Source of the DNA: an uncultured virus (IMG/VR IMGVR_UViG_3300020411_003822) | Taxonomy: Duplodnaviria > Heunggongvirae > Uroviricota > Caudoviricetes | Length of the DNA: 64,000 nucleotides | Strand: one strand, 5' to 3' | IMG/VR virus record: IMGVR_UViG_3300020411_003822 | Shown: one piece after another, positions 1 through 64,000 of the stretch | Numbering within the stretch: position 1 is the first letter of the stretch | Layout: each line of letters begins with the position of its first letter | Translations under genes and position numbers: made by a program | Notes under the pieces: generated by a model | The model's input: only the letters and a program-made list of their open reading frames with translations | The model's database searches: none | What the model was told of the DNA's origin: nothing

Positions 1-809
1 AACAACACATCAAGCCCAATTAACAAATCTCCCATTTCCTTTACAGTCAAACCTCTCCCTGAATCATACGATGAAGTGGACATGACTGTACCATGAGGGA
101 GTAATTCGAGCATGTGGCCTATTTCTTCGGCTTGGAAGTGATTTGAACCCTTAACCCATAATCGAACATCTTCTTTGTCTGCAGCAAACCGTACAAAAGC
201 CTCGATGTTTTCCTTTGGACATTTCCTCAAAGACATGTCGCCCAAAAATCCTACCAAAAAGCATCCTGTTGCATGCCTAAATGTTGCAGAAGCACGCACT
301 GCTCTATGTGATGAAGACTGCTTAACCAATTCGGGGTCATATCCATGAGGCAAATATGACGGTGCAGGGAAATGTTGGTGAATAACCTCTGCGCCAAACC
401 TGCTGATGCCCGCCAATTCATTTGCAGAATGCAAATCTGATATGTCGTGCGTGTTTAGATCATCTCCATCAACAGGAACCATCAGAAGAGAATTACGAAT
501 GCCTTTCGTCAATTGCCCCCAATTGCGAAAGTTACCAAGACCAATCAAGCACCAATTTTCAATGAGATTTCTCTTACGCCAATCCAGAATATGACTTGCC
601 AAATCGTTAGAAGTAAGTTTGCCAGGTAATTCTGAACAACCGTACACTTCAACCCCGTTTAATTCGAACATTTGTCCAGCGTAACCGTAATCACAAATAT
701 GTGCAACAGAATATCCAGCGGCTTTCAAGCGTTCTCCAATCATTCTCAACTGACTACCGTAGCCCGTCTGTAGCATGGGTGGGTTTCCCAACAACACTAC
801 GCCGTCCAT
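1..809 (-). CDS. Glycosyltransferase family 4 (GT-B), partial, runs off the left edge
   Basis: Own translation from ATG at 809: MDGVVLLGNPPMLQTGYGSQLRMIGERLKAAGYSVAHI...FLVGFLGDMSLRKCPKENIEAF...GLDVL. Typical GT4 N-terminal 'TGYG' and 'RK...IEAF' motifs. Not in the ORF track. Confidence 0.75.
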   Translation of the reverse strand, partial: MDGVVLLGNPPMLQTGYGSQLRMIGERLKAAGYSVAHICDYGYAGQMFELNGVEVYGCSELPGKLTSNDLASHILDWRKRNLIENWCLIGLGNFRNWGQLTKGIRNSLLMVPVDGDDLNTHDISDLHSANELAGISRFGAEVIHQHFPAPSYLPHGYDPELVKQSSSHRAVRASATFRHATGCFLVGFLGDMSLRKCPKENIEAFVRFAADKEDVRLWVKGSNHFQAEEIGHMLELLPHGTVMSTSSYDSGRGLTVKEMGDLLIGLDVL

Positions 810-829
810 GATGACTCCAGCCCTTTCAG

Positions 830-842
830 CCGTTTGAAGTTA
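830..842 (-). promoter_or_regulatory. TATA-like leaderless promoter TAACTTCAAACGG
   Basis: Identical 13-mer at 62670-62682; both lie exactly 20 nt upstream of an ATG. Confidence 0.6.
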
Positions 843-851
843 AGCAAAACA

Positions 852-1076
852 TCAGTGGTAAGCCATATCGAAGTCTTGTTTCTCAGTAGCTATGTCATTT
901 AACTGCAACATCATTAAAGCAATTGTTGCAGGTGAGAGAGAGATATTGGATAATTGCGACCTGATACTTTGTGCTATTTCTATCCCCTGCTGTATTTGTC
1001 CATCCTCAAGATTTTCGATTTCTTTGAGGGAACGAACGACAAGATCTATCCAAAGTTGTTCCTCGCTACTCTCCAT
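852..1076 (-). CDS. Hypothetical protein
   Basis: 74-aa helical ORF; CCTTGATAACC about 22 nt upstream. Confidence 0.55.
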   Translation of the reverse strand: MESSEEQLWIDLVVRSLKEIENLEDGQIQQGIEIAQSIRSQLSNISLSPATIALMMLQLNDIATEKQDFDMAYH

Positions 1077-1178
1077 TACCCGCGCCTTGTCTGATACGGG
1101 TTATCAAGGTTACTCGAACTGGTGTGATGGATAACCATTATACGGCTTGTGAAAGTGACGCCGGTTAAGGGGACTGAA

Positions 1179-1367
1179 ATGGCGGAATCACGGGGTAAAA
1201 CAATTCATGTAAGTGGAGAAGTGCATGCAAGATTATCAGCAATTGGTCGATTTCAAGACTCCTATAACGACATCATCAAGCGTTTACTCGATGAAAAAGA
1301 ATCTGCAGAAGCAGAAAGTGATGATTCGGGGGAAGACCATAATGGGCAAGAAGAAAGTAGTGAATGA
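1179..1367 (+). CDS. Ribbon-helix-helix (archaeal antitoxin-like) DNA-binding protein
   Basis: KTIHVSGEVHARLSAIG...SYNDIIKRLLD is a classic archaeal RHH pattern; acidic tail. Confidence 0.7.
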   Translation: MAESRGKTIHVSGEVHARLSAIGRFQDSYNDIIKRLLDEKESAEAESDDSGEDHNGQEESSE

Positions 1368-1734
1368 GATTGAAAGATTGTACCAAAGAAGCGGTACAAG
1401 TGTGCTATCGTTCCAGCATATAATGGACAATGTTGATGAAAAAAGATCAACCCTTCTTGGCGTCTTGTCCTCTCATCCACGATTATTCATGAAGCTGAAG
1501 AAGAATGTGTGGAAGTTAATCCCAGCAGGCGTAGCCGACTTAGAAACGATTTGTGCTGAATACGGCATAGATCGTGAGAAAATGGAATCAGTTATGGACG
1601 ATTCGGGCTCTCTACGGTATCATTGGATTAGAGTACAAAAAGAAGGCGATGGATTCTCCAGAAGAGAAATCCACTACATGATTCACACGATGAGAAAGGA
1701 CGGAAAATTATCCCTTCCTAATTCTACGCAGTAA
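1342..1734 (+). CDS. Hypothetical protein, possible winged helix
   Basis: ATG at 1342 with GGGG upstream; 'STLLGVLSSHPRLFMKLKKNVW'. Confidence 0.5.
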   Translation: MGKKKVVNEIERLYQRSGTSVLSFQHIMDNVDEKRSTLLGVLSSHPRLFMKLKKNVWKLIPAGVADLETICAEYGIDREKMESVMDDSGSLRYHWIRVQKEGDGFSRREIHYMIHTMRKDGKLSLPNSTQ

Positions 1735-2682
1735 TTGCACATCATTTGCAGGCATAGTAGGCTTCGAAGGCGGATTACGAATAGGTGGATCCCCCTGCAT
1801 TCTTTTTGCATACTTGTAAATCTGCCTTCGTTCTACAAACGCAAACTGTGCAATCCGTACTCCCGAATAATGCCTGGTTCTTGTCCTTGAGGGAATATCT
1901 GCCCGTTGAGCGGCAAGGTAAATTGCCGATGCCGCTTGATTCTTTGCAGGGACATTAGACAAAGGTATTGCACACAACTCCTTCGCCATTTTGTTAATCT
2001 CTTCGTTGTCTGAACCCATCCTGGCTAACACATTTGATACAATGTTGGCGGCACTGGGTGGAATCAATTTAATCAGATCCATCTCTCTTGCTTGTTTGAT
2101 GAATCGTTTGACTACCTTCGGTACTGGAGATTCAGAATGAGCCTTACACAAATCTTCAACTGGTATTGGAAGGTCTGCATTCCGTGATGCAATGTGCAAA
2201 GCAGCAATAACAGTAGTTTTGTGTCCTCTGCCTCCTTTGCTGGAACCTGCATTGTGAAATTTCTTGAATAAGAAATGTGCTTCGAGTAACGCTTGATTAG
2301 GCATTTGGAAATCAAGTGCAATCCTATCCATTTCTTCTTTTGCCTCATCAATTCTTCTTCTCGCACCCGTTTTAGACAGGGTAGAAGATGATGATTGAGT
2401 ATAGGTGCCAGCCTCCAAGTCAAACTTTGTATCAGATGTTTCCAATATATCCAGATCCTTCCTCAAACCACAAACCCCGCAAGCCACTTCCCATGTATTG
2501 CTGCTCCCGTCTACATTGCCCACATCTAATCGTTCTAACAATCTATCAAGGCTATCCCAATCCTCCTGTCTGATAGCCCACAACACGCACCCATCTGGGA
2601 CATATCCCTGGTCGCATGACTCTCCGTCAAAGGCTTGCGCCTCCAAAGGGGCGTACTCAGAGACATTGGTGATGACCGCCAT
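1708..2682 (-). CDS. tfb: Transcription initiation factor IIB (TFB)-like protein
   Basis: Zn-ribbon half EVACGVCGL, then two cyclin-like repeats (IALDFQMP...GRGHKTTVIAALHIASRNADLPIPVEDL; AASAIYLAAQ). Confidence 0.8.
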   Translation of the reverse strand: MAVITNVSEYAPLEAQAFDGESCDQGYVPDGCVLWAIRQEDWDSLDRLLERLDVGNVDGSSNTWEVACGVCGLRKDLDILETSDTKFDLEAGTYTQSSSSTLSKTGARRRIDEAKEEMDRIALDFQMPNQALLEAHFLFKKFHNAGSSKGGRGHKTTVIAALHIASRNADLPIPVEDLCKAHSESPVPKVVKRFIKQAREMDLIKLIPPSAANIVSNVLARMGSDNEEINKMAKELCAIPLSNVPAKNQAASAIYLAAQRADIPSRTRTRHYSGVRIAQFAFVERRQIYKYAKRMQGDPPIRNPPSKPTMPANDVQLLRRIRKG

Positions 2683-2714
2683 TAAACAGCCGAAAAGGTC
2701 GTTGGTTATGAAAC

Positions 2715-3192
2715 CCGATGGCCAAAACTATTGATAAAATTGTAAATTATGTGAAATATGGTTGCATAATTTGCCAGAAATCAATAATTCACAGATCACA
2801 GAGTAGCTTTGCTGCAGAAATAACCTGTCAAAAAGGCAATTCTGTGTCTCTGTATTTAATGGCCGATGGCCAAAACTATTGATAGCATTATACAATGCAT
2901 GAAATATGGTTGTGTAAATTGGCATTTTCGAGATCTATTCGAAATTGCTCTTTCACACGCAAATTGAAGTGGTTTGCAGTCATCTGTCTTAATGACCGAT
3001 GGCCAAAACTACTGATAGCCATCATTTTATGATGAAATATGGTTATCAAAAACAGTATTTTCGACTGATTGTCTTGAAAGAAGCTGTTCCAGGAGATGCA
3101 ATTCCTTGCAGATCATGGCCGATTCGAGGCATCTGTCTTAATGGCCGATGGCCAAATATACTGATATTTCTATTACAAATATGAAATATGGG
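2715..3192. repeat. Four bipartite ~48-bp direct repeats (CCGATGGCCAAA...GAAATATGG), iteron/origin-like
   Basis: CCGATGGCCAAA at 2715, 2863, 2996, 3145, each followed by GAAATATGG exactly 38 bp later; AT-rich; lies at the strand switch. Confidence 0.85.
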
Positions 3193-3273
3193 TCTAAATC
3201 TTAGGATTCCTGAGGCCCAATGTAATGAGGGCAGCAATAAAACGCTGTTTTCGACACACTAAACACTACAAAA

Positions 3274-3315
3274 GTCATGTCCCTAAGGGGGCGATGACCC
3301 ATTGTAATGAGGGGG
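3274..3315 (+). promoter_or_regulatory. Repeated CCCTAAGGGGGCGATGACCCAWTRTAWTGAGGG element
   Basis: Copies at 3281 and 4997, diverged copy at 34969, partial at 3217; each precedes a structured non-coding segment. Confidence 0.5.
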
Positions 3316-3335
3316 AGAGAACCCCTAATCTAAAC

Positions 3336-3870
3336 ACAATAGTTGGTGGGATTACGATCCCTCACGAACCAACTGGAGAATCCTCTTTTGCAAGAGGGTG
3401 TATCTGGTATCAATGGTTCACCAACTGTACACCAACGAGGAAATTACAAGCTTCGGGACTTATGTCCCTGGAACCTCGTTGATGCTAAGGAACGAGACGG
3501 CTCGGAAGCGAATCCGAGCCATTAGAATACGGCATAGCAGGGGCAAGTAATCCCTGTCCGTAGGACAATCCCGAAAGGGCGAAGTTCCTCACGCCAACTT
3601 CATGGAGCAGAAGTTGGTACAGTAAGCCATAATGATTGAGGTTTGCGGCATGCGAGGATGATGAAATGAGTAAGAGGCTTTGATAACACTCCGTCAATTC
3701 GGAGGGAATCTATCATCGATTAGACATGTATTGAGTGCATAATTCGCAAGATGAAATGCATAACAGGACTCAGGTTACTCGGTTCTAACGGTCTTTGACC
3801 TATGAACCAGTCGATACGCAGCAATTTATTGCTGAGGAAATTTGAGAAAATGGCGCAAATCAATTAATCA
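3336..3870 (+). ncRNA. Candidate large structured non-coding RNA
   Basis: No credible ORF; many stems (AGTTGG..CCAACT, AACGAGG..CCTCGTT, GGCTCGGA..TCCGAGCC, CCCGAAAGGG); bounded by TCTAAAC and ACTTAAC motifs. Confidence 0.5.
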
Positions 3871-3900
3871 ATCACTTAACACTTAACACAAACTAAACAC

Positions 3901-4191
3901 ATGTCGTCCAAGAAGGAACAGACAGAAACATGGCAAGAGGCAGTCAAGAGGATTCGAGAAAATAATTCGCATCTAAGGAACAGCCACCGCCATACACAAA
4001 GTGGGTTCAATAAAGAACGCCGACAGAAACTCAATGCAAAAGGCATTGGAGTAAATCGGGGAGTGAACACCACTTCACAAACAAGAACTTGCAATGGTTG
4101 CGGAAGATTAGTGCACGCAAGAGGGGTGCATCACACCTCTCAAAGCACACTTAATTTCTGCAAGTCATGTGCAAGGTTCTTTGGAAGATAA
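3901..4191 (+). CDS. Basic zinc-finger protein
   Basis: CNGC...CKSC; preceded by tandem ACTTAAC ACTTAAC..ACTAAAC. Confidence 0.65.
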   Translation: MSSKKEQTETWQEAVKRIRENNSHLRNSHRHTQSGFNKERRQKLNAKGIGVNRGVNTTSQTRTCNGCGRLVHARGVHHTSQSTLNFCKSCARFFGR

Positions 4192-4240
4192 CACAAAATG
4201 CCAACAGGGGCGCTACCATAGTGCCCCTGTTGGTCTAAAC

Positions 4241-4621
4241 ATGAACTTTACAGACGCGAAAGCATGTGTATTGGCTTCATACAATGGCGTAGAACAATTT
4301 TACCGTAGGTGCCACATGGCAAATAGCACTTTAGCCGGTCTAACTGGCAACAAAGTGGTATTCGGACTCGCTAAGAGTTCAATTACGGGTGTTCAGGGCG
4401 GCCATGTATGGACTGAAACACCTGATGGCGTAATCCAAGATGCATTGGAGGACTATTGGTATGACCATGAGCACATACCTCCTCAAATGCACGAATTTCT
4501 AATCAACAACTTCTATGGGGAAGGACGGCCACTTCGAGAGTGGCTCACCCAACCCATGATTGATTTAGCCGAGGCTGGGGGAAACCCCATCCTCGAATGG
4601 AGAATGTCAAGAGGTGTATGA
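4241..4621 (+). CDS. Hypothetical protein (weak transglutaminase-like C/H/D pattern)
   Basis: Start at TCTAAAC-ATG; RRCH...GHVWTETPDGVIQD. Confidence 0.55.
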   Translation: MNFTDAKACVLASYNGVEQFYRRCHMANSTLAGLTGNKVVFGLAKSSITGVQGGHVWTETPDGVIQDALEDYWYDHEHIPPQMHEFLINNFYGEGRPLREWLTQPMIDLAEAGGNPILEWRMSRGV

Positions 4622-4628
4622 TCTGAAC

Positions 4629-4979
4629 ATGATCCAAACGCAACAAATGGCGAAGGATTTAGGCACAGCCTTGAATAATATTCTGTGGGAAAAATACAGG
4701 AATTATCCCTGGCTGATTATACATTATCATAGATCTTTGAACAATACTTTCCTCATCGATATGGGGGAAGACAAACTTCGAAGAATGTATGCAGTATTGG
4801 AAGAATACGGAATCAAACCAAGTATTGCTGCTCTCAACGAGCATCAAAAACCTGTGATTAGTTACCGATTCTTCAACAGGAAAACAAATCAAGAAGAATA
4901 TTGGGATTTTCAATTTGAATGGGTGGCTTGTAATGAGGCAGCCCGACTTCAAATTGACCTAATTCCAGCATCGAACTGA
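4629..4979 (+). CDS. Hypothetical protein
   Basis: Starts at TCTGAAC-ATG; stop is the TGA of ACTGAAC at 4975. Confidence 0.65.
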   Translation: MIQTQQMAKDLGTALNNILWEKYRNYPWLIIHYHRSLNNTFLIDMGEDKLRRMYAVLEEYGIKPSIAALNEHQKPVISYRFFNRKTNQEEYWDFQFEWVACNEAARLQIDLIPASN

Positions 4980-5019
4980 ACACATATGAGTCACCCCCCT
5001 AAGGGGGCGATGACCCAAT

Positions 5020-5370
5020 ATATTGAGGGATAGTATTCCCTCACCAATCATGTAGCTAATTGGCTGAGGAAAAGGCCATTGATCGAGTGCGAAGAAAAGT
5101 AACGAGGGAAAAAAAAGACACAGCACTCTCCCTTACGACATGACAGGGGTAAAACCCAAACAAATGCCTATTGAGAAGGGCAGTTATGAGGTCGAGCAGA
5201 AGAAGCGAGCACGATAGTGTGAGGACCTTACTTCGCTACCCGCCGAGTAAAATCGGTGAAAGACCAATGATTACTGCAGCGAAAGCACCACCAAACCAGT
5301 TTAATTACAGGTAGTGTGGCTTCAAAATAGGAACTGAAAGAATTTGCAGGTAGCAATTGGAGACGGGAAC
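5020..5370 (+). ncRNA. Candidate structured non-coding RNA
   Basis: ORF-free; hairpins (TGAGGGA..TCCCTCA, GGGTAAAACCC, GCGAAAGC); ends at ACTTAAC. Confidence 0.35.
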
Positions 5371-5557
5371 TATACACTTAACATGAACAATATTATCATA
5401 GGAGATAGGATGAAACGCTACGAAGTAGTAACTGAAGAAAAAGAAAAATATGGAATGAAGGTAACAGTCATTCGATTCAAAAGATACAGACCGATAGCGA
5501 AATATGATCCTTTCTCAATGTTCTAATCCCATAAGGGATACTTTACAATAATTTGTA

Positions 5558-5600
5558 CCACAAACCCCCCAAGCGGTGAGCCGTTTGGGGGCTTTTGTGG
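5558..5600 (+). terminator. Strong hairpin followed by ATGAACTCAACA
   Basis: CCACAAACCCCCCAAGCGG-TGAG-CCGTTTGGGGGCTTTTGTGG; the same ATGAACTCAACA follows the 12088 terminator. Confidence 0.45.
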
Positions 5601-5794
5601 CATGAACTCAACACAAACCGACTCGCAACCATCGAGCCAAAGAAAATATGAGATAGAAGAATGAATCGCATGCGGGGTGGGTTGGTCTGTACTACTATAC
5701 ACTTAACACTAAACCTGGGGAGTGCTTTGATTGTTTACACAGGGAACGGAGCCTCGGTTTGATCACCAAATAGCCGAAAAAACAATCACTTAAC

Positions 5795-6240
5795 ATGAAC
5801 AAATCCTGAGAGGTAAGTCGATTTATCGACTAATGTATCTCCAGGTGTTGAAGGTCACAAGAGGCAGAAGCCAATTCTGACACGAAGACAGATATTGAAG
5901 AAACCAATGCATCTTTTGAGCGAAACTGTCCGTCACGAGGGGCGAAAGCCCGAAACTGTTGGCGGCGAGGCGAATGAGGATGCATTGGTGGAACAGAACT
6001 GTGGCGCTCTCCTTTGGAGAGTCGATTTGAGAGAGTGGAAAAGGTCTAACATCAGACACCGCCACAACATCAGGGATGATGGAAAATGTTTGGAATAGTA
6101 ATGTCGTGAAGCATCACGGCTGGAGGGCAGAGGTTCTGAGAGGAACTAAAACCCTTCATACACCATATCTGATTCAAAGTTGGTATCGGTCACACAAACC
6201 GATACAGCCCCATGTGTGGGGTCAATAGAACCAATTGTGA
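5795..6240 (+). ncRNA. Candidate structured non-coding RNA
   Basis: ACTTAAC-ATG opens only a 4-codon ORF; stems CCTGAGAG..CTCCAGG, CCAATGCATC..GATGCATTGG, GGGCGAAAGCCC, CTCTCCTTTGGAGAG. Confidence 0.45.
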
Positions 6241-6248
6241 AACTAAAC

Positions 6249-7742
6249 ATGGCGAGTAAGTCAGGGAAAGGAGCCCCGTCAGGGGGCAATGGAAAGAAAT
6301 TAGGACAGAAAATGCAGAAGAAGATCGCTGCCATGCTTATGGCAATGATTGGCTTTGCGAAACTCTGTCTTGGAATGAAGAAGAAGAGCGAAGAAGGCAA
6401 CCCAGTGTTGCGTGTCACACCGCAGGGCGATTCAGGTAGAGAATACCTATTGACTGTAAGTGACCCAGCAGAAGTGAAGACCTTAGCCAGTGAACAGGAT
6501 AGGTTAGCGGCCATTATGAGTGGCCAAGAAGATCCTAACATCACAAAGGCAAATACAACCGGTTTGAATAAGCAGGTTGAGAAGGTCATGAAGTTACTTT
6601 CATCGTTGCAGAACCTGGAACGGTATGCAAACATGGTGTTTGGTATTGGTGATTCACCAAATCAGATTAACCTAATCATGCCGGACAAGAAGACGAAGTT
6701 CAACTTCTCAATGCGCGACTTGAAGCGGTTGGTCGGAATGGCCAACAATGCAACAGGAAACAAGCGTATGGAGCAAATGAACGAAATCGATTTCTGCATA
6801 AAACTTCTCGCAATGCAAGGGCAACTTGAGGTTGGCAAAACCTTCAACGGGCCCTCATTAGTCGTGGTATACAAGCCCAATAAGAAGGCAGTAAAGTTCC
6901 ACGAAAAGAAAGTCATGTATTGCATGACAATGGAAAACGGAATACCAACATGGAAAAAAGGCAACCTCGAACTCGTTGCACGAGACAAGCGAGGCAAGGT
7001 CGTATTCTGGACAAAAATCAACAAGGAATTGAAGAACGCAAGATTCGTTGATAAGACCAACAAGAAGGCAGTAGCCAAAGATTGGTTTTTCCAGATAAAA
7101 CAAAAACATGGTAAATGGGTTTTGGACAAGAAAACGCAACAAGTCCTACAGGCAGCCAAAGAAGCGGGTGTCTTGAAGGGCTACTCATTCGGAAAGGAGT
7201 GGGCTGACGACATTGAAGCACCAGTAAAGAAGTTGAAATACACTCTCGCTGGATTCATTATGTCTACAACAAACGCAGTTAGCACAGGCGTGGGGCACAT
7301 TGTTCCAGCAAGTCTGAGAGACGCTTTTTGCAAAATCAGCCTCAAGAGACTTCTTGAAGGACACCCAGATGAAGTGTCCCTACTGAATGAAGAGAACACC
7401 GCCCTATTGGGTGAGTTGAAATCGTTGCTCATCTTGGACGACTGGAAGATCCCAGCAATTTTCACCACTAACAACAGTGAGTGGAGCCCATTTGATCCGA
7501 AAAATCTCAGTGAGTTAATGGATTCTGGACTGTTGAACAGCGTCATCAAGAACGATGTGAAGGCGCTATCAAACGCAGCATCCGCAGACCAACTGGAATG
7601 TGTTCCACATGCAAGATTGCTCAACCGGTACTGGAAATGGACCGAAGTAGCAAGCACATGGACTGCGAGCGAGAATCACGATGAGATGATTGACCTCGTT
7701 TCTGTACCTGCTCAAGAACCGGCACAAAAGTCGGCAGAGTAG
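6249..7742 (+). CDS. Large lysine-rich hypothetical protein (497 aa)
   Basis: Long ORF; start moved to ACTAAAC-ATG. Confidence 0.8.
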   Translation: MASKSGKGAPSGGNGKKLGQKMQKKIAAMLMAMIGFAKLCLGMKKKSEEGNPVLRVTPQGDSGREYLLTVSDPAEVKTLASEQDRLAAIMSGQEDPNITKANTTGLNKQVEKVMKLLSSLQNLERYANMVFGIGDSPNQINLIMPDKKTKFNFSMRDLKRLVGMANNATGNKRMEQMNEIDFCIKLLAMQGQLEVGKTFNGPSLVVVYKPNKKAVKFHEKKVMYCMTMENGIPTWKKGNLELVARDKRGKVVFWTKINKELKNARFVDKTNKKAVAKDWFFQIKQKHGKWVLDKKTQQVLQAAKEAGVLKGYSFGKEWADDIEAPVKKLKYTLAGFIMSTTNAVSTGVGHIVPASLRDAFCKISLKRLLEGHPDEVSLLNEENTALLGELKSLLILDDWKIPAIFTTNNSEWSPFDPKNLSELMDSGLLNSVIKNDVKALSNAASADQLECVPHARLLNRYWKWTEVASTWTASENHDEMIDLVSVPAQEPAQKSAE

Positions 7743-7749
7743 AACGAAC

Positions 7750-8050
7750 AGCAACAAGGGACTTCTCACAACTCCATCTTCGATAGAGAGAAAAAATAGA
7801 TTACAATGTGAATGGGGAAACGAGGGTGAACTGCCCGATGACATCTCCATGCCAGTAAATCCCACGAGGATTGCGCCGTAGGCAGTAGGCCGTAGGCTTA
7901 ATCGTGGGGCTAATGAGTAAACACCAACCGCAAACGGGTTCGAATCGGAGCGGTTCGGTATTCTTGATTCTCAATGAAATCAAAACAAGCACACGGATGG
8001 ATACCAGAGGGTGACGCCAATGAAGGTATCCATCCACTTGGTGCATAGGA
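7750..8050 (+). ncRNA. Candidate structured non-coding RNA upstream of tRNA-Lys
   Basis: CCCACGA..TCGTGGG enclosing two GCCGTAGGC hairpins; GGATGGATACC..GGTATCCATCC. Confidence 0.45.
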
Positions 8051-8068
8051 ATTTACAGAACACAAACA

Positions 8069-8142
8069 GGGCCTGTAGCTTAGCCAGGTAGAGCGTCCGG
8101 CTTTTAACCGGACGGCCAGGGGTTCGAATCCCCTCAGGCCCG
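8069..8142 (+). tRNA. tRNA-Lys (TTT)
   Basis: Acceptor GGGCCTG/CAGGCCC; anticodon arm TCCGG-CTTTTAA-CCGGA; T-loop GGTTCGAATCC; CCA not encoded; flanked by motif variants. Confidence 0.95.
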
Positions 8143-8161
8143 CTTAACACTAAACACGCAG

Positions 8162-8467
8162 GTGGAAAAAATGAAACTAAGCGAAATAAGAGAAAGATGT
8201 GGGATTGTACTACAATTACCAGCGAACAACAGGAGCAAAGAAAGATTGAAACTACCGGTTTCAATTGAGAACGGAAAGATATTGTGGGATAAAAGAACCC
8301 CAAACAATCTTCGTAAAGGCTCAATCCGCAAAGAACAACACGGACTATGGACTAAAATCTATGAGAATTGTGTTGCAGAAGGAACAATGTTCAACTGGGA
8401 AACGAGAGGAAATTCCATCACGCTTTCACAAGATGAACTAAGCCAAATCGTAGAAAGATTTGCTTGA
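8162..8467 (+). CDS. Hypothetical protein
   Basis: ORF; AGGTGG upstream of ATG at 8171. Confidence 0.6.
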   Translation: MEKMKLSEIRERCGIVLQLPANNRSKERLKLPVSIENGKILWDKRTPNNLRKGSIRKEQHGLWTKIYENCVAEGTMFNWETRGNSITLSQDELSQIVERFA

Positions 8468-8645
8468 GTTACAGACATTGGAGGAAATATACCTCGTTGC
8501 ACTCCAACAGCAGCGTCTCATTGACCTTTCGGGGTCAATGACTGCTTAGGATAATAGCCGTAAATGTGCCGGCTTTAACATTCCCAATTATGGGAAATCC
8601 GCCGATACAGGGGGTCAGCCCCCTGTATTGGCTCTAAAACTTAAC

Positions 8646-9020
8646 ATGAGTAAACTTCCAGTTCAAGTGAGCAGAGAAGGTGATCTAAATTTCAAAAGAG
8701 CCTCAAAGGCTTTCGAGAAATTAGCAAAGGCATCTAATGAAGGATGCGAGAAAAGCAAAGAACGGGCCGAGTCACATGCAAGTGATTGGGACGAACGAGC
8801 AGAAAGATGCCAAGAAGTAGGAACACAAACCGAAAATGTTGGCGGAAAATCAGTCGAGTTTGACTCGAATGATTGCAGATTAATGGCAAGAATTTGGAGA
8901 AATTGCACTGAACATGACCGAATTATGGTTATTTTGGGCGTTGGGACTGCTCTATTTGATGCACAGATCCCAACGAAGTTGGACTTACGAAATGGCGCAG
9001 AGATTAGAAGAGTCACATAA
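8646..9020 (+). CDS. Hypothetical protein; reads through the motif at 8907
   Basis: ACTTAAC-ATG start. Confidence 0.6.
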   Translation: MSKLPVQVSREGDLNFKRASKAFEKLAKASNEGCEKSKERAESHASDWDERAERCQEVGTQTENVGGKSVEFDSNDCRLMARIWRNCTEHDRIMVILGVGTALFDAQIPTKLDLRNGAEIRRVT

Positions 9021-9105
9021 GGCTAATATTGTCTATCAGACCAATAATCTTCATGCATCGTTAAATGTTATTAAGGAGCAGATAGAACTCCTCAAAGAAG
9101 ACTGA
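8914..9105 (+). CDS. Small membrane-anchored protein
   Basis: Motif to motif; N-terminal hydrophobic stretch. Confidence 0.6.
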   Translation: MTELWLFWALGLLYLMHRSQRSWTYEMAQRLEESHKANIVYQTNNLHASLNVIKEQIELLKED

Positions 9106-9107
9106 AC

Positions 9108-10064
9108 ATGGTAAGCAATAGCAGCACCGGTAAGGAATACAACCCTGGAGGGTTGAAGGCACTGACAAAATATTTCACTTACGCAGAAATTGGTAAGCAG
9201 GGATTAGGCAGTGGTAAGGTGGGCGATTTTGCGAATATCAACGAATTAGAAGGAAACTTCGACATATTGGAGAATATTGACGGAACAGTGGCAGGCTACA
9301 ACTGCCAACAGATTTCCATAGATGATGAAAGCACATGGCCCGTTTGGGTCCGAATCGAGGCACAAGGCTTCCGCATGGATAACATCCTGGAATCTTTTGG
9401 TTGCCCGTGCTCGACACCAACTCCAGTCGAAGACCCAATCAGGGGAGAAGTGTACTGTCAAGAATGTGGATACATCAATGACGGATTACAACACTTCGAT
9501 GAGGACATGGACATGGACCTTGCTGAAGATGAATACGAATACGAAGAAGACCAATACTATGGTTGGACCGAGAACGATCTGTTTAGGGCCTTCGGGCTCC
9601 ATGCTCAAATCAGGTTTGAGGAAACAGCAGTAGAATATCTTGAGTCAGAAGAGGAAGAACAAAAGAAGAGGATTGACCGAATATGGCAAGATAGCCGAAG
9701 GCCCTCTATACAGTTTAACTTCGATGCAGATGGATACTACATCGGTAAACGGGAACAACCTCCACCGTTGGAATACGATGCTCGTTATATTGCGGAAACG
9801 AATATGACCGTAAAAGTCAGGAATATGATGACTGGCGAGTATGTAACAAAAGTGATTCACAAAATCAGCAATGAATGGAGCCCAAACAGCGAAAGAATTG
9901 GGCTGGGAGTAACAATGAAATCCCAGCACGACCAAAAGGTATGGCACGCTCGTAAGCAGTTTGACGACCATTTCGCAAGATGTAACGGGCACCCAGGTAA
10001 CTGTCTTGAATGCCACAGAACCGACAAGCGGCTTCAAAAGTTGATTGCGCATAGATCCCACTAA
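9108..10064 (+). CDS. Protein with internal TFIIB-type zinc ribbon
   Basis: CPCS..VEDPIRGEVYCQECGYI; acidic middle; C-terminal CxxH..CxxC. Confidence 0.7.
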   Translation: MVSNSSTGKEYNPGGLKALTKYFTYAEIGKQGLGSGKVGDFANINELEGNFDILENIDGTVAGYNCQQISIDDESTWPVWVRIEAQGFRMDNILESFGCPCSTPTPVEDPIRGEVYCQECGYINDGLQHFDEDMDMDLAEDEYEYEEDQYYGWTENDLFRAFGLHAQIRFEETAVEYLESEEEEQKKRIDRIWQDSRRPSIQFNFDADGYYIGKREQPPPLEYDARYIAETNMTVKVRNMMTGEYVTKVIHKISNEWSPNSERIGLGVTMKSQHDQKVWHARKQFDDHFARCNGHPGNCLECHRTDKRLQKLIAHRSH

Positions 10065-10128
10065 AGAATGAAACTGGATTCTACGGAAGGAGTAAAACAG
10101 CGTAGGAACAGAAAACAGATAGCTGAAC

Positions 10129-10284
10129 ATGGCAAAGACACCGAGTGGAGAAAGACCACGAAAGAAATCGGTCCGAAAGGAGCGAAGAAAACATGGCAAA
10201 TACCGTAAAGGTGGCCGTAAAGGAGAAAGAAGTAACATTGGGGAACCAGGAAAAAACAATCCCCATGTTAAGAAAAAAATCTGA
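10129..10284 (+). CDS. Very basic 51-aa peptide
   Basis: GCTGAAC-ATG to the TGA of TCTGAAC; MAKTPSGERPRKKSVRKERRKHGKYRKGGRKG... Confidence 0.55.
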   Translation: MAKTPSGERPRKKSVRKERRKHGKYRKGGRKGERSNIGEPGKNNPHVKKKI

Positions 10285-10286
10285 AC

Positions 10287-10568
10287 ATGACTTCGGACAT
10301 TAAAGTGCTTGCAGCACTGGAGAAGGATGAGATTGACCCTTTCTGGGTAGACCAGAAGGGCAAATCAATGCGAGTGAACAAAATCACCCGCGATGTATGG
10401 ACTACAGTATTACCCTACGAAATAATTGGAACAAAGGATTTTGCAGAAATCACATATGTTGCCCCTGACGGCAAGATTGGATTTTACGAAATGCCTTTCC
10501 ACAGATTCAAATTATTCGTTGAGAGTGGAATCTTCCATCCTTTAGAGGTAATCGAGAACGAATACTGA
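10287..10568 (+). CDS. Hypothetical protein
   Basis: Motif-bounded ORF. Confidence 0.65.
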   Translation: MTSDIKVLAALEKDEIDPFWVDQKGKSMRVNKITRDVWTTVLPYEIIGTKDFAEITYVAPDGKIGFYEMPFHRFKLFVESGIFHPLEVIENEY

Positions 10569-10739
10569 ACATGACAACATATCCAGAGAGATTTGATGTT
10601 AGGGAGTTGGTTAAACTCGATATAGAGGAACTAACAGGATTACACTTGGCTCTAAGTGAAGATAAGAGGAGGGTTGATGACGCAATAGCAGTCAAAAACG
10701 GAACCAAAACACTTGGAGAGTGTAAAGAATAATCTGAAC

Positions 10740-11051
10740 ATGACCGAAACTATGACTGAATTAGTTGAGGATGAGACGATGATCCAGATACCAGCAGAAG
10801 ATTTTGCTTGGCTTATCGGAATAAGTAATGACGCATTGAAGGAACTCAAAAAGCACAGGGAAGCCGGAACTCGCATAGAGTCAGATTACCTGTATGAATT
10901 CATTCAACATATGGGAGATAAACCATTACACAAGATTCTTCTCGAAAATTGCATCGAACCGGAACCAATATGCTGCCTTACATGCGGCAGTTGTGATGGT
11001 TGCGATTGCGAAGAGATACAAGCAGCAGACGCAATGATTGCGTATGTATGA
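10740..11051 (+). CDS. Hypothetical protein with Cys cluster
   Basis: TCTGAAC-ATG; CCLTCGSCDGCDC. Confidence 0.6.
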   Translation: MTETMTELVEDETMIQIPAEDFAWLIGISNDALKELKKHREAGTRIESDYLYEFIQHMGDKPLHKILLENCIEPEPICCLTCGSCDGCDCEEIQAADAMIAYV

Positions 11052-11061
11052 TACAGAACAC

Positions 11062-11301
11062 GCCCTCATTGAGTAAAGATTGGAGCATCAGGCCAATCTT
11101 TCTCAAGTTCCATGATTGAGTGAAGTTGGAGTGTTTACCAATCTTCCTCAAGGAACCCTGCTTCAGTAACAGGTGGGGGCACCTTAACACTAAACACGCC
11201 CCCAGAATTGGTGAAGATAAGGCCGTGGACGAACCTGCAAAGGAAAGCCTCGCGGACGAATCTTGATTCAAGGAACCCCCTGCGTCAAAGCAGGTGGGGG
11301 C
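11062..11301 (+). ncRNA. Two tandem homologous structured RNAs (11062-11180 and 11198-11301)
   Basis: Each closed by GCCC(T/C)CA...TGGGGGC; shared TCAAGGAACCC..CTGC..CAGGTGGGGGC; separated by CCTTAAC-ACTAAAC. Confidence 0.6.
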
Positions 11302-11316
11302 ACCTCAACACTAAAC

Positions 11317-11688
11317 ATGTCTCAATACATCAATGTAGTGGACAAGGATTCGCTCATGGCAGCATGGGCGTGTGGGCAGGGACCAAACAAGACCAAGTGC
11401 ATTATCCCAAATGTCGTAATTGATTACGGTCAAGGGGAATATGCCGCCAGGGACTTAGTAGGTTACTTGCAAAGAATCAGTTACGAAGACGGCTCTGGCT
11501 TGTCCTTCGAAATCTCAATGTATATCAATTGCACTAAGATGGAAGACGAACCAGAAATGGAACTCGTACATGGGTATTTGGATCTTCGCAAGACGAAGAA
11601 CAACAACACCCAGGTAATCGTGGGCGACAACAACATTCAGGTAAGTGGAAACATGACTCTGAATGATTCCGTTGTTATCCGTGATTGA
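11317..11688 (+). CDS. Hypothetical protein, paralog of 11708
   Basis: GYLQRISYEDGSGLSFEISMY. Confidence 0.7.
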   Translation: MSQYINVVDKDSLMAAWACGQGPNKTKCIIPNVVIDYGQGEYAARDLVGYLQRISYEDGSGLSFEISMYINCTKMEDEPEMELVHGYLDLRKTKNNNTQVIVGDNNIQVSGNMTLNDSVVIRD

Positions 11689-11707
11689 TAATTACAGAAC
11701 ACTAAAC

Positions 11708-12067
11708 ATGACAAACCGAAGAGGTATTTTTGTCGTTAGGAGTCTCAAGGACCTAATGTGGGCCTTCGAGAAACAAGAGGTAATCGAAATCCGAGATGTA
11801 AACGCCTTCAAGGGCACCGACATTGGAAAAATTACCCTAAGAGGAACCGTGCAGAAAATTGAATATGAAGACGGAAGCGGTAAATCATTCGTGATAAGAA
11901 TGTATGTCCATGACCAGTTTGGGAGACCCCATACGGTTGAAGGCCATGTATGCCTAAAGAATGGAAAACCGAAGCGTAAGAAATCAAAGAAAGCACGAAT
12001 TGTAAAAAACAATCACGAACCAGGAACTTGGAGAGGAGCAAATCTCCGAGACGAGGAGAGTGAATAG
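11708..12067 (+). CDS. Hypothetical protein, paralog of 11317
   Basis: GTVQKIEYEDGSGKSFVIRMY. Confidence 0.7.
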   Translation: MTNRRGIFVVRSLKDLMWAFEKQEVIEIRDVNAFKGTDIGKITLRGTVQKIEYEDGSGKSFVIRMYVHDQFGRPHTVEGHVCLKNGKPKRKKSKKARIVKNNHEPGTWRGANLRDEESE

Positions 12068-12087
12068 ACAGAACACAATACAAATAC

Positions 12088-12122
12088 GACCCATCACTGG
12101 GAGCCAGTGATGGGTCTTTTTT
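12088..12122 (+). terminator. Hairpin + T tract
   Basis: GACCCATCACTGG-GAG-CCAGTGATGGGTC-TTTTTT. Confidence 0.8.
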
Positions 12123-12155
12123 ACGGCCCTCCCGAAAAGGGGGTATGAACTCAAC

Positions 12156-12746
12156 ATGCCAAGAAGATATTCAGATAGAAGAATTTTCAGAGTGGTAAGT
12201 CACCCAAACGGTGAGTATGAAGTGATCTTCCGATGTAATGAGGAAGAGGCACAAAGGTTAGCCATCATCGACCAAACTCAAATTACAAGCAGCGAAACGA
12301 TGGAGATACAGGCGATATTTGACATGATTAAGAAAAAACCTGCTGACAACAATCTTCTCGAAAGAAGATTCGAAGTAGCTGTGCAAACTGGACCAGCGGT
12401 TCACGATACAGAGACAAGTCAAGCAGCAAAGCCCACCAGAAGAAGGTGGACACAAAACTTAGCCTATGCTTGGAGAATAATCGTCAATGCTGGAGAGAAT
12501 GGTATCACTGATGAACAAGCAGGTTTCCAATTCGCAAAAATGAGAGGAAGGCCTGTGTTAGACATTGGTAGCAGTTGGCGACCAACAAGAGGAACCTTAG
12601 TTGAGAAAAGACTGGTGAGAGATTCAGGGCGCAAAAGAGAATTACGCTCTGGAAACGAAGGAATTGTTTGGGTCGCTAACGACCTAAACTGGCAACCACC
12701 AGAATTGAACTCCTACATTGAGGATCCTCCAGAAGAGGAAGAATAA
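12156..12746 (+). CDS. Winged-helix DNA-binding protein (phage type)
   Basis: SSWRPTRGTLVEKRLVRDSGRKRELRSGNEGIVW. Confidence 0.6.
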   Translation: MPRRYSDRRIFRVVSHPNGEYEVIFRCNEEEAQRLAIIDQTQITSSETMEIQAIFDMIKKKPADNNLLERRFEVAVQTGPAVHDTETSQAAKPTRRRWTQNLAYAWRIIVNAGENGITDEQAGFQFAKMRGRPVLDIGSSWRPTRGTLVEKRLVRDSGRKRELRSGNEGIVWVANDLNWQPPELNSYIEDPPEEEE

Positions 12747-12752
12747 CTGAAC

Positions 12753-13085
12753 ATGGTCGAGAAAGTCGATTACGAAGAAGAGGGCGTGGTAGCACGCAAA
12801 CTTGTGGAGGAAATAATGACAATGAGAAAGGAAAGGGCTCATCACAACGCTGAGATTCGCAGAATCAAAAAAGAGGAAGACGAAGCAGAAAAAGAACTGA
12901 TGGAACTACTCAAAGCAAAACCAGCGGGTAGCCAAAGCATCACCTTAGACCGAAAAGTGGAAAAGGTTCTGATTGTCGGTATTGGTGAAAGAAGTGGTGG
13001 CGGACATTTCGTGGATGCATGGTCTAAACCAATCGTTGCATATGCAAAGGACGCAAAGCACGCAAACAAATTGGGGTTGGACTAA
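12753..13085 (+). CDS. Coiled-coil hypothetical protein
   Basis: Motif-started ORF. Confidence 0.65.
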   Translation: MVEKVDYEEEGVVARKLVEEIMTMRKERAHHNAEIRRIKKEEDEAEKELMELLKAKPAGSQSITLDRKVEKVLIVGIGERSGGGHFVDAWSKPIVAYAKDAKHANKLGLD

Positions 13086-13556
13086 TGTCAGAAATTAACC
13101 GTCTGAAACTATTCCCAGAAAGTTGGGACCTTTCGCTATGGACTCCATCAATTGATGAAAATTGTCGAGTAATAGAATCACACGGAGTATTCAACAAAAA
13201 TGAGATTGTTGTCATTGAAACAACAATACCTGGACAGGACTTCCTGTTCGTCTCTAAACTGTTGGATCCAAGTGCAAGGGGTGAAATCCCTAAATCAAAT
13301 CTTGAACAATTAAACTGAACATGGCAAAGATTTGCGAAAGAGAAGGCTGCAGAACAATAATTGCAGCAGGGTCAAGGCACAATTGCAGACAATGTGCAAG
13401 GTGCCTAAGGATTTACGGGAGGTGGACAAATGGGAAAAATAACACTTCAAGTGATTCAACCATCATTAGATGAAGGAGTTTGTTGGCTTCAGCCAAGAAC
13501 ATGCGGTAACTGCCCAGCCAATGGTTGTGGTAAGTGCCCAAATGCACAAACTGAAC

Positions 13557-14555
13557 ATGGGTCTTTTTGGAAAGAAGAAGATTAGTTGGGAAGATGACGA
13601 AGATGAAGTCATCGAAGTTCCAAACGAAAGTAAGGATATTGAAGAAATACCAACCAAGACCGAAAAACCACCCGAAACAGTGAGCAAAAAGAAAGTTGAA
13701 AGCACACCCAGGGAATTTGTTGCAACTAAAACAAGCAACGAACCCAGGAGAGTTTCAACAGTCACCGAGCGCCTAAACAGGCTAAGCATCAATCAACGAA
13801 TGCAACTTATGAGTGACATAGCTTCCTCTGTAATTGAGGGGCATATTGCTGCAGCACTAATCGGGGGTTCACCTGGACTTGGAAAAACACACGAAGTAGT
13901 GGAAGTATTGCTGAAAAGGAAATACAAAAGAGTGGAACATGAAGACTACCTCATTATCAGGGCTGGAGTATCAGCCTTTGGTGTTTACAAATTAGTGGTC
14001 CAATGGGCTGAAAAGGCACTTCAAGCCAAAGCAGACGCACAAGGGAAGAAGGGCGCAAGTGGGAAACCTGCAAAGGTGAAAATCCCAATCATTGTGTTCG
14101 ATGATGTCCCCATATGGTCTGACAAAAGAATGGTAGATTTGCTAAAGGCACTGATGGATACCAGCGACAGGAGAATTGTTTCGTGGCTAACGGATAGAGC
14201 AGCAATCGATCCTGAAGAAGCGAAGAGACTGGGCAAATTACCTGCCCAAGTAGAGTTCACCGGTGGCGTAATCGTAATCACTAATGAGGAAGAGAAGAAA
14301 ATGAACTCGGCCATCCTCGACAGAACAATGTATCTCCCTATCGAAGTAACTGATGAGGAGATGATGGTCCGAATGAGAACACTCATCGACAAAGTAGAGC
14401 CAAAGATGGACAAAGTCCTCAAAAGGAATGTTCTTGAGTGGCTATTGTCAGATGAGTATGAAGGACAAGAGCGTTCAATGAGAACTCTCGTCAAAGCACT
14501 CAAACTTGCTCGCGCTAATCCCAAGAATTGGAAGCGCATGGTGCAAGTTGTGTGA
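13557..14555 (+). CDS. AAA-family ATPase
   Basis: Walker A GSPGLGKT, Walker B IIVFDD, sensor ITN, Arg finger AILDR; start at the motif ATG. Confidence 0.85.
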   Translation: MGLFGKKKISWEDDEDEVIEVPNESKDIEEIPTKTEKPPETVSKKKVESTPREFVATKTSNEPRRVSTVTERLNRLSINQRMQLMSDIASSVIEGHIAAALIGGSPGLGKTHEVVEVLLKRKYKRVEHEDYLIIRAGVSAFGVYKLVVQWAEKALQAKADAQGKKGASGKPAKVKIPIIVFDDVPIWSDKRMVDLLKALMDTSDRRIVSWLTDRAAIDPEEAKRLGKLPAQVEFTGGVIVITNEEEKKMNSAILDRTMYLPIEVTDEEMMVRMRTLIDKVEPKMDKVLKRNVLEWLLSDEYEGQERSMRTLVKALKLARANPKNWKRMVQVV

Positions 14556-14810
14556 TACTGAACATGAAGAAAAAAGTCATTGTCTTATGGACAGATGATT
14601 TGGACAGAGAGCATGCTTACCTCATTGAAGGTAAAGACCTAATTGATCCAGAAGCATTTGCTTTTCACTTGCGATGTCACAAAACAGTAAAACGAGTGAA
14701 AACAATACAATTAGAAGAAATCAGGAACGAGCATGCACCTGTAATAATTCGTTCACTGCAACCACTTCCGAAAGAATTCGGAACACTGATGAAAGAGATG
14801 AAAACTGAAC

Positions 14811-15902
14811 ATGGGACGGAAGAAGAAGAAAACCGTTGAAAAGGAGGCAGATGACGGCATCCAACACATAATGTGGATGAACCGAATATTTGCAGATGAT
14901 TTGTATGAAGACCCTAAGGGCGAAGCCGTAGAAGACAACTATTCAGAAGTGATGAATAGTTTTGTCGCTTGGGCGGCTGGCTCGCACGGCGAGGGAATGA
15001 AGGATTTACTGGAACCTTCGCCAAGCAAGGATTACGAGGTACAAATACAGGGAGACATAGGCGATGACACTTTCAAAAAGTTCGCTATGGTCAGAAGCTT
15101 TTTGCGATTCAAATCAAGTCAAGATGAATGCGAAGAACACTTTTGTAACGCAGAACAGTTGGTAGAATGGGTCGCCACAAACGACTCCAAACACCGACTT
15201 CAAGGGGGAGATCTAAAGGAATTCGAGTTGATCATCCCACACATAACTGCGAATGCCGAAGAAATCGGAATCACATTTATCGAGGGGCAACCCCTTGAAG
15301 AATCAATCATTGACAATGCTACAGAAGCAACTCCTGACACAAATGCTGAAGAGGTACTCGAAGCAGCATTGGAGAAGCAAGAGCAAATCGCAAAGGAAAT
15401 TGAAGAAAAAGCAGAAGAGGAGCAGGTCGAACCTGAACCAGAATCTTCTGTTGAAGAAGAGAAAGGAACTGAAACTGAAGATGAAACCGAGGAAGAGCAT
15501 GTGCACGGTCCAAACTGTAATCATTCTCACGAAGAACTCGAAGACGATGAGTATGTGCACTTCAAGTACGAGGTCCTGGAAAGTCCACAAGAGGAAGACC
15601 CAAGAGATAGTGACCCCGAATGGGGCCTAAACGGGGATCCTTTACCTGTGGTAAGAGGAAGCGAAGGATTGGTTTCATGGTCTGCTTTAGCAACTGTTGT
15701 TGAAAAACAGGAAGGCATTGAAGACCTAATCCAGAAGAAACCAGATTTCGACAAAATGTTTGCATCTGCAATTGAAGAGATGCACAAAGATGGAGTAATG
15801 CAGAATGGCCGATGTCTAATTGACGCTATATTGGTCGTGCTGGAAATAGATCCACGAATGGCGCATCGAATAGTAGCAATCTACGAACAGGTGCAAAACT
15901 GA
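14811..15902 (+). CDS. Highly acidic hypothetical protein
   Basis: 363-aa ORF, Glu-rich, HVHGPNCNHSH. Confidence 0.75.
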   Translation: MGRKKKKTVEKEADDGIQHIMWMNRIFADDLYEDPKGEAVEDNYSEVMNSFVAWAAGSHGEGMKDLLEPSPSKDYEVQIQGDIGDDTFKKFAMVRSFLRFKSSQDECEEHFCNAEQLVEWVATNDSKHRLQGGDLKEFELIIPHITANAEEIGITFIEGQPLEESIIDNATEATPDTNAEEVLEAALEKQEQIAKEIEEKAEEEQVEPEPESSVEEEKGTETEDETEEEHVHGPNCNHSHEELEDDEYVHFKYEVLESPQEEDPRDSDPEWGLNGDPLPVVRGSEGLVSWSALATVVEKQEGIEDLIQKKPDFDKMFASAIEEMHKDGVMQNGRCLIDAILVVLEIDPRMAHRIVAIYEQVQN

Positions 15903-15904
15903 AC

Positions 15905-16336
15905 ATGGCACTCGCAGAACCATTTAGCGAAGAGAGTGAGGCATTTCAATGGAAGAAATGCAATACAACAAGCCAATGCTGCGTATCATGTGGTAATTCG
16001 ATGCAGAAGGGGAAAATAGCCCTTCTAATCAAAAATGCACACGACACCACAGAAAAAAAGCAGTATCTTTGGCTATGTTGCAGATGTATCTACCGATTTG
16101 CAGAAATAATCAAAGCGGGAATAGAAACAGATAGGATTTACCTACAAAAAAACAGCAGTACAGGAACTGGATGCATTCATTGCGGTGGAAGAGTCACCAA
16201 AGGACAGATTCACCTCAAACTATGCAATGCAAGCGATAGTATTCGAACAAAGAAAGAATTGTGGATTCACAGAAAATGCAGAATCCCATTTGCGAACAAA
16301 ATCAAAAGTAAACTTGTACTGCCACAGAAGAAATGA
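15905..16336 (+). CDS. Tandem zinc-finger protein (PARP-type-like)
   Basis: Two repeats of CxxCG....KG....W(L/I)(C/H)xxC. Confidence 0.6.
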   Translation: MALAEPFSEESEAFQWKKCNTTSQCCVSCGNSMQKGKIALLIKNAHDTTEKKQYLWLCCRCIYRFAEIIKAGIETDRIYLQKNSSTGTGCIHCGGRVTKGQIHLKLCNASDSIRTKKELWIHRKCRIPFANKIKSKLVLPQKK

Positions 16337-16639
16337 AATGGTAGGTATCAATAAGACTGAACATGGGGGTACAAGACGCACACGAACTGTTTGGGCGCGG
16401 GTTGTTACATTGGAACTTACTGGTTCAAAGAATTGACTTTGATGAATTCAAAGATATTCTTGAATCAGTAAGAGGATTCCGCATTTCTGAGGAATACGCC
16501 TTACAATGCTGGGAACTATTTCCAAATCCAATGGAATTGAAGTTGAAATTGAAAGGAGAATTTACAAAATTCTCGAAATTAGCAACAATGAGAACAAGTG
16601 GCTTTGGGATCCATAGAGATCTTACGCCATAAACTGAAC

Positions 16640-17758
16640 ATGGATGACTTTGTACACGATGCAAGGAGCTGTGGCTGGTGCAAGAAAGCATTAGCCGCAA
16701 AAAGGAGAAAGACATCACCTGTTGGTCCAGAATGCGAAAATAGCCTGCCTGAGCAGTGCAATGTCGCATTACTGAATCTAACACAACATTCTTCTGAGCA
16801 TGGCCATCCAGGCACAGCAAGTGAAAATGCCCAACGAGCAATTGACAACTATTTCGGAGATGAAATAGATTTGGTATTGACATTTGACATGTGGTTTTAC
16901 AATGACATAAGCGAGGCAACAATCAATGCTTTTTGGAATGATGATGGAGATCTAAAACATATCCATTTCATCAATCCTGACGGCGGAGACGACTTGCTTG
17001 ATGAAGAAGATAGGCCATTTTACAACAAAGAAGAATTGACACTACGAAGAAGAGTAGCAATGATGCTCGACAAAAGAACCAAGACGAAAATAGTCGTCAA
17101 GCACATCGATGCAGATTGGATTTGGTTCTTGAATGGAGGCCATTACAGTGGTCCAATATGTTCAAGAAGAAATCCAGAAGAAGTCGCAAAGGAAAATGGG
17201 TGGGATTATCCTATTCGAGTTTGCGGATATTGCAGCCTGATGGTTGCAGATTACGATATGATCGATGAGGCAGAAAGGATGACGGAGAAAATCGAACAAC
17301 AGAAAAAACAAATCTGTTGTTGTGGTTTAGGAGATGCAATTTACAAGAAACTGATAGACCAGTATGATGCGTCAGCATTACGAGAAAGTCTTGATGTTCG
17401 AATGGCAGACATCACCCGCCACGAATGGTTTAGAGAACATAACGCTGGCTTTTTGGGCTTGTTAGAACAATACACAGTTGATGGACATGACTACGAATAC
17501 CCTGGCTTGGTAAAACATGAACAAGTTGGAGAAGTGTTCGAAAATGGCGGCTACGAAATTGAATTCGATAGCGATTTAGGCCAAGACATCTTGGTAAACA
17601 ACATACTACCTATTTTTCTAAGAGGCCTAACAACAGGGTTCGATGAAAAGTGGAATTATGTGGTTGGTAAATTAACACAGCAAGAATATGGTGCCTGGAA
17701 AGACTGGATGACAGCAGTAATGCGACCAGTCGATTTTGACGGACCATATCTACTGAAC
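16640..17758 (+). CDS. Hypothetical Cys-containing protein; no stop before the motif at 17752
   Basis: Motif start at 16640; continues in frame into the 17759 gene. Confidence 0.6.
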
Positions 17759-18235
17759 ATGAGCAGAACAGTTGGACGACTGGAAAGAGCAACGGTGATA
17801 CCCATATTGAGGTTAGACCGTGACCCAGAACCACCACACTGGCAATCAGAATTTCCGGATTTACGCAGTATGACTGCTAAAATCGATACAGGCGCGAAAT
17901 CAAACACACTGAGAGTAGAGCAATTAGATTACAAGGAAAAAAGCGGCATTCAATATGTAGCTTACAAATTAGGGGGCGAATGGAGCCCCTGGATAGAGTT
18001 TGACAGAAAGGTGGTTAAATCATCAAACGGATTTGCAGAGAACAGGCCATGCATATTGTGCTGGTTTTCTCTTGGAATCGGTGATGAGCGGATCACGCAC
18101 GAATATGCGTGGTTCACAATTACAGAAAATACACAAATGAGAAACCCAATTTTGATTGGTCGAGACACACTTAGAGCAAATCGATTAGCAGTAGAGGTGT
18201 GGGAATCATTCAAATTGGGGAGACTCAGGGACTGA
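17759..18235 (+). CDS. Retropepsin-like (RimK/LysX-associated, 'ATP-dependent Zn protease' family) protease
   Basis: AKIDTGAKS...KSSNG...NPILIGRDTL; begins at an internal ACTGAAC-ATG. Confidence 0.75.
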   Translation: MSRTVGRLERATVIPILRLDRDPEPPHWQSEFPDLRSMTAKIDTGAKSNTLRVEQLDYKEKSGIQYVAYKLGGEWSPWIEFDRKVVKSSNGFAENRPCILCWFSLGIGDERITHEYAWFTITENTQMRNPILIGRDTLRANRLAVEVWESFKLGRLRD

Positions 18236-18237
18236 AC

Positions 18238-18486
18238 ATGGACGGACAGATGAGAGGTTCGGAACGGTTTACCTATGATAAATCATGGGAGGAAATTGAA
18301 GCAAAATTAGACGAGGCGGAAAGATTGCAAAACGCACACTACACTGCATTGCAAAAAGGTGGATTAACTCGAAAACAAAAGTTACACCACATGAAGCAAT
18401 ACAAAGGATTGGAAGGAGCGGTTGCAACTCTTAGGTGGGCTCTCGGAGATCCACAATTCGACCCACTGACAGGAAAGAGGGATTAG
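18238..18486 (+). CDS. Hypothetical helical protein
   Basis: Motif-started ORF. Confidence 0.65.
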   Translation: MDGQMRGSERFTYDKSWEEIEAKLDEAERLQNAHYTALQKGGLTRKQKLHHMKQYKGLEGAVATLRWALGDPQFDPLTGKRD

Positions 18487-18743
18487 ATGAGTAGAATACC
18501 CCTTGATGTCAAAGTAGGTGACAGAGTTACCAGCACCCAATTGAAAAAGCACGGTTTAGTAAGAGATACTCCCTTGCACAAAGGAAGTAAAACTTGGACT
18601 GTGGTTGAAATCAATGAAGGTACGACAACAATGTCAGGGTTTTCTGGAAAGAAGAAGAAAGCACCAAGAGAAATGAAGATTACCCGCATTGTCTTACAAG
18701 CACGAAATGGAGTAAAAACCAGAACATTCTGGTACAACTGAAC

Positions 18744-19295
18744 ATGGCCTTAGACAAGCGTAAGCGAAGGAAGGTAAATTCTTTGGTGCAGAAAATCTCT
18801 GCTCAAAGAAAATTGATTCGGACTGGCCGAATAGAAGGCAACCGAGAAGAGGAAAGAGAGATGTGTGTAGAAATCTCACATCTGATTGGCAATGCGAAAT
18901 GTGATTTAGGCATGCCAGCAGAACATTTCGAGCACAATCTAATTGACTTTGACACAGGATTGATTGAATGTCACTCCCTACCCGTCAAGGAAAAGGGGGA
19001 ATGGAAAATCAAGAGAGATGAAAAGAAGCAAAACGAACTCCGAATGGAGATCGAGCATCTTCGAAGTGGCAGAGCGGGCATTTATGTCAATCACGCCACA
19101 GGTAAGAGGATTAGTGAAAAGCGATTTTTGAAATTGACGCCTAAAGAACAAAAAGAATGGACAAAAGGCGGCATCATTACTCAAACATTAGTTCACGCTG
19201 ATAGAATTATTGCTGAAGAGAAAGGTCAAACAACAAAGGCCTTAGAACTCGCAGCATTAAATGGAGAATTCACACTCTACCAGGCGAAGGAATAG
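18744..19295 (+). CDS. Hypothetical protein
   Basis: Motif-started ORF carrying the YxHxxTGxxI module. Confidence 0.7.
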   Translation: MALDKRKRRKVNSLVQKISAQRKLIRTGRIEGNREEEREMCVEISHLIGNAKCDLGMPAEHFEHNLIDFDTGLIECHSLPVKEKGEWKIKRDEKKQNELRMEIEHLRSGRAGIYVNHATGKRISEKRFLKLTPKEQKEWTKGGIITQTLVHADRIIAEEKGQTTKALELAALNGEFTLYQAKE

Positions 19296-19306
19296 AGATA
19301 CTGAAC

Positions 19307-19600
19307 ATGGTTGGATATATTCCCAATAAGAGGAAGGAAACCAAAGGGGAAAGAGAATTTCCCTATGAGGAAGGAGATAACTTCGATGCAATAGGACACG
19401 GTTCATCGTGTCCTGTATGTGAAGCAAAATGGTACGAGGACTGTGAGCCAGGAGAACCTGGTTTCTACTGTGAAAATACAGATGCACGGGGCCAGCACTA
19501 CGAAGCAAGTTGCGAAAAGTGCGGTTATCAAGCAGTCATAGAACTGAAAGCCGTAGTAGCTTCACAATCTTGGAAAACTGAACATGCCGAATTGGTGTAA
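19307..19600 (+). CDS. Zinc-ribbon protein
   Basis: CPVC...CEKC. Confidence 0.6.
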   Translation: MVGYIPNKRKETKGEREFPYEEGDNFDAIGHGSSCPVCEAKWYEDCEPGEPGFYCENTDARGQHYEASCEKCGYQAVIELKAVVASQSWKTEHAELV

Positions 19601-20297
19601 CAATGAACTCGTGATAAAGCACGAGGATGAGGAAAAAATACAATCTCTCGGAGAGATTGTGAGGAAATACATTGAAGGGGGGGAAGAAGGTAAGTTCTTT
19701 GGACACATTCTTCCAGAACCTGAATATGAGGAAAATGAGAAAGGCGGCAGATACGAAAATATGCCAGCCTGGTGGAATTGGAGAATCGAAAATTGGGGTA
19801 CTAAATGGGATGCAAGTTTTGGAGACAACACTTCAGGCTATTCTCCCGTGAAAGGTTCAATGATTGGACGGGATGGATCCCTATGCTTGAACTTCGATAC
19901 TGCCTGGTCTCCACCATTTGGAGTGGTTGCAGAACTAATTAAACAAGGATTTCATGTAGAACACACTTACATGGAGCAAGGAATGGATTTTTGGGGTTGG
20001 GAAATCAACGGAGAAGTGATCGCAGATTCAGAAACACTTGTGGGTATGTCAGAATACTCTGTAGACTGTTTTGGTAACACCTATGCAGAATGGGATGAAC
20101 TCCCAGACGGAGCAATCGGAAAAGGTGTAGTCCAAGAAAAAGAAGTAGAGTTTGCTGATGGCAACAAATATACCTTCAAGAACTACGAGCATGACTGGGA
20201 ATTTGACGAAGAAAGATCCAAAATAAAGGCCCAACAACTCGGCATAACCGAGGAAGTTTGGGAAAGATGCAACCTCGCAGAAATTAGAGGAGGCTAA
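19584..20297 (+). CDS. DUF1281/YubB ferredoxin-like domain protein
   Basis: MPNWCNN...WNWRIENWGTKWD...FDTAWSPP. Confidence 0.8.
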   Translation: MPNWCNNELVIKHEDEEKIQSLGEIVRKYIEGGEEGKFFGHILPEPEYEENEKGGRYENMPAWWNWRIENWGTKWDASFGDNTSGYSPVKGSMIGRDGSLCLNFDTAWSPPFGVVAELIKQGFHVEHTYMEQGMDFWGWEINGEVIADSETLVGMSEYSVDCFGNTYAEWDELPDGAIGKGVVQEKEVEFADGNKYTFKNYEHDWEFDEERSKIKAQQLGITEEVWERCNLAEIRGG

Positions 20298-20312
20298 ATG
20301 AATAAACTGAAC

Positions 20313-21326
20313 ATGACGCAAATGACACTACCAGTTATTGCAAAGGAGCCAGTCCGCAATTTTACATTGGGACAGGGCAAGGAGAAAATTCCACGCAGAG
20401 AATTTGACAAAGGAATTGTAAGGGTAAAGGAGAACAACAAGACAGAACCCAATGTTACTGATACCGTAGAAGGCTGCACAGGCGGTTGCTACGGTTGTTA
20501 TGCCGCAAGAAGCATGAAAGTAAACATGGGTCGGAGAAAGTTCCACCTCCCAGTAATACAATCGTTGGTGCCGGAAATAGTTCAATACGACCTAATGAAA
20601 ATGGTCGAAAAGAACCCGCGCCTTGATTGGCTGAGAAATGGAGTATTTGGAGATCCTTCCTTAGATTGGGAAAGCGCAGCACAATTGTCTGAAGCTGCAG
20701 GGATGATAGGAATCAGAACCGTAATCATCTCGAAGTTTTGGACATTGCCAACAGATGAGCAACTTATCCGAATGGCATTAAGCGGCGCAATCATACATTT
20801 CAGCCTGATTCCAGGCTACGAATGGAGTCCAGACCTTGTAATCGGCAGAGCCGAGAAAAACAGAGTCAGGGACATTGTCAGTAAACTCATCGCATTTGAT
20901 GAAATGACAAGGCCGAGCGGTGCTAAAGAAGCTGACTCGGTAATCATTCGAATCTGCAGTGCGAAATTTGATAGAAGTACAGATGAGGGTAAGAAAATGG
21001 ACGACACTCAGAACTTTTTCACAGCAATGTGTGAGAGTCAAGGGTGGAGAATACTTGAAACACCCTGGAAGTTCGAAGGGTCATCTGACCCTCGATGGAA
21101 TTACCTCGACCATGAAGCAATGGGACGCACAAAATCCTATTCGACTGGTGAAGCAGGTAGAAAGAAGACAGCAGGGCCGATAATTTTCGATGGCGACAAA
21201 TACGCAGATTGGGAGACATTTGCAATTGCATGCGATACAACATGCGATGTATGTCCTAATCAATGCGGAACAACCGTTGAATATCCTATACAAATATTGG
21301 GAGCAAAAGTGGCAACTGTAAACTGA
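20313..21326 (+). CDS. Radical-SAM-like / phage gp88-like Fe-S protein
   Basis: CTGGCYGCYA (CxxxCxxC), R.GVFGDP, C-terminal CxxxCxxCxxxC. Confidence 0.6.
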   Translation: MTQMTLPVIAKEPVRNFTLGQGKEKIPRREFDKGIVRVKENNKTEPNVTDTVEGCTGGCYGCYAARSMKVNMGRRKFHLPVIQSLVPEIVQYDLMKMVEKNPRLDWLRNGVFGDPSLDWESAAQLSEAAGMIGIRTVIISKFWTLPTDEQLIRMALSGAIIHFSLIPGYEWSPDLVIGRAEKNRVRDIVSKLIAFDEMTRPSGAKEADSVIIRICSAKFDRSTDEGKKMDDTQNFFTAMCESQGWRILETPWKFEGSSDPRWNYLDHEAMGRTKSYSTGEAGRKKTAGPIIFDGDKYADWETFAIACDTTCDVCPNQCGTTVEYPIQILGAKVATVN

Positions 21327-21687
21327 ACATGACCGATGAGAAATTGGCAGAAGATGGAATACCCGTCAAAACCTGGATTGAGTATACTTCTGAATTTTCA
21401 GGAAGATTAGACGCACAGGAAGAGTTGGTATTGAACAATTTACGATGCGCAAAGTTGTGGGTTAAGCACAATTTGGGCGAAGAATGGCATTACTCAGGGA
21501 TCCATGCGAGGCACATGTATTGCTTTACTGGACCAATGATGTGGGCCATGCAAGTAGAGGAATTCATAATCGACATCAACAAGATGGGTTTACTTTACAA
21601 GAACTGGGTCGCAAATCTACCGGTTGATACTGATGTAATTCCGATTCATTGGTGGGATAACGCAGACGAGCGACCAGATAACTGAAC

Positions 21688-22593
21688 ATGACACAACCAT
21701 TGAAAATGAGATTGTGGGAATATCTCAAGGAGAAGAAAACACTCGTAGAGATATATGAGGCATTTGAAGAGAAGCCATCCACCATTAGGGGACGGCTGAA
21801 TGAGAACATTGGAATTTGCTTCAAAAGATTAGGGCGAGGCATCTACATTGCAACAGATGGAGAGGTTCAAGCCCTAATTATCAATGGAGATTTCAACGAA
21901 GTGATTGACGACCTTGAGGATTCATGCGTTGATCACATCATTATGGATTCTCCGTATGCAATTTTAGACAAGCAGATGTCATGGGGAACAACTCGTAAGA
22001 GAAACCTCAACGGCGGCTGGGAGTTTGAAACAATGGACATGAATGTTCAAATGTACAGGAAATTGCTACGGGTATTGAAACCAGGAGGGCACATGTTCTC
22101 CTTCATGCCCGCAAGCGCAAGCGATACACACGAATACATTGAAGGTCAAATCCAAATGGCTATCGAAGCCGGCTGGGATTACAACCGAGGATGGGTTTGG
22201 GACAAAGGACACATGGGAATGGGTTACAATGGCCGAGCAAGGCACGAACTGATCCAATTTTTCTCAAAGGGTAATAGGAAACTATACCCTGCTGGGCATC
22301 CCATGAGAAGAACTCCAGATGTTCTAAGGCACATCAGAGAACACAAGAAATACAGAAAGCACGAAACTCAGAAACCAATTGATTTGATTGCAGAACTGAT
22401 AGAATTCAGCACACTTCCAGGTGATGTTGTACTTGATCCATTTGCTGGGTCTCTTTCAACTGCAGCGGCAGCGTTGCAAACTGGAAGGAATTCGATTTCT
22501 ATTGAACTCGACAACAATATGATTCGTAGATGTTGCGGAATTACTGAACACTATGTGGAACAAGAAAACCCGCAAAAGGAGATGGATGCGTGA
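21688..22593 (+). CDS. DNA methyltransferase (N4/N6, beta class)
   Basis: DSPY, HETQKP, VLDPFAGS. Confidence 0.9.
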   Translation: MTQPLKMRLWEYLKEKKTLVEIYEAFEEKPSTIRGRLNENIGICFKRLGRGIYIATDGEVQALIINGDFNEVIDDLEDSCVDHIIMDSPYAILDKQMSWGTTRKRNLNGGWEFETMDMNVQMYRKLLRVLKPGGHMFSFMPASASDTHEYIEGQIQMAIEAGWDYNRGWVWDKGHMGMGYNGRARHELIQFFSKGNRKLYPAGHPMRRTPDVLRHIREHKKYRKHETQKPIDLIAELIEFSTLPGDVVLDPFAGSLSTAAAALQTGRNSISIELDNNMIRRCCGITEHYVEQENPQKEMDA

Positions 22594-22792
22594 AGCATTG
22601 AATGAAAGAGGTCCATTGACTGCAAAGGATTTAGTGTTGCATCTCGCAACAAAATACAGGGACATTGCCTTTAATGAAATTTGCAACATATTGGCCAAAT
22701 ATCCTGAGTTCATCAAGGTAGGCTACATTAGCCCCTATGAAAGCACAGCAAATAAAGTTCCACTATGGGGCGTTGCAAAGGAAGATGAATAA
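22553..22792 (+). CDS. DUF3860-like winged-helix protein
   Basis: NEICNILAKYPEFIKVG..W; paralog of 38653. Confidence 0.6.
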   Translation: MWNKKTRKRRWMREALNERGPLTAKDLVLHLATKYRDIAFNEICNILAKYPEFIKVGYISPYESTANKVPLWGVAKEDE

Positions 22793-23423
22793 CTGAACAT
22801 GAACTTACGGAAAGGCAGAGCATATCGCTTTGGAGAGATGTTGGGATTTGTAATAGCACATCTCATCATATTGGTTTGGTTCAAACCAAGACAGTTAATC
22901 AGAAATTGGAGGGGCAAAGGTGAATGAAGCTACACGCAACATCGTGCGGCCTATCTTCGGAACCATAGTGTTCGTCCCATTTCTGATTCTATGGTGTGTA
23001 TTGACAAACCAAGATATTGAGATATTTGGATGGTTTACGATTTATTCAACAATTGCATTTATCCCAATTTACTGGGGATATGAACAAATATCAAATCATT
23101 TTGAAAACTGAACATGGACGACAACGAACTATTCGTAATGGGGTTCACAGGAGAAGAGGTAAAAGCATTAATCTCAATGACTACAAAGGGATTTACATTC
23201 AACCTCGACCTACTTGATCATGTCATCGGCAGTGATGCCTATGCAGATGAAGTAGGAGTATGGAGCAGAGCGGAGACAATGTCTTCAGCATTGATTGTGT
23301 ACAAGGCATATCAAATGACATATGGTGTAAGTGCCATAGTCAAGCATGCTGGTAATCAATTGTGGGTGTGGAAAGCACCACAACGCACAATAGACCATGA
23401 GATGCTAACGGCTTAAACTGAAC

Positions 23424-24353
23424 ATGATGATACCAGTAGTGACACTACTTGGATTGGATAAGGACCCACAACGGTGGGACGCATATGATTGGGAGCGTTC
23501 AACAATAGATGAACACTGCCCAGAACTAACGAAGATTGATATTGAAGAATCAGTCGATTTGATGTTCAAATGTGCCGACATATACGATATTGCAATACCT
23601 CGATACTACTTCGTTCCAGAAGAAAATATGGAAGAAGGGGTGAGAGGAACAGCAGAGAGGGATAAATGCGTCAGGTTAAGCCTGACAGCACCAACTCATG
23701 TTGCGATACACGAAATGGCGCACATAATTGTATATCAGAAAAAACAATGCGGTGTAGAAGCACATGGAAAGGAGTTCTGTGGGGTTTTGGCCTTCCTCTA
23801 TGAGAGGCTTGGCTTTTGGCCACCACAAATAGAACACCAGGATATTGAAATCATGGACCGTGAGGAACTGTTCGATGCCGAACTACTTCCTGAATCTGAA
23901 TACAGTTTCAACAACCAAGTAAAACGCTGGTTGAGAACAAACGGCAGAATCGATAGGATCAACAAAGGATTGACTGCTTCGTTAGAAGAGCAAATGAAAG
24001 CATATTGCAAGGAAAACCCAGATGCTACTTGGCTTTCCCATGCATTAGATGCTGGGGCAACTCCCACAATGGTGATTGGAGAGCCACATAATGACGATTT
24101 CCTTGAATTTGCAATTAATCCATGCCACACCTTCGGGTTAGTGGGTGCATGGCAGTGTAGCACTTTTGAGGACTTCAAGAAAATTGTAAAGAAAAACGGA
24201 GTGAACAAAACTCTCAATGCTTTCAAGAACATAGTGATGGAAGAAATTGAGGGACAGTACGAAGAATACATCTCGTACAACTACGGAGAGTTCTTTTGCA
24301 TAGAAGAAGAAGAAGAAACTGAACATGTTACGAAATTGGCACACATTTGCTGA
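23424..24353 (+). CDS. HEXXH zinc metallopeptidase (SprT-like)
   Basis: IHEMAHII...HGKEF. Confidence 0.7.
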   Translation: MMIPVVTLLGLDKDPQRWDAYDWERSTIDEHCPELTKIDIEESVDLMFKCADIYDIAIPRYYFVPEENMEEGVRGTAERDKCVRLSLTAPTHVAIHEMAHIIVYQKKQCGVEAHGKEFCGVLAFLYERLGFWPPQIEHQDIEIMDREELFDAELLPESEYSFNNQVKRWLRTNGRIDRINKGLTASLEEQMKAYCKENPDATWLSHALDAGATPTMVIGEPHNDDFLEFAINPCHTFGLVGAWQCSTFEDFKKIVKKNGVNKTLNAFKNIVMEEIEGQYEEYISYNYGEFFCIEEEEETEHVTKLAHIC

Positions 24354-24897
24354 TGGGAGAATGGATGCTCGAACCGCTGAAAGCGTGCTTCGAGATATGA
24401 CAATGATCAGTTCGAAGGTGTTTCCCACTGATGACGGAGTTGGATGGGAAGTTGTAATTGACTACAAAGAAAATCAATACAGAGTTACACACGACAACTG
24501 TTTCTGGAGCGTAAACTATAGCACAAAGGAGGGGTTAATCGAACTTCTAAGTGCGGCTAAATCTCTAACAAAAAGAGACAGAGGTTTACATTTGATTATC
24601 TCATACATGGAACAAGGAGATCACGGAATGACTCACATGGAAGACATTCGGAGGGATTTCTCATTGTAGAATGTGTTAGATGCAAAGAAGATGAACCCAA
24701 TGAAAAATTATTGACGACAAACAAATTAGGTCAGCCTGTGCACAAAAACAGGTGCATGGCCAATACGGCACCACGCTGCATTTTTCACATAAATGGATGC
24801 AAAGGCAGGCAAGGAAACAACATGCATGGGGTTTGCGACAAACATTACGATGAATGGTGCGAGTCATATCGTCAAGCTTGGGAAAAGAAAACTGAAC

Positions 24898-25812
24898 ATG
24901 GGCAACGGATTCAAAACGAGGAAGATGCAGAGGAAAAGAAAACAAGATTGGGAAAACAGGAACAAAAAGAAAAAAGATTTCTTGATTTCCCTATCAAGAG
25001 ACGAATTAGCAGATTTGTACGAAAGAACAAAGCCAAAATGGACTGAGTTCGAAGTATTGGAAGGTGAAGCAGAGAAAAGAGGGGCAGATGAGGCTTGGAT
25101 AAACAGCCGATACGCTGTCTTCGTTTATCATGCCAATAACCGACTGAATAAAGTGCAAAACTGGAGTTTGATGCTCGATGAAGAGAATGCGGAGAAAATG
25201 AAGAAAGGAATGCCCGAATTTTATGATAGGTATTTCAATCCAGAAAACGCAACTGGATACATTCACCTTTCAATTCGCTCTCGTGAAAACGACCATTTGG
25301 CACATGACTGGAGAGATCTGATGCGAATCAAGAACGAACTGGTTGGTCCGGATAGAGAGGCAGTAGAAGTGTATCCTTCAATGAACAGGATTCACGACAC
25401 AGCAAATCAATTTCACTTATGGGTGTTACCCGAAGGAGAAATGACGCCTGCTGGATGGTTAAGTGCAGAAATTGTACACAAGCACCAAATTGAGCAATCA
25501 ACAAACCCGTTTATCCAAAAGGGTAATCAAAGAGAATTCGAAGAAGGATTTCTTGGAGAGTTTGAAGAACAGGCAAGAGTTGATGTTGATACTCATCCTG
25601 GCTACACACTCGAAACAGTCGAGAGAATGAAAAAGGAACTCGAAGATACTGAACATGAATTGCAGATGCAATCAAGGAGGAAACTGAAATGGGTAGTTTC
25701 AGTTGGACATGTTGCTGCGGGTGTGGCAGAGAAATCACCCCTGACTACAACGGGCGACAGGAGTATGACTGCGAAAGATGCGGCGAAAAAGTGCTTGAAG
25801 GAAAGGAAATAA
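24898..25812 (+). CDS. Conserved phage protein (DUF7694-like)
   Basis: HLSI...DWRDLMRIKNELVG..EAVEVYP...HLW; reads through the motif at 25648. Confidence 0.65.
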   Translation: MGNGFKTRKMQRKRKQDWENRNKKKKDFLISLSRDELADLYERTKPKWTEFEVLEGEAEKRGADEAWINSRYAVFVYHANNRLNKVQNWSLMLDEENAEKMKKGMPEFYDRYFNPENATGYIHLSIRSRENDHLAHDWRDLMRIKNELVGPDREAVEVYPSMNRIHDTANQFHLWVLPEGEMTPAGWLSAEIVHKHQIEQSTNPFIQKGNQREFEEGFLGEFEEQARVDVDTHPGYTLETVERMKKELEDTEHELQMQSRRKLKWVVSVGHVAAGVAEKSPLTTTGDRSMTAKDAAKKCLKERK

Positions 25813-26351
25813 TCGTTTTGATGCCTGATGGTAAAAACATCGAAGGGCACTATGGCGATTATGGAAACATAGAGCAAGACGGAGAAACTGTTCTTGAAAT
25901 GTTTGCATGGGTTGCTAAAGCCAATGTAGAAGGTTTCAATGACAATGAACCTAATTCAAATGAATTCTGGGAAGCAACCCGTGATCATCGGGATTGCCAC
26001 AAAGATGATGGCGAAGAAAAAGCCAGAATTGCTGGGATTTACGGAGACAGTCGCCGCAGACACAAAGAAACAGGCGAAATACTCACAGAAGAAGAATTCA
26101 GAAAACTGGAAGGTTGGGGAACAAGAGAGTTTTGGGACACAACTGGAAATGAGTATGAACAAATCAATGTTGGATACAAATTCCCAATCAAAATGGGATG
26201 GAAATACTGTTTGAAGATAGAGGACAACTACGAGGATTTTGAGCAATCAGAACCAGCACCAAATCAAGGATTCGGGAACATACACAAACTCGAATGCTGT
26301 GGTATGCTGGTTTGCTCAGAGTGTACGGACTCTTGTTGCGACAGATACTGA
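25689..26351 (+). CDS. Cys-rich hypothetical protein
   Basis: MGSFSWTCCCGC...GHYGDYG; ACTGAA-ATG variant start. Confidence 0.65.
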   Translation: MGSFSWTCCCGCGREITPDYNGRQEYDCERCGEKVLEGKEIIVLMPDGKNIEGHYGDYGNIEQDGETVLEMFAWVAKANVEGFNDNEPNSNEFWEATRDHRDCHKDDGEEKARIAGIYGDSRRRHKETGEILTEEEFRKLEGWGTREFWDTTGNEYEQINVGYKFPIKMGWKYCLKIEDNYEDFEQSEPAPNQGFGNIHKLECCGMLVCSECTDSCCDRY

Positions 26352-26353
26352 AC

Positions 26354-27229
26354 ATGACCAGTAAGTTACTCTACAGAGAACTGGTGAGGACGGAAATGAG
26401 TTGTGTGCCAACAGGCGAACACCACATAACAAAGATTTACGATTTCGTAAAAAAGGGATACCCAGAATTGTGCGATGATTCAATCGAGTGCAAATGGCAA
26501 CCTCCACAGGCAGCATGGAAGCATAAAGTGCGTAATGTGATAACGAGATTGAAGAAGACAGGAAGAATCGACAACGAAGAACTCGGAAGAGGTTGGTATC
26601 GAATCACTTTGAATATCCGATGGGATGAGAAGGTGATACTCGATGCTTGTTGTGGAGGGCGTCAAATGTGGCATCGCTCTAACAAAGAGCACCCAAATGC
26701 CCTGTTTATGGACATAAGACAAACAGAACAGGGCTGTATTGAACAGCAACCTAATTTCCAAGTAAAGCCCGACATATTGGGTGATTATAGAGATATGAGG
26801 GGGATTCCAACAAACACATTTTACCATGTGGCTTGGGACATACCTCATTTATTGAAATGGACAAAAGGTCTGATTACAACCAAATACGGTGCATTAGATC
26901 AAGGAAGTGGCAATTGGCAAGATGACTTGCGAAGGGGTTTCGAAGAAATCTGGAGAGTGTTGAAAATGAATGGGACACTGGTATTCAAGTACAACGACTT
27001 GAATATCTTGGCATCAGAAATGTTGTCTATTTTCCCAGTAGATCCACTTTACGGAGCATTGACGAAGAAAGGTGTAAACAACACCTTCTTTTTCGTTTTC
27101 ATGAAACTACCGGAAGATTGCCAACCTCTGCTCGATACAAGAGTCATAGAGGAAATGGATTACGACATCACTCTATTATTGAAAGAGATGAGAACTGAAC
27201 ATGGCTATATTGAGCAAAAAGCACGGTAG
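26354..27229 (+). CDS. SAM-dependent (DNA) methyltransferase with N-terminal wHTH
   Basis: ILDACCGGRQMW, WDIPH, EIWRVLKMNGTLVFK. Confidence 0.8.
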   Translation: MTSKLLYRELVRTEMSCVPTGEHHITKIYDFVKKGYPELCDDSIECKWQPPQAAWKHKVRNVITRLKKTGRIDNEELGRGWYRITLNIRWDEKVILDACCGGRQMWHRSNKEHPNALFMDIRQTEQGCIEQQPNFQVKPDILGDYRDMRGIPTNTFYHVAWDIPHLLKWTKGLITTKYGALDQGSGNWQDDLRRGFEEIWRVLKMNGTLVFKYNDLNILASEMLSIFPVDPLYGALTKKGVNNTFFFVFMKLPEDCQPLLDTRVIEEMDYDITLLLKEMRTEHGYIEQKAR

Positions 27230-27473
27230 GCTTAGGAAATGGCTTGTTGTTTGCCTTGAAGAAAAAGGCGAAGCATCAACTGGAGAAATTTACGATTTTG
27301 TAAACGACAAATTAAGATATGGTGTGACTATGAACCAACTTGGAAATTTTTTGGCGAGAGATCCAAGAATCGAAAAGTTGGGCGTTGTCGATAGATACAA
27401 TCTTGATCACCGAGTCAGACAACAAATATGGAGAATAAAAACTGAACATGACAAGTTTGAGAGAACATGTTAG
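27201..27473 (+). CDS. DUF3860-like winged-helix protein
   Basis: RYGVTMNQLGNFLARDPRIEKLG. Confidence 0.7.
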   Translation: MAILSKKHGRLRKWLVVCLEEKGEASTGEIYDFVNDKLRYGVTMNQLGNFLARDPRIEKLGVVDRYNLDHRVRQQIWRIKTEHDKFERTC

Positions 27474-28062
27474 GGAGGAGCTTGAAAAGGCTCGAAAGTT
27501 CGGAGAGAAAGTCCGTAAGGAAATATCCGAAGAGAAATGGATGCTAACAAGATGGACAGAAGACAAAGAAGACACCTTCACTGTTGAAGGTGGAACTATC
27601 GAATTTCTTGAAAGCAAAAGAAAGAGTAAAGGAACCAAGTCACATTTTGGTGGATTTGCACTACTTTCAGCCAGGGATGCTATTCACGCTTTGGATAGTG
27701 CACATAATGACGCACATGGAAGAGGTGGATGGCATGATGGCACCAAGAGATCAAAATTGGACTATTCCAGCAAAAATGCTGGTAACAAAATCGATTGGGC
27801 CGAAATGCAACCAATGGTGTTTCCCGTCAGGCAGTGGGATAAGATGAACAAAATCATCAGAGAACTCGCCCAAGACATCAATGATGGAAAAATCAAAATG
27901 CATTTCCCAGAATATCAAATTGTAGTCAATGGATACTACATTTCATTCTTGGAAGCAATTGGAGCAAAGGCCGATGGTGCATTCGATAAATGGATGAAAA
28001 AAGACAAGGACGCAATGAGCAACCCAGTTTGGCTGGGGGCAAATTGGTACGAAAGATACTGA
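27448..28062 (+). CDS. Hypothetical protein
   Basis: Motif-bounded ORF. Confidence 0.7.
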   Translation: MTSLREHVREELEKARKFGEKVRKEISEEKWMLTRWTEDKEDTFTVEGGTIEFLESKRKSKGTKSHFGGFALLSARDAIHALDSAHNDAHGRGGWHDGTKRSKLDYSSKNAGNKIDWAEMQPMVFPVRQWDKMNKIIRELAQDINDGKIKMHFPEYQIVVNGYYISFLEAIGAKADGAFDKWMKKDKDAMSNPVWLGANWYERY

Positions 28063-28064
28063 AC

Positions 28065-28616
28065 ATGACATTGGAAGAATCAGTGTTAGGAGTGGTGGAG
28101 TTTAGCGACACCCTATGTGTAAGTGACCCTGGCTACGGTATAGGGACATGGTGCGGAGAGTTTGATCTTGGAATCAAACCAGGAAAATACAAGGGGACTA
28201 CCTTGCGCGGTGAATACGAAGCGTGGGGTGAAAGAAATTGGCGGATTATGGCCGTCAAAGAAGATGAAATCATTACTGAATGGGAATTCGTAAAGGAACT
28301 TGGCGTAGATAGTGCAAGCATGTCCATCGTTTGCGGGTCAAAGTACAACGATGAGCACTTGGACATGAGAAATATGATGGCACAATGCGTCAGCGCAGTC
28401 GTAGATGGCGTAGGCTTTGTTTGCGACAGCGGTCTGGGCGATGGAGGATACGGTTTGTATCAGGGCCGAAATATGGAAAACGAAGTATGCGCTGTGAGCG
28501 TATCTTTCTTGTTCCCCGAAGACAAATTCACCGAAGATGAAAGAGAAAGCGGAGTACGATACGATGATGAAAGACTCATCGGGTACGCTGCTGGCACCGA
28601 TTGGTGGAAAAACTGA
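28065..28616 (+). CDS. DUF4241-like protein
   Basis: VSDPGY, GVDSA, SGLGDGGY. Confidence 0.65.
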   Translation: MTLEESVLGVVEFSDTLCVSDPGYGIGTWCGEFDLGIKPGKYKGTTLRGEYEAWGERNWRIMAVKEDEIITEWEFVKELGVDSASMSIVCGSKYNDEHLDMRNMMAQCVSAVVDGVGFVCDSGLGDGGYGLYQGRNMENEVCAVSVSFLFPEDKFTEDERESGVRYDDERLIGYAAGTDWWKN

Positions 28617-28618
28617 AC

Positions 28619-29455
28619 ATGGCATTAACACTGAAAGGTAAGTTAGTGGAGTCATTAGACCATGAGCAAATCATTTTAGATTCGCAGAGTGGCATGAGTT
28701 ATGACAAAATAGGTGAAAAGCATGGTTGTTCAAAAGGGACAATCCATCGTGTTCTGAGTTACTATGATTGCCTGAAATACAAAAAGCAATCATTTAGTGA
28801 AATGACAGAACTTGGTAAACGCAGAGGTTGGTCTTGTGGAAGGCCTATGACAAAATACAAAGGCGGATACCCAAATGGATTCTTGAAAAGATTGGACAAA
28901 GCAATGCAAATCACAGAGGACGATAAAGTCCTTCACCTATTTTCAGGAAGTATTCAAGGCAGAGAGAATGAAGATACAATGGATATTCAAGAAAAGAACA
29001 ATCCAACATTTCTTGCCGATGCAAGAGAAACATTCCCTATGGAGGACAACACTTACGATTACACAATATCAGATCCTCCGTATGACCTTGAAGAAAAAAG
29101 CGAAAACAAGGTGGTTCAAATCCATTACAGCAATCCGCTGTGGGAAACAGAACCAATCAAACCATATGCGTGGTTAGATGAAGCAGTAAGGGTGACGAAG
29201 CCTGGTGGTTTCATTTGCATTCTACATCATTTGGTTTACAAGACACCAAAAATACCTGGGACGAAAATCAACAGTTGTCGCAGATTTATGCAAGTGTCTG
29301 TAACATGTGGGCCAAACACCAGAGTTAGGATGCTGAGTATTTTTCAAAAATTAACTGAAAAAGAAATCGAAATAGAGCGTAAGAAAGACGCACTACAAAA
29401 GGCATTAGAAGATGTCATCATACCAGAAACTGAACATGAACCGAAAGGAGCGTAA
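28619..29455 (+). CDS. Adenine DNA methyltransferase-like protein with N-terminal HTH
   Basis: GGYP, LHLFSG, SDPPY, RVTKPGG. Confidence 0.8.
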   Translation: MALTLKGKLVESLDHEQIILDSQSGMSYDKIGEKHGCSKGTIHRVLSYYDCLKYKKQSFSEMTELGKRRGWSCGRPMTKYKGGYPNGFLKRLDKAMQITEDDKVLHLFSGSIQGRENEDTMDIQEKNNPTFLADARETFPMEDNTYDYTISDPPYDLEEKSENKVVQIHYSNPLWETEPIKPYAWLDEAVRVTKPGGFICILHHLVYKTPKIPGTKINSCRRFMQVSVTCGPNTRVRMLSIFQKLTEKEIEIERKKDALQKALEDVIIPETEHEPKGA

Positions 29456-30356
29456 GCGACTGGAGAGGAAAATGAAAAGGAACGAGAAAATCCTACCCCC
29501 TCTCGGTGTATTCGAAGATCCACCTTATCGAGCCCAAGAAACTGAATCTTGGAAATTGGCGAAAGGTGGACCTAACGAAGCGAGAGGATGGTTTAGTGGA
29601 ATAACCCCGCTACCAGATGGAATCTGGATTCTAAAGCGTGGTGAAACTACATGGATGAGTAATTCTCCTTTGGAAAGAGAAAGCCAATACCTGCCGATTT
29701 TAGCGGCCACAGGTAATGTGGTTGTAGGCGGACTTGGCATGGGATGGGTTGCATGGAACATGGCAATCAAACCCGATGTGGAGAGAGTAATCGTAATCGA
29801 AATGGATGATGAATTAGCTGATGCATTCCCTGCAATGTTGGGAATGGATTCGGAAGATGAATTGCCATTCGAAATATATCGAGGAAATGCTCTCACTACA
29901 ACAATAGACGATCTCGGCCTTCAGCATGTAGATTTGCTTTACATGGACATTTGGCCGGACATAAATCAACCCGAAGCCCCAGAAGACACCAAAACTGCAT
30001 ATGGAAACATTCCCGCAGACAAGGTGTTCTGGTGGACACAAGAATTGGAAATCGCAGATTTTTCAGGTGAAAGAAGAGATATACACCCAGGAAATCCGTA
30101 TGTGACAGTGACCAGAAAAGATGTGAAGGATTACATCAAACACATTGGTCTGCCACTTTCGGGACCAGAACTGGTTGATAATTTCAATATCCTGGTAGAG
30201 CGAGCGAGATACCACACCAACATGACTGGCTTGGAACTTACAGCAGGCATACAGTTGGAAGAAAACGGTTATCCAAGAATTGTCCAATTAGGCGAATCAG
30301 GAGAATTTATCGTTCGCAGAGGAAATGAGTTTCACCGAATCGTCAAAGATTACTGA
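29436..30356 (+). CDS. Spermidine-synthase-like class I methyltransferase fold protein
   Basis: WMS...VVVGGLGMG...VIVIE...DIW. Confidence 0.7.
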   Translation: MNRKERKRLERKMKRNEKILPPLGVFEDPPYRAQETESWKLAKGGPNEARGWFSGITPLPDGIWILKRGETTWMSNSPLERESQYLPILAATGNVVVGGLGMGWVAWNMAIKPDVERVIVIEMDDELADAFPAMLGMDSEDELPFEIYRGNALTTTIDDLGLQHVDLLYMDIWPDINQPEAPEDTKTAYGNIPADKVFWWTQELEIADFSGERRDIHPGNPYVTVTRKDVKDYIKHIGLPLSGPELVDNFNILVERARYHTNMTGLELTAGIQLEENGYPRIVQLGESGEFIVRRGNEFHRIVKDY

Positions 30357-30404
30357 ACATACAACAACTGTTAGATTAAATAGAATGGATCAATCCGACT
30401 AAAC

Positions 30405-31169
30405 ATGCTTACAGAAGCAGATTGTTTGCCTACGGGCAAAGATGAGGAAGCAGAAATCGAAGTGGTAATCGATGCAATAAACCAGCATCTAATCCACAAC
30501 GAAATTACGCTATTGGAAGATGGAAAAGCGAGTATCGGCGGATATGTGTTTGACACGGAACTGCTATACTGCTATCAAAACAATGAGCATCATGAAGAAG
30601 GTTGGCTTTACAACCACATTATTGGAATGCTCATAGAGAAATCGGTAGGTGAATGGAGAAGTAAATACATCATTGGAGAAGCCGATGAATCAATCCTTGA
30701 GATTGCGATTGTATTCTCAGATCTTGGAAAACTATCCACATTGAAGGATAGTCCCAAGAAGACATGGGAAGATGGCACGCCACAAAGCACTGCGTTTGGG
30801 CACGACAAAGCTTCTGCAAAACTACTTGAAGAAGCGTGGACATTGGATCAAGAAACTAAGTATAGTGACGAAGGCGTTGCTTACAGAAATTTCATTGCAA
30901 TCCATTGGATTGTAGAGGAGCACATGAATGCTCACAAACTTGCAGAAATGGATGAACAAGGCAAAACCACAATTCCAGATTGGCTCATGCCCCAGGTCGA
31001 AGGACTTGAAGCATGGGACTGGCCTGAGTGGGCAGACCTTGAGATTCCTCACGGTGCGAACATGGGCAAGAAGGCATACGCTTGGATAAGGCGTGGAGCC
31101 AGCATATTGCTTCGTATCAAGCAAGAATGTGATGAATACGGAAGGATTTCAAAGCAATCCTTCAACTGA
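30405..31169 (+). CDS. HD-domain protein
   Basis: HHEEG..YNH, SDLGK, GHDKAS, HM, DEYGR. Confidence 0.7.
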   Translation: MLTEADCLPTGKDEEAEIEVVIDAINQHLIHNEITLLEDGKASIGGYVFDTELLYCYQNNEHHEEGWLYNHIIGMLIEKSVGEWRSKYIIGEADESILEIAIVFSDLGKLSTLKDSPKKTWEDGTPQSTAFGHDKASAKLLEEAWTLDQETKYSDEGVAYRNFIAIHWIVEEHMNAHKLAEMDEQGKTTIPDWLMPQVEGLEAWDWPEWADLEIPHGANMGKKAYAWIRRGASILLRIKQECDEYGRISKQSFN

Positions 31170-31499
31170 ACATGGTTAGCTTGAGCATCAGCATAGTCTG
31201 TACAAGGGATCAAGGGGACACAAGGCCCCGTTATGAAAATGTGATGAATCGCTTGAAACAGATTCACACAGAAACAAGAGAAAGAAACCCTAAGGGGTTC
31301 ATGGATGAGTTAGAAATGCGATTGGAAGTTCACATGACGGACATTGCAGCCGAAATGGCCTGTACTGTAATTATGGTTGAAGACATGCATTTTGTTTTCA
31401 ACTTCACAGGATATGACGACAAAGATGTCGAAAAGGTCGTGAAACAAAAAGGAACTGCGAACAGTCTAACAATTGACTTCCGAGAACATTTTACTGAAC

Positions 31500-32657
31500 A
31501 TGCTGGAATATCGTTTGAAAGCGAATCTGGAAAGGGAAGGTAAACCCGTATTCTTTGCTAATCCTTCACCAAATAAGGTGGAGCAATACAAGGCAAAGGT
31601 CGGAAATAACTTCAAAATCGTGTTCTACAGGACAGAAGGGGCGATGGAAACATACGCAATACCATTCAGTGTACTTGAAAATACACTGATACCTGAAACC
31701 TTGAACACAAACAAAAACCCACGATGGATAACAATGATCATTGATGGGGTATTGACCGTCACATTCAACGGCGGCAAAAAGGTAAAAATCGACATATCAA
31801 TGTATTTAGAATTTGAATTGACTACAGAAGTGCGAGAAGGAGACTGTGCGAAAAACATGGAATCTATTGCAAGCGGTTCAGTAGCATGCATAATCACCTC
31901 GCCCCCCTACAAAGAGGGTGATGGTTACAGCGAAGAGTTGATGCGAAGTTGGCTGAAACAGGCCTACAGGATATTGAAGGATAGCAGTTGCCTATTCCTT
32001 AACTTCGGCCATCAGGCTGGAAAAAAGGAAAGAGCATTTGAAGTTGCGACAATGGCAGTTGATGAAGGGTTCGTGTGGAATGATACCATAGTTTGGGTCA
32101 AAAACCACTACACGCCTTTGAATGTGCCTACTCGTGTAAACAATCTGACAGAATTTATTTTCCTTCTCACAAAAGGAAAGCCGAAATTGGACAAACTCGG
32201 TATCGCAGTTCCATACGGAATGCCCTGGACAGTTAATCCAGGGGCACCTGCGCCTGAGAATAAACAATTGATGGAAAGATACGGAAGATTGCACAAATGC
32301 GGAGGAAATGTGTGGTACATCAAATACCAACCTATCACTGCAAAAAATCCTAAGAGACACAAGGACAGATTCCCAGTAGAACTGCCTCTAAGGGCATTGA
32401 AACTGGCGAATGTCGAAGGAACCATTGTAGATCCATTCAACGGAAGCGGAACAACCGGTGCTGCATGCATCGAATATTGGAACGAGTCCGAAGGAGAGAA
32501 GAGAATCAATTACATTGGTTTTGAATTGAATCCAATGCACATCAAATTTGCAAGAGATTGGTGGCTGAAGATTCGAGAAACTGAACATGACATTGGAAGA
32601 TGTTTTATTGAGAATAAGCCAAGTACAATCGAACTTGGACGAAGGAAGAGAGATTAG
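31500..32657 (+). CDS. DNA methyltransferase (N4/N6, beta class) with N-terminal extra domain
   Basis: ITSPPY, HKDRFP, DPFNGSGTT. Confidence 0.9.
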   Translation: MLEYRLKANLEREGKPVFFANPSPNKVEQYKAKVGNNFKIVFYRTEGAMETYAIPFSVLENTLIPETLNTNKNPRWITMIIDGVLTVTFNGGKKVKIDISMYLEFELTTEVREGDCAKNMESIASGSVACIITSPPYKEGDGYSEELMRSWLKQAYRILKDSSCLFLNFGHQAGKKERAFEVATMAVDEGFVWNDTIVWVKNHYTPLNVPTRVNNLTEFIFLLTKGKPKLDKLGIAVPYGMPWTVNPGAPAPENKQLMERYGRLHKCGGNVWYIKYQPITAKNPKRHKDRFPVELPLRALKLANVEGTIVDPFNGSGTTGAACIEYWNESEGEKRINYIGFELNPMHIKFARDWWLKIRETEHDIGRCFIENKPSTIELGRRKRD

Positions 32658-33525
32658 CACCTTCACATTAGAGGAATGCAAAAACAGATTCTTACACCAC
32701 ATTAAAATCATAAATCAGAAAACAGGAAAGAGCAACACTGAGGTGTTTTGGTCTTTCATTGATTGGAATTTCTGGATGACGATGTGGGAAACAAGAAAAG
32801 TGGCCGAAAAGTTAGAAATGACTGAATTCGCACCTTACGACAAAGAAACATGCAAAGAAAGAGCATTTGCAGCACGCGACTTCTTGTTAAAGGAGAAGTG
32901 TGGAGTATCGTTTGGAATCATGCAGAATTTGTGGGTTCAGGGAGTCGCAATCGGAAAATGCGACTTTCTGTTAGAACTCACTAACGCCAAAGACTTGAAC
33001 AAGAATCATAGAATGTTGAGCAAAGAATTGGGTCAATTCTTCACGCCTAAGTGTGTGACGGATTTGATAGCCAGAATGATTAGTTCTCCCGAAGATGATG
33101 AGAAAAGGAATTCTGTCTGTGACCCAGCCGCTGGATTCGGTGGGATGCTGATCTCAGACTGGTACAAATATGATGGAATGGCAAAACCAGCAGGTTCGCG
33201 GATTTATTTCGCTTCTGAATTATCAACAAGGACTGCGAGAGCATGCTTCTTGAATATGGTAATTCACAACATACCTGCAGTTGTAGATAACATCAACAGC
33301 TTGAGCCAAGAGAGAATTAGCCCAAGATGGTTCACACCATTGTTACTAATGATCATGAAATTAAGCCAACCAACAGAATGGGATGAGAATATTCTGTTGT
33401 CAAATCCTCCATTCACGAAAGAATTTGGATTACACTGGTTGGCTGACATGATGATGGAGGACTCAAAGGGCAATCCTGAATACAATGAATCCATGAAAAA
33501 ATGGAGAGAAAAATATTGTAACTGA
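32587..33525 (+). CDS. N6-adenine DNA methylase (type I HsdM-like, gamma class)
   Basis: GQFFTP, DPAAGFGGML, NPPF. Confidence 0.85.
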   Translation: MTLEDVLLRISQVQSNLDEGREISTFTLEECKNRFLHHIKIINQKTGKSNTEVFWSFIDWNFWMTMWETRKVAEKLEMTEFAPYDKETCKERAFAARDFLLKEKCGVSFGIMQNLWVQGVAIGKCDFLLELTNAKDLNKNHRMLSKELGQFFTPKCVTDLIARMISSPEDDEKRNSVCDPAAGFGGMLISDWYKYDGMAKPAGSRIYFASELSTRTARACFLNMVIHNIPAVVDNINSLSQERISPRWFTPLLLMIMKLSQPTEWDENILLSNPPFTKEFGLHWLADMMMEDSKGNPEYNESMKKWREKYCN

Positions 33526-33527
33526 AC

Positions 33528-33965
33528 ATGGCTCGTACACGAGACGAACTGCATGATGCAGTGGATAGGGTGATGGCTCGCTACATTACAGAAGCGGCTA
33601 TCAACAAAGAAGGTGACGACACCGGACTTGATTCTTGGTTTGAACCAAGAACCACTTATGGTTTCAGAATCGCCAAAGAGAAAATTGTAGCGTTTGATGG
33701 CTACACATTCGGAGAAAAAGCCGATCTAATCGGACAGAAACCGTATGAAGATTTGAGCGAAGAAGACAAAGCCCTCATTCCAGAAAGTCCCTATGCTCTA
33801 TTCTTCCTTATTGGAAAAATAGAGGGAACTGACGAATGGGTGTACACACACTGGCTTCAAGAAGATTGCAGATTTGCACAAAAAGTCGCATGCGACTGGT
33901 GGGATAGCGCAGAAGGTGATGTCCTTGAAGATTGGGGCATCGAATACGATGACATAGAAGACTGA
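33528..33965 (+). CDS. Acidic hypothetical protein
   Basis: Motif-bounded ORF. Confidence 0.65.
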   Translation: MARTRDELHDAVDRVMARYITEAAINKEGDDTGLDSWFEPRTTYGFRIAKEKIVAFDGYTFGEKADLIGQKPYEDLSEEDKALIPESPYALFFLIGKIEGTDEWVYTHWLQEDCRFAQKVACDWWDSAEGDVLEDWGIEYDDIED

Positions 33966-33967
33966 AC

Positions 33968-34885
33968 ATGACTGATGAAGATACTCGAAAGATGTTTCAG
34001 AATTGGGCAATGAGGGGTGTCATGCCTAACAGCCAGAAGAATGACTTCTGGACACCCAAAGAAGTGTTTGATGCATTAGATGAACGCTTTGGGCCATTCA
34101 CACTTGATGTGGCCTCAAGCGAAGAAAATTCACTTTGCATTAATTTTTACACAATGGAAGACAATGGATTAGAACAGAAATGGAATGGCATCGTTTGGTG
34201 CAATCCTCCATATGTCAAACAACTCTCTGCTAAATTGAACAAGGAGGGAGAGATTGTAAGAGAACAGATAGGTCGTGGAGATAATTCCACAATCAAGGAT
34301 TGGGTGTTGAAGGCATACCAATCAGTATTGTCAGGAGATGCAGACAGGGTGTTGGTATTGATCCCAACATACCTTTCGAATCATTACTGGCACGACATTA
34401 TTTTCCCTAAAGCATCACATCTTGTCTTTTTCAAGTCAAGACTGGACTTTCAAGGGCCACACATGCGAGCCGGAGGGGCATCAAGAAATCCCTCTGTTGC
34501 AGTGGTCTTTTCCAGAATGTGGAGCGGAGTGGGAATGCAGGTGTTGAGAATGTCTAACAAAGGCGAATGGCTGACAGAGGAAATCTGGGACAGGAAGACC
34601 TTAGAACTCAAATTGAAAAATGGAGTAGAGGCATTCGGACACGAATTAGAAGGAGACAAGTTTGTAGTGCTAAAGGGTTCAACAGCAAACTCAGAAGCAA
34701 GACCATCATGGAGGGAAACCGAAAGAAGATGGAGACAGAAGCTTGTCGAAGATGGTGCATTAAAACAGGTAGGGGAACAGATGATCTTCACCAGAGATGT
34801 AACATTCAACTCGAAAAGTGCCGCAGCATCACAAGTGAGAGCCGTACAATCAAACGGTAGGAAGTTGTGGGTTGAAGCAAACTGA
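33968..34885 (+). CDS. Phage Dam-type N6-adenine methyltransferase fused to a DUF4357-like domain
   Basis: WTP..FTLDVASSEEN..WCNPPY; C-terminal FVVLKGS...FNSKSAAA..NGRKLW. Confidence 0.85.
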   Translation: MTDEDTRKMFQNWAMRGVMPNSQKNDFWTPKEVFDALDERFGPFTLDVASSEENSLCINFYTMEDNGLEQKWNGIVWCNPPYVKQLSAKLNKEGEIVREQIGRGDNSTIKDWVLKAYQSVLSGDADRVLVLIPTYLSNHYWHDIIFPKASHLVFFKSRLDFQGPHMRAGGASRNPSVAVVFSRMWSGVGMQVLRMSNKGEWLTEEIWDRKTLELKLKNGVEAFGHELEGDKFVVLKGSTANSEARPSWRETERRWRQKLVEDGALKQVGEQMIFTRDVTFNSKSAAASQVRAVQSNGRKLWVEAN

Positions 34886-34889
34886 ACAT

Positions 34890-34964
34890 GGGCGCATAGT
34901 GTAGTGGAAATCATTCTGGCCTTCTAAGCCGGAGACCTGGGTTCGAATCCTGGTGCGCCCGCCA
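34890..34964 (+). tRNA. tRNA-Arg (TCT)
   Basis: Acceptor GGGCGCA/TGCGCCC, G73, encoded CCA; anticodon arm CTGGC-CTTCTAA-GCCGG; GGTTCGAATCC; its 5' G is the G of ACTGAACATG. Confidence 0.95.
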
Positions 34965-35083
34965 AATACCCTTAGGGTTGCGATGGCACAATGTAATGGA
35001 GGAGGAAGCAAAACCAAACAGTAGGTTAGCACGGACAGAAGTCCGTCCCTCAGTCGGCTATACGCCCCTCCTCCCTACTTAAC

Positions 35084-35521
35084 ATGGGATATACACACTT
35101 TTGGTATTTACCAGAGGGAAGGATCTCGGATGACAATTGGGAAGAATATTCCGAATGTGTCAAGACGATTGTAGAGCCCCACATTGGTGGGTGCATAGAA
35201 AAATTAGTTGTGAATGAGAATGTAGTGGCATTTGAGGGCGCACCAGCCCACGAAACCTTTAGTGTTCGAAGAGAACAATTTCTGGATTCATGGCAAAGAA
35301 AGAATGACAGAGTTTTCAATTTCTGTAAGACGGCTCGAAAGCCATACGACAAAATTGTAACGGCCTGTCTTACAAAAATGAAATCCGTCTTCAAAGATGA
35401 TGTGAAAATCGCCAGCGATGGAGAGGCAGAAGATTGGGAGACTGGATTTGAATATGCAAATGCAAGCGAAGAAGAAATCAAGAATCTGATAGCAGATCTT
35501 GAAGAAAATTATGATAACTGA
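35084..35521 (+). CDS. Conserved phage hypothetical protein
   Basis: MGYTHFW...FCKTARKPYD..V.ACL. Confidence 0.7.
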   Translation: MGYTHFWYLPEGRISDDNWEEYSECVKTIVEPHIGGCIEKLVVNENVVAFEGAPAHETFSVRREQFLDSWQRKNDRVFNFCKTARKPYDKIVTACLTKMKSVFKDDVKIASDGEAEDWETGFEYANASEEEIKNLIADLEENYDN

Positions 35522-35538
35522 ACACCGAACAAATGTAT

Positions 35539-35591
35539 GCGGCCAATAGTGACGAGTAATCTCTACTCCGACCTATTGGCCGCTTTTTTTT
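35539..35591 (+). terminator. Hairpin + T8 tract
   Basis: GCGGCCAATAG...CTATTGGCCGC-TTTTTTTT, then a CCTCTTT-TGAA-AAGAGG hairpin. Confidence 0.75.
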
Positions 35592-36735
35592 CGCCTCTTT
35601 TGAAAAGAGGGTGACTAAACATGAGCACTAAAGGTGTAAACTTCTCGGTTCATATTGAAATCGAGAATGAGGAGGAACTGCTCTTGGTAAGAGATGCAGA
35701 ATACGAACTTCTGGAAAAGGACATCAGCTTCGATGCTGGGCAAACAATCGGTATGCCCACTGTAAGAGATTGGTTCCTTGAAGAGATTCCAGAAAATGGA
35801 ATGAAGCAAATTCAATTGGCTTTGGACGAATTAGAACGGAAAGGACTGAATTATGAAACAATAGTATCGGGAGATCTGATAGAATGATAGGCGAAGTGTT
35901 ATTTGCATTAATCATCATCATGGGACTTTTCTTTGGATGGGAAATTCTTGTAGCGAAATTTCCCGATTTGTTTACCAGTAACTACAACATCGGAAAGGAC
36001 GGTGGAGACAGTGAAGAGTAGATTTGATAGCCCAACTTGGAGAAACTACATCAAGGACTTCTGTAAAGCAGGGGTCATTAGATTAGACGCCCAATACGAG
36101 GCACAAGGCGAATTAATTTCATTATTCGAACAAATGGAGAACTGAACATGATACCAGGTCAGCGATACAACACAACCAAGTTCAAAAGAAAGAATCACCA
36201 CCATGCAGTTGCTAATTCAAAGCGATTCCTCATGGAAAAAGGTATTATTGATGAGAACTGGAAGAGAATTGACAGGAAGGACTGAACATGACATGGGAGG
36301 GATTAGATGAGAAAACTGACTGAAGCTATAGTGGCAAATCTTGAACACTATGCGCAGATGGTAATAGAAGAGTCAATGTCCGTAAAGGAACTTTCAGAAG
36401 TTCTCGGTGTAGAACCTGATTCAGAACATATCAGGGAAATATTGGGATTGGTTGAAGAAATACGGCATAAACTCGGAGAAACTAATGCAAAGGCCCGAAG
36501 ACTTCTTCATTTGTTGAAGTATGGGCCTGACGACTGAACATGAGCAAATTGCAAGAAGGGCAAGTGTGGAATAACAGGTATCACGGAAGGCCATCAACGA
36601 TTGTTGAGGTCTTTGTTAAAGATGAAAAGATCTGGGTTCGGTATCGAGTGGAACAACCATATTATCGAGATGAACCAGAAGAAAGAGCACTGGATGAAGA
36701 ATTATTCAAAGGACTTTACACCCTTTGTACTGAAC

Positions 36736-37131
36736 ATGTCTGAGAGTGTACTCAAAGGGCTAAGGGAGAAACTGCAAGAAGCATTAGACAATGCTGACTT
36801 GAGCAGTTTCGGAAATGTAAGCGTCTCATTGGGGCGCATGAGGTACGAAAGGGGAGATATATTCCCTGTAAGCGTAAGTTTGGAAGTGGCTAACAGATCC
36901 GAAGATGGTAGCGTTCTATCATCTAAAGCAAAGGATTTTCAAAGATATGCCAATTCATACGGTTTGAAACCTGAAATGTTGGGCCAAACATTTGTGTGCA
37001 ATGGAAAAACATTCACAATCACTGGGCTCAATACCAGGGCAAGGAAAATGCCAATTCAAGCAAATGACGAGAATGGCAGCGGATACAAATTTACAGTGGA
37101 CCAAGTAGTTCGCTTTATGGCCGATAACTGA
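36736..37131 (+). CDS. Conserved phage hypothetical protein
   Basis: YGLKPEMLGQTF..NGKTFTITGLNTRARKMPI. Confidence 0.7.
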   Translation: MSESVLKGLREKLQEALDNADLSSFGNVSVSLGRMRYERGDIFPVSVSLEVANRSEDGSVLSSKAKDFQRYANSYGLKPEMLGQTFVCNGKTFTITGLNTRARKMPIQANDENGSGYKFTVDQVVRFMADN

Positions 37132-37339
37132 ACATGACTAAGCGAAGAGTCGTGAAGGTTGAAGGAGCTGTATTCAGTAAGATTGCCGGTTTAATGATGG
37201 AGGCTCACAAGGAGCACGAAATGGTCCGAGATGAGACAATTGGATATGTGATTGCCCGTGATCCAGAAATCACGGTAGGAATGGTGCATTATGTGATAGA
37301 TGCGATGTCGCATGCATTCGCGCCAGCAGATGACTGAAC

Positions 37340-38269
37340 ATGAGTCTTGTAGACCTGGTGAATGAACATGCACAAGGAAAAAGGAAGGTGCCCGAAGGCG
37401 CACACACAGTAGGATTGATTTACCGCAAAATAACCTTAGGACCGAAACCTGTAATTCGTAGGTTTACCGAGTACCAAAACAAATATGGGTATGTGCGACT
37501 TTACCTCAACGATATTGAAGGAATCATTGAGGTAGCCAGAAGGGGATACGATTTTCATGCTTTCTTCGACAAAGAAGGAAACATACTGAACATGAGCCTA
37601 ATGGTTGCTCTCCTAAAGGAGAAAGAGGATAAGGAAAAAAGAATCTTAGAGTTCTGGGCAGAAGGCTACACTGAGAGAGAATATCGAGAATTAAATGGGG
37701 AAGAATACAACGACAGTTGGTATGGCCATGATGACGAAATACACAAGCAGTGGAAAAAAGTAGTGGTTAAACATGAAAGAAAGTTTCAACGACTCACAGA
37801 CTGCGGAATGCCAGAAGATAACTGGGCAAAGGACGAAGAATGGAATGTGTTTTTCTTAGAACACAAACCTTCAAAGTTTCAATATCGAGTGTCTCTAATG
37901 AAATACTCCAATGGCATAATGACAAGTGGTAGTAGATACAGTTCAGGGCCTCCAAGTTATCAAGGCTCTGCTTCGGGTGCTTGGCTCCCATACTGGGTGT
38001 CAAGATTGACGAACTATCATTCATTGATGACTATTGATGAATATGAAAAACACATTTATGCGATTCACGCAGATGCATTGAAAATAATTGATAGATTCTT
38101 CGAAAAGAAACCCAGAGTGAGACAAAAAATGATTGATTCTCTAAATGAGCAAATGAATCACGATAAATTTCGTGGGCTCCATTATGAGAATGCTTCAGCG
38201 AAGCACATCGCACGGGTTCTCGAAGAAAGAAAACTGAACATGTTTGGAGTTGATTCTGAATATGGATGA
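37340..38269 (+). CDS. Probably two units (37340 and 37592) joined in frame across motifs
   Basis: Internal ACTGAAC-ATG at 37585 and 38233, both in frame (LNM). Confidence 0.6.
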   Translation: MSLVDLVNEHAQGKRKVPEGAHTVGLIYRKITLGPKPVIRRFTEYQNKYGYVRLYLNDIEGIIEVARRGYDFHAFFDKEGNILNMSLMVALLKEKEDKEKRILEFWAEGYTEREYRELNGEEYNDSWYGHDDEIHKQWKKVVVKHERKFQRLTDCGMPEDNWAKDEEWNVFFLEHKPSKFQYRVSLMKYSNGIMTSGSRYSSGPPSYQGSASGAWLPYWVSRLTNYHSLMTIDEYEKHIYAIHADALKIIDRFFEKKPRVRQKMIDSLNEQMNHDKFRGLHYENASAKHIARVLEERKLNMFGVDSEYG

Positions 38270-38652
38270 GGAAACAATGGATCAAGAAACTATTGATACG
38301 AGCAAAGAAAGTATCGCACTGATACTAAGAAAGATGGAAACGGCAGATATTGAATTCTGCAACGAAATACGGGCACAAGGACTCAATTTTTTCGTAGAGT
38401 TTACACGAGAATACTTTGGTGAATACATGAAGCCCGTCCAGATGAGTGGCACAGATGAATACATGCTGACGCCGACTCCGCAAACAGAAAATACAGACCT
38501 TATTGGATTACCAAGAAAACCAATACCCGATAATGTAACAATTTTGGGTGTTGATTTCACAAAAACAGAAGTTGAAACTTGCATAAGGCTGTCTAATGTT
38601 CATCTTGAATGAACAGAAATTTCATAATGCCAATCTACTTGGGGTAGAATCC

Positions 38653-38889
38653 ATGAAGACCAGGAAATTGAAAATGAGGATAATTGAGTACCTTGCATTA
38701 AATGGTCCTCAAACTACAAACCAAATACAGGACCACATAAATTGCACCACAAGGCATGGGACGACTTCACAACAACTTGGAAATGTCCTTTCGAAGAACA
38801 AGGACTTCAAGAAAGCCGGAACAGCCTTGAGAGCGGGAATATTGAGTGGTTCATATGAGGTAGTTGTTTGGGACTTAGTCAAGGAGTAA
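38653..38889 (+). CDS. DUF3860-family winged-helix protein
   Basis: MKTRKLK...RHGTTSQQLGNVLSK.K...GILSGSYEV..W closely matches the marine Group II archaeal family as I recall it; GGGG Shine-Dalgarno-like site. Confidence 0.8.
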   Translation: MKTRKLKMRIIEYLALNGPQTTNQIQDHINCTTRHGTTSQQLGNVLSKNKDFKKAGTALRAGILSGSYEVVVWDLVKE

Positions 38890-39176
38890 CTGAACATGAC
38901 ACGCTGTCCAAGTGAGGATTACGACAGTTGGGAGATCCAACAGGAAAAAACGCACGAATGGATGAAAAAGATTCTAATCAGTGCAATAGAGGAATACAAC
39001 GGTGGAGCAGACTTCGATGAAGTCTTCTGCATCGAAGATAGTGAACAAGACAAAAACGGACGACACACAATGTCAATTTCATTCGACAAGACGAAAGTTG
39101 AAGTTGAATATGAAAAATACGAGGAAGAGCGATACCAAGAGTTCCTTGAAGAACGAGAACTCAAGGAGGACTGAAC

Positions 39177-39530
39177 ATGACTGGAGATGAACCGGTGGAA
39201 GAAGGAACCGTTTGGGTCTTGGTAACACCAAGAACTGGAACGGTATGGCATGCAAAGAGGATTGAAGATCCTTCTTTTGAAGGATTACAAAAAATCCTTG
39301 CTGCAGACGGACAAGAAACAGCCTACATCACGCAGGTTCCAGTGGCATACAGGCCAATGGACGGGATTGAAGAAATGTGGGTAAATGAAGATGGAGCATA
39401 TTTCACAGAAAAAGATGTAAACATTCCAGCAACAAAATTACTGGACAATCCAGGCCCCGCACTATTGGGGAATGTTGCAATCAGATGGGATGCCTCTATG
39501 AGTGACATCAAATTCTGGATGGAAAACTGA
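39177..39530 (+). CDS. DUF3846-like protein
   Basis: MWVNEDG...NIPATKL...LLGNV. Confidence 0.6.
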   Translation: MTGDEPVEEGTVWVLVTPRTGTVWHAKRIEDPSFEGLQKILAADGQETAYITQVPVAYRPMDGIEEMWVNEDGAYFTEKDVNIPATKLLDNPGPALLGNVAIRWDASMSDIKFWMEN

Positions 39531-39532
39531 AC

Positions 39533-40123
39533 ATGGGATACCATACAGAATTTGAAGGTTCATTCAAATTAGATGAACCTTTGACTGGGAATCAGGTAAA
39601 CTACCTGAAGGAATTCGCAAGAACAAGGCGAATGAAAAGAGATGTAGAGGAATACATCAACGGAGACCGAGTTTGGTCGGCTGGCGTTCACAATCTATAC
39701 GAAAGCGTTGGACTCCCAATCGGAGAAGAAGGCGCTTATGTTGCAGACGGAGCCGGATGGGAACTCGGAGAACACATGAACTTGTGTCTAATGGAAATCG
39801 AGGTAGAAAGCTACGATGGTTCAACATTCAAGACGGACTCATACAACAACGCACCTATCGGCCAACCAGGTCTTTGGTGCAAATGGGTTCCAACCGATAA
39901 CGGTAAAGAGATTGAATGGAACGGCCACGAAAAATTCTACGACTATACAGAATGGATAGAATACATCATCGAGCATTTTCTAACACCGTGGGGTCGAACG
40001 CTCAATGGGCAAGTTCGCTTCTATGGCGAAGGCATAGATGATCGAGGTGTGATTTACATCAAGGACAATAAGGTGGAGCGGGTGTACGATGAAATATCGA
40101 ACCGAGGCCCATCTTGGGACTGA
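39533..40123 (+). CDS. Conserved phage hypothetical protein
   Basis: MGYHTEFEG...QPGLWCKW...EKFYDY.EWIEY. Confidence 0.75.
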   Translation: MGYHTEFEGSFKLDEPLTGNQVNYLKEFARTRRMKRDVEEYINGDRVWSAGVHNLYESVGLPIGEEGAYVADGAGWELGEHMNLCLMEIEVESYDGSTFKTDSYNNAPIGQPGLWCKWVPTDNGKEIEWNGHEKFYDYTEWIEYIIEHFLTPWGRTLNGQVRFYGEGIDDRGVIYIKDNKVERVYDEISNRGPSWD

Positions 40124-41348
40124 ACACACGGAGGCGACTAAACATGACCGACTTTGAACGGATAGCATCCGAGATGAGAGAGGAATGGCTGGCGAAGCAC
40201 GAACCAGATGAAAACGGCTTTTGCCCCACATGCAAAGGAATTGGGCTGAATTGTATTGCAAACTCAGGGTTTTCCCCTGATCAAATAATTGCGGTGGAAC
40301 AAACCACATTAGAACTTCAGCGTTCAATTCGAACTTTAGAAAAGTTGGGCATTAGGGAACTCAAAGAATTGAAGTTTGCTCTAAGAAAAGCAAAACTGAA
40401 GCTTTACTCAATGCAAAACGAAAACAGATGTACTTGCGACAAAGAATACGGGGAAGAAGACCCAGATTGTGTAGCGTGCCTAAACCAATGGAGAAACGAA
40501 AGGTATGGGCCAGATATACACGATGTGGGCTGTGGATGCCATGAATGCGTCCCAGGCGGATTTGTTATCACTGTATACGATGGAGTGAATGTACGAGAAT
40601 ACTGAACATGTCATTAGTTGATGATATATTGGATGCGCATTCCAAACGGGATAGCGCAACGGAAACGATGGACACACACGGAACCATCATCTATCACGGA
40701 GAAGAAAGAATAGAGAAAAGATTTGGAAAAATCTGCTGGGCAGTAGGAACCTTTGAGGATTTGAAAGGCATCCACAACGGCCAATGGCAAGTTTTGAGTG
40801 GCAATGAAGTCGTGAGAGATATTACCTATGGGGAAGATGAAGTGACAATGGTTAGTGGGCTTGGCGAAGAACTCATAATCCCATTAGAAACAAAAATCTT
40901 CTATGAACCGTGGGAAATGGACAGAGGATCTTACATTTTCAAGATTGAGCAATTTGAGCGCCCCTGTAAATTGATGACGGAGTGGGATGAAATCACACCG
41001 AAAACTGAACATGAGTCTGATAAATGCTCTAATGAGGGAACTGGAAGAGGAAGAAGATGAAATAAGTACTCCCAGGTTGAAACAAATCAGAAGGTTTGCA
41101 AGCAACATGAGGGTCGGTCTATTTTACGATCATTCTGGATATGTAGAAGTCATGTACAGTTATGAAACGCCAGTGGCTATGAAGAAGTTGGATTTGGACG
41201 GTATGGTGACTGACAGATTTAGAACTGATGTAAAATGGAGTTCAACCACAACAAGACACATCAGTAAATGGGGGTGCTTGGGTGCTCCCGAAATAAGTCA
41301 AGACGAATTAGACCGATTCAACCCCTGGGAATATATGAAAAACTGAAC

Positions 41349-42095
41349 ATGGACGAAATTATTTGTCTGAAAAAAGGGACCTACGCCACTTTGGATAGGT
41401 CAGAGGTAGATTTTGGAGGCCTTCGTGTGAAGGTCACAGACAACTACATTGAAGGTTTTGGATGGAATCTGGAACTGGTTGAAGAAGATAAAGGCACATT
41501 TTGCTCGTATCTTCATGGAAGATACACTTACGAACTGGCAAGACACCTTATTTCAATGATGGAAGAGGAACTTGGATGGCAGTTCCATCTTGATGAACCA
41601 AGAGATTACATGAAAAACGGAATAGAGGTTCCTGAAGGAACAATCCTATTGTCAGGAAAAGAAAGAGCATTGTTCCATTTAGAAAATGCAATCGCATGTT
41701 TGAAATGGGACTTTGAAGAAGATGCAAAAACAAATGCAATTGAAGCACAACAACTCCTCAAAGGAGTCATAGCAGATGCACCTAAACTACTTGCTAAGTT
41801 TGCGGATTTGGTAGAAGGAAAAGATTACATCGACCTTGAGAAGCGAACAGCCAACAGCAACATGATAGGGCACCCAGAAGGAGTTGAAGAAGGGGACATC
41901 GTAGAATATCGATACTACCCTGACCCAAAAATGCACAGAGCAATTGTAGCATGGAACGCTGAAGAAGGAAGATATGTTCTTCAGACCTTTAGGAGAGAGG
42001 AAGTAAATCAATTCAAGGCAGATGGAATATCTGACTATTGTGATTTGGATCAAGCAGATAAGATAATCATTCTTGGTTCAACTCACCAAATGTAA
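41349..42095 (+). CDS. Hypothetical protein with a YopX-like C-terminus
   Basis: EGDIVEY...IVAW...IILGSTHQ. Confidence 0.55.
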   Translation: MDEIICLKKGTYATLDRSEVDFGGLRVKVTDNYIEGFGWNLELVEEDKGTFCSYLHGRYTYELARHLISMMEEELGWQFHLDEPRDYMKNGIEVPEGTILLSGKERALFHLENAIACLKWDFEEDAKTNAIEAQQLLKGVIADAPKLLAKFADLVEGKDYIDLEKRTANSNMIGHPEGVEEGDIVEYRYYPDPKMHRAIVAWNAEEGRYVLQTFRREEVNQFKADGISDYCDLDQADKIIILGSTHQM

Positions 42096-42330
42096 CTGAA
42101 CATGTCTGCATGGACGCCACGAGAGAGGGCCAATTACATGGCGAGAGTGATCAAGGAAGGAAGAAACACAAGTAGCAACAGGACATTTAGCGGCTGCTTG
42201 GAATGGAGCGAAGAGGAGAACAACGAGGTTCTCCGATTACTATGGGATAAGGCAAAAAGGTCTCCAAAGTTGAAAGAGAACCTTTTCAAGTACATAAGTG
42301 AAGATGCCTTCGACCAATTCAAAACTGAAC

Positions 42331-42771
42331 ATGTCTGATGCAGATGCAAAGATGGCGGAGAGGGCGGAGGCTACAAGAATAGCAATCGCACACAGTACGG
42401 GAACAAGTGGATACACCAAAGCATGTGGAATTAATCTACAACTTCTTTGTACAGATGGAGTATTGGGAGTTGCTGACGCAGCACAAGCATATTGGCTCAT
42501 CGACATTGTTGGGAGCTTGAAGTACGATGCTGCAGCAGCATCGTACATGGAAGTAGCGAAAAAAGAGCGCAGATTGATTGTATGCAAACTATCAGTAAAT
42601 GAAGATAGAACAGCAACATTCACTGCTCGCGGAATGGATCTTGAGGAAGATTTCTACACTCAAGAGATTCCATACACGAATTTCCCGTTAGAGGAAATTA
42701 CACTTTGGTATAACCTGCACGACCATGCAGGTTCAGGATACACAGTTTTGTATCTGCCAAGTGAACACTGA
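42331..42771 (+). CDS. DUF6876-like protein
   Basis: TDGV...AYWLIDIV...QEIPYTNFPL...LPSEH. Confidence 0.7.
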   Translation: MSDADAKMAERAEATRIAIAHSTGTSGYTKACGINLQLLCTDGVLGVADAAQAYWLIDIVGSLKYDAAAASYMEVAKKERRLIVCKLSVNEDRTATFTARGMDLEEDFYTQEIPYTNFPLEEITLWYNLHDHAGSGYTVLYLPSEH

Positions 42772-42773
42772 AC

Positions 42774-44009
42774 ATGACAAACGAAAGTGAGTCGGGCTCT
42801 ACAGATGTAGAGATGGAAGAGTTTGATGACTCCACCCCAGTGTGGGAAGTGCATCAACAAGCAGTCGTGGCGCTTCAAGCGCACGAAGGAGAAGGTTTCG
42901 AATCTCTGACAAGAGGTGGGAGAGACGCAACGGTGGTAGATTGGGATTTTAACCCACTTGTTCTGCCCTCGTATGTTCATCTCACTGAGCATCCGTCAGA
43001 TCAAGAAATAGAACCAGGATTTTTTACGGTCACAAACCGTAGCGGAAATGTAACATCTTTCCAAATATTCAATCCTGACTTGAGAACAGAGGAGCAACCG
43101 ATTGGAGCAGTACTTGGGGAAGTTTCGGAGAGATACGCAGCAGTGTCATATCCGATTACATTCGCCCCATTCGCAGAAATGTGTTCTGCTAAAGGGTGGC
43201 CGTGGGAAATCACTTGCTATGATCAAGGCAAAGTCGCCCGAATGGACATTGTCGTTGCTGACGCAGCGGAAATAGGAACCAACAAAGCCAACCGTAGGGT
43301 TGGTGATGTCTACAAATATGGACTAACCATTCACAACAGTTTGGACGGTTCAAGTGGACTTAGAGTAACAGCTTATGCAGAGAGACTCGTATGCACCAAT
43401 GGAATGGTAGCAATGAGAAAGAGAAATCTATTTTCTGCAAAACATACTGCTGGGGCTATCGGTTCCATTGACTTTGAGAAGTTCGCAAGAGAAATCGGAG
43501 AAATGGCTCTTACTGTGAAAAATGAAATCTTGCTCGTAGAAAGCATGAAAGGCATGAAATTGACTGATGAACTGTTCGACAAATTACAAGTCGAAGCAGC
43601 ACGCAGAGGAATCATCACAATGCCAAGAGTGTTTGAGATTACAGATCCTATCACTGGAAAAGTAATTGATTACGATGTCAAAGGAGGACACGGTTGGAGA
43701 ATTGGTCGAGAAGGCTGGGAAAACCCAGACCGAGACTGGGTAAAAGTAGAAGGTGAAGACATTGGAACCCTGTTCCAAGCATACCAAATAATGACTGGTG
43801 GATTGACCCACAAACCTGTATGGGATGGGCCAGCCACCTGGAATGGTGAAAAGCATTCCAGTCTAAATGGTTACACTTTGAACTTGAAAACATTAGAAAA
43901 GAGGCTTCATTCCGTTCACATCTTATTGAGCGAAGTAATGAGTGGCTCTCTAATTTTGGAAGAACTACCAACCTCCGAGCAAAAACTCGGAATTGAGTTG
44001 GTACACTGA
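42774..44009 (+). CDS. DUF932-family protein
   Basis: HNSLDGSSG...RLVCTNG..KH. Confidence 0.8.
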   Translation: MTNESESGSTDVEMEEFDDSTPVWEVHQQAVVALQAHEGEGFESLTRGGRDATVVDWDFNPLVLPSYVHLTEHPSDQEIEPGFFTVTNRSGNVTSFQIFNPDLRTEEQPIGAVLGEVSERYAAVSYPITFAPFAEMCSAKGWPWEITCYDQGKVARMDIVVADAAEIGTNKANRRVGDVYKYGLTIHNSLDGSSGLRVTAYAERLVCTNGMVAMRKRNLFSAKHTAGAIGSIDFEKFAREIGEMALTVKNEILLVESMKGMKLTDELFDKLQVEAARRGIITMPRVFEITDPITGKVIDYDVKGGHGWRIGREGWENPDRDWVKVEGEDIGTLFQAYQIMTGGLTHKPVWDGPATWNGEKHSSLNGYTLNLKTLEKRLHSVHILLSEVMSGSLILEELPTSEQKLGIELVH

Positions 44010-45656
44010 ACACATGTTAGTGCATAGAGCAAAAGACGGATTTAGGAGATACCCCTACGCTAAAGCGGAAGGGGATTGAATGACGCAGAAGTTAGCGTAC
44101 AGATTTGAGTTGAAATGCATCTTCGATGGTGTTATTTTCATTTGGCCCCCTGAAGAGGAGCCCCCACTTGAAGGCAACAGCGAATATGATGCATTAATGT
44201 CGAGGCCAATCATGTGTCCTGGTGATCCAGAGAAGATGATTCCTCCACACATAGAATTTGAGAAAAGTGACATGATGGAACCACGAGATATTGTGGAAAT
44301 CCTTAATGTCGTAATTACGGAGAGATAAAACATGGAAACGGCAATACCCTCAGTACCAAGAGCGATGGTAGTAAGGTGTGCCAATTGCCGCGCATTTGGA
44401 GTAATGACTCGCAAAGAACCACTGGAACTTTGCCCCGAAGGGCGAGTATTGGTGCAGTTCTTTTGCAGATGTGGTAAAGGAAAAGTGGATTTTGATAATC
44501 CATACTGAACATGACTGGAGATAATGAACCGGTTGAAGAGGGCATCGATTTAGATGCAATTAGACAGGAACTGGCGGAAGGCCAAGCAGAAATTGATGAA
44601 ATAGGCGAGCGTATTTCTCGATGGGAAGATTGTGAACACTGCGATAGCGAAGGTAATGTGAGATACGGGTCAAACCACGACTCCATAGAGCCTTGTGTAG
44701 TTTGTGAAGAGGAAATTGATGAACTTAGCGAGCGTATTACTCAATGGGACAAAAAACACAGAATGATGTGTCCCGAACCAGCGAGCGGTGCTGCAGGGCA
44801 CATTCATTGGCTCTTAGCCCGTTACACGGAATTGCTCGATGACATTCATGGAGAGAAATGTTTCACAGAAGAAGGGGCAGATCATGGACCTGAACTTGTA
44901 GCAAGAATCAGGGCATTAGGTCCTGATTATGTGAAGTGCTTTCTCCCTGCTGAATTATGGGACGACCAATTTCAAGACTGAACATGGACAAAGAGTTCAC
45001 GATTGTATGCTCCTACTGTGGGCATGAATGGAGAGAAGACGATGGAATGCCATGCAAATGTGAAGAATGTGAGGGTTGAACTTGGGTACAAGGGGCTATC
45101 GTCACAATCCAAATAGTAGCCAGGTAAAGTGTCCAGAGTGCGGTAAAGTGCAACGGATTCAGCGCAACACCGCCAAATGCCGAATATGCAAAACAGAGGA
45201 ATCTCGATGTCATCATATTCGAAACAGATGGACAAATGACATGCAACTATTGCTTTCATACATGAAAACTGAACATGAGCGAAGGATTCGTTTGTGACGA
45301 GTGTGGCAGACAAGCTACAAGGGCAGAAGGCACCAATTGGTGCGTAAACTGCGAAAGGGAATATCAAGCAGGGCTGAATGAAGCCATGCGAGTCCCCTGG
45401 CCGAGAGGAGTCGATTAAATGGACATCGGAAGATTAGAAAATAATGCACTGGAGAAAGCAGTGGAACTAATTCACAAAACCATATCAATGGTGGTAAATC
45501 AATCTTCAATTGCATTGACATTTGAAGGTCCCGATGAGATAGAAGACCTCTGGAACGCATGGGAATTGATTCAAACCTTCGGAGATTTACACGATAACGA
45601 AGGAATGTTTACCGAATTTGCATCAATTTACAATAGCGACAGAGGATACTGAACAC

Positions 45657-45902
45657 ATGTCTACGACAAAAGAGAAAATCATGGCAGTAGCAAGGAGAGT
45701 ATTGAGAGAATACGAAACCATGTCTGCATCAGGAATCGCTGAAAGGGTGAATTCTGAAACCAGAGATGGAGTTCATGTAGCCAGAATGGCAGGGTTGCTA
45801 AAATCAGCACCGGACATCGAACAGGTGCCGAGAACAAGAGAACCCATTGAGTGGAGACTCAAGGGGAATGTTGATGCGACTGAGACAGGTGGCGAAACAT
45901 GA
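45657..45902 (+). CDS. DUF3860-like winged-helix protein
   Basis: RDGVHVARMAGLLKSAPDIEQV..W. Confidence 0.55.
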   Translation: MSTTKEKIMAVARRVLREYETMSASGIAERVNSETRDGVHVARMAGLLKSAPDIEQVPRTREPIEWRLKGNVDATETGGET

Positions 45903-46270
45903 GCAGAATGATGAATCTGATACTGAGAAGAATAGCGGGAATAATCCTGGTCGGGTTTGCAATCGCCTATTGGGTTGCCAAATGGCAAGGGTATGATCTA
46001 CCAGGAATTGATTTGCCGCAATGGATGCATTCACCTGCATGGTGGACAGGAATAGCCGTAGTTGCAGTATGGGCTTGGTTGCCTGTACTGGCACCTGTGG
46101 GAAACAGAGAGGTATCTCTTGCACAAGAGATGCCGAGACAATTTCAAAGCCCTCAGCAAATTGAAAACGAGCCATTTGAAATGAATGGCATGTGGTGCAT
46201 AATTTGGAACGGGCAATACATGGTTTGGGACTCACAAAACAATCAATGGGTCCCCTACCGTGGAAACTGA
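45899..46270 (+). CDS. Small two-TM membrane protein
   Basis: Two hydrophobic segments. Confidence 0.6.
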   Translation: MSRMMNLILRRIAGIILVGFAIAYWVAKWQGYDLPGIDLPQWMHSPAWWTGIAVVAVWAWLPVLAPVGNREVSLAQEMPRQFQSPQQIENEPFEMNGMWCIIWNGQYMVWDSQNNQWVPYRGN

Positions 46271-47932
46271 ACATGGACGAAGAATTCACCGTATGGAGAA
46301 TCCAAGAAATCGTCTTGGCCGAGGAATGCCCTCTCCAAGACAGATTTGACAGAGAAGAATTGTGGTGTGACGATGTGGACTACACGGGTGGTCGCCTCAA
46401 CTTCATCGCTTTTGTGAGCAATTGGCCTCACCCCGATATTTCGGCAACAGAGGCGAAGCAATTGAAGGAGTACCTCGAACGAAAAGTGATTAACGAAGCA
46501 GAACGCCAATATCCCAATGGCGCAAGAGCGCGAATTTACTTGCCCAGTGGCCCCATAGAGGCGTATTGGCCGGATGAAGACTGAACATGAAAACTGAATT
46601 GGCATTAACATTCAACACTGGAATGTTTAGGCGGGACGAGCCGTTGGTGATCTATTCATCCAAACATCTCGGCCCAGTTACAGCAGAATCAACAATAGCA
46701 AGAATGATTCACCCCAAAGGGAGAGGCATTGGCTTTGCAAAGGCAAAGGATACAGGAATGATTGGAACCTTTCCTTTGGAACGACTGGATTATGCAGTAA
46801 AAATGACAATATCTCCCGAAATGTGGAACTTACTATCGGAGATAGACACGATTCTTGACAGTATTCAATCGCACAATGAAGCTTATCGAATAATTGGATT
46901 GCTTGATGGCGAAGGGTTACTGGAAAAACACAAGGAAATCAAAACAATCAGGGATAAAGCCAAAAAAATAGGTAGAGATATTAACCTTGATTACGGAGAC
47001 TGAACACATGTCCGAAGAAAAGACAAGTTTTCGTGAATGGATTGAGAGATTCTTGGAGAAAGTACCTGACGATGCGCTGATAAACTGCTGCATCGAGATG
47101 TCGTATTCTCAAGGAGCAAAAGGCGGTAAAGAGATCATGGTGACTGGTCTGCATCCTAACGATGCAGATTGGCAAAAGAAATACCCAAGCAGTAAAGATT
47201 GTTGGGGTGGAAACCCAGTAAATCGCGCCAAAGACTGAACATGTCGAGCGAAATTGACGACAGTGAGGATGGATTCGTTTGCCCACAATGCGATAAACGA
47301 TTCCAAGAGGGAGAATGTATGCCTGCAGTTGCTTTAGCAGCGCAAATCGGAAGAGAAGAAGATGTTGTATTATGTTCAATAAGATGTCTGGTAGGCTTCT
47401 TGAAAGAGCACGCAACTAACTGAACATTGAAAAGGAGAAGCATCTTGGAGAGAATTGGGCCGGAGTTTCTGATTGCTTTCATATCTTCTTCAACTTCAGG
47501 TGGTGGTTGGAAGTTTGGGGTAAACTTCCTCCTCTCCGGTCCACCTTAACTTAACATGGCAGACGACTTGCTGAAGGGAGTAGACATGGATTCTACATGG
47601 AGTTGGTACGGGGACTTGGAAGAGGTCAATCTCTTTACATACAGAGGGGAATTTCATAATGACAATTCCATTATGGTAAAAATAGTAAACGAAGAGGGGG
47701 ACAAATTGAAGGTCCGTTTTCACATTCAAGAGGTAGAGATCCTTGAAGTAATCAAGGCAGCTACCGAGAAAGACGAACTACTTGAATTACTGGACAACAT
47801 TTACGGCCTCCTTGAAGGAATGGCAGATGGAGCGGAAGACACAGAGGATTACGATGATAGCGAGAGAATCTTTGCAAATGCAAGAGATCGTGCGCATCGT
47901 GCCTGGGCTATCGCAAAGAACCTAAACTGAAC

Positions 47933-49201
47933 ATGAAGTTTTACACAGATGAAGGCAAATGCCTTAGGTGTGGGAAGAAACTTTCAGATCAAACATCAAT
48001 TGATTCTATGGTGGGTCCTGAGTGCAAAGGTTTGCACTGGAACCCCTTGAATACAGTAAAAACCGTTGTGAGCATATCGAAGTATTTGGATCCGAGAGGA
48101 ACCGAAGGCGATTCGGAGAGGAATCCAAGAGAATTTATGGAAGAAATGGAAGCAGACATTTTGTTTGCTTGCAAAAGCAAGGAATACACTTGGGAATCCG
48201 ATAATTACACAGGAAAACACGATGTAACGGAATTTGCTTTCGATGTCGAAGTATGGGTAAGAGCAGAGAAATTCTGCTCAATAATAACCTCAGGTTATGA
48301 AGATAAATTCAAGGAAGCAGTGGAATTGTCTCCAATCATCAAGATTGGGAATTTGAACAGTTGCCAAAAGCAACCGAACTTCGAAAATGTGGAAACACAG
48401 ATAAGGTTCGAATGGGTGAAATTCTACGGAATCGTATTTCCTGACGGAAGTATGAGAAATGGAATAATTGAAGCATTGGATCTGAATGAACAGGAATTTG
48501 CAATGATACCGAACAGTTTTGATGACTGGAATGAAAAGATATTGTCTCCATTCAAAGTGAATGTTAAGAGAATTTTATTTCAAGAGGAATTCATTGTAAA
48601 AATGAAAACTATGAAATTCATCTACTGTGATCCAATCGTAAATGCGATTACAGGCGATGATTTAGATTACAAGGATAATTACCCAGCGTGCCATGAATGG
48701 GAGTTTAGTGATAATCCGAGACTCGTAGAAGATTACTGGGCCGAACAAGTAGATTACAATCACGATGTCTATTGTGATGCAGTATTGTGCATAAACCATC
48801 TCCATTTCCTTCCTAATCTGAAATACAGAAAAAAGGAAATAGACGAATACGATGATGGACTGACAAAATGCATCCTTCGACAACTGGAGAAATGCTACTC
48901 GGAATACATGGAAGGTATGCCATACTGGTATGACGACAGTGATAACTTTGAATATTTCAATCAAAGAGTTTGTTGGTATGCCGCCAGGACAATCGCAAAG
49001 AACATCGGGCAATGTATTGGAAACATCACCCAAAATATGCCAGAAAAACCAGAGATAGAATTGACGAATGCCTTTGAAGGATTGAAAGATAAGGACAAGT
49101 ATTGGTCTTGGGTAAAAAAACTGCGGGAATACGATTACTACGGATTCGGCAGCGCGGATACAGATTTCCTCAATGCAATAAAAGAGGGAGCAGAACTGAA
49201 C
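47933..49201 (+). CDS. DUF6011-type zinc finger fused to an unknown domain; no stop before the motif at 49195
   Basis: CLRCGKKLSD..S....GPEC. Confidence 0.65.
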
Positions 49202-49546
49202 ATGTCAGGAACACCGTGGGGTAATCCCAGTGGAGTAGAAGCAGTTGCACCTGGAATAGACTGGGTGATAACAGGAAGGCACGGAGGATTGCGTGTTTCA
49301 AACGCAATCGCCAAAGAGGCAGGTATCAATCGATTACTTGCGTCAATGGGAGGAATGGGTGTCGGTTTAGCAATATACGAACGCCAGCATTGGTGGTTCG
49401 AAGAAGACTGTGCGTGGAGCATAGCAGTACTATTGCTACCGCAGCATTTCTCCGAAGAAAGCCAACAGGCAGCCGAACAATGCGCAGAACTTTATTTCCC
49501 TGAAGCATTTGCATTAGTCAAAGAACACAGGGAGGGTATTGAATGA
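49202..49546 (+). CDS. DUF7007-like protein
   Basis: TPWG...APGI..V.T..HGG...WFEEDCAW; starts at an in-frame internal motif. Confidence 0.65.
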   Translation: MSGTPWGNPSGVEAVAPGIDWVITGRHGGLRVSNAIAKEAGINRLLASMGGMGVGLAIYERQHWWFEEDCAWSIAVLLLPQHFSEESQQAAEQCAELYFPEAFALVKEHREGIE

Positions 49547-49676
49547 GCGAGAAAATTAAGGTAACAAGAGAAGAATGGCTTGAATATACAAGAATCATTC
49601 AAAAACAACTCAGTAGAAAACGATACGAGCAAACATTTCGTTATGCTTGGAACGGAATAGAACTGATAGACTGAAC

Positions 49677-49931
49677 ATGACTCTTATTGACGCAATCAAG
49701 CGAGAGATTACTGTAAGGCATACATGCAGAAGGTGCAACCGCCCTTTGACGGACAAAGAGTCAATTCAAAGAGGTATAGGCCCCATCTGTTTTGCAAAGG
49801 AACAAAAAGTTCGCCCATACCACTACTATGATTACAGGTTGGGCAAAACTGAACATGAGTCTCATAGAAGCGATTATGCGAGAGATGGAAGGAGGCGAAC
49901 AAGTTGTTTGTCAAAGATGGAGGAACCATAG
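49677..49931 (+). CDS. DUF6011 zinc-finger protein
   Basis: CRRCNRPLTDKESIQRGIGPIC. Confidence 0.75.
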   Translation: MTLIDAIKREITVRHTCRRCNRPLTDKESIQRGIGPICFAKEQKVRPYHYYDYRLGKTEHESHRSDYARDGRRRTSCLSKMEEP

Positions 49932-50736
49932 ATCTGAATACAGACCAAGCGGAGAAGCTATTGACATTGAAGGAGGCGGATACCACGCGAAATTAATTCC
50001 TAAAGCAACAGCAGCAGAATTTGTTCGAACACACCACTACAGCGGTTCATATGTAGCCGCAAGAGTAAATGTGGGGATGATTCGTGATAATGCTGAAGGT
50101 GGACAGGAACTTTGTGGAGTAGCCGGATACTCTGTACCAATGTCTCAAGCAGTGATTCCAAAATGGTTGAACTGTGAACCAGAAAACGGTATTGATTTAG
50201 GAAGGTTTGTTCTTCTCGATGATGTACCTGCAAATGGTGAAACATGGTTTCTAAAACAATCATTCAAACTACTCAAAGAGGATAAACCAGAAATTCAAGC
50301 CGTCATGGCTACATCTGATCCTTTGGTGAGAGTGAATTATTTGACAGGAGAAATTGTAATGCCAGGGCATGTGGGAACAATATACCAAGCCCACAATGGC
50401 GCATATCTTGGAAGAACAACGAAAAAAACAGTCATCAGTGGAAACGATGGCAATGTGATAACTGGTAGAACACTAAGCAAAGTTAGAAACCAAGAAAGCG
50501 GTAAGGATTATTCGTATCAGAAACTACTTGCTGCAGGCGCAACAGAAAAACAATCCTCCGAACAATGGAGAGATTATGTGAGAAGAGCAACAAGAGAACT
50601 GAATAGAATTCAGCACCCAGGCAACCATGTGTATGCTTGGCCTCTTGGTGAAAACAAAAAGGAAAACAGAGAAATCCGACAAACAATCGGAGCGATTAAT
50701 CCATCGGATTATCCGAAGGAAGTCGAAGTTTACTGA
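49855..50736 (+). CDS. Mom-family adenine-modification (GNAT-like) enzyme
   Basis: FVRTHHYSG, LGRFVLLDDVPANGETWF, SDP, GHVGTIYQAHN. Confidence 0.8.
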   Translation: MSLIEAIMREMEGGEQVVCQRWRNHRSEYRPSGEAIDIEGGGYHAKLIPKATAAEFVRTHHYSGSYVAARVNVGMIRDNAEGGQELCGVAGYSVPMSQAVIPKWLNCEPENGIDLGRFVLLDDVPANGETWFLKQSFKLLKEDKPEIQAVMATSDPLVRVNYLTGEIVMPGHVGTIYQAHNGAYLGRTTKKTVISGNDGNVITGRTLSKVRNQESGKDYSYQKLLAAGATEKQSSEQWRDYVRRATRELNRIQHPGNHVYAWPLGENKKENREIRQTIGAINPSDYPKEVEVY

Positions 50737-51328
50737 ACATGAGAAACCCTACTACGAAGGTGTTTGGAGTGTGCGATTTCTGCGGTTATGATGCAGAAGC
50801 AGCAGTAAAGTACCAAATGAAGCAAAACGGGGAAGAACTCTCAGAAGAGGAATACGAGAAAGAAGTCGCATTCTATCTCTTCGAGAGTCACGCTGACTTC
50901 TGCCCAGAGATGGCAAATATGGTCGAAGAATACGATAAGGAGAATACTGAACATGCCACGAATAAGTGAGTTGAAGCATCTCCTAAGAGAGATGACAGGT
51001 TTTATTGGCGCTACAATTCTAAATGTAGCAATAGGAGACGGAGGAGCTTTGTCCTTGTATGTTGTAGACAAAGAAGGGCAAGGCAATTGGTTAGACATCA
51101 ATAGTGATCCAGAAGGAAATGGTCCTGGCTGGATTCACATAGAAGAAGACGGAGGAGACCACGGTTTCAATCCAGGAACAAAAGAGGAATTGAAAAAAAA
51201 GATTATCAAAGAATACGAAGGGATTGATTTCGCTGACAGGATTCATCCAGCCTTCCAAGAAGAGGGTAAGGACGAAGATTACAGCGTAAGAGGAAAACTT
51301 GATGGATTTGGTAATCGAATTACTGAAC

Positions 51329-51574
51329 ATGGCGAGAACCGCAAGGATCAAGCAGAAGATAATTCAGTGCCTAACTGAATACGGAGAGGCAAGCAGCCAA
51401 GAGGTGTATGCTTATGTCAAAACATCAATGAGGCACGGGGCAACAATGAATCAAATCAGTAACCTCTTGTCAAAAGACAAGAGAATTGAAAAAACTGGCA
51501 TGACAAGTGTAGGAAGAGTCACAATGGAATCATACCAAGTAGCAACTTGGAAATTGAAGGAAGACAATAACTGA
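51329..51574 (+). CDS. DUF3860-like winged-helix protein
   Basis: MRHGATMNQISNLLSKDKRIEKTG. Confidence 0.75.
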   Translation: MARTARIKQKIIQCLTEYGEASSQEVYAYVKTSMRHGATMNQISNLLSKDKRIEKTGMTSVGRVTMESYQVATWKLKEDNN

Positions 51575-51895
51575 ACATGCGCAAGTACAAGGTAGCGTTG
51601 TCTCAAACAATTTATTGGGACATTGAAGTGGAAGCTGAAGATAAAGAGTCAGCAATAGAATTAGCAAAAGAAGAGGCATCGTTAGATGCCGCCAGCGATG
51701 GTGGTAAATTGAGAGTAGATGATGTCCAATGATAATTGAACTCACAAGAAGGGACGCAGAGGTTTTGATTTCTTTAGTGCAACAAGCACGGGAAAAACAA
51801 GCAAATCAACCAACAGTTGCACCAGAGTTGAGAACAATGGCATTGGAATACTATGATGACCTCTACGGAAGATTGCGAAAACAAGTAAACTGAAC

Positions 51896-53035
51896 ATGCA
51901 CGAAGGAATACAATTTCTATCGTTGGGAGGGGGTGTAGATTCAACTGCACTCCTGGCTATGCATCTCTGTCGAGATGAAGCCGCAGAAAAACTCGGAATC
52001 AGTCGAGAAGAACTGGATAGCAAACTACCCAATTTCGAATGGGTTGTATTTGCAGACCCAGGCTCAGAGTGGCAATCCACTTACGACAACATCGAGTACG
52101 CTAAAATGATCTGCGAAAAGGTAGGGCTCAATTTCAAAATTGTAGTTTACATGCAGAGATATTACCGCCACATTGATACCAATGAGCGTATCAAAGATTG
52201 GCAATACAGAGCATTGGAAAAAGAAGACAAGGAGAATTGGAAAGTTTCAATCGAAAGACAAACAATATTTGAATGGCTAACAGAGTTAAAACAAGATGGC
52301 TCAAAAGGAAGCCTACCTATGTTGCCTGGTTCTTCTCATCAATGCAGTGACCGATTCAAAGGCGGCGTACAGAGAAAATGGGCTGACAAAGAGTTCGGAA
52401 AAGATACAAACAAAGTATGGTCGTTAGGAATCGAAGCGAATGAAGATAAACGACACAAAAGATTCACTATGAATCGAGGAGACAGCAAATTTCCTCAGCA
52501 CCATTTCGTGTATCCACTAAAGGATCTCGAAATGACAAGAGAAGATTGCAAAGAAATGTTACGCCACCTACAATGGGATTATCGGGGAGACGGCAGCGAG
52601 GTTGAAAAGTCAAGTTGCATGTGGTGCCCGTGGCTATCCGATTGGGAAGTTGTAAGACTGGTAGAAGATGGCGGACAAGGATTAGAAGAAGCGAAAGAAA
52701 TTGAAAGATTGTTCTATGCTTCTTTCGACAAACATGCAAGATGGCATGAATTGGGTAAACCAATGGTCCCTTCTGGCGTAAGAGCCGCACCTGGGACTCA
52801 CGCAAAGCCATTCCAAACAGGAGTTTGCACACATGCAGAGTGCAGTAAGTACGCACCAGGAAACAAAACTGGCAAAGGAACACTGATTCAACTAAGGTAT
52901 GTAGAAGACGAAAATGGAAAACTTGTGAGAAAAAGCACAGGAAAGAGGCTTACAATGGAAGAACATGAAGAAGCGATTATCAATGGTCGCTTTGCAGAAA
53001 CTGAACACAAGGGGGGCAGGGAGTCATCGTCCTGA
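51896..53035 (+). CDS. PP-loop adenine nucleotide alpha-hydrolase (PAPS reductase-like)
   Basis: SLGGGVDS, FADPG.E, YPL, KSSCMWCP. Confidence 0.75.
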   Translation: MHEGIQFLSLGGGVDSTALLAMHLCRDEAAEKLGISREELDSKLPNFEWVVFADPGSEWQSTYDNIEYAKMICEKVGLNFKIVVYMQRYYRHIDTNERIKDWQYRALEKEDKENWKVSIERQTIFEWLTELKQDGSKGSLPMLPGSSHQCSDRFKGGVQRKWADKEFGKDTNKVWSLGIEANEDKRHKRFTMNRGDSKFPQHHFVYPLKDLEMTREDCKEMLRHLQWDYRGDGSEVEKSSCMWCPWLSDWEVVRLVEDGGQGLEEAKEIERLFYASFDKHARWHELGKPMVPSGVRAAPGTHAKPFQTGVCTHAECSKYAPGNKTGKGTLIQLRYVEDENGKLVRKSTGKRLTMEEHEEAIINGRFAETEHKGGRESSS

Positions 53036-53067
53036 GGCATCCCATCCCTACGGATACCCTGCTCCCC
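53011..53067 (+). ncRNA. Small motif-flanked stem-loop RNA candidate
   Basis: GGGGGCAGGG...CCCTGCTCCCC between ACTGAAC and CCTAAAC. Confidence 0.4.
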
Positions 53068-55497
53068 ACCTAAACATGACTGAAACTGAACCAGTTGAGG
53101 TAAAAGTTCTACCCTATGAAGGATATGAACTGACGGAATGGGAATTGCGTAGCAATCCCGACAAAAATGGATTGAGAAAGATAGAAGGAATTGATTGCAA
53201 GACATCGTGGCCGACAGAAGTTGAAGTCGGACAGCACCTTGTAAGAAATAATCTCACCTTAGAAGAAGTGAAAAAAGTAGAACGAGGACCAATTACAACA
53301 TGGATCTTGGGAGAATACATGCACAACGACAAAATTGTACAGTACAATGTCGAGAACCACAACAAACAATGGGTAATCATACTTGAAGAACAAACTGAAT
53401 TAGTCCAAGCGGAAATCAAACTTCATCTCAAAATGCGAGAAATTGCGCATGAGCATGTGAAGAAAAAAATCGAAGAAGCTGAGGCTAAGGGGGAACCTTT
53501 GTTCAAACCTACACGCTTCCGACACAAGGAAACAGGAGAGATTGTAACTCAAATTAACTTGATGCAGATCAAGAATTACGAGAAACTCGATGACTGAACA
53601 TGACTGGACAGGAACCAGAACAGGAAAAGGTTGGAGTTTGTGGATACTGCGATTTTGTGCAGGGATACCACCCTCACAACATGTTGCGTATTGACGAGAA
53701 CCCACGATTAGCATATGACTTTTGCAAGTCGTGCGGAGGGCATCATTTGCAACCAACATCACAATGCAAGGATTTCATACCGAGAAATCCAGATGTGTAT
53801 GAGGGTTCGATTTGGTTTTGCCAGGGCTGCGGTTCTGGAACTGAGTTCGAAATCACAATGAAAGAGGCCTTGAAAAAAGCAGATTACTGAACATGGACAC
53901 ATATTGCAGTTTATGTGGGGAACCTTTTGACATTGGAGAATTTTCATACATGGAAAGATTCGATGCAGAAGAGGCATCTAAGATATTCCGCCTATACGGT
54001 TGCGGGATCTTATGGAAAATGGAAATGAATCCAGAATTGTCTTTGGAAGAGGCAAAGGAATTCAAATGTAGCCCAAGAAATGTTGAGATGAAACACCTTG
54101 CAGATATGGCAGGCGCATTAGGCGACATCATGGGCGATGATATTGACGGATTAGCATCATTGATGGATGGATACTGAAATGAGCAAAATCAAGGAAGAAG
54201 CGATTGACTTACGATCATCCTTGCACAAAGTAAGGGAAATTTGCAAGCAAAATGCAAAAATGATAAATGAAATCCCAAGCAAATGGACTCGTGCACAAAG
54301 CGCGAAAGAATTTACGGGATTAGCCGATTACATCGGATGCTTACTCATAAAGGACGATAAGGGAAGAGAAAAGGCATTATTGCGCTGGGCGAAAAAAAAC
54401 AAATGAATACTGAACATGGCTCACTATTATTGCAAAAGATGCAAAAGACAAATGAAAATATCTTGGCAAGCACCCACTACCAAAATATGTGCAAGGTGCT
54501 GCAGAGAAGAAAGAGAGAGTACAGGAAAACCGATTCCTGGTCCTAAAGGACTGAACATGAAAGAAAAGGCCGATTGGTCCATTTGCGTTGATTGGGAAGT
54601 CGATGAAAATGATTGGATAACAGAGGAAAGAACAGAAAACTTGGCGAAACTATCCGTCTGTTTACTGTTCAACCATCGCTTTCCGAAGTGGATTTGGAAG
54701 GCACTTTGGTATAATCTGCCCTGGAAAGCAGCAGAAGCCACAGAGAAATACATCAAAGAACATTCAGATATTTTGGATGAAAAAGGATGGCCAGAAGCGA
54801 ATGAATACATCAAGGAATTGAGAAAAACAATAAAGCAAACTGAACATGAGTTGGCGATGCCGATGTGATGAAGATGAATTGCCAATCCTACGGGGATTGG
54901 TAGATGAGATCCTCTGCAAAGCGGAGGAAATGGAACAAAGCACGAACCGCTTTCTAAGAGAGGTTGGTGCAGAATTGAAGAAAACAATTTGGGAATCTAA
55001 CAATGAACCCAAAAACGATGGTTCACCTATCTGGTGGCCGAGACACGAAACGATTAACGGCAACATCTGCTTAATCGAAGAGATTCTTGATGAGAACCAA
55101 GAACCAATTAAGATGCGTGTTAAACACGAATACTGAACATGAGTATCTGCGGACATTGCAATACGGAAATTACATCTGAACCTATGAGCAAAGGTGTATA
55201 TGGAGGGGACTGGATTTCCAGTTGCCCTATTTGCGAATGGTGTAGTGAAAGCGAAGAAGATTCGAAGATTAAACAGGGATTAACCCTTGAGGAGCTTGTC
55301 GAACATAAAGCCAAATTGAATAGCGTATATGCGAAATTACACGATCTTGTATTTCGAGCAAGAAGTGCAAAAGGAGCATATAGGCAACATTCGACCAGCC
55401 ATACTCCCAACAAATCATTTGTGAACAGAACTATGTCAGAAGAAATAATGGTGGAACTTGGTGAAGCCATGAATCAACTTTTGGACAAAACTGAACA

Positions 55498-55587
55498 CCC
55501 TGCTGTGCAAGCGCACGGCAGGGCTATTTTGCGGCCTCGATGAAAACGGGGTCGCCTATTTTTTTTGGCCCTCATGAAAACGGGGTC
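55498..55587 (+). terminator. Array-end hairpin plus tandem T-tract/GAAAA elements
   Basis: CCCTGCTGTGC-AAGC-GCACGGCAGGG, then CTATTTT..GCC(C)TC.ATGAAAACGGGGTC twice. Confidence 0.65.
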
Positions 55588-55750
55588 ATTCTATGATTCG
55601 ACCACACTTTCTGCAACTACGAGGGTGGCATCCAGAGTGCCGAGGGCAGGGGTTTTCACATTTACATTCATCGGACATGCTCGCAGAATATCCGCTCGAC
55701 TTCATAACGGTGTCGCTACGATTAAACGGATGAAGCACTTGCCCTTTACC

Positions 55751-56050
55751 ATGACAACAGTTGGCGGTATGAATTGGAATGAATTTCGCAAGCAGCACAA
55801 AGGAGAGGACAAAGAGAGAATCTCCGAACTATGGAAACTATACAAAGAAGGAGAATACGACCCCGAAGCTTCAACAAACATCGACCCAAATCACGGACAC
55901 GATCTGGACTACATCGCAGAAGTAGAAGCAGAGATGGCCGAAGAAGCCGAAGAAAATGAAGTCAAGAGAGAACCTGAGCAACAGGAATACTTGAACGAGT
56001 TAAACAACGAAGAGAAAAGAACCGGTTTGAAATCAATCACTCACTGGTGA
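55751..56050 (+). CDS. Hypothetical protein
   Basis: ATG 21 nt after TTAAACGG; WNEFRKQHKG..ISELWKLYK. Confidence 0.6.
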   Translation: MTTVGGMNWNEFRKQHKGEDKERISELWKLYKEGEYDPEASTNIDPNHGHDLDYIAEVEAEMAEEAEENEVKREPEQQEYLNELNNEEKRTGLKSITHW

Positions 56051-59042
56051 AGTTATTTTTCATCGCTTCCATTCTCTCAAGGTAATCCTTGAACTCATGG
56101 TCTATCCATGTGATCGTGTCATAATTAGCACCATATCTGACTACTGTGCCAGGTTCCAGTTCACTGATTGGTATATCCGGCAATCTTTCATTCATCAATT
56201 TCCGCTCCTCTTTCGTTCTTTTCGGAGCCTTAATCAATTTCTTGTTGTAAACAGACCTTAACTGACTCTCAAACTTCTTCTCTTCTTTGGCAGTGGGTGC
56301 ACTTGTGCCCTCAGAGAGATTGTATTCCTCCAATAATGAATCCAATGATTGAATTGCATACTTCCAATCATCGATTAATTCTATGAATGAATCCTGAGCC
56401 AATAACTCTTCCTTCATTTCAGCCCAAACTCGAAGATGTTGTTGTTGCTCAATATCCTCTTTCCTTCCGCCTGCAGAAAGAGTTTCAAGAATAGAATCCG
56501 CTTCACCAGTCCAAGATTTACCCGTAACCTCAACGGCAAAATCATTCACTGCTGTATAAGCATCTTTCAATTGCGCTTTCAAAGCGAGAAGCTGTTTAGT
56601 CGGTACAGATGCATATTTGCCTTCTCCAGCCTCGCCAAGAGTTCCGTGTTTGTCCACTTGGCCAGCGATCTGACTTGAAAGTGGATGATTCATATCATCA
56701 ATCAATCCCATCGGTGCTGCACTAAGCAAAACTTGTGTCTGTCTCTCATAGGCCTGAGCAAGCACACTTTGGTAATGCCTGGGAACACCGTCAATAATCT
56801 CAGTTCGAGCACCTTTGGTCGCAGCCCTACCTGTTACGGAAGCAGAACCAGAGCGGGCGTTTGACATGACAATATCACTACACAAGGAATCAGCGAGTAA
56901 CAAGTAATGCTTGAAATGAACAGGAACAGTTTTCCCTCCAGAAAGTATCGTTTTCCCATTACCTTGAGCGTTGAACATATTGTGGGCAAGTTGCGCTCTT
57001 GCCGCTTCAATCCCAAGAACAAGTTCAACCTGCCTTGAATCACTTGTTGTTGTACGATTAAAATCAATTTTCAATTTCTGAGTCCCAGTCAAGTCATCGT
57101 TGTAATCATAATTCGATGCAGTTATGAAATGACCCTTGAAATTATTCATTCGACCATCATTGATGTCTTTGTAAGAAAGCAAAATGTAGTATTCATCCAT
57201 TATTGGATCGTTAATGATTCGACCTCCATGCATAAAGGCAAGCGGATAATCAGAGTTTTGACCTTTACGACTTGCACCTGGATAAGTCAAAAAGGAAATA
57301 TCATCAGGATAAATTGTGTATTCTCCATTCACCTTGTAATCAAGACTACCTATGTGCTTCGCAATATCGACTTGACCCATGTGATCTTCTGCTCTGTAAT
57401 CAGCAACCATTCCAATTTCCGCTTCTTCGTATTTTCCATCTTCAACATCTTTTGCCTCAATGGTTTGGTCCCATTCCTGATAGGGTTTGCCATAATTGAA
57501 TTGAACCACATTAGCGTTGATATTGTACCATCCGTGATGACAATTTCCACAACGCCTTAATTTCCGACCAAGTTCAGCAATCTCGAAATCATATCTATCT
57601 GATGTAGACATATCAATTTCAACCAAACCAACCGATTCATCTTGTAGCCTCTCTAATTCTTCATCAGTCAATCCTTCTGGGTTATCCTTGACTCCCGTAA
57701 TATCAAAGGAACTACCAGCAGTAGCTTCAGCGAGCAAATTCGAAACAACAGTCGCATCATATTCCGTCTGAGGCCATCTTGAGTCCCATTCTGGATCCTC
57801 CACCTTTTCAGTACCTTTCCTTCCAGCCTTGTGTACCAATTTAGCAAGAGTAACAGGGTGTTTACAGTTTCCACACACCTCCAAACGCATTAAAATCTGC
57901 ATCAAACTCATTTCAAGACGGAAGGTGAGGTATGGAAAAGTAAGTACAATGCCTGTAATTTTTTCATCACCTATCTCTACCGTCACGCCATTTCGGTCCG
58001 ACATCTTACAATTCTTCCAAATAAAGTGAAGCGGATTATCTGCATCCCCTACTGTTCTAAAGGAGCCATCAGATGTTCTCAGTTGCCGCCTAATGATGGT
58101 CCATAATTGTGCTACATCATTCAAATCGTTCTTCTTCAACTGGTTATACTCGAATGAGTTTCGATCAGACAATGCTAATTCAAGTTCAGATTCAGATAAG
58201 TTGCTATTCAACATTCTTTCATTCTTCAAGTAAATGAAATATGATTGAGACTTTGCCGCCTCAAGTTGTGCTTTGAAGGCTAAATTCTGCAATCTCTTAT
58301 GCTCATCAAGGACAGCCTGGTATTCTGGCAAAGGCTTTCCAGTCACCTCAACCATTTCGTCTAAAACTTCACTGTACTCTTGTTTCGTCTCATAACGCTC
58401 TTCCTCAGGAAATGACCTAACCTTCTCATACGCCTTTTCAAGCACCCCTGAAAGCATCAATTGAATATGAGCAGGTTCATTCTTTACAATACCGCAATGG
58501 TCGGACAAAACAGTTCTTTTCAAGCCCTTAGCAAGTTTTTCCGCCTTGTTCTTGTCGAATCTAATCTCCGGAGGTAACGCTAAAGCAACAAGTGCGTTCT
58601 TGTTCGGTGTCTTCCCTACCTCGATATTGAGAAGTTCTAATTCATCCTTGTTTGTAAGCACACCAGCATAGTGGAATGTTCTCATTCCTCCCTGATATGC
58701 AGGTTCAGAAATTGAAGTCGCAGCAATTGGGCCAATAGGCGTCATTGGATCTATCCTTGCTTCTAAAACAGATTTCTGTAAACCATCCAACACCTTCTTC
58801 ACAAAATCATTGGGAACATCACTCAATTTCCTGTATTTTTCTGTAAGAGGTTCCTTTGTATCGGCATCCACGGCACCCATCTTAGTGGCAACATCAAGGA
58901 GCATCAAGTCATTAACAGCATAATGTGTATTGTCCAGGGAATCCCTCAAAAGATTCTGCCAGTCCAGTACGAGGTCCGCCGCCATGAAGTCGCTAAGCAG
59001 TTCATCCGTATGAAGAAAGCGACAGTTGAAATTACGATTCAA
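56037..59042 (-). CDS. Divergent DNA-directed RNA polymerase subunit A''/Rpo1C-like, with large insertions
   Basis: PIGPIAATSISEPAYQGGMRTFHYAGV (trigger-loop region), LGIEAAR, KHYLLLAD. Confidence 0.85.
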   Translation of the reverse strand: MNRNFNCRFLHTDELLSDFMAADLVLDWQNLLRDSLDNTHYAVNDLMLLDVATKMGAVDADTKEPLTEKYRKLSDVPNDFVKKVLDGLQKSVLEARIDPMTPIGPIAATSISEPAYQGGMRTFHYAGVLTNKDELELLNIEVGKTPNKNALVALALPPEIRFDKNKAEKLAKGLKRTVLSDHCGIVKNEPAHIQLMLSGVLEKAYEKVRSFPEEERYETKQEYSEVLDEMVEVTGKPLPEYQAVLDEHKRLQNLAFKAQLEAAKSQSYFIYLKNERMLNSNLSESELELALSDRNSFEYNQLKKNDLNDVAQLWTIIRRQLRTSDGSFRTVGDADNPLHFIWKNCKMSDRNGVTVEIGDEKITGIVLTFPYLTFRLEMSLMQILMRLEVCGNCKHPVTLAKLVHKAGRKGTEKVEDPEWDSRWPQTEYDATVVSNLLAEATAGSSFDITGVKDNPEGLTDEELERLQDESVGLVEIDMSTSDRYDFEIAELGRKLRRCGNCHHGWYNINANVVQFNYGKPYQEWDQTIEAKDVEDGKYEEAEIGMVADYRAEDHMGQVDIAKHIGSLDYKVNGEYTIYPDDISFLTYPGASRKGQNSDYPLAFMHGGRIINDPIMDEYYILLSYKDINDGRMNNFKGHFITASNYDYNDDLTGTQKLKIDFNRTTTSDSRQVELVLGIEAARAQLAHNMFNAQGNGKTILSGGKTVPVHFKHYLLLADSLCSDIVMSNARSGSASVTGRAATKGARTEIIDGVPRHYQSVLAQAYERQTQVLLSAAPMGLIDDMNHPLSSQIAGQVDKHGTLGEAGEGKYASVPTKQLLALKAQLKDAYTAVNDFAVEVTGKSWTGEADSILETLSAGGRKEDIEQQQHLRVWAEMKEELLAQDSFIELIDDWKYAIQSLDSLLEEYNLSEGTSAPTAKEEKKFESQLRSVYNKKLIKAPKRTKEERKLMNERLPDIPISELEPGTVVRYGANYDTITWIDHEFKDYLERMEAMKNNFTSE

Positions 59043-59697
59043 TCATTTCTCGAAGACGCTTAGCCTTGACTGGGCCGCCACAAACCTTCACAAACGACTG
59101 CCAAGAACCATCCTTCTCAGGGTCTTTCCAAGATTCATATTCTCGTTGTACTTCCTCAGGAACTTCCATTATCATTTCCGCTGGAATATCTGGAGCGGAA
59201 CCATTTGATTCAATCACGGGAGTCATGTCCTCCTCGACAGGGATTTGTTCAACCTCTTGCTCTTCCTCTTTCTCTTCATCTTCTCTCGAAGAAATCTCGT
59301 TGAATAATTCAGGATCACTGTATAACACATTAGTGTATGAAGGCTCATCAGATTTGATTCTCTCTTCCATTTCGTCTAATTTCCTGATAACAAGCCCTGC
59401 GAATTGTTGGTTAGCTTGTAGCATAGCCTCCGCATTCAAATGATGCAGTTTCCTCAAATTGTCAATATGTCCTGGAAGCCAAACAGGTTCCGCCAAAATC
59501 TGCTCAAATAGCGACATGCGCTTATCCATAGCATCCAACCTTCTCACGATTGCCTCAAAACCCAACAGTATTTTCTTGGTATCGATTTCCGTAGTTTCTG
59601 TTCCCTGCATGGTATCTTGTGGAACATCAGAGTTTGCATCTTGAGGGATTTCTGGAACAAAGCCAGGTCGAAACGAAGAAGCCCAGTCATCTGACAT
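59032..59697 (-). CDS. Acidic coiled-coil hypothetical protein
   Basis: ORF; TTCAAACGG 21 nt upstream of ATG 59697. Confidence 0.7.
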   Translation of the reverse strand: MSDDWASSFRPGFVPEIPQDANSDVPQDTMQGTETTEIDTKKILLGFEAIVRRLDAMDKRMSLFEQILAEPVWLPGHIDNLRKLHHLNAEAMLQANQQFAGLVIRKLDEMEERIKSDEPSYTNVLYSDPELFNEISSREDEEKEEEQEVEQIPVEEDMTPVIESNGSAPDIPAEMIMEVPEEVQREYESWKDPEKDGSWQSFVKVCGGPVKAKRLREMIES

Positions 59698-59714
59698 GAA
59701 CAAAGCGATAACTC

Positions 59715-60212
59715 TCAGCCGTTTGAATGTGTGGGAGAAAGCATACTTGCAATTCTCGCCAGCCGATCTGCATCGGTATTCTCTTCACGGGGCAAATATT
59801 TGAAATCAATTCGCAGCACATTTGAAGTGAAATTGTTAATCAAGCCATTTCTAAGATACTGTACATAATTGTGCAATTCTTGTAATCGTGGCTCCTTGAC
59901 TTTGTATTCACCGTTAATTTGCCTGATAACAAGTTGAGAATCGCTGTAAATGATAACTTCCATTAGACCAACCACATCTAAAGGACCTCTTGTGACGGGG
60001 CCTCCAAGCCCTGTCTGCAAATACTTCAGCGCACCAATGACTGCATGATACTCTGCCTCATTATTCGTGGACTTAGGGGGGAGAGGTACTAAAAATCGAG
60101 CAGTGGGCCTCCATTCATTGAGATTCGGGCCAAATGCCTGCTCAACATGTACGCCAGAACCACTGCCTCGACCAACAAAATTAGATCCATCACAAAAAAT
60201 CTTCACTTTCAT
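59715..60212 (-). CDS. rnhA: Ribonuclease HI
   Basis: FCDGS, TNNEAEY, SDSQLV, PREENTDADRLA. Confidence 0.9.
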   Translation of the reverse strand: MKVKIFCDGSNFVGRGSGSGVHVEQAFGPNLNEWRPTARFLVPLPPKSTNNEAEYHAVIGALKYLQTGLGGPVTRGPLDVVGLMEVIIYSDSQLVIRQINGEYKVKEPRLQELHNYVQYLRNGLINNFTSNVLRIDFKYLPREENTDADRLARIASMLSPTHSNG

Positions 60213-60958
60213 TCACAATCACACTCCGAACCACAACTCATTGGCTCTCTTCTATCAATTCGTTTGAAACAATGACTGCACATCAATACGCCTTGACCTA
60301 ACACCGGCCAAGAAATGCCCCCTGGCATGTATTTCTCCAAAACATCATCGATTTCCTGTCCAAATTGAATAACATCTCTCCGACTCAATCGAGTAAAGGG
60401 TGCTTTTGCAGTTACTTGCGATAACGGATGAGTAAAACAATCCTCCAGTGGCCCACTTCCTTGCTGAATAATGCGCCTCATCGAAGCAATCCATCTCTTG
60501 CCCGACATTCTCAAACTCATTCTGTGCACGGGGTGAACAAGAAGATTGTCGCCAAGCCCCGCATTATTTGAAACAACCAGTGCTACTGCATTTGAGGCAT
60601 TGGGTGCACGAATGTCTATCTCTAATTGAGAATCAATATCAACAACATGCCAATCATATTCGTCACGATCTAACTCAAGTTCGAACGGCACCGGAGAATC
60701 AGACCAACTCCAACCTGTATGTTGCAGAACTTCTGTTGGAAGTTGAGTAGAGTAATGGGAACCTTCCGAATCAATAGCAACAATTCTGAAATACTTGTGT
60801 CCAGTTCTTTCTTCAATAAACAACCTGGATTGCTTTATTTCACAGTTTCCTTTACCTCTAATTTTAATTTTATGTCCTCTTTGCGGTCCTTCGAAAACAT
60901 TGTCTTGGTTGAACATAACAGGAGCGGGGAACCCTCTGCCTCTTGAAGCCTTCGTCAT
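60209..60958 (-). CDS. Hypothetical protein with C-terminal Cys cluster
   Basis: 249-aa ORF overlapping both neighbours. Confidence 0.65.
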   Translation of the reverse strand: MTKASRGRGFPAPVMFNQDNVFEGPQRGHKIKIRGKGNCEIKQSRLFIEERTGHKYFRIVAIDSEGSHYSTQLPTEVLQHTGWSWSDSPVPFELELDRDEYDWHVVDIDSQLEIDIRAPNASNAVALVVSNNAGLGDNLLVHPVHRMSLRMSGKRWIASMRRIIQQGSGPLEDCFTHPLSQVTAKAPFTRLSRRDVIQFGQEIDDVLEKYMPGGISWPVLGQGVLMCSHCFKRIDRREPMSCGSECDCE

Positions 60959-61467
60959 ATTTTCTTCCCCCCGAACAAAGCGCCAAAGATCATGGTAATT
61001 CCCTCAGCAACTTTGCCTAATGAAAGACCGGCCTGCTTTGATTCCCAAGTACCATGCAAAGCGTAATTCGCATAGTGCTCGCAGTTCCGTGTCAATAAGT
61101 TGTAATCATTGCGATGCAACATTTCTTTCGCTCTATCAAGAACAGGTATAGGCTCATCTGGAACTTCAACGATTTCAATATCTCTGCCTTCGGAAAAACG
61201 AACATAATCAGTCAAACCAACCCTGGTGCCAGTATGGCTATCGGGAGCATCAACAGATGGACTCCAAACACGATTTAGCAACCTTGACGACCAAGACTGC
61301 TCCGAAATCTCCCCCTCATAGACGCCCCCAAACTGATAGATTAGTTGCAATCTGGTATCAGGGTGATAATACTCAGAAGCTACACCATAATGGAAAAAAC
61401 TGCCTCTCTGAAACCTTCTTCGAAGAATTGCACCAGGAGGAAAGGGCATTTCGGGCTCTTCGTCCAT
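60955..61467 (-). CDS. LRAT / NlpC-P60 permuted-domain protein
   Basis: HYGV...YNLLTRNCEHYA. Confidence 0.8.
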   Translation of the reverse strand: MDEEPEMPFPPGAILRRRFQRGSFFHYGVASEYYHPDTRLQLIYQFGGVYEGEISEQSWSSRLLNRVWSPSVDAPDSHTGTRVGLTDYVRFSEGRDIEIVEVPDEPIPVLDRAKEMLHRNDYNLLTRNCEHYANYALHGTWESKQAGLSLGKVAEGITMIFGALFGGKKI

Positions 61468-61497
61468 GAGTGTCCTAACACTGTCTGCCTCATAGGG

Positions 61498-61896
61498 TTA
61501 ATCCCAATCAGTTATTGGCTGGTGTCGAGAAGCCACTAAAGCAAAAACTCCTACAGTCTTGTATCTTCCATCTGCAGCTTTCAATACTCTACTGTTAATT
61601 CGTTTGAAATCAGGGTGGCGAAACACACCGCCTACAATTCGAGGATCACAATCTGCTGGCAACGGCAGTTCCGACAATACATCTTCAATAGTCACCTCTC
61701 CACTATCAGTTGCAATTCTCACAGCAACAGACCTTGCTTCCTCTATCCAAGAATAACGCAGGGGTTTTGTAGTCGAGGATAATTCAAGTTCTCGCAGTTT
61801 TTCCTTTAGTCGTGAAGATTGATCACTGGGCAATTTGAACATGCTCGTAATAACTCGCATTACTTTCTCCACATCATCTGCCTTCATTGGCTTCAC
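61498..61896 (-). CDS. Hypothetical protein
   Basis: ORF; DPRIVGGVF. Confidence 0.6.
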   Translation of the reverse strand: MKPMKADDVEKVMRVITSMFKLPSDQSSRLKEKLRELELSSTTKPLRYSWIEEARSVAVRIATDSGEVTIEDVLSELPLPADCDPRIVGGVFRHPDFKRINSRVLKAADGRYKTVGVFALVASRHQPITDWD

Positions 61897-62318
61897 TCCA
61901 TAGGCGAAATTTCGATTAACACTGAGGGCGCTTCTCCTTGAGCAACTTGAACTTTCAAAACTTGTAGGGATGATATTTGCCGGTCATCATCAGCAAGCAT
62001 ACCAGAAGCAAATAGGGCATCCATGTAATGTTTAGCAATGTTATCCACATCAGGCCCGTTAGATTTCCACTGTGCTTGCAAAGGAGTTCTTTTCCTATGC
62101 TTTGATTTAGGGCACGCAAATTTAGCGACAATACGAACTGCAATAGCCCCAGTCATGCGCTGAAAATCCTCAGGCAGTTGGCTTTTCGCCATAACTTGAA
62201 TGTGAGCCTTACTCGATTTAGATTCCGCCTTCTCATATGCGATTGGCTTACCTGAGCGCGTTGAAAATCGAGGCCTACCCTGTGCCATAGGCGGCCCTGG
62301 AATCTCAATCTTGTACAT
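61893..62318 (-). CDS. rusA: RusA-family Holliday junction resolvase
   Basis: GPPMAQGRPRF, PDVDNIAK..DAL...DDRQI. Confidence 0.88.
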   Translation of the reverse strand: MYKIEIPGPPMAQGRPRFSTRSGKPIAYEKAESKSSKAHIQVMAKSQLPEDFQRMTGAIAVRIVAKFACPKSKHRKRTPLQAQWKSNGPDVDNIAKHYMDALFASGMLADDDRQISSLQVLKVQVAQGEAPSVLIEISPME

Positions 62319-62649
62319 GCTTATCCTCCAACTGATCCAAAACAAAAGCAACCATGTCCGTCCACTTAGACCAAGAATTGACTCGCTTTAATCTCCCTAA
62401 TTCATCCCTTACTTCGAGCGGAACATCACGACAAACGATGAACCCAGTATCTTCTTTGGTCCAATCAACTTGCATTGGGGTGATTTTCTCAGAGTTCTCA
62501 AGCACCCAGTAAGCCATATCTGCCCAAGAGTTCCAACCCATCTTGCGTCTGACTACAATCAAACGGTCCTTTACATCAAAAGGAAGCCCTCTCAGAACAA
62601 TATTTCCAGTTAGAACTGGAATCAGAACCTTCGGTTCATCGTCCTCCAT
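62305..62649 (-). CDS. Tandem RHH-like repeat protein
   Basis: Two repeats of R.(L/V)P.(D/E)V.D.L......W..W.DM; start 20 nt after the promoter 13-mer. Confidence 0.6.
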   Translation of the reverse strand: MEDDEPKVLIPVLTGNIVLRGLPFDVKDRLIVVRRKMGWNSWADMAYWVLENSEKITPMQVDWTKEDTGFIVCRDVPLEVRDELGRLKRVNSWSKWTDMVAFVLDQLEDKHVQD

Positions 62650-62690
62650 GCACATGCCAAGCCTTTGAACCGTTTGAAGTTAGGGCAAGA

Positions 62691-63422
62691 CTATCCCATT
62701 AATCGGCTCAAGACCTGCTCTGTTTCATCATTCTTTGTTAGCAAATTGGAAATTAAATTATCTTGGGGTTGTTTCTGTGAATCATCCTCCCAATATTCAT
62801 TGTATTCTGGATCAGGTGTACCATAATTCGATAATAACGGCTTATCCCTATCCTCTTCTTTCCGAATATGCTTGAGATAATTTGCAACTTTATCCATATC
62901 AAGTGTGTCTATGAATTGAGATGCTTTACGAATTTCATCAGAAATGCCACGAATGTCAATGTCGTCAAAGGAATGTAATCCAGGGGCGACCTCATCTCGA
63001 ACATTTTCAAGCAAATCCCTGATTGCGGGAACATTGATTCCATCAAGTTGCGTGTGGAAAGCTTCCAATCTGTTTGCGGCTACATGAAGCGACTCAAGCA
63101 ATTCCACCATTCTCGCCTCCATGAGATCTGCTTTATCTTCAACCCGTACCGTAACAACAGAAATCAACAGGTTTGTGCCAATTGTAAACGCCAAAGCAGC
63201 AGCAAGAATGTATGTCCATGCAGTCGGATAGATGTAACTCACAACTGGAGCAGACATTACCAATAAAGCAGTAAATACGAACAATATGGACCGAATGCGC
63301 TTATCATACTCGATAGATTCTCGCATACTGACAATGTCCTGTTCTAAACCAACAGGAGATTCCCATTCCTCCTCCTCCTCCTCATATATTGGGACAAGAG
63401 AAGGAAGCGACAAATCAATCAC
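62691..63422 (-). CDS. Membrane protein with coiled coil
   Basis: Two TM segments. Confidence 0.65.
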   Translation of the reverse strand: MIDLSLPSLVPIYEEEEEEWESPVGLEQDIVSMRESIEYDKRIRSILFVFTALLVMSAPVVSYIYPTAWTYILAAALAFTIGTNLLISVVTVRVEDKADLMEARMVELLESLHVAANRLEAFHTQLDGINVPAIRDLLENVRDEVAPGLHSFDDIDIRGISDEIRKASQFIDTLDMDKVANYLKHIRKEEDRDKPLLSNYGTPDPEYNEYWEDDSQKQPQDNLISNLLTKNDETEQVLSRLMG

Positions 63423-63943
63423 TCGCCTGATGTATTCGGCTCCTCTGAATCAGGTATGCCATCATTGTCATCGTCTTGATCTACATCATCAGGGATTCCA
63501 TCACCGTCAGTGTCCTTCTTGACGCCCATCATTTGTCCAAGACTGGTTACAGGCTTTACTGCAGCGCCAACAACGGCACCTGCGGCCTTTTGTGCAACAT
63601 TCTTTGGTTTTGGCTCTTCGACCTTCAATTCTGGAGCATCCTCATCTTTTTCTTCATCACGAACCCATTCTGGAACGCCGTCTTTCAAAACAAGATGCAA
63701 AAGAAGCCATTGTTGTGCAACAGTCAGTGGCGCATCCAAAGCCTTCTCCTTGAATCCTTCGAAACGCCTATCTGTCAGCCCACCCTTAATGAAATTAACC
63801 AACCGAGCAAGGTCAGGTTCCCCAGCACCCAAATATCGCTTACAACGATTTACCCAACTGTCTCTTATCCTGATTCCTTTTGTCAAGAAACCAGGAAGCA
63901 TTGTCTTTCCAAGATCATACGCATATAACGATTCATCACCCAT
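63419..63943 (-). CDS. Hypothetical protein with a DTDGDG calcium-binding-like repeat
   Basis: DTDGDGIPDDVDQDDDNDGIPD; GGAGTG Shine-Dalgarno site. Confidence 0.65.
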   Translation of the reverse strand: MGDESLYAYDLGKTMLPGFLTKGIRIRDSWVNRCKRYLGAGEPDLARLVNFIKGGLTDRRFEGFKEKALDAPLTVAQQWLLLHLVLKDGVPEWVRDEEKDEDAPELKVEEPKPKNVAQKAAGAVVGAAVKPVTSLGQMMGVKKDTDGDGIPDDVDQDDDNDGIPDSEEPNTSGE

Positions 63944-64000
63944 TTCTGTTCACACTCCTTTAGCCGCAGCCAATACTCCCTCAATTACTTGCCGATTCTC

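Follow-up and report, generated by a model that had tools for sequence, protein, structure and literature searches.

The window, i.e. the whole 64,000-nt stretch of DNA analysed here, originates from a marine family of large, virus-like archaeal elements with an accessory block of 40–50 kb, where almost all genes begin with a seven-base word, specific to the lineage, fused to the ATG. In the window, a one-strand array is bracketed by a TFIIB-like and an RNA polymerase A''-like gene, as in G001 (127.6 kb) and G002 (128.8 kb), two complete relatives with terminal repeats, while in the fragmentary relative G003 only the TFIIB-like side was seen. The main features are the following, a dot within a word marking the unit junction:

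1708..2682, − strand: TFIIB-like gene, divergent from the array head, at the same position in G001, G002 and G003
2715..3206, + strand: four repeats of 62 nt (core CCGATGGCC) that separate the TFIIB-like gene from the array; putative control region or origin
3258..55497, + strand: array of some 100 units on this strand only, with ACTNAAC·AY at the head of each (108 ACTNAAC, 87 with ATG)
3258..12075, + strand: array head, with ACTWAAC/ACTCAAC variants, often doubled, flanking non-coding stretches, a tRNA-Lys and few ORFs
3265..3873, + strand: RNA-like non-coding unit, from the end of the first heptamer up to a heptamer
8069..8143, + strand: tRNA-Lys(UUU), with gCTTAAC ACTAAAC directly 3'
8907..55141, + strand: 75 exact copies of ACTGAACATG
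12088..12155, + strand: hairpin and T6 terminator, GAAAA-loop hairpin, and the ACTCAAC·ATG opening the next transcription unit
34890..34964, + strand: tRNA-Arg(UCU), beginning at the G of the ATG in the ACTGAACATG copy at 34881
35538..35620, + strand: hairpin and T8 terminator, GAAAA-loop hairpin, and the ACTAAAC·ATG opening the next unit
37333..37584, + strand: 252-bp motif-to-motif cassette, in frame and without stop codon, missing in a related strain (joint 37332>37585)
38889..39169, + strand: 281-bp motif-to-motif cassette with a 92-aa gene, missing in a related strain (joint 38888>39170)
55498..55566, + strand: two tandem hairpin and T-run terminators closing the array
56037..58985, − strand: gene for a 982-aa protein resembling RNA polymerase A''/Rpo1C and carrying a large insert; the gene converges on the array end

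The exact word ACTGAACATG was found 75 times on the + strand and never on the − strand, whereas dinucleotide shuffles contained 0.25 copies on average and never more than 2. These values match the first-pass annotation of this DNA, which had counted about 75 copies, all on the + strand and none in the flanks, and had anticipated well under one by chance. Shortened to ACTGAAC, the word occurs 87 times on the + strand and once on the other, ACTNAAC 108 and 7 times (first copy at 3258, last at 55490), and ACTNAACATG, i.e. the word fused to ATG with position 4 free, 87 and 0 times. The + strand of both flanks (1–3257 and 55498–64000) contains no copy, and the start codon is always ATG, neither GTG nor TTG being found directly after the word. 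In 19 of the 21 ACTNAAC copies lacking ATG, the next bases are A then C or T, so that the word reads ACTNAAC·AY, with C at −1 and A at +1 kept in coding and non-coding copies alike. A short conserved word overlapping the predicted start, a pyrimidine at −1, a purine at +1 and the same orientation as the genes, all expected from an initiator, are combined here, as well as in G001, G002 and G003. Upstream of the word, no position between −45 and −5 reaches an information content of 0.15 bit in any of the three genomes compared (the window, G001 and G002).

Strong hairpin and T-run terminators were located at about five places of the array (5566, 12088, 35538 and 55498/55531), and most copies of the word are flanked by neither structure nor conserved sequence. 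Unit starts that follow strong terminators have nothing but the word in common (12149 and 35614 in the window, 18149 in G002 in reverse-complement coordinates). It also stands after the last genes before terminators, at 35517 and 55490 (ACTGAAC ACC) and as the variant ACAGAAC at 12068, and forms back-to-back copies at 3874/3881 (ACTTAAC ACTTAAC) and 11182/11189 (cCTTAAC ACTAAAC); both these terminal copies and the two "empty" pairs had been reported in the first pass and are real. The RNA-like unit of the array head (3265..3873) has no match in Rfam; G001, G002 and G003 each have a counterpart in the corresponding position.

The relatives carry words of their own, on one strand and with position 4 free in all lineages. 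ACCGCTC·ATG occurs 87 times within 42 kb of G001 and ACTGACC·ATG 60 times within 40 kb of G002, each confined to one array, which extends to both genomes the one-strand distribution confirmed in the window. A further lineage word, ATTGAAC·ATG, was found 6 times, and ACTGAAC recurs in two divergent lineages, G003 being one of its users. Across genomes, each copy of 36 homologous unit pairs is headed by the word of its own lineage, with N-termini aligned in most pairs, while gene order is scrambled among lineages although they share at least 20 gene families. The change of word is concerted and lineage-specific. We found no published description of such a word in the literature. Since it heads tRNA and non-coding units, follows strong terminators and changes as a block between lineages, the core claim of the first pass, i.e. 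a dedicated punctuation, holds: the word is a unit-delimiting signal, and neither a chance occurrence nor a coupling signal only.

The TGA of the word had also been proposed to stop the upstream gene in about 45 cases. Such stops, ending within the word (offset −2), are real but number 38 among the 87 ACTNAACATG sites, and they characterize this lineage only: in G002 just 5 of 64 upstream ORFs use the in-word stop, and the G001 word contains none, upstream ORFs ending there 7–8 nt before the ATG. Of the 87 sites of the window, 57 have an upstream ORF that stops no later than the junction, 21 one that overruns it and 4 one fused in frame, and 5 have no upstream ORF; in G001 and G002, 86/101 and 52/64 upstream ORFs stop before the junction. 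Shine-Dalgarno-like words precede 7/87 array starts in the window, and 8/101 and 4/66 in two other genomes, against 18/29 and 16/38 core-block starts, core operon genes of the same elements using GGAGG/GGTG-type words. The word itself has no GGAGG-type bases, abuts the ATG where a sequence complementary to the anti-SD would lie 5–10 nt before the start, and is not limited to coding genes; it does not qualify as a Shine-Dalgarno sequence.

Outside the array, the ATG of the A''-like gene lies 29 nt downstream of a TTCATACGG box, and a TTCAAACGG box precedes the ATG of core first genes by 29–31 nt in 11 cases. Given archaeal promoter geometry, this spacing would place the transcription start on the ATG, suggesting that leaderless messages are the norm in this element family. 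Genes identified in G001 include Cpn60_TCP1 (best matches with group II chaperonins), Resolvase and Rpb1 domain 5. Of the element's own RNA polymerase and TFB invoked in the first pass, only a TFIIB-like protein and an A''-like subunit were found, not a full polymerase: the A''-like subunit only, and neither A' nor B, was retrieved among the 47 then 19 ORFs scanned. Furthermore, similarity among TFIIB-like proteins is discordant with the word, the protein of G003 (ACTGAAC) being nearer to that of G002 (ACTGACC) than to that of the window.

A related strain shows 22 indel or rearrangement ends in its DNA contigs, of which 15 fall on word copies (1.08 expected, P ~3e-15), and both ends do so in 7 of the 11 joints, with 10–12 bases common at the crossover. 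The ~100 identical 10–12-bp copies, all in one orientation, act as crossover points, whole expression units being thereby gained, lost and reordered intact.

RNA data consisted of assembled contigs from three runs of a single study, which carry neither strand nor end chemistry. Among the 24 pieces listed out of 68, none crosses a word junction, where 13.6 crossings were expected and at least 4 were obtained in each of 20,000 random placements, while each of the 8 DNA pieces listed crosses 1 to 8 junctions. In the listed RNA pieces, 4 of the 48 contig ends lie within 3 nt of a junction (0.75 expected, P=0.007); one contig begins exactly on the A of an ATG (33968) and others at or 1–6 nt from a junction. 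A contig of depth 52 (35663–36147) spans three overlapping heptamer-less ORFs and ends exactly at the next heptamer (36147). Template switching, another early suggestion, received no support: leader-body chimeras at the word were not seen in these contigs, which could miss rare ones, and both RNA joints (42361>44589 and 39652>37622) lie 27–116 nt off motifs.

Among the four options raised in the first pass (RNA cleavage, a minimal initiator, template switching and a cassette-shuffling core), the data best support the minimal initiator, with a factor specific to the element as its reader. We give about an even chance to ACTNAAC·AY (−7 to +2, with A as +1) being an element-specific initiator-type promoter that produces leaderless RNAs, recombination at the repeats being a side effect. 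An element-made factor would bring RNA polymerase to start at the A of the ATG, each unit yielding an RNA with the start codon at its 5' end, i.e. a leaderless mRNA, and several non-coding RNAs would start from the same signal, as would a tRNA precursor whose leader is 2 nt long. As array genes lack Shine-Dalgarno sequences, they would be translated only when the AUG is 5'-terminal, so that every gene would need its own copy of the word. The putative reader would belong to the element, which would account for the differences between lineages, the word changing with its reader and all copies following.

Several observations favour this initiator: the fixed C −1/A +1 geometry, the exclusive use of ATG, the lack of any other conserved upstream signal, including at the unit starts that follow terminators, and the rarity of Shine-Dalgarno-like words at array starts relative to core-block starts; the tRNA and non-coding units, implying a role beyond translation; the concerted lineage-specific words and the bracketing of the array by TFIIB-like and A''-like genes; and the leaderless norm implied by core TTCAAACGG boxes, together with RNA contig ends near junctions. 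In addition, the 25/87 upstream ORFs that overrun the junction or are fused across it would be harmless under read-through and awkward if RNAs ended there. By contrast, starts with read-through alone would give a continuous RNA cover, whereas none of the 24 listed RNA pieces crosses a junction and the contig of depth 52 ends exactly at one; 7–9 bases without TATA/BRE-like element would offer very little to an archaeal-type initiation complex; and the lack of a full polymerase among the ORFs scanned, with a TFIIB-like similarity that does not track the word, also argues against it.

In the main rival, 20-kb precursors would be cut between C and A of ACUNAAC·AY by an element-encoded sequence-specific endoribonuclease, or interrupted by a co-transcriptional stop-start, releasing monocistronic AUG-first RNAs. 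The opposite behaviours of listed RNA and DNA pieces, the deep contig halting at the first heptamer beyond three heptamer-less ORFs, the contigs beginning at or near junctions, the upstream ORFs of G001 and G002, most of which stop before the junction, and the copy kept at 35517 with no gene following are all consistent with it. We nevertheless consider it rather doubtful: units right after the T6/T8 terminators have no other conserved promoter candidate, 25 of the 87 upstream ORFs of the window would lose their stop codon, annotated proteins include no nuclease candidate, the conserved head RNA contains no complement to the word in the four genomes, and contig breaks at low depth are weak evidence. 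It is possible, and tentatively proposed, that the heptamer is a true punctuation of a DNA element, RNAs ending and beginning there through cleavage or polymerase stop-start mediated by a putative lineage-coevolving factor; 20-kb units would then each give ~40 monocistronic leaderless RNAs, with the same mark as cassette-exchange joint. To our knowledge, RNA punctuation of this kind has been described neither in archaea nor in archaeal mobile elements.

The location of the DNA joints on words, at one or both ends, the gene order scrambled despite common gene families, the empty double copies and the serine recombinase (Resolvase) encoded by G001 would also fit a word that is primarily the crossover site of an element-encoded site-specific recombinase, its position at the ATG merely keeping cassettes expressible. 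This appears unlikely, as the site is asymmetric, only 7–9 bp long and devoid of inverted-repeat arms and flanking conservation, no integrase family was detected among the 102 window ORFs (E<=0.001), and its attachment to ATG and to a tRNA 5' end, the A at +1 in non-coding units and the single orientation suggest a signal for expression. Such breakpoints are equally well accounted for by short-homology recombination, in which 10–12 bp of identity and subsequent selection for intact units would suffice and no dedicated enzyme is needed. Finally, the word might act in translation only, in ordinary polycistronic mRNAs, either as a ribosome landing site of a non-Shine-Dalgarno type or as a signal for termination-reinitiation. 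This would agree with the 38/87 upstream stops lying 2 nt before the ATG and with an array without Shine-Dalgarno sequences. We regard it as highly improbable given that the word heads tRNA and non-coding units, follows terminators and differs by lineage, that core operon genes use GGAGG/GGTG-type sequences, that G001 upstream ORFs end short of a word without stop, and that overlaps of up to 158 nt exclude coupling at many sites.

Poxvirus late/intermediate initiators (TAAATG/TAAA) and the baculovirus late TAAG are read by virus-specific transcription machinery. Like the word, they are very short, overlap the transcription start (here predicted) and are fused or nearly fused to many ATGs. Unlike them, the word belongs to an archaeal host context, is 7–9 nt long without A/T-rich upstream part, overlaps the end of the upstream gene, differs from one lineage to another and also stands before tRNA and non-coding units; the search revealed no complete viral polymerase. 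The Mimivirus early promoter octamer AAAATTGA is likewise one exact word preceding a large share of a virus's genes, but it lies tens of bases upstream in intergenic DNA, whereas the word has no spacer and usually no intergenic DNA. Mononegavirales gene-start/gene-end signals and nidovirus TRS cores, also short words at every gene junction defining separate mRNAs, belong to RNA genomes copied by RNA-dependent polymerases, whereas the template here is DNA. Integron arrays share with the present one a single orientation, small cassettes and gain or loss at a repeated core, ACTTAAC and ACTCAAC even fitting RYYYAAC. The cassette-shuffling core proposed in the first pass is supported as an observation, by breakpoints on words, but no integron-defining feature was seen: attC sites (imperfect inverted repeats of ~60–140 bp with R''/R' cores) are absent, conservation being limited to the 7–9-nt word; no IntI-type tyrosine recombinase with attI emerged from the window ORFs, G001 having only a serine resolvase far from its array; and the word keeps a fixed position at the start codon.

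In T4-type phages, according to the available text of PMC2839356 and PMC4122927, intergenic PeSL (promoter-early stem-loop) cassettes combine promoter and terminator stem-loops; these repeated regulatory motifs flank small accessory genes in hyperplastic regions and provide crossover points for modular shuffling. Recombination breakpoints at a repeated regulatory motif were found here as well, but on a bare 7–9-nt word at the ATG, with ~100 copies in one array and no promoter-plus-terminator at each copy. The "Group D magroviruses" (Philosof et al. 2017, PMC5434244; also PMC10160649 and PMC11706807) are marine and, in the available text, defined on a DNA polymerase B tree (PMC5434244) and characterized by genes for a resolvase, for a subunit of the thermosome and for the A subunit of an archaeal-type RNA polymerase; like the present elements, they have no recognised capsid gene. 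The thermosome, resolvase and RNA polymerase A traits are all present in G001, and the window has the A''-like gene. Family B DNA polymerase (PF00136) was detected in none of the three records G001, G002 and G003, with positive controls, although a very divergent polymerase could escape this search. The available text of the three papers describes no closed genome, unlike G001 and G002 with their terminal repeats, and does not contain "promoter", nor, in PMC5434244, "motif".

Archaeal viruses are said, in the available text of PMC5569661, to encode no RNA polymerase of their own and to depend on the host for expression. The present family has a TFIIB-like factor as well as a polymerase subunit and uses three classes of signal of its own, one of them heading ~60–100 genes per genome. 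As an initiator, the word would have few equals in compactness among known promoters of multisubunit polymerases and would offer a natural system for the co-change of start-site recognition and ~100 targets; as a cleavage or stop-start signal, it would represent a new route to leaderless mRNAs. Either way, a regulatory word doubles as the joint of a cassette-shuffling accessory region. These unclassified elements, which published work links with abundant marine archaea, can be found and sorted by the word as a simple sequence signature. The accessory array region is, in addition, rich in DNA-modification genes.

An exact count on both strands of the window confirmed the first-pass annotation, which had put the exact copies of the word at about 75, all on the + strand. 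The 10-mer ACTGAACATG, made of the heptamer and ATG, is strand-pure, with 75 copies on + (8907-55141) and 0 on −, and dinucleotide-preserving shuffles contained a mean of 0.25 copies and a maximum of 2. The heptamer ACTGAAC alone has 87 copies on + and one on −; leaving position 4 free (ACTNAAC) raises this to 108 on +, spanning 3258 to 55490, and 7 on −. The word's reverse complement is seen once in the window, within a gene. ATG directly follows 87 of the 108 ACTNAAC copies and GTG or TTG none, and 19 of the 21 copies lacking ATG continue with A then C or T, so the conserved word reads ACTNAAC|AY, its junction flanked by C (−1) and A (+1). The sequence 5' of it is unconserved (<0.15 bit of information content from −45 to −5), apart from positions −3 to −1, which slightly favour A. 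At 57 of the 87 ATG sites the upstream ORF has ended by the junction, at 21 it crosses, at 4 it is joined in frame across it, and 5 sites have no ORF upstream. The earlier claim that the word supplies the upstream stop at many sites holds, its tally of about 45 being corrected to 38/87 (TGA or TAA within the word). Non-coding neighbours are also involved: the first base of a tRNA-Arg is the G of a motif's ATG, and a doubled variant word lies directly 3' of a tRNA-Lys. Sigma-70-type promoter scans remained at or below shuffle level, and T5 runs in the arrays (25 vs 22 expected) match the expectation from composition, with no oligo-T depletion, a measure that is therefore uninformative here.

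The window, whose sequence is identical to the marine metagenome contig L001, carries a transcription-related gene on either side of its array:

1708-2682, strand opposite to the array, one side: TFIIB-like gene (Pfam TFIIB; PDB TFIIB chains matched over both cyclin repeats)
56037-58985, − strand, other side: A''/Rpo1C-like gene, 982 aa (best solved relatives, archaeal Rpo1C/A'' subunits)

The A''/Rpo1C-like protein and its homologues, whose relatives come from metagenomes only, measure 810-983 aa vs ~390 aa for cellular A'', and a Pfam match spanning residues 77-707 points to a large insert. Since the A' and B polymerase subunits were looked for and not found in the complete relatives, this protein may replace a host subunit rather than belong to a full viral polymerase. 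In the window, the array encodes four DNA methyltransferases and Mom-like, PAPS-reductase-like, SprT-like, DUF932 and DUF6876 proteins, together with many proteins without Pfam match. Two complete records with terminal repeats were recovered, G001 (127,570 bp) and G002 (128,784 bp). The former encodes a group II (archaeal-type) chaperonin, a resolvase, RusA and glycosyltransferases, and the majority of its large ORFs lack any Pfam family. It also holds a 2,459-aa ORF (L144:8517-15893, − strand) joining DUF5824, an ATP-dependent DNA ligase, a TFIIS-type zinc ribbon and an FGase-like region, and an adjoining ORF of at least 1,306 aa with guanylate kinase and DUF7831; both giant ORFs look like fusion or polyproteins.

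According to the available text of Philosof et al. (2017; PMC5434244), the 'group D' magroviruses carry thermosome, resolvase and RNA polymerase A, lack a capsid gene and are of undetermined nature, and later papers, as far as their available text goes, consider that they may be plasmid-like (PMC10160649, PMC11706807). The gene content of our elements (thermosome, resolvase, RNA polymerase A) matches this description, but a search for the marker that defines the group, family B DNA polymerase, gave no match in G001, G002 and the fragment relative G003; group D is therefore the closest description, with membership not established. The word 'promoter' is absent from the available text of these three papers. 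Scans for close relatives found none with the A''-like protein alone (viral contigs) or with a DUF932 array protein, and a scan with a TFIIB alignment confirmed none.

Each relative has an array with its own word. In G001, ACCGCTC|ATG occurs 87 times within 42 kb, and in G002, ACTGACC|ATG occurs 60 times within 40 kb, in both cases on the opposite strand to the A''-like gene, with hardly a copy elsewhere in the genome. Shorter loci carry ATTGAAC|ATG (6 copies, L005), ACCGCTC (9, L003) and ACTGACC (5, L008). The window's own ACTGAAC recurs in two more lineages: in G003 (44 exact copies), whose proteins are 27-48% identical to those of the window with almost no DNA similarity, and in two overlapping loci of a 19-kb contig (L195/L215; 20 and 16 copies of ACTGAACATG). 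This contig was the sole real array among 43 stretches retrieved by scanning species-representative genomes for two words 230-260 nt apart; the others were chance matches or tandem protein repeats. It sits in a bacterial MAG labelled Legionellales, where it is most likely mis-binned. Position 4 is the variable site that every lineage tolerates (e.g. ACCACTC, 12 copies in G001; ACTAACC, 4 in G002). The three arrays are connected by 36 homologous unit pairs, with N-termini aligned in most of them and gene order scrambled, and each member carries the word of its own lineage. The copies of the word thus change together, implying a reader that acts in trans and is the element's own. The TGA within the word is not essential, since the G001 word contains no stop (86/101 upstream ORFs finish just before it) and only 5/64 upstream ORFs use it in G002. 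Simple repeats were also seen within arrays, (CAGA)n inside a unit of G002 (reverse complement ~28930-28960) and a GATTTGATTTGATTC-type tandem repeat directly after a heptamer-led ATG in G003 (reverse complement 19207-19270).

Signals of other kinds mark the core genes. GGAGG/GGTG-type Shine-Dalgarno words precede 18/29 and 16/38 starts of operon-internal core genes, and occur at 7/87, 8/101 and 4/66 array starts. A TTCAAACGG(Y)TGAAC box marks the first genes of core units, those for the A''-like protein and the chaperonin among them; it was found on the − strand of the window at 59727, 59014, 838 and 62678, at five sites in G001 and at 3-4 in G002. Kept across lineages, in contrast to the heptamer, this box probably represents a second promoter class yielding leaderless mRNAs. 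In 11 cases its first base lies 29-31 nt upstream of the ATG, and the usual archaeal distance between TATA box and start site would place transcription start on the ATG, so leaderless messages appear normal in these elements. A third conserved box, CGTAACGGTGTGACGGGTCGAGTTTAT, stands 25-50 nt before four genes, two in G001 and two in G002, within a large Shine-Dalgarno-using block. It might act as a late promoter whose products are abundant and perhaps structural proteins; its positions are:

G001, reverse complement ~1125-1177 and 13005-13059: CGTAACGGTGTGACGGGTCGAGTTTAT box
G002, reverse complement ~67700-67751 and 79000-79051: CGTAACGGTGTGACGGGTCGAGTTTAT box

The window array is itself divided by strong hairpin-plus-oligo-T terminators, each followed by another small hairpin, its loop GAAAA (GGCCCTCCCGAAAAGGGGGT or a like sequence), just 5' of the next unit's heptamer:

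5566: terminator
12088: terminator (T6)
12120-12145: GAAAA-loop hairpin
35538: terminator (T8)
35591-35613: GAAAA-loop hairpin
55498/55531: terminator
55531-55590: GAAAA-loop hairpin

The unit directly following a terminator opens with a stop-less variant word (ACTCAAC at 12149, ACTAAAC at 35614), as in a like arrangement of G002 (ACTCACC at 18149), and the word is the sole element common to these starts.

Transcripts were available as assembled contigs from three metatranscriptome runs of one study, which carry no strand, end chemistry or raw depth; 24 of the 68 pieces, mostly the longest, were analysed. None of the 24 crosses a junction. Random placement predicts 13.6 crossings, and no trial out of 20,000 had fewer than 4; all 8 DNA pieces among the matches listed cross between 1 and 8 junctions each. 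Of the 48 RNA ends, 4 come within 3 nt of a junction vs 0.75 expected (P=0.007); among these, one contig begins precisely at the A of the ATG at 33968, and another, of depth 52, ends at junction 36147. Left ends cluster by junctions (7/24 within 21 nt) and right ends fall mostly 40-300 nt before the next one, a hint that the RNAs are unit-sized. One run (X9) left 4 of 30 bins of a 20-kb stretch without RNA contig cover, which was not counted as silence. The heptamer-bounded unit at 35621-36147 contains three small ORFs with ATGA-type overlaps and no heptamer between them, and an RNA contig spanning 35663-36147 stops at the next heptamer.

The first-pass annotation had proposed looking for indels with breakpoints at the motif, and these were borne out in one DNA run (X2), whose contigs, from a related strain, differ from the window by cassette-sized changes ending on motif copies, for example:

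37332>37585: skip of 252 bp
38888>39170: 281 bp
39169>46266: 7,096 bp
46579>42095: rearrangement

Crossovers fall within 10-12 shared bases; a motif is no more than 5 nt away at 15 of the 22 joint ends vs 1.08 expected (P about 3e-15), and 7 of 11 joints have both ends on motifs. The word is shorter than the assembler's k-mers, which we take to be 31-mers, and so should not by itself cause false joins.

Taken as a promoter, the word would act as an initiator producing leaderless RNAs, the best single explanation in our view, to which we give an even chance. It is favoured by the C/A step at the junction, the use of ATG alone as start, an array without Shine-Dalgarno sequences, the word's being the only common element after terminators, the transcription-factor genes flanking the array, the concerted change of the word lineage by lineage and the many ORFs crossing the junction in the window's lineage. 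The word also serves a tRNA and non-coding units, which again favours the initiator, and a purely translational role is very improbable. Cleavage, or a stop-start event, at the junction is the better fit to two observations: none of the RNA contigs analysed crosses a junction, and one RNA end lies exactly on one. It is a possible but rather unlikely account, and could act together with initiation. A dedicated recombination role appears doubtful to improbable, being superfluous to the DNA joints: exchange at ~100 identical 10-12-bp repeats, with selection for intact units, would give the same breakpoints. The TFIIB-like protein is by position the obvious candidate reader. The B-reader of TFIIB contacts the region just upstream of the start site; overall similarity of the TFIIB-like proteins does not track the word.

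Short virus-specific start-site words are known, such as poxvirus TAAATG, baculovirus TAAG and the Mimivirus octamer. Shuffling at repeated regulatory motifs is described, in the available text of PMC2839356 and PMC4122927, for T4-type PeSLs. New here is the combination found in an archaeal element: a word of 7-9 nt joined directly to ATG overlaps the gene before it, each genome has ~60-100 copies in a single array confined to one strand, each lineage has a word of its own that changes in concert, and cassette breakpoints fall at the word. Literature searches on archaeal virus with RNA polymerase and TFIIB, on magrovirus group D (supplements outside the search), on Poseidoniales with polymerase, thermosome and mobile element, and on archaeal virus with leaderless and promoter motif returned no description of such a word; a search on the word itself returned none either, the matches listed looking unrelated, several in primer-sequence contexts.

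Every array is headed by a non-coding stretch of 600-830 nt, which begins directly after a heptamer in 3/4 genomes (relatives in reverse-complement coordinates):

Window, 3265-3873: head non-coding stretch
G001, 69986-70806: head non-coding stretch
G002, ~13190-13900: head non-coding stretch
G003, 18398-19065: head non-coding stretch

Rfam gave nothing credible at E<=1 in window 2600-12300 nor at E<=5 in the head regions of the three relatives, tRNAs alone reaching gathering score in the window, and a likeness to the conserved blocks of RNase P was unsupported by it. A guide-RNA role was also rejected, 0/4 genomes showing, within this stretch, a 7-mer pairing to the lineage's word (G-U allowed, position 4 free). 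The head stretches share the blocks GAACAGAAGGyGrGCTAyGA and CCGAGGAAGTT, and similar sequence opens a second window unit (4982-5375). Tandem repeats built on a CCGATGGC core lie between the TFIIB-like gene and the array; the window has four 62-nt copies (2715-3206), and G002 and G003 have several. They could serve as promoters, as sites for a regulator or as an origin of replication; ~100-bp tandem repeats take their place in G001.

Follow-up and report, generated by a model that had tools for sequence, protein, structure and literature searches.

The head of the gene array analyzed here appears to be a mosaic of small bounded units on an element of Poseidoniales archaea, and on balance we think that at least three of these units (B1, B2b within B2, and B4) are genes of stable, structured non-coding RNAs which act in trans, whereas three further blocks poor in open reading frames (B3, B5 and B6) are not RNA genes. 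The window, i.e. the whole stretch of 64,000 nucleotides of the uncultured virus record IMGVR_UViG_3300020411_003822, is probably part of a virus-like element hosted by marine Poseidoniales (Marine Group II). Its tRNA-Lys is 99% identical to the tRNA of a Poseidoniales MAG (G001), and matches to TFIIB, Rpo1C/A'' and subunit H indicate that the element encodes TFB-, RpoA''- and RpoH-like proteins. Relatives of the element are known as proteins from the protein search; targeted scans found no divergent DNA of these relatives, and the DNA loci recovered belong to the same strain (99.96–100% identical). The array comprises 53 kb on one strand, and its studied head spans positions 3336–8645. The interval from a minus-strand TFB-like gene to the array contains four direct repeats (family D1, 2715–3206, plus strand) with a spacing of ∼148 nt, each of which opens with CCGATGGCCAAAAC, a GGCC-GAT-GGCC palindrome. 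The strongest local fold signal is found at these repeats (mean z −3.8).

Six ORF-poor blocks on the plus strand with a total of 2194 nt were delimited from the ORF map: B1 (3336–3900), B2 (4980–5382), B3 (5527–5800), B4 (5801–6248), B5 (7743–8068), and B6 (8468–8645). When ORF-free gaps are defined as at least 120 nt without an ATG-initiated ORF of at least 45 amino acids, they make up 1739 of 5310 nt (33%) in 3336–8645 versus 1431 of 47455 nt (3%) in 8646–56100. This confirms the ORF-poor blocks of the original prediction, the edges of which were off by a few to ∼40 nt; its block 5613–5690 falls within B3. Reassigning any one stop codon does not open all of the blocks, and a blastx comparison of the blocks against the window's own frames revealed no decayed paralogue. 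The intervening plus-strand reading frames code for 96 amino acids with Cys pairs and no Pfam or PHROG match (3901–4191), for 126 and 116 amino acids (4241–4621 and 4629–4979), for 47 amino acids (5383–5526, behind ACACTTAACATG), and for ORF497 (6249–7742, behind CTAAACATG), for which the protein search gave only two hits, namely its own cluster (100% identity) and a relative at 73%. The tRNA-Lys(UUU) gene, near-identical to its Poseidoniales counterpart, follows at 8069–8143. That most of the blocks are bounded by variants of a short motif had also been predicted correctly: CTAAAC is present at 3330, and ACTTAACAC/CTAAAC variants are found further along (3874–3903, 5369–5388, 5694–5713, 5788–5803, 6243–6251, 8143–8159, and 8639–8654). 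As ACUGAAC(AUG), this motif precedes ∼85 genes; no conserved signal was detected from −60 to −6 upstream of it in 79 sites.

The principal evidence for RNA genes is that B1, B2b, and B4 are matched exactly by discrete metatranscriptome contigs in X2 and X4, two RNA runs of one study. These contigs give no information on strand, true ends, or level, and their k-mer depth cannot rank genes; with this reservation, the contigs of the three blocks have depths of 32.5–685 versus 4–33 for coding contigs (4, 6.6, 9.1, 20.4, 27.4, and 32.8 among those listed for X2; 11.6, 15.3, 17.6, 21, 23.9, and 29.8 for X4). In X2 the B1 contig (32.5) is no deeper than the contig containing ORF497 (32.8), whereas the other RNA-block contigs are much deeper. 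Carry-over of DNA does not explain the signal, as the spacer 2500–3101 is present in the DNA runs X5 and X6 (depth 11 and 7) and has no RNA cover at all. A signal in expression data, one of the checks named in the original prediction, is seen for three of the six blocks, and its idea of novel non-coding RNAs stands for these three, whereas B3, B5, and B6 are better read otherwise. Novelty is also consistent with the comparison to Rfam 15, which at the gathering score yielded only two matches in the 64-kb window, both to tRNAs; at E ≤ 5 the region 2600–9000 gave six matches, none of them in B1, B2, or B4 and none to a ribozyme family, so that the ribozyme part of the prediction was not borne out. 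The non-tRNA matches lie in B6 and are far below gathering (FinP, 25.9 vs. 45 bits).

The proposed structured, non-coding RNA of B1 is ∼450 nt in length (3335–3784, plus strand) and starts right after the motif copy CTAAAC (3330–3335). It is covered by contigs from X2 (3335–3784) and X4 (3348–3779, depth 248) without a single difference. Upstream, the putatively promoter-like repeat D2 (3273–3313) contains CCCATTGTAATGAGGG (D10), a word rich in A and T, and its end is separated by 23 nt from the start of the B1 contig; D2 has an exact copy of 21 nt at 4997–5017, and a further copy of D10 is located at 3216–3231. No other stretch of the head is as conserved among strains as B1, with a divergence of ∼1% versus 3–5% in most neighboring stretches: 16 differences were counted in 1393 nt over 2500–3892 (6 of the 15 listed fall into 3336–3892), compared to 48 in 957 nt (4235–5191) and 47 in 1423 nt (9153–10575) elsewhere. 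All five substitutions listed within the B1 RNA are compatible with the structure, four being unpaired and one changing a G-U to an A-U pair. The remainder of the block (3785–3900, plus strand) is a tail or spacer with a hairpin (3819–3834), the motif run ACTTAACACTTAACACAAACTAAACACATG, and an ordinary fold signal (z −1.5 for 3600–3899).

The head of B2 is formed by the second D2/D10 copy (CCCAATATATTGAGGG, 4989–5029, plus strand), which may likewise be promoter-like. The B2b RNA comprises at least 231 nt (5137–5367, plus strand; X2 contig, depth 419.7, no differences) and ends just before ACTATACACTTAACATG; its fold has a z value of −2.6. It opens with the gene-start-like CGACATGAC and has a possible ORF of 25 codons at 5140–5217, so that a small mRNA is conceivable. 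The B4 RNA of at least 306 nt (5827–6132, plus strand; X4 contig, depth 685.1, no differences) forms a long imperfect hairpin with GCGAAAGC at its tip and contains an internal repeat of 20 nt (5921–5940 and 5951–5970). In a strain variant one nucleotide is deleted at 5228 in B2b, and 13 nt within 5914–5937 are absent in B4; both indels break the frames, which argues that both RNAs are non-coding. The conservation of B4 does not exceed that of coding DNA (15 substitutions and 30 gap letters in 412 nt).

All six blocks fold beyond shuffled sequences, with plus-strand z values of −6.1 (B1), −3.3 (B2), −3.6 (B3), −5.7 (B4), −2.5 (B5), and −5.9 (B6) for whole blocks; a separate fold tool gave −5.3, −6.5, and −6.8 for B1, B4, and B6. 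The prediction of stable folding holds to this extent, but coding DNA of the element also exceeds its shuffled controls (22 tiles of 300 nt, mean z −2.22, sd 1.34, minimum −5.36). Among eight non-coding tiles only 3336–3635 (−6.8) and B6 (−8.4) surpass every coding control, and the coding mean is clearly undercut by the tiles 5527–5800 (−4.3) and 5801–6100 (−4.6), whereas B2, B5, and the block tails remain within the coding background. An exceptional fold is thus limited to B3, B6, and the 5′ parts of B1 and B4, and at a window size of 120 nt the blocks look no different from the ORFs at 3901–4979. B1 and B4 are strand-asymmetric and reach only −3.9 and −3.5 on the minus strand. The RNA stretches themselves (z −4.3 each for 3335–3784 and 5827–6132) have minimum free energies of −151.7 vs. 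−135.8 kcal/mol (B1) and −101.8 vs. −81.8 kcal/mol (B4) on plus and minus strand, i.e. the plus-strand folds are 16–20 kcal/mol more stable, and they contain more G-U pairs. Hairpins are denser in the head (7.75/kb) than in the array (4.26/kb). The three hairpins that had been quoted are all present, but both GNRA loops sit on stems of merely 3–4 bp, and none of 17 hairpin calls (12 distinct hairpins) has a GNRA or UNCG tetraloop on a perfect stem of at least 6 bp.

The remaining blocks call for other explanations. B3 contains a hairpin (5558–5600, plus strand) whose stem is rich in G+C and behind which lies CTTTTGTGG; positions 5566–5591 form 11 pairs, 8 of them GC, with a T tail. The RNA depth in the bin 5510–5810 is 0.79 and 0, and B3 is probably a terminator-like hairpin rather than an RNA gene. 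B5, the plus-strand spacer from ORF497 to the tRNA gene, has z values of −2.2 to −2.5, as coding background, and is covered together with ORF497 by a single X2 contig (6161–8040), which fits a co-transcribed leader or spacer of tRNA-Lys and not an RNA gene. B6, whose hairpins are not followed by a T run, probably marks the end of a gene cassette missing in related strains and is not an RNA gene.

Taken together, we suggest that transcription of B1 and of B2 would in each case be driven by a separate AT-rich promoter word, CCCAWTRTAWTGAGGG, which in the case of B1 would end 23 nt before an RNA start at CTAAAC|A. Protected by their structure, the RNAs might accumulate, and they could serve in trans as scaffolds or decoys that bind proteins in host takeover. 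Base pairing with the ACUGAAC gene-start motif would not be involved.

Alternatively, the RNAs could be cis-acting leaders. ORF 3901, the 47-amino acid ORF, and ORF497 would then have long, structured 5′ untranslated regions that are ended early by attenuation or processing and whose stable 5′ fragments pile up. Each RNA is indeed located directly upstream of an ORF, the contig ends lie 16–117 nt before the start codon, and the depth drops from RNA to ORF (248, 70, and 8.6 in X4 bins); in addition, the X2 contig 6161–8040 places at least 88 nt of the 3′ part of B4 in the ORF497 transcript. On the other hand, B1 is kept unchanged in strains which lack the following ORF 3901–4191 (joint 3892>4235), and no known cis-regulatory family was matched. 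We regard this possibility as rather unlikely.

It is less probable still that the blocks act as DNA, either as hairpin-rich sites that serve replication, packaging, or recombination where the gene direction switches or as boundaries of exchangeable cassettes of the "promoter plus stem–loop" type. B6 would fit this description. It contains three near-perfect hairpins, is strand-symmetric (z −5.9 on the plus and −6.9 on the minus strand, with two G-U pairs on each), and has no RNA cover at 8520–8820. In the DNA runs X5 and X6, which join 8148 to 8639, it is lost with the preceding ORF 8171–8467 (98 amino acids) as a dispensable plus-strand cassette (8149–8638). A second dispensable cassette (3893–4234) comprises ORF 3901–4191 and the hairpin 4201–4233, and here X5 and X6 join 3892 to 4235. 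In several strain indels the joint coincides with a copy of the motif (3892>4235 with seven shared letters, 8148>8639 with three, 10575>10755, and 8916>9153), and the hairpins 4201–4233 and 8601–8632 directly precede motif copies. The cumulative GC-skew minimum falls within the first 3 kb, just upstream of the head; however, GC skew follows gene direction here and so does not locate an origin. A role as DNA would also leave aside that B1, B2b, and B4 are present, mostly deeply, in RNA libraries, and that B1 and B4 are clearly strand-asymmetric.

We are even more doubtful that the blocks represent ordinary spacer DNA or genes in decay, with RNA resulting from read-through and folding being a general property of this DNA. 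The coding controls reaching z −5.4, the failure of 120-nt windows to separate blocks from ORFs, and the background values of B2 and B5 would agree with this, but the depth of the RNA contigs ranges from about equal to coding contigs (B1 in X2) up to ∼100 times higher, B1 is the most conserved stretch, and a decayed paralogue was not found.

Finally, it had been proposed that a guide, spliced leader, or ribozyme acting on the ACUGAAC(AUG) sites could be among the RNAs, with ACUGAACAUG as a candidate substrate. The B1 contig begins right after, and the B2b contig ends right before, a copy of the motif, and the motif abuts tRNA-Arg at 34882–34890, suggesting a role at the level of RNA or transcription beyond translation alone. 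Nevertheless, this proposal is most improbable: B1, B2, and B4 contain no segment complementary to ACUGAAC, the best duplexes being found in coding regions elsewhere and the only match in the head being GTTCGGT at 7953 in B5 (−9.3 kcal/mol, rank ∼16 in the window); none of 14 listed joints occurs in the RNA runs X2 and X4, where contigs can miss rare forms, so that fusion of a leader to a body is not indicated; and ribozyme families are unmatched at E ≤ 5.

With regard to known systems, the element has features in common with the magrovirus-related elements that were termed "Group D" and assigned to Marine Group II archaea (Philosof et al. 2017, PMC5434244): both are marine and have an archaeal-type RNA polymerase A gene and a resolvase, and capsid genes were not seen in the DNA examined here, as in Group D. 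The passages on Group D contain no mention of non-coding RNAs, promoters, or motifs. As a further difference, neither a DNA polymerase nor a thermosome gene was seen in the annotated parts of our element.

Among the stable RNAs of phage early regions are the packaging RNA of phi29 and the stable RNA species in the tRNA region of T4. The RNAs described here are likewise structured, apparently abundant, and have their genes close to a genome end or tRNA cluster, but packaging genes are absent nearby, and similarity was compared through Rfam only. GOLLD and ROOL are large, ornate RNAs that phages and prophages encode near tRNA genes; common features are the viral carrier, a length of several hundred nucleotides, strong folding, the adjacent tRNA, and apparent production in quantity. 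In contrast, B1, B2, and B4 are shorter, have an archaeal host, and match no Rfam 15 model, and as no such family model was matched the comparison is an analogy only. Very deep RNA in ocean metatranscriptomes is shared with the IMES RNAs and related "psRNAs", small RNAs which are abundant in marine metatranscriptomes and have uncultured carriers; here the carrier is probably a Poseidoniales virus-like element, and there is no Rfam match. The organization of the head as a whole is reminiscent of the PeSL (promoter-early stem–loop) cassettes of T4-type phages, as small genes are bounded by a repeated word and a hairpin and are gained and lost among strains with joints at the word. The word of our element (CTTAACAC/CTAAAC/CTGAAC) differs in that it abuts the ATG and is only a putative promoter, the host is an archaeon, and some of the units carry RNAs instead of proteins.

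In the head of the array (3336–8645), where a long series of plus-strand genes begins, 33% of the sequence is ORF-free as compared to 3% of 8646–56100, counting gaps of at least 120 nt without an ATG-initiated ORF of at least 45 amino acids. Six ORF-poor blocks could be mapped on the plus strand: B1 (3336–3900), B2 (4980–5382), B3 (5527–5800), B4 (5801–6248), B5 (7743–8068), and B6 (8468–8645). No single stop-codon reassignment opens all six consistently. Motif mapping confirmed that the blocks are bounded by variants of the CTGAAC/CTAAAC-type gene-start word, and the density of perfect hairpins with stems of 6 bp or more is 1.8-fold that of the array (7.75 vs. 4.26 per kb). The hairpins quoted in the original prediction are present in the sequence; GNRA and UNCG loops are absent from the perfect hairpins with stems of 6 bp or more. 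In the proposed search of Rfam 15 only tRNAs matched and B1–B6 fell into no known RNA family. Among the blocks no paralogy was found past the motifs and the D2 repeat (3273–3313), a second copy of which heads B2.

As predicted, all six blocks fold better on the plus strand than dinucleotide shuffles (z −6.1 for B1, −3.3 for B2, −3.6 for B3, −5.7 for B4, −2.5 for B5, and −5.9 for B6), and a second folding computation gave z −5.3 for B1, −6.5 for B4, and −6.8 for B6. However, 22 coding tiles of 300 nt from 6400–52299 of the same array also beat their shuffles (mean z −2.22, sd 1.34, minimum −5.36), and only 3336–3635 (z −6.8) and B6 (z −8.4) exceed every coding control. The segments 5527–5800 (z −4.3) and 5801–6100 (z −4.6) lie well under the coding mean, whereas the fold signal of B2, B5, and the block tails is ordinary against this control. 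In 120-nt windows the blocks are inseparable from the ORFs at 3901–4979, and the top local fold signal comes from the repeat region upstream of the head. Since coding tiles fold well too and the 120-nt windows do not separate the blocks, folding energy alone is insufficient. More telling is the strand asymmetry: in B1 and B4 the plus strand is 16–20 kcal/mol more stable than the minus strand, with 17 versus 10 G-U pairs in B1 and 10 versus 3 in B4, whereas the fold of B6 is symmetric between the strands.

Two metatranscriptome runs (X2 and X4) and two DNA runs from other studies (X5 and X6) supplied contigs that were placed on 2500–11500. B1 is matched exactly by RNA contigs at 3335–3784 (X2, depth 32.5) and 3348–3779 (X4, depth 248), the B2b part of B2 by one at 5137–5367 (X2, depth 419.7) and B4 by one at 5827–6132 (X4, depth 685.1); these are contigs from one study, which do not establish strand, ends, or levels. 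The coding contigs listed have depths of 4–33, and in X2 the depth of B1 is no greater than that of the contig carrying ORF497 (6249–7742, plus strand). The spacer 2500–3101 has no RNA contig and is covered in the DNA runs X5 and X6 at depths of 11 and 7; the RNA signal is therefore not from DNA carry-over. Other uncovered stretches, for example, 8520–8820 and 10326–10626, are not evidence of silence. B5 lies together with ORF497 on one RNA contig (6161–8040, depth 32.8); RNA cover is sparse or absent over B3 and over the 3′ two-thirds of B6. On balance we favor, by a modest degree, that B1, B2b, and B4 are genes for stable structured RNAs. For these three, which combine RNA contigs with the lack of an Rfam match, the original prediction of novel noncoding RNAs is supported; the others are read differently, B3 as a hairpin that has a T tail and resembles a terminator, B5 as a transcribed spacer ahead of the tRNA-Lys gene, and B6 as the hairpin end of a dispensable cassette.

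The DNA in X5 and X6 stems from a related strain. B1 together with the repeats upstream of it shows 16 differences in 1393 positions, the ORFs at 4235–5191 show 48 in 957, and those at 9153–10575 show 47 in 1423; in B4 there are 15 differing positions and 30 gap letters in 412. Strain indels of 1 nt in B2b (5228) and of 13 nt in B4 (5914–5937) would break any reading frame. Four of the five strain substitutions in the B1 RNA are at unpaired positions (61% of the positions are paired) and the fifth turns a G-U into an A-U pair; these changes agree with the fold, although their number is too small for proof. At 5722–5838, related strains swap 115 nt, including a CACTTAACATGAAC copy and the hairpin 5816–5831, for 25 hairpin-looking letters, so that one hairpin is exchanged for another at the same place. 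Gene-sized indels join at motif copies: the joint 3892>4235 (seven shared letters) removes the Cys-rich ORF 3901 (3901–4191, plus strand), 8148>8639 removes ORF 8171 (8171–8467, plus strand) together with B6, and 10575>10755 and 8916>9153 likewise meet at motif copies. Thus the units can be exchanged as cassettes, and B1 is independent of the ORF behind it. Short joints in X5 (sides of 22–43 letters) weakly indicate a further variant (5146–5358, 5886–5907, 6090–6249, and 7782 onward) in which the D2 repeat at 3315 is linked directly to 5146 and which keeps B2b and skips B1, the three ORFs, and ORF497.

The main rival is that the head RNAs are leaders acting in cis, of which stable 5′ fragments build up. 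This we consider unlikely; the strain lacking ORF 3901 retains B1. B2b could be a small mRNA, as it starts with CGACATGAC and holds an ORF of 25 codons (5140–5217). It had also been proposed that one of the RNAs is a guide, leader, or ribozyme acting on ACUGAAC sites. As the head RNAs contain no segment complementary to this word, no RNA contig of X2 or X4 contains a leader-to-body joint (contigs can miss rare forms), and Rfam gave only tRNAs, this idea is not supported. The blocks are neither copies of host DNA, since only the tRNA matched in three metagenome-assembled genomes (MAGs) of the host lineage, nor decayed paralogous genes, since no such gene was found.

The candidate RNA genes B1, B2b, and B4 lie at the start of an array whose genes carry a recurrent start word. 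The sequence YTRAACATG occurs 89 times in the window (chance expectation 4.25), always on the plus strand, and 88 of the occurrences are at gene starts within 4235–55141, mostly as aaaACTGAACATG. The 79 CTGAACATG sites share the conserved word aaaA-CTGAAC-ATG-rc, and their −60 to −6 region contains no further conserved signal, neither TATA-like nor Shine–Dalgarno-like. For 29 of the 93 starts led by the motif, the preceding frame ends at the TGA within the word, and the head carries a longer variant, CTTAACAC-TAAAC. One CTGAACATG copy abuts tRNA-Arg(UCU) (34882–34964), the G of the ATG being the first tRNA base; thus the word also precedes a nonprotein gene, which speaks for a function in transcription or RNA processing and not only in translation. 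Among the papers listed in a literature search for the motif string, all occurrences were primers or unrelated sequences. An AT-rich word, CCCAWTRTAWTGAGGG, is repeated at 3216, 3298, and 5014, where one copy heads B2; another ends 23 nt upstream of the B1 contig start (CTAAAC|A), and we infer that it is a putative TATA-like promoter element. Further upstream, at 2715–3206, four direct repeats spaced by ∼148 nt carry a GGCC-GAT-GGCC palindrome and can also be read as short ORFs starting MAKT(I/T)D..MKYG. They have no RNA cover in X2 and X4 and lie near the point where the strand switches and near the minimum of the GC skew; they may form an origin-like or regulatory array.

The one-strand gene array spans ∼3.3 kb to 55.5 kb of the window, and purines strongly prevail on its coding strand (A 35%, G 25% in 9000–55000). 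Pfam matches comprise five DNA-methylase-family proteins, a Mom-family protein, DUF932, DUF6876, and DUF7007, with weaker matches to SprT-like and zinc-protease families; RNase H and RusA are encoded in the flanks on the opposite strand. The element has a partial transcription machinery: a TFIIB-like (TFB-like) protein (1711–2682, minus strand; Pfam and PDB TFIIB cores), a protein of 1001 amino acids (56040–59042, minus strand) whose best solved relatives are archaeal Rpo1C/A″ and which far exceeds the roughly 390 amino acids of the cellular subunit, and, just beyond the window on the same contig (L023:17006–17515), an RpoH-like protein with an Rpb5/subunit-H domain. The tRNA-Lys(UUU) gene (8069–8143) has 99% identity to a tRNA found in a Poseidoniales MAG, where its flanks are unrelated. 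It is hit in all four runs by many contigs with differing flanks and very high depth (up to 1106); its sequence is therefore common to abundant organisms of the samples, which fits a Marine Group II host. All but one of the runs listed with this DNA have marine or seawater labels (the organism name is coded). We read the window as part of a virus-like element of Marine Group II archaea, which according to abstracts are among the commonest surface-ocean microbes and still uncultured. In a protein atlas the neighbors of the TFB-like protein are giant-virus TFIIB clusters, a lead only, which weighs less than the tRNA identity and the matches to the archaeal-type split A″ and subunit H.

Relatives are known as proteins, for ORF497 one of 73% identity and for the TFB-like protein several of 53–93% identity. 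Neither ORF497, alone and as an alignment against viral, metagenome, and genome contigs, nor the RpoA″-like protein against viral contigs, nor the TFB-like protein, alone and as a nine-sequence alignment against viral contigs, retrieved DNA of relatives; the nine-sequence alignment matched 0 of 401 Poseidoniales genomes, and a search of three MAGs gave a single weak match (E 3.4e-4). ORF497 has no usable match in the protein atlas, and its AlphaFold model (mean pLDDT 33) is unusable. A head-motif 16-mer hit 19 viral loci, none with CTGAACATG, and a B1 19-mer hit two that are otherwise dissimilar to the window; both were judged chance. A D2-repeat 21-mer hit no viral locus and in metagenome contigs only the same strain (100% and 99.96% identity), and the sole match in the phage nucleotide collection was at the tRNA-Lys gene.

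To our knowledge, little is known of the workings of Marine Group II viruses. Exact coordinates are now available for three candidate viral RNAs whose depth in ocean RNA libraries goes up to several hundred, which opens them to synthesis, probing, and searching in further datasets. They adjoin an unusual transcription set-up: TFB-like and RNA-polymerase-subunit genes that belong to the element itself, and a word at the starts of ∼85 genes. Mapped RNA ends would tell whether transcripts start or are cut at this word. The literature searched does not mention such RNAs for these elements, and the parts consulted of two reports on magrovirus relatives (PMC5434244; PMC11706807) make no mention of noncoding RNAs, promoters, motifs, or intergenic regions. 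In the same parts, the ‘group D’ relatives are described as having an RNA polymerase A gene and a resolvase, with capsid genes not identified; our element resembles them, which makes ‘group D’ a candidate assignment only.

As to function, our preferred proposal is that the B1, B2b, and B4 RNAs are made early from their own promoters and act in trans, by binding proteins or as decoys. The full proposal, tentative and rather doubtful, is that they would be the first case, in an archaeal virus-like element, of abundant and structured RNAs that act in trans, made at the onset of infection behind own promoters and aiding the takeover of the Marine Group II host by an element with its own TFB and RNA-polymerase subunits. 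One possible route would be that the RNAs sequester host transcription or defense proteins. In bacteria and eukaryotic viruses, 6S-type or decoy RNAs sequester proteins, and the candidate head RNAs may act alike, by soaking up proteins.

Follow-up and report, generated by a model that had tools for sequence, protein, structure and literature searches.

A start codon-abutting heptamer as a putative RNA-level mark of gene boundaries in a marine archaeal-type tailed virus

The DNA analysed here, a window of 64,000 nucleotides from an uncultured virus (IMG/VR IMGVR_UViG_3300020411_003822), is part of a marine, archaeal-type tailed virus and contains a one-way gene array (Table 1). The array contains at least seven DNA methyltransferases, Mom, PAPS reductase, DUF932, DUF6876, DUF7007, DUF6011 and, three times, DUF3860, and the window also encodes RusA. 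The host is probably an archaeon. The archaeal setting assumed in a first-pass annotation of the sequence is supported by two flanking genes. In the TFIIB/TFB-like protein four Cys are invariant, the stretch ETSDTKFD is conserved and two cyclin repeats are present, and its family profile matched the TFIIB core (E=3.6e-10) and archaeal TFB (2.5e-4); a syntenic homologue (27% identical, E=2e-20) lies divergently upstream of the array in G001, a related virus with a complete 128.8-kb genome, as it does in the window. The RNA polymerase protein is nearest to archaeal A''/Rpo1C, and the window array ends with an A''-like gene, as do the arrays of all four relatives in which one was seen (L003, L005, L009 and G001).

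The heptamer (A)CTGAAC abuts start codons without a spacer (ACTGAAC-ATG). The + strand had 79 exact copies of the word CTGAACATG, each ending in ATG, and the - strand none, compared with 1.10 expected and a maximum of 4 in 100 shuffles, and position -7 was A in 75/79 of them. The wider family ACT(G/A/T)AACA was found 104 times on the + strand (86 ACTGAACA, 10 ACTAAACA and 8 ACTTAACA) and 0 times on the - strand. The motif or a variant at -4 stood at 82/105 modelled array starts, or about four-fifths of the genes, and motif variants also followed gaps of 19-722 nt without an upstream ORF. The TGA of the motif was the stop of the upstream gene at 34 to 39 junctions (the number varies with the gene model), and the G at -4 was retained at junctions even when this TGA was not the stop. 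The upstream stop lay within the motif or immediately 5' of it in 66/84 cases in the window, 52/58 in G001 and 10/10 in L003. Motif sites fell within the upstream ORF in 17/93 cases, and five in-frame copies were located inside long ORFs, where internal copies matched domain borders. ATG-less motif copies preceded gaps at gene ends (e.g. at 4975, 35517, 40119 and 47419), and the 11 copies of ACTGAACAC without ATG at gene ends show that the word marks boundaries and not starts alone. No TATA/BRE-like information was found upstream of the motif between -60 and -12, and the ordinary archaeal promoter implied by the first-pass annotation is therefore absent. No paper mentioning the heptamer was found in the literature searched.

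That annotation had described the motif and Shine-Dalgarno (SD) sites as apparently mutually exclusive, and all nine SD sites that it named are present at their starts (Table 1). Pairing energies were compared between gene classes in a model of 105 genes, in which the first ATG, GTG or TTG of the ORF, chosen blind to SD, served as the non-motif start. With the anti-SD GAUCACCUCCU, which may differ from that of the host, the mean dG over -20 to -1 was -6.23 for non-motif starts (n=23) versus -3.15 for exact motif starts (n=71), with -4.82 for one-mismatch motif starts (n=11), -3.78 for internal in-frame ATGs (n=379) and -3.96 for random positions (n=2000). In one Poseidoniales genome the 16S 3' end, GGATCACCTCCT, is identical to this anti-SD. 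Non-motif starts had lower energies than exact motif starts (Mann-Whitney, p=2.5e-5) and internal ATGs (p=7e-5). In the motif-free stretch from -22 to -8, motif-led starts were equal to random positions (p=0.98) and SD pairing was still stronger at non-motif starts (p=0.004). After five starts had been refined, two of them with knowledge of the SD, dG was at or below -7 kcal/mol at 10/19 non-motif versus 6/82 motif-led starts (Fisher, p=2.2e-5). SD pairing of motif-led starts was at background level, in agreement with the claim that these genes lack a consistent SD. The exclusivity itself holds as a statistical contrast and is not absolute, with six motif-led starts carrying an SD-like run as well (4629, 12156, 35621, 39177, 40144 and 50953) and about nine non-motif starts lacking a good SD. 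The same trend was weaker in G001 (dG <= -8 at 6/25 non-motif versus 3/55 motif-led starts; Mann-Whitney, p=0.12). That about four-fifths of the genes are motif-led without SD and the remainder have SD fits short mRNAs starting exactly at the start codon.

Several sites place the motif away from an ordinary coding start (Table 1). The copy at 34882-34890 opens with its own ATG just a 3-codon frame and adjoins tRNA-Arg, and in the G001 counterpart of the tRNA-Lys site the tRNA is followed by AAACTAACC-ATG. In four places a motif copy was found 20-68 nt 5' of an SD-led start (8150 before 8177, 25649 before 25689, 36282 before 36307 and 44005 before 44080), an arrangement resembling a short 5' leader. 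After the terminator-like hairpins at 12088-12122 and 35539-35591 the next units must start anew within 30-40 nt, a stretch holding only a hairpin and a motif variant; no terminator structures were found at the 2-nt junctions.

Table 1. Features of the array and its flanks, with positions in the window
Feature	Position	Strand	Remark
One-way array	3901..56050	+	~105 mostly small genes, ~52 kb; strong purine skew
Exact-copy span of CTGAACATG	4623..55141	+	79 copies
TFIIB/TFB-like protein, 324 aa	1711..2682	-	upstream of, and divergent from, array
RNA polymerase A''/Rpo1C-like protein, 1001 aa	56040..59042	-	convergent with array end
Motif junction	33962..33970	+	TGA is stop of gene 33528-33965; ATG 33968 starts Dam-like methylase
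Post-gap variant CTTAAC-ATG (ACTTAAC-ATG from 35077)	35078..35086	+	start 35084
Motif junction	36142..36150	+	RNA contigs end at C before ATG
Motif junction	41343..41351	+	RNA-contig ends at it
Motif copy, tRNA-Arg(tct) 34890-34964 2 nt on	34882..34964	+	
tRNA-Lys(ttt), TTAACACTAAAC, AGGTGG, ATG 8177	8069..8179	+	motif variant, then SD-led start
Composite: CTGAACATG, AAGGAGG, ATG 25689	25649..25691	+	10-codon frame, TGA 25685-25687
Composite: CTGAACATG, GGGAGGG, ATG 36307	36282..36309	+	11-codon frame; SD GGGAGGG, dG -13.3
ACTGAACAC-ATG, then SD-led ATG 44080	44005..44082	+	22-codon frame, its TGA directly 5' of ATG 44080
In-frame internal motif	17753..17761	+	residue 374 of 531-aa ORF; Zn_protease domain (residues 409-523) downstream
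In-frame internal motif	49196..49204	+	residue 424 of 537-aa ORF; DUF7007 domain from residue 425
13-bp hairpin + T6, GC hairpin + ACTCAAC	12088..12155	+	before ATG 12156
Hairpin 35539-35583 + T8, second hairpin, ACTAAAC	35539..35620	+	abuts ATG 35621; read from sequence as a terminator-like end, apparently with a new unit at once after
Two tandem hairpin/T-run terminator-like sites	55498..55565	+	array end
SD GGGGT	start 13085		dG -6.4
SD GGGAGGTGG + ATG 13430	13405..13432	+	dG -14.7; 51-codon ORF within unit starting 13321
SD GAGGG + ATG 18487	18462..18489	+	dG -9.2; ATG directly after stop 18486
SD GGAGGGG + GTG 22920	22895..22922	+	dG -9.8
SD GGTGGAG	start 36011		dG -10.9
SD GGGGT	start 38653		dG -7.0
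SD GAAGGGG + ATG	start 44080		dG -9.1
SD GGGAGGG + ATG 49543	49518..49545	+	dG -11.1; ATG overlaps stop 49546

The RNA evidence consists of contigs assembled from the marine RNA libraries of one study (three samples) and not of mapped 5' ends, and the junction statistics are based on 32 pieces listed of 82. None of these 32 crossed a motif junction, compared with 15.5 +/- 2.7 by random placement (minimum 5 in 20,000 trials), and 7 of the 64 ends of the listed pieces were located within 3 nt of the junction between C and A, with 1.0 expected (P=0.0004). Pieces began exactly at the A of the motif ATG at 33968, 35084 and 41349, the second being the post-gap variant without an upstream gene; at the third, where one contig has its terminus, another contig begins at 41351. 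Two contigs of a single sample terminate at 36147, the C before the ATG, and one of them continues with letters matching 35970-35984. The SD-led start 36011 was crossed by two contigs within one unit, which is consistent with the mono- or bicistronic units proposed earlier. The earlier reading is partly supported. Its underlying observation is confirmed, and the tRNA-Arg copy, the four short-leader sites, the contig starts and the lack of crossing among the listed pieces agree with its proposal that each motif marks an mRNA 5' end and has a role at the RNA level, but the data are assembled contigs of a single study and cleavage of longer transcripts explains them too.

In related viruses this position is occupied by other words, namely ACTGACC-ATG (with 61 copies in G001), ATTGAAC-ATG and ACCGCTC-ATG. 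In the 40-kb array of G001, CTGACCATG was found 61 times on one strand and once on the other. Common to the four words (CTGAAC/A, TTGAAC/A, CTGACC/A and CCGCTC/A) is a pyrimidine at -1 and a purine at +1. The L003 word contains no stop, and in G001 the TGA of the word is the upstream stop at 5/65 sites only. Of the 105 window array proteins, 15 have homologues in the G001 array; their order is scrambled, and the flanks on either side are conserved. In the one homologous pair checked (33968 in the window, ~92,576 in G001) each gene stands behind its own genome's word. No enrichment of the pattern over the control was found in four Poseidoniales genomes. The specificity of the motif is virus-encoded.

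The best explanation, which we hold tentatively and with slightly less than even confidence, is that the heptamer is a virus-specific mark of gene boundaries acting on RNA, and that the A of the motif-abutting ATG is the first nucleotide of each RNA unit, made from a TATA-less initiator. This extended initiator would comprise the pyrimidine C at -1, the purine A at +1 and the conserved A at -7, and would be read independently of TATA by the archaeal RNA polymerase of the cell, which the viral TFB-like protein (the candidate motif reader) and perhaps also the A''-like subunit would reprogramme; the RNA ends would be primary transcription starts. If RNA units begin at the ATG, most array mRNAs would be leaderless and SD would not be needed, and the genes without the word would be second cistrons, or lie behind the short leader of a unit, and use SD. 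A compact start signal of its own would thus accompany every gene, and this would be what allows genes to shuffle within the array. Against this, archaeal promoters are not known to function in the absence of TATA/BRE, and a promoter alone predicts RNA reading through the junctions, which is at odds with the lack of crossing among the 32 listed pieces. The two one-sample contigs ending at 36147 look like the product of a cut, and the clustering of upstream stops inside or just before the motif fits RNAs ending there.

The main alternative, cleavage of long precursors, explains the same data. A few promoters would yield long precursors, and a sequence-specific endoribonuclease of the virus or the host would cut them between the C and the A of ACUGAAC/AUG. 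This would free an upstream RNA that keeps its stop codon and, downstream, a leaderless mRNA, with the tRNAs released from the same precursor. Piece ends on both sides of the junction (5' at A three times, 3' at C twice), uncrossed junctions without terminator structure, ATG-less copies at gene ends before gaps, stops within or immediately 5' of the motif in four viruses, tRNAs beside motif copies in the arrays of the window and G001 and the missing promoter-like information 5' of the motif all agree with it. We nevertheless consider it unlikely, if clearly worth weighing: RNase H was the only ribonuclease family found among array and flank proteins at E <= 0.001, and the conserved flanking factor is a homologue of an initiation factor. 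Obligatory cutting at the 17/93 intra-ORF and the five in-frame sites would be costly in yielding stop-less mRNAs, whereas a start signal there is tolerable; the strong terminator-like hairpins demand new starts at motif variants; and both 3' ends come from one sample, with one contig running on with other letters.

A purely translational role, in which the heptamer would stand in for a ribosome-binding site or serve as a context for termination-reinitiation (TGA-AC-ATG) on polycistronic mRNA and mark no RNA end, would account for its constant adjacency to ATG, its use as upstream stop and its anticorrelation with SD. It is very unlikely, however, because the motif is not a translation signal alone, as seen from the tRNA-Arg copy, the four copies before SD-led starts and the 11 ATG-less ACTGAACAC. 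At zero distance to the ATG there is no room for SD-like pairing, copies precede frames of 3 to 11 codons and variants follow gaps without an upstream ORF. The stop-less L003 word, the rarity of the TGA stop in G001, the junctions left uncrossed by the 32 listed RNA contig pieces and the variation of the word among related viruses without enrichment in candidate host genomes also speak against it. Least probable of all is that the word is an integron-like crossover site for accessory genes, its position at starts being a by-product, as might be suggested by the scrambled arrays between conserved flanks, the internal copies at domain borders, the G at -4 kept where TGA is not the stop and the serine recombinase encoded by G001. 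The strict strand and ATG linkage, the SD contrast and the RNA contig pattern point instead to expression, the window array and its flanks yielded no recombinase and no strain breakpoint mapped to the motif, apart from one ambiguous contig. Such a cassette boundary is compatible with an expression signal and not an alternative to one.

The proposed initiator shares features with several known systems. In Sulfolobus and haloarchaea first cistrons are leaderless, with a terminal AUG and no SD, and internal cistrons are SD-led, with SD complementary to the 16S 3' end; archaeal leaderless genes depend on a weak initiator and on BRE/TATA some 26 nt upstream. The window shows the same SD contrast between gene classes but differs in its strict 7-nt word at -7 to -1, the lack of TATA/BRE, some 80 units in 52 kb and the virus specificity of the word. 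Poxvirus late and intermediate promoters include the start codon in their initiator TAAATG, and the virus brings its transcription factors. The resemblance lies in one compact initiator per gene overlapping ATG (for the window, as proposed) and a viral factor; poxviruses are eukaryotic and cytoplasmic, with their own complete polymerase, an upstream element rich in A/T and 5' poly(A) heads. In the jumbo phages phiKZ and AR9 very short start-site motifs suffice for non-canonical polymerases, that is, virus-modified multisubunit enzymes, but these are bacterial phages with split beta/beta' subunits, and their motifs are not ATG-fused and their mRNA leaders carry SD; the window motif is likewise short, but ATG-fused. 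Mitochondrial tRNA punctuation and the leaderless mRNAs made by MazF in E. coli illustrate that cutting polycistronic RNA at start codons yields leaderless mRNAs, with tRNAs in the same precursor; the window differs in its 7-nt, virus-specific motif, for which no nuclease was identified. In non-segmented negative-strand RNA viruses and nidoviruses a short virus-specific word at each gene boundary delimits mRNAs and changes between related viruses, on RNA genomes copied by RNA-dependent polymerases. The core of nidovirus transcription-regulating sequences is 6 to 7 nt long according to PMC10152751. The boundary word of the window varies among relatives in the same way, but in a DNA virus, and we regard the similarity of ACUAAAC and ACUUAAC to coronavirus core words as coincidental. 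PMC5434244 (Philosof et al. 2017) describes marine (Tara) Magrovirus group D scaffolds with archaeal-type RNA polymerase A, thermosome and resolvase, defined by DNA polymerase B and without a morphogenetic block, and the words promoter, motif, upstream and leaderless do not occur in that paper. G001 differs from group D in having no match to the DNA_pol_B profile and in encoding tail-fibre genes, and resembles it in its Cpn60/TCP-1 chaperonin, RusA and A''-like gene, the last two of which the window shares.

The array comprises about 105 mostly small genes on the + strand between approximately 3.9 and 56.05 kb, with a purine-rich coding strand, and CTGAACATG occurred 79 times in the window, on the + strand only (4623-55141), as compared to 1.10 copies (maximum 4) in shuffled sequences. 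An A was present at -7 in 75 of the 79 copies and positions -10 to -8 were A-rich. In our own gene model (n = 105 starts), 71 starts carried the exact word, (A)CTGAAC abutting ATG, 11 carried it with one mismatch and 23 were without it. The mismatch was confined to -4 (ACTAAAC, ACTTAAC and ACTCAAC) and these variants always followed a gap of 19-722 nt, often directly behind a GC hairpin. No copy was found in the - strand genes flanking the array. The form ACTGAACA was present in 86 copies, of which 11 read ACTGAACAC, mostly at gene ends, and a tRNA-Arg was located 2 nt downstream of one motif copy; the copies at gene ends and before the tRNA indicate that the word marks more than starts. Three of the 11 have an ATG two bases on, two of these being likely true gene starts (45657 and 47008). 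Depending on which gene model is used, the TGA of the motif serves as stop codon of the upstream gene at 34 to 39 junctions.

Five copies within long ORFs are all in frame and two of them lie at exact Pfam domain borders (see table), suggesting that they may represent fused cassettes or internal starts giving shorter proteins. The long hairpin-rich stretches with which the array begins include the word in tandem, e.g. as CACTTAACACTTAACACAAACTAAAC and CTATACACTTAACACTAAAC, and contained no Rfam families.

The first-pass annotation had proposed that the word and Shine-Dalgarno (SD) sites are mutually exclusive. All nine SD-like runs that it had listed were present before their starts, with duplex energies (dG) of -6.4 to -14.7 kcal/mol against GAUCACCUCCU, an assumed anti-SD sequence that equals the 16S 3' end of one Poseidoniales genome and may not be that of the host. 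When starts were picked without regard to SD, the anti-SD pairing energies of motif-led and non-motif starts differed as the annotation had predicted (Mann-Whitney test, p = 2.5×10−5), mean dG being -6.23 for non-motif starts (n = 23) and -3.15 for exact-motif starts (n = 71), with -3.78 for internal in-frame ATGs (n = 379) and -3.96 for random positions (n = 2000). Within -22 to -8, outside the motif, motif-led starts equalled random positions (p = 0.98) and non-motif starts still paired more strongly (p = 0.004). After refining five starts, a dG of -7 or lower was found at 10/19 non-motif as compared to 6/82 motif-led starts (Fisher's Exact Test, p = 2×10−5). As classes, the non-motif genes are enriched in purine runs 5-10 nt upstream that are complementary to the 16S 3' end and the motif-led genes have no SD; the exclusivity thus holds as a statistical contrast but not as an absolute rule, given that an SD-like run precedes six of the motif-led starts and is lacking at about nine of the non-motif ones. 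The trend was weaker in the related complete IMG/VR genome G001 (dG of -8 or lower in 6/25 non-motif versus 3/55 motif-led starts, Mann-Whitney p = 0.12), where the non-motif class includes many doubtful ORFs.

A practical consequence is that the word fixes start-codon annotation, many longest-ORF starts in the array being wrong (e.g. 13470 versus the in-frame, motif-led ATG at 13557, and 24793 versus 24898). The same arrangement was seen at 26294/26354, 27990/28065 and 41268/41349, and automatic gene callers probably mis-set such starts.

Upstream of the word no position between -60 and -12 exceeded 0.12 bit at the 79 window sites, and positions -40 to -11 remained at or below 0.10 bit at 61 sites in G001, so that there is no TATA-like signal near -26 or BRE-like signal near -33. 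Sigma-70-like sites were likewise at or below shuffle level, and an upstream promoter was rejected. The pair Y(-1)R(+1) is formed by C at -1 and A at +1, the presumed start site, in all four viral words. A guide or antisense RNA was also rejected: the complement GTTCAGT has a single + strand copy in the window, within a gene (31876), and the few other-strand copies in G001 are all within tail genes. An Rfam scan of the window gave two tRNAs only. Intrinsic terminators at each unit end were rejected as well, as strong sites with a GC hairpin followed by a T-run number only about five on the + strand across 52 kb.

Assembled contigs from four marine metatranscriptome runs (one study, three samples, without strand or end chemistry) were placed on positions 30001-50000, and the figures were obtained from the longest 32 of 82 pieces. 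None of these 32 pieces crossed a motif junction by at least 31 nt, as compared to 15.5 ± 2.7 at random (minimum 5 in 20,000 trials), and 7 of their 64 ends were located within 3 nt of the junction between C at -1 and A at +1, where 1.0 was expected (P = 0.0004). Three of the assembled pieces have this A as their first base (33968, 35084 and 41349) and two more start within 2 nt, while the junction C at 36147 is the last base of two contigs, both from one sample. The SD-led start 36011 was crossed by two contigs inside the unit 35621-36147. As the word is far shorter than the 31-letter word of the assembler it should not break contigs, and we read this contig evidence from one study as RNA that is truly discontinuous at the junctions.

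Three further features of the contigs were noted. Beyond the motif C at 36147 one contig continues with letters matching 35970-35984. It thereby jumps back by about 180 nt, to about 35968, which could reflect a related strain with a tandemly duplicated segment, a circular RNA or an artefact of the graph. Four contigs from four runs end at 43741-43750 inside the DUF932 gene with no motif copy near, for which a strain difference, an RNA end or assembly are candidate causes. A skip joint 42361>44589, seen in one contig with a side of 20, and the loose ends at the tRNA were set aside as weak. Low shares in the RNA runs and bins that had no cover were given no weight.

Relatives were found via the polymerase-family profile in marine metagenomes and as one IMG/VR record, G001, a complete genome of 128,784 bp with direct terminal repeats that encodes tail-fibre proteins, a Cpn60/TCP-1 chaperonin, RusA, an LRAT-like protein and an A''-like gene. 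Its TFB-like gene is syntenic with and 27% identical to that of the window (E = 2×10−20). The core module adjoining the polymerase gene is kept in all relatives, the closer polymerase relatives (P0002-P0010) being 45-56% identical. Conserved core proteins without an assigned function are encoded in the window at 59035-59703, 60212-60958, 61501-61896, 62694-63422 and 63422-63943. Of the G001 word, CTGACCATG, one strand of a 40-kb array holds 61 copies and the opposite strand a single copy, and the logo of this word has the same shape, with A at -7, variants at -4 only and a blank upstream region. The same word was found in locus L009, ATTGAAC-ATG in six copies in L005, and ACCGCTC-ATG ahead of ten consecutive genes in L003; the words of relatives differ by single bases (A or C at -2). 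Only 15/105 array proteins have a homologue in the G001 array, at 25-61% identity and in scrambled order, and in the one homologue pair that was checked (window 33968, G001 approximately 92,576) each gene stands behind the word of its own genome. The array is a hypervariable region between conserved flanks. A host-wide signal was rejected, since ACTNANCATG and its reversed control occurred 68 and 75, 55 and 37, 36 and 40, and 22 and 33 times in four Poseidoniales genomes. Given that each virus has its own word and that there was no enrichment in these four Poseidoniales genomes, the reader of the word is most likely virus-encoded.

No match was obtained when plasmid and phage collections were searched for near-identical DNA or when IMG/VR was scanned with DUF932 and with the polymerase as single proteins, and a profile of the LRAT-like core protein recovered no relative beyond G001. 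A tRNA-Lys directly followed by a motif variant lies near the array start in both the window and G001. Within the leader regions only this tRNA aligns between the two (DNA, 79% over 95 nt), and a conserved non-coding RNA in the array leader was rejected; no tRNA was found behind the motif in L005. In G001, the tandem repeats that separate the TFB-like gene from the array may be primary promoters or an origin. In L079, an unrelated archaeal metagenome locus, TGGTTGAATGC occurs in 24-29 copies on one strand within 20 kb, probably as a repeat array of another kind. A second word, TTCAAACG(G), is located 9-29 nt upstream of non-array (core) gene starts in both viruses; it is identical in the window and G001, unlike the array word, and may signal the starts of a different class of genes.

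Positions of features in the window and G001, with stop-codon placement at motif junctions
Feature	Genome or locus	Position	Strand	Description
Strong terminator-like sites	window	5566, 12088, 35539, 55498, 55531	+	GC hairpin plus T-run
Second word TTCAAACG(G)	window	830-838, 59719-59727, 62670-62678	-	
Second word TTCAAACG(G)	G001	72907, 73399, 78203	-	
Second word TTCAAACG(G)	G001	124193, 124916	+	
Motif copies in frame within long ORFs	window	17753-17761, 37586-37594, 38234-38242, 49196-49204, 54551-54559		domain borders at 17759 (Zn_protease) and 49202 (DUF7007)
Hairpin-rich stretches	window	3483-3900, 4980-5382, 5527-6248, 7882-8068		without convincing ORFs
tRNA-Lys	window	8069-8156 (with the following motif variant)		
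tRNA-Lys	G001	114,785-114,871 (with the following motif variant)		
Tandem repeats	G001	approximately 115,600-116,100	array strand	3-4 repeats of about 150 nt, each with TATTTACTACTAAC
Putative units with short leader and SD	window	8150>8177, 25649>25689, 36282>36307, 44005>44080		
Methyltransferase-dense region	window	21688-34885		genes 21688, 26354, 29436, 31500, 32587, 33968
Mom	window	49855		beyond methyltransferase-dense region
PAPS reductase	window	51896		beyond methyltransferase-dense region
Motif junctions	window			93 sites; upstream stop within word 34, just before 32; upstream ORF runs past 17
Motif junctions	G001			65 sites; upstream stop within word 5, just before 47; upstream ORF runs past 3
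Motif junctions	L003			10 sites; upstream stop within word 0, just before 10; upstream ORF runs past 0

Two genes flanking the array encode candidate readers of the word. Upstream and divergent is a TFIIB/TFB homologue of 324 aa (1711-2682), whose family profile matched the TFIIB core in PDB over positions 100-287 (E = 3.6×10−10) and Pyrococcus TFB (E = 2.5×10−4). The protein matched the Pfam TFIIB repeat (E = 1.6×10−5) and has two cyclin-fold repeats, ahead of which stands a conserved ETSDTKFD stretch; ten sequences share this stretch and four invariant cysteines (C23, C32, C68 and C71) of atypical spacing, which may correspond to an N-terminal zinc ribbon and B-reader. Downstream and convergent is an A''-like protein (56040-59042) that matched Pfam RNA_pol_Rpb1_5, with archaeal Rpo1C/A'' as its best PDB matches (E = 3×10−13) and archaeal best genome matches; it is homologous to A'' (Rpo1C) and is 1001 aa long as compared to roughly 390 aa for the cellular subunit. 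We infer that the host is an archaeon. The window also encodes RusA, and no DNA polymerase family was recognised among the proteins of this partial genome. The array cargo (Pfam, PHROGs) is of anti-restriction type and includes at least seven DNA methyltransferases, Mom, PAPS reductase, a SprT-like protein, DUF932, DUF6876, DUF7007, DUF6011 and three DUF3860 proteins; judged from gene content, the array looks like an anti-restriction arsenal. An integron-type cassette array, which needs attC-like sites of at least 57 nt and an integrase, was rejected, given that the junctions are 2-15 nt and that no recombinase was found in or beside the window array.

The word would bound RNA units, most of them leaderless single genes, some holding an SD-led second cistron and some beginning with a short leader that has an SD. 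That it acts as an extended initiator is a reading to which we give slightly less than an even chance. It is favoured by the Y(-1)R(+1) pair kept in every word together with the conserved A at -7, by the initiation-factor homologue and the polymerase subunit, both conserved, that flank the array, and by each virus having its own word. It is also favoured by the need for new starts within 30-40 nt of the strong terminator-like hairpins at 12088 and 35539, in a stretch where only a hairpin and a motif variant are present, and by the tolerance of 17 sites within upstream ORFs and of five in-frame internal copies. The absence of TATA and BRE speaks against it, and so do three observations that favour a different explanation, namely that long precursors are cleaved at the word: no read-through was seen among the longest 32 of 82 pieces despite junctions without terminators, the stop codons of upstream genes are concentrated at the word or ahead of it, and two 3' ends fall at the C. 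Cleavage is the less probable of these two mechanisms. No ribonuclease except RNase H was recognised for this role among the proteins searched. It is unlikely that the signal is purely translational, since the word also precedes a tRNA and dead-end frames and occurs after long gaps, the L003 word contains no stop, and RNA contigs stop at the word.

Speculatively, a stop-start behaviour of the refitted polymerase would reconcile the evidence for an initiator with that for cleavage. The heptamer would then serve as stop context of the previous gene, RNA boundary and start context of the next gene, with the polymerase halting and restarting at every junction, which would make each gene a self-contained plug-in cassette. 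We only tentatively propose, and consider less probable than not, that in a group of marine archaeal tailed viruses the hypervariable anti-defence array of 40-50 kb is expressed via an undescribed promoter type in which a TATA-less, virus-specific heptamer is used by the host polymerase with viral TFB and A'' in a stop-start manner on DNA. That the word represents a novel type of archaeal promoter or of stop-start system is a possibility that we put forward with considerable reserve.

We know of no cultured archaeal virus with its own polymerase subunit and TFB. For the question of how an archaeal virus carrying such genes redirects transcription, the word offers a sequence-level handle, consisting of 7 nt, two flanking candidate reader genes and publicly available RNA libraries that show the units. 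The word would also explain how an array of methyltransferase and anti-restriction-type genes is reshuffled without loss of expression. If the RNA ends are cuts, this would be a new mRNA punctuation system yielding leaderless mRNAs.

In the literature searched no paper containing the motif words was found, and the available portions of PMC5434244, PMC11706807 and PMC5069720 make no mention of a gene-start motif in these viruses. The available portion of Philosof et al. 2017 (PMC5434244) describes 'group D' Tara scaffolds, of uncertain nature, with a thermosome, a resolvase and an archaeal-type RNA polymerase A. These are matched by Cpn60_TCP1, RusA and the A''-like gene in G001, and by RusA and the A''-like gene in the window. 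The resemblance is evident, but the family B DNA polymerase of Magrovirus group D, as given there, is not matched in G001 (no PF00136), and G001 is therefore not filed as a member of that group. The SD contrast is similar to that between leaderless first cistrons and SD-led internal cistrons in archaea; in contrast to this archaeal habit, the array has a strict word fused to ATG without TATA. The nearest working analogues of the word include the poxvirus late initiator TAAATG, the short promoters of jumbo-phage polymerases and the junction signals of RNA viruses, and for cleavage at the word the nearest analogue is mRNA punctuation by cleavage.

Follow-up and report, generated by a model that had tools for sequence, protein, structure and literature searches.

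A tRNA-Arg behind the repeated gene-start signal of an uncultured mobile element of archaeal type

The initiator of poxvirus late promoters is a short private motif which lies at the RNA start, merges with the ATG and is repeated across one expression class. Very short promoter elements near the start are also used by the non-virion RNA polymerases of phiKZ/AR9-type giant phages, which are divergent multisubunit enzymes. In non-segmented negative-strand RNA viruses (junction signals) and nidoviruses (transcription-regulating sequences), a virus-specific short signal defines the mRNA ends. Punctuated transcripts are known from CRISPR repeats cut by Cas6, mitochondrial tRNA punctuation and the RNase III sites among the T7 early genes.

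The element described here, contained in a window of 64,000 nucleotides (the whole stretch of DNA analysed), shares with the poxvirus late-promoter type a private motif at the RNA start or ATG of many genes; however, viruses of that type are eukaryotic and possess a complete polymerase of their own, whereas the element has only an A''-like RNA polymerase subunit and a TFB-like factor, and initiation at its motif is putative. The phiKZ/AR9 type comprises bacterial phages with split beta/beta' genes, while the polymerase protein of the window is archaeal in type and without a phage match. Similar to punctuated transcripts, the element has a repeated sequence at every unit boundary and tRNAs embedded among the units; in contrast to them, its units are whole genes, the putative cut would fall right at the AUG and yield leaderless mRNAs, and a nuclease candidate is absent from its annotated proteins. 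The likeness to the junction signals of RNA viruses is one of logic only, as those operate on RNA genomes with RNA-dependent polymerases, while the element is DNA with archaeal-type transcription proteins. As with the tRNAs of phages and archaeal viruses that match the codon usage of the virus, the tRNAs of the window are host-like and the codons AGA and AAA are commoner in the element; unlike them, the tRNA-Arg stands precisely behind a gene-start signal, and the complete relative G001 carries a tRNA-Lys (CTT) that reads the rarer Lys codon.

The window and its relatives resemble magrovirus group D, a published group of marine archaeal mobile elements. These are elements of marine group II archaea, defined in the main texts of the two reports by a clade of family B DNA polymerase and described there as having an archaeal RNA polymerase A, a resolvase, a thermosome and no morphogenetic block (Philosof et al., 2017, PMC5434244; Xu et al., 2023, PMC10160649). 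Measured against that main-text description, the apparent likeness lies in the marine origin, the archaeal-type RNA polymerase A gene, tRNAs closest to those of Poseidoniales, a resolvase (RusA in the window; a serine resolvase/recombinase in G001), a thermosome (G001) and the lack of a visible capsid gene, whereas the defining DNA polymerase clade offers no comparison, there being no DNA polymerase gene within the window. The passages of the two papers drawn on here mention neither a gene-start motif nor a tRNA for group D, and the word "motif" occurs 0 times in either main text, while tRNAs are reported in the main text of one of them for group B magroviruses (PMC5434244).

The gene array, its flanks and its relatives

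The array, which is supported by strand skews, comprises about 100 genes on the plus strand (3874-55543), 86 of which have the signal at their ATG and a frame of at least 40 aa. Genes for DNA methyltransferases and other anti-restriction-like functions abound in it. Divergent from the array head lies a TFB/TFIIB-like gene (1711-2682, minus strand; Pfam TFIIB 1.6e-5, NCBIfam TFB 7.3e-7), for which a two-sequence profile matched the TFIIB core of the PDB at 1.2e-7 and a homologue (27% identity, 2e-20) occupies the corresponding position in G001. Convergent on the array end is a gene for an RNA polymerase subunit A'' (Rpo1C)-like protein (56037-59042, minus strand; Pfam Rpb1_5, TIGR02389 4.3e-21), in which M20 of the ORF is the first invariant residue in the family alignment. 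This protein matches archaeal Rpo1C at 3.8e-25 as against about 1e-3 for bacterial beta'; tblastn against 50,697 phage records gave no match, and scanning viral contigs with the single protein was equally negative. Other A''-like proteins (P0002-P0011) show 45-56% identity to it. The best 80 loci in species genomes were cellular RNA polymerase genes, 79 of them archaeal by title, and included no close relative of the element. The archaeal setting that the earlier note had guessed is right, the A''-like protein being archaeal in type and the tRNAs nearest those of Poseidoniales. Apart from these genes, the only recognisable members of the conserved flank are an RNase H-like gene, RusA and an LRAT-like gene, the rest being unknowns, among them the proteins encoded at 59035-59703, 60212-60958, 62694-63422, 63422-63943 and 1213-1734. 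Among 62 window and 43 G001 proteins, many of which match nothing, none belonged to a capsid, portal or terminase family, and the Pfam, PHROGs and NCBIfam matches (most proteins being unannotated) yielded no candidate for a site-recognising nuclease.

Four relatives have the same layout with different 7-mers, namely ACCGCTC, ATTGAAC and ACTGACC (twice), which differ at up to four of the seven places. The respective 7-mer stands before ATG in 9/10, 6/7 and 5/6 copies, and in G001, the one relative read whole, ATG follows 60 of the 67 copies of ACTGACC. The A''-like gene is common to the window and all four relatives; the TFB-like gene is confined to the window and G001, the two members with a readable array head, and in both of these the two genes flank the array. 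Shared genes stand in a different order in the window and in G001. G001 gave no match to the families of the catalytic A' and B subunits. Pairing of the motif with host 16S rRNA was set aside, the 7-mers of the related elements varying as described, and an enriched AGCAAATG in L002/L004 was rejected as a start signal, being Gln-rich coding sequence.

The gene-start signal and the tRNA-Arg in a gene slot

The 10-nt signal ACTGAACATG occurs as 75 exact copies on a single strand of the array of about 50 kb. With at most one mismatch there are 96 matches, 95 of them on the plus strand, against an average of 6.6 in shuffled sequences, which never exceeded 14. Its first seven letters, ACTGAAC, are found 87 times on the plus strand and once on the minus strand, and are followed directly by ATG in 75 and by A in 86 of the 87 plus-strand copies. 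Information content is limited to -7..+3, without further conservation 5' of the 7-mer and without any information content beyond -11. The 7-mer is predicted to be somewhat more single-stranded in its natural than in shuffled flanks (0.577 vs 0.518, p 0.003; 0.547 vs 0.462, p 0.001), a small accessibility effect that could stem from the A-rich stretch at -11..-8. Searches of the literature on magroviruses and group D, archaeal-virus polymerase or TFB, leaderless start-codon motifs and Poseidoniales extrachromosomal elements brought up no such motif. The exact 10-mer turns up in 75 papers, and the 15 listed among these are, by their titles, on unrelated subjects.

The surroundings of the signal do not look like those of a canonical archaeal promoter, for which a TATA box/BRE would lie 25-35 nt upstream. 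Runs of five A/T at -20..-35 are not enriched before 75 window and 60 G001 sites (at most 8% and 12%, with means of 3.6% and 5.4%), and TTTT runs reach at most 2.7% at the same sites; thus, neither a TATA box nor an oligo-T terminator accompanies each gene. Shine-Dalgarno-like 4-mers (-16..-4) precede 10 of 18 array genes without the motif as against 16 of 86 motif-led genes (Fisher p 0.002), the background over all ATGs being 25.5%. The motif-led genes hence lack an excess of such sequences, as leaderless mRNAs do, and the contrast matches that between internal and 5'-terminal cistrons. The stop codon within the next motif ends 31 of 95 motif-led frames, while the remaining frames overlap or stop earlier, and the ACCGCTC of one relative (L003) contains no stop; an upstream stop fixed within the signal, as in termination-reinitiation coupling, is accordingly not the rule. 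At some copies (8149, 25648 and 36281), the signal lies 15-41 nt before a Shine-Dalgarno-led ATG.

A Dam-like DNA adenine methyltransferase gene (33968-34885, plus strand; 305 aa; Pfam Dam 3e-25, DUF4357 3.9e-13) is led by ACTGAACATG at 33961 and ends in TGA 34883-34885, inside the next motif, as the earlier note had stated. This next motif is an exact ACTGAACATG (34881-34890, plus strand), and its last letter, the G of ATG, is position +1 of a tRNA-Arg with anticodon TCT (34890-34964, plus strand). The coincidence claimed in that note is borne out by both ARAGORN and Rfam (RF00005, 58.8 bits at 34890-34961 against a gathering score of 29). An expressed ORF from ATG 34888 had been named as what would speak against it; that frame has three codons and then TAG, so none starts there, and antisense ORFs across the site are without a Pfam match. 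It is thereby confirmed that the tRNA-Arg occupies the position of a protein gene behind the gene-start signal of the element. By our estimate, a tRNA 5' end would fall on the motif by chance about once in 600 (about 80 sites in about 51 kb). The arms of the tRNA are intact (seven acceptor pairs GGGCGCA/UGCGCCC, U8, D-loop GG, U33, anticodon UCU, T loop UUCGAAU), with one U-U in the D stem and two G-U pairs in the T stem, and CCA is encoded at its 3' end (34962-34964). A Poseidoniales MAG has a tRNA-Arg(TCT) with 86% full-length identity to it, the differences in the acceptor stem being paired and compensatory. The Dam-like gene is 61% identical to an array gene of G001, where a protein gene comes next. 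G001 is also the single relative record in which recurrence of a tRNA behind the motif can be checked: the stretches of L001-L009 and L161 contain no tRNA, and the exact pattern of motif plus tRNA start had no match in viral contigs.

A second tRNA, tRNA-Lys (anticodon TTT; 8069-8142/8143, plus strand), without encoded CCA, was found by ARAGORN and by Rfam (72.9 bits, gathering score 29) and is 83-87% identical to Poseidoniales MAG tRNAs. It had been described as bracketed in the same way. All the named flanks are present, and this bracket is borne out in part. Downstream, CTTAAC (8143-8148) is followed by ACTAAAC (8149-8155) and ACG in the segment 8143-8173 (plus strand), and ACTAAAC is an attested variant of the signal (ATG directly after it in 6 of 11 copies), here 15 nt from a start codon with a Shine-Dalgarno-like AGGTGG at 8160-8165 and ATG at 8171. 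On the upstream side (8055-8068, plus strand), ACAGAAC (8055-8061) and ACAAAC (8062-8067), followed by A, directly precede the tRNA; these pieces are degenerate and only loosely motif-like. CTTAACACTAAACACG occurs again at about 11183. In G001, the tRNA-Lys has a motif after it and no good motif before it. The proposed match of the tRNAs to codon usage fares differently in the two elements. In 77 array genes of the window (13,925 codons), AGA makes up 45% of Arg codons and AAA 60% of Lys codons, the two being 3-4 times commoner in the element than in sampled Poseidoniales genes, which fits the anticodons; in G001, the tRNA is Lys-CTT, yet AAA accounts for 62% of the array Lys codons.

The tRNA-Arg is followed by a structured spacer of 112 nt (34965-35076, plus strand; fold -37.7 kcal/mol), which ends at the next start signal and is the third copy of a repeated non-coding element (core 34980-34998), the core pattern having three occurrences, all on the plus strand. 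The first copy (3258-3420, plus strand; core at 3291) stands behind an ACTAAAC variant without an ORF, and the second (4975-5140, plus strand; core at 5007) behind an ACTGAAC without a real ORF. Rfam at permissive thresholds gave no family for the spacer or the array head. At 2500-3400, a repeat search found four spaced repeats; Tandem Repeats Finder reported nothing there. Beyond the spacer, the variant signal ACTTAACATG (35077-35086) leads a gene at 35084-35521 (plus strand), the stop of which lies within an ACTGAAC (35517-35523) that has no gene behind it. The segment that follows (35540-35620, plus strand) contains a terminator-like hairpin (35540-35583), a T8 run (35584-35591), a second hairpin and ACTAAAC (35614-35620) directly before ATG 35621. 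A gene-less motif likewise stands right 5' of a terminator-like hairpin at 55490 and at the array ends of L003/L004, L009/G001 and L005.

RNA contigs and the role of the signal

The RNA data are metatranscriptome contigs from four runs of one study, which cannot show true RNA ends, and the counts given here refer to the 32 of 81 pieces listed. Three of these start exactly at a motif ATG (28619, 32587 and 33968, the last being the ATG of the Dam-like gene) as against 0.06 expected, nine start within -3..+25 of a motif ATG as against 1.8 expected, and one bridges a motif as against 14.7 expected. The piece of greatest depth stops at 36147, the C right before ATG 36148, and is the sole one listed with an end at -1; the piece 35663-36147 is a motif-to-motif unit with three small ORFs. 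Two contigs cross a motif into genes unlike those of the window (loose ends 28611 and 26345). Hence uncut molecules, or DNA in the libraries, exist, and strain mosaics break at motif edges. No listed piece lies over the tRNA-Arg or the spacer, which says nothing about expression of the tRNA. Several contig tips carry three unaligned letters, also away from motifs.

We regard it as probable (roughly 0.65) that the A following ACTGAAC is where the signal places RNA 5' ends. In protein genes, this A would be the A of AUG, giving leaderless mRNAs; the tRNA-Arg precursor would start two nucleotides (AU) before the mature G and would presumably be trimmed by RNase P, so that the tRNA would be expressed through the same signal as the neighbouring genes. 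As to how such ends are made, cleavage of long array transcripts at the motif can be put forward tentatively, with the odds somewhat against it. The transcripts would be cut between C and A by a putative element-specified, sequence-specific nuclease, and the long units would be transcribed with the help of the TFB-like and A''-like proteins; an element-encoded reader is needed, since relatives have other 7-mers in the same position. The gene-less slots (tRNA-Arg, 3258 and 4975) and the copies before the hairpins at 35517 and 55490 and at the array ends of relatives speak for cleavage, as do the contig ends at the motif, the Shine-Dalgarno contrast and the small predicted accessibility effect. 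What the contigs offer towards endonucleolytic punctuation is three coincidences at 5' ends and one at a 3' end (36147), together with the two contigs that cross a motif. Against cleavage, the annotated proteins include no nuclease candidate, the only conserved candidates for a reader are transcription proteins (TFB-like and A''-like), which fit initiation better, and transcription starts commonly show just this C at -1 and A at +1. Moreover, RNase P would cut at the G of the tRNA anyway, so that under cleavage the tRNA does not need the motif, and the perfect copy would be explained only by the stop codon of the Dam-like gene together with recombination at the motif.

Only slightly less likely than cleavage, though likewise with the odds against it, is the view that each ACTGAAC is a minimal initiator-type promoter at which the host RNA polymerase, with the TFB-like and A''-like proteins of the element, starts at the A of about 90 sites. 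The leaderless mRNAs would then be primary transcripts, as would the tRNA-Arg with its 2-nt leader, and the hairpin/T-run sites would stop read-through. With such promoters, the upkeep of an intact motif at a constant distance from the tRNA would make sense; they also agree with the position of the motif (-7..-1, ending in C and followed by an A at +1 in 86/87 copies), with RNA contig starts at the A and with the flanking of the array by both transcription genes in the window as well as in the complete G001. Since G001 has no A' or B match, the element has to rely on the core enzyme of its host, which could be redirected, and the variation of the 7-mer among relatives is like that of phage polymerase-promoter pairs. 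Nevertheless, archaeal initiation normally needs a TATA box/BRE, and no such feature is seen at -20..-35 in 135 sites. Without terminators between genes, nested read-through would be expected, yet a single piece (of the 32/81 listed) bridges a motif and an abundant one ends at -1; gene-less copies right before terminators would, in addition, be useless.

Both of these accounts place the signal at the level of RNA, whereas a signal for translation only, which replaces the Shine-Dalgarno sequence on polycistronic RNAs and is recognised by an element-encoded reader, appears improbable. The adjoining start codon in 75/87 copies, the missing Shine-Dalgarno-like sequences before motif-led genes and the 31/95 frames that end in the next motif's stop, as in translational coupling, would suit it; the tRNA would have come to its place by cassette recombination within the 10-bp motif, in keeping with neighbouring genes that differ between strains exactly at motif edges (28611, 26345) and with the changed gene order relative to G001. 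However, RNA contig starts cluster at the ATG and contigs seldom cross motifs, some motifs lead into non-coding sequence or lie 15-41 nt before a Shine-Dalgarno-led ATG, the L003 motif without a stop codon means that stop coupling is no family trait, and a useless perfect 9-mer before a tRNA would decay. The earlier note had argued that a purely translational signal would not be needed for tRNAs. The contig ends at the motif, the two copies that lead into the non-coding element and the Shine-Dalgarno contrast suggest that the signal is indeed not purely translational; the argument from the tRNA itself is weakened by the strain mosaics, whose breaks at the motif mean that recombination, and not functional need, could have put the tRNA into its slot. 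Least probable of all is a motif that serves mainly as a cassette junction or short recombination site in DNA, with a secondary role in expression and the tRNA as just another cassette. Mosaic breaks at the motif, shuffled gene order relative to G001, units ending at terminators that hold one motif more than genes and the serine recombinase of G001 point that way. Nonetheless, a pure recombination site need not adjoin the ATG in phase, precede A in 86/87 copies or exclude Shine-Dalgarno sequences, 10 bp is short for known site-specific systems, and the RNA contig ends would be left unexplained.

Meaning for the element family

The family thus described has a polymerase-subunit paralogue and an element-specific signal before nearly every gene of a large array. 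The wider proposal, for and against which the balance is about even, is a family of elements with a private 7-letter code, by which an array of 40-50 kb would yield about 60-90 leaderless mRNAs, with the tRNA and non-coding units in the same slots, an element-encoded reader and junctions at which cassettes are swapped. The reader of the code would be either the TFB-like factor with the RNA polymerase A'' paralogue or a site-specific RNase. If this is true, no archaeal mobile element before it would have had a gene-expression code of its own. That the signal works at the making or processing of RNA and not on ribosomes is argued most simply by the tRNA in its gene slot. As the array has many methyltransferases and anti-restriction-like genes, the logic of its expression bears on the establishment of the element in its host. 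If borne out, these findings would provide a testable case of private gene-expression control in uncultured archaea that are abundant in the ocean, would permit motif-based annotation of such elements and would suggest a route to the mass production of leaderless mRNAs.

A tRNA gene in a protein-gene slot

On the + strand of the window, ARAGORN calls two tRNA genes, tRNA-Lys(ttt) (8069-8143; 72.9 bits with the Rfam tRNA model) and tRNA-Arg(tct) (34890-34964; 58.8 bits), each above the gathering score of 29. The gene-start signal ACTGAACATG (the 7-mer ACTGAAC plus ATG) occupies 34881-34890, and the G of its ATG is base 1 of tRNA-Arg; the placement proposed in the earlier note is thus borne out by sequence, ARAGORN and Rfam together. 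The upstream DNA adenine methyltransferase-like (Dam-like) ORF (33968-34885, +; Pfam Dam 3e-25, with a DUF4357 match) ends, as had also been claimed, with its TGA stop (34883-34885) inside this motif. An expressed ORF from ATG 34888 would have spoken against a tRNA slot; on sequence grounds that frame is shut after three codons, and antisense ORFs across the site have no family match. The CCA end is encoded (34962-34964); 3' of it come a structured element of 112 nt and, at 35077, the next start signal.

The tRNA-Arg shares 86% identity over its full length with tRNA-Arg(TCT) of a Poseidoniales MAG, with paired acceptor-stem differences and CCA encoded in both. In five other archaeal genomes, identity reached no more than 79% and the match covered part of the tRNA. 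For tRNA-Lys, identity to Poseidoniales tRNAs is 83-87%. It had been suggested that these tRNAs read abundant AGA and AAA codons. In 77 window array genes (13,925 codons), AGA accounts for 45% of Arg codons (25.4 per 1000) and AAA for 60% of Lys codons (43.4 per 1000), as compared to 10% (6.4 per 1000) and 31% (13.8 per 1000) in 9,399 Poseidoniales codons (six MAG loci, ORFs no shorter than 200 aa), a small sample from near RNA polymerase and tRNA genes of a group not proven to be the host. Since both codons are commoner in the array, the window tRNAs fit the codon-supply idea. The complete relative element G001 does not fit it: AAA makes up 62% of Lys codons in its array, yet its tRNA is Lys-CTT.

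This sole tRNA of G001 shares the strand of the array and is placed at its head; two bases past its CCA comes ACTAACCATG and then a gene, and upstream there is just one poor motif-like string, 36 nt off. The window tRNA-Lys has ACTAAAC six bases past its discriminator. A tRNA adjoining a motif is therefore recurrent in the two elements, and the exact coincidence of a motif with tRNA +1 was observed once only.

A gene-start signal across relatives

With up to one mismatch, ACTGAACATG has 96 matches in the window, 95 of them on the + strand (shuffled-sequence control: mean 6.6, maximum 14). ACTGAAC occurs 87 times on the + strand and once on the other; the + strand copies are followed by A in 86 cases and by ATG in 75. 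Information content is confined to -7..+3 (A of ATG as reference), with -8..-11 weakly A-rich, and neither TATA-like enrichment at -20..-35 nor a T-run 5' of the motif was found across 75 exact window sites and 60 relative sites. Motif-led ATGs open 86 frames of at least 40 aa. The motif is tied to gene starts rather than gene ends; just 31 of 95 motif-led frames stop in a later motif, the rest overlapping the next motif or ending sooner. The variants ACTAAAC, ACTTAAC and ACTCAAC lie mostly 3' of non-coding gaps with G+C-rich hairpins and T-runs.

Motif copies at 17752, 37585, 49195 and 54550 lie inside long ORFs with their own ATG in frame, and seem to mark nested products or cassettes that have fused; the 17752 start is directly 5' of the Zn_protease domain of a 531-aa protein, and the 49195 start is residue 424 of a protein whose DUF7007 runs from residue 425. 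At 47419-47554, ACTGAACATT leads into a frame of 42 codons that begins at ATT and closes with the stop of the next variant motif; the slot has either decayed or uses a start other than ATG.

Relative loci found through the RNA polymerase A''-like protein all have the same architecture, with the array opposite in strand to the A''-like gene, and carry other 7-mers: ACCGCTC in L003 (9/10 copies before ATG), ATTGAAC in L005 (6/7, the seventh before GTG) and ACTGACC in both L009 (5/6) and G001 (60/67). G001, reached via locus L161, is a 128.8 kb record with terminal repeats; its 60 exact copies of ACTGACCATG on a single strand span 73.7-113.9 kb, with one on the other strand. About 15 array genes are common to the window and G001, in different order. 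The Dam-like genes are 61% identical; 3' of this gene, G001 has a motif and a protein gene, and the window a motif and tRNA-Arg.

RNA ends and the action of the signal

In the preferred reading (probability about 0.65), the signal places RNA 5' ends on the A right after the 7-mer. Protein genes would then yield leaderless mRNAs, and tRNA-Arg a precursor with two leader nucleotides, AU, presumably removed by RNase P. Four metatranscriptome runs of one study cover parts of the region and bear on this; they are available as contigs, and a contig is no proof of an RNA end. Among the 32 pieces listed of 81, three start exactly at a motif ATG (28619, 32587 and 33968) against 0.06 expected from random placement (p <5e-5), nine start within -3..+25 of one (1.8 expected, p 5e-5) and one bridges a motif (14.7 expected, p <5e-5). 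The exact starts come from three separate runs, and that at 33968 is the Dam-like gene beside tRNA-Arg. Starts fall on the A or 3' of it and none at -7 or beyond, a pattern that assembly-graph breaks at strain branching would not give. The deepest piece (35663-36147) holds three small ORFs with no motif between them, and its last base is the C before ATG 36148.

Some slots hold no protein gene. A non-coding element (small hairpin, 19-letter core, second hairpin) occurs in three + strand copies (3291, 5007 and 34980), the first two 3' of ACTAAAC (3258) and ACTGAAC (4975) without a real ORF, the third 3' of the motif plus tRNA-Arg; no Rfam family matches it, and it did not turn up in G001 or the other relatives. 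Gene-less motifs directly precede terminator-like hairpins at 35517 and 55490, and they do so too where the arrays of L003/L004, L009/G001 and L005 end. Furthermore, a Shine-Dalgarno-like 4-mer at -16..-4 precedes 10 of 18 non-motif array genes, a hand-picked set that may include false genes, as against 16 of 86 motif-led genes (Fisher p 0.002; background 25.5%). Three motifs (8149, 25648 and 36281) stand before a short leader that contains a strong Shine-Dalgarno sequence. A leaderless first cistron with Shine-Dalgarno-led internal cistrons is a known pattern of archaeal operons, and the two start classes match it. Predicted single-strandedness of the 7-mer is slightly higher in natural than in shuffled flanks (window p 0.003, G001 p 0.001), a small effect that does not extend to +1..+10.

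The RNA contig ends, protein-less slots, two start classes and accessibility support the earlier note's view that translation is not the whole role of the signal; a purely translational role fits less well and is improbable. A purely DNA-level cassette junction fits less well too and is rated very improbable, even with recombination at the motif being real: in RNA contigs of related strains, the neighbouring gene changes exactly at motif edges (26345, 28611 and 29425), and gene exchange seems to proceed by cassettes with motifs at their borders, which may be the route by which the tRNA entered its slot. As to how 5' ends would be set, cleavage of long transcripts at motifs is a tentative candidate, favoured by four observations: individual genes lack a promoter element or terminator, few pieces bridge a motif, one piece ends at -1, and gene-less motifs stand at unit ends. 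Two contigs that cross a motif into window-unlike sequence (loose ends 28611 and 26345) speak against RNA ends fixed at the motif, as they imply that molecules spanning motifs exist. Transcription initiation at each motif is a tentative candidate of almost equal weight; the conserved TFB-like and A''-like genes flanking the array and the C/A start-site look of the motif speak for it, and it is the only one of the two mechanisms that gives a tRNA reason for a perfect motif at fixed spacing.

The host element and its possible group

The array (~3.9-55.5 kb) lies entirely on the purine-rich + strand, between opposite-strand TFB/TFIIB-like (head) and A''-like (end) genes. By Pfam it encodes many DNA methyltransferases and Mom-like, PAPS-reductase-like, DUF932, DUF6876 and DUF7007 proteins; the DNA-modification/anti-restriction-like set at 9000-55500 comprises two N6_N4_Mtase, one N6_Mtase, Dam and Mom-like genes, along with PAPS-reductase-like, SprT-like, DUF932, DUF6876 and DUF7007 genes. 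In this the array resembles leading regions of conjugative plasmids. The 1001-aa A''-like protein matches archaeal A''/Rpo1C at 3.8e-25 and bacterial beta' at ~1e-3 (PDB profile search), as well as TIGR02389 (4.3e-21), with only 12 relatives in a large protein collection. G001 carries thermosome, serine resolvase, A''-like and, at its array head, TFB-like genes; the families of the catalytic A' and B subunits have no match in it, so the element cannot make a polymerase of its own.

Other features were observed around the array. Four direct repeats of ~62 nt (2715-3206, spacing 133-149 nt), each beginning CCGATGGCCAAA, are located in the gap that separates the TFB-like gene from the array head and are candidate iterons or a regulatory array. 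Past the last motif, duplicated hairpins with long T-runs (55497-55770) precede a small array-strand gene (core WNEFRKQHKG...GEYD) present in all relatives, with a TATA-like box 5' of it in L005 (near 4900-5000). The block beside the A''-like gene (window 56037-63943, -; L002-L009; G001 64911-72063) is conserved in most or all relatives and encodes a 223-aa protein overlapping the A'' start, RNase H-like, 249-aa, LRAT/NlpC-like, 132-aa, RusA, 116-, 243- and 174-aa proteins, mostly without assigned function. G001 also encodes giant proteins of 2947 aa (10015-18858) and 2086 aa (29896-36156), the latter with guanylate-kinase-like, DUF7831 and DUF5754 domains.

Magrovirus group D scaffolds are described as carrying genes for DNA polymerase, a thermosome, a resolvase and RNA polymerase A, with no morphogenetic block found and their nature unknown (Philosof et al., 2017, PMC5434244); the group is enriched in the cellular fraction and may be plasmid-like, according to a later study (Xu et al., 2023, PMC10160649). 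The features of the window agree with this account and make it a candidate member of the group, which is defined by a DNA polymerase clade; the Poseidoniales-like tRNAs point the same way. No description of such a motif was found in the literature searched, and the word 'motif' is absent from the main texts of PMC5434244 and PMC10160649. The nearest known systems, virus-specific start signals and punctuated transcripts, both belong to other domains of life. As a tRNA, the gene is unremarkable; what is new is where it stands, behind a gene-start signal that is both family-wide and element-specific, in a mobile element of archaea with a polymerase-subunit paralogue and a TFB-like factor.
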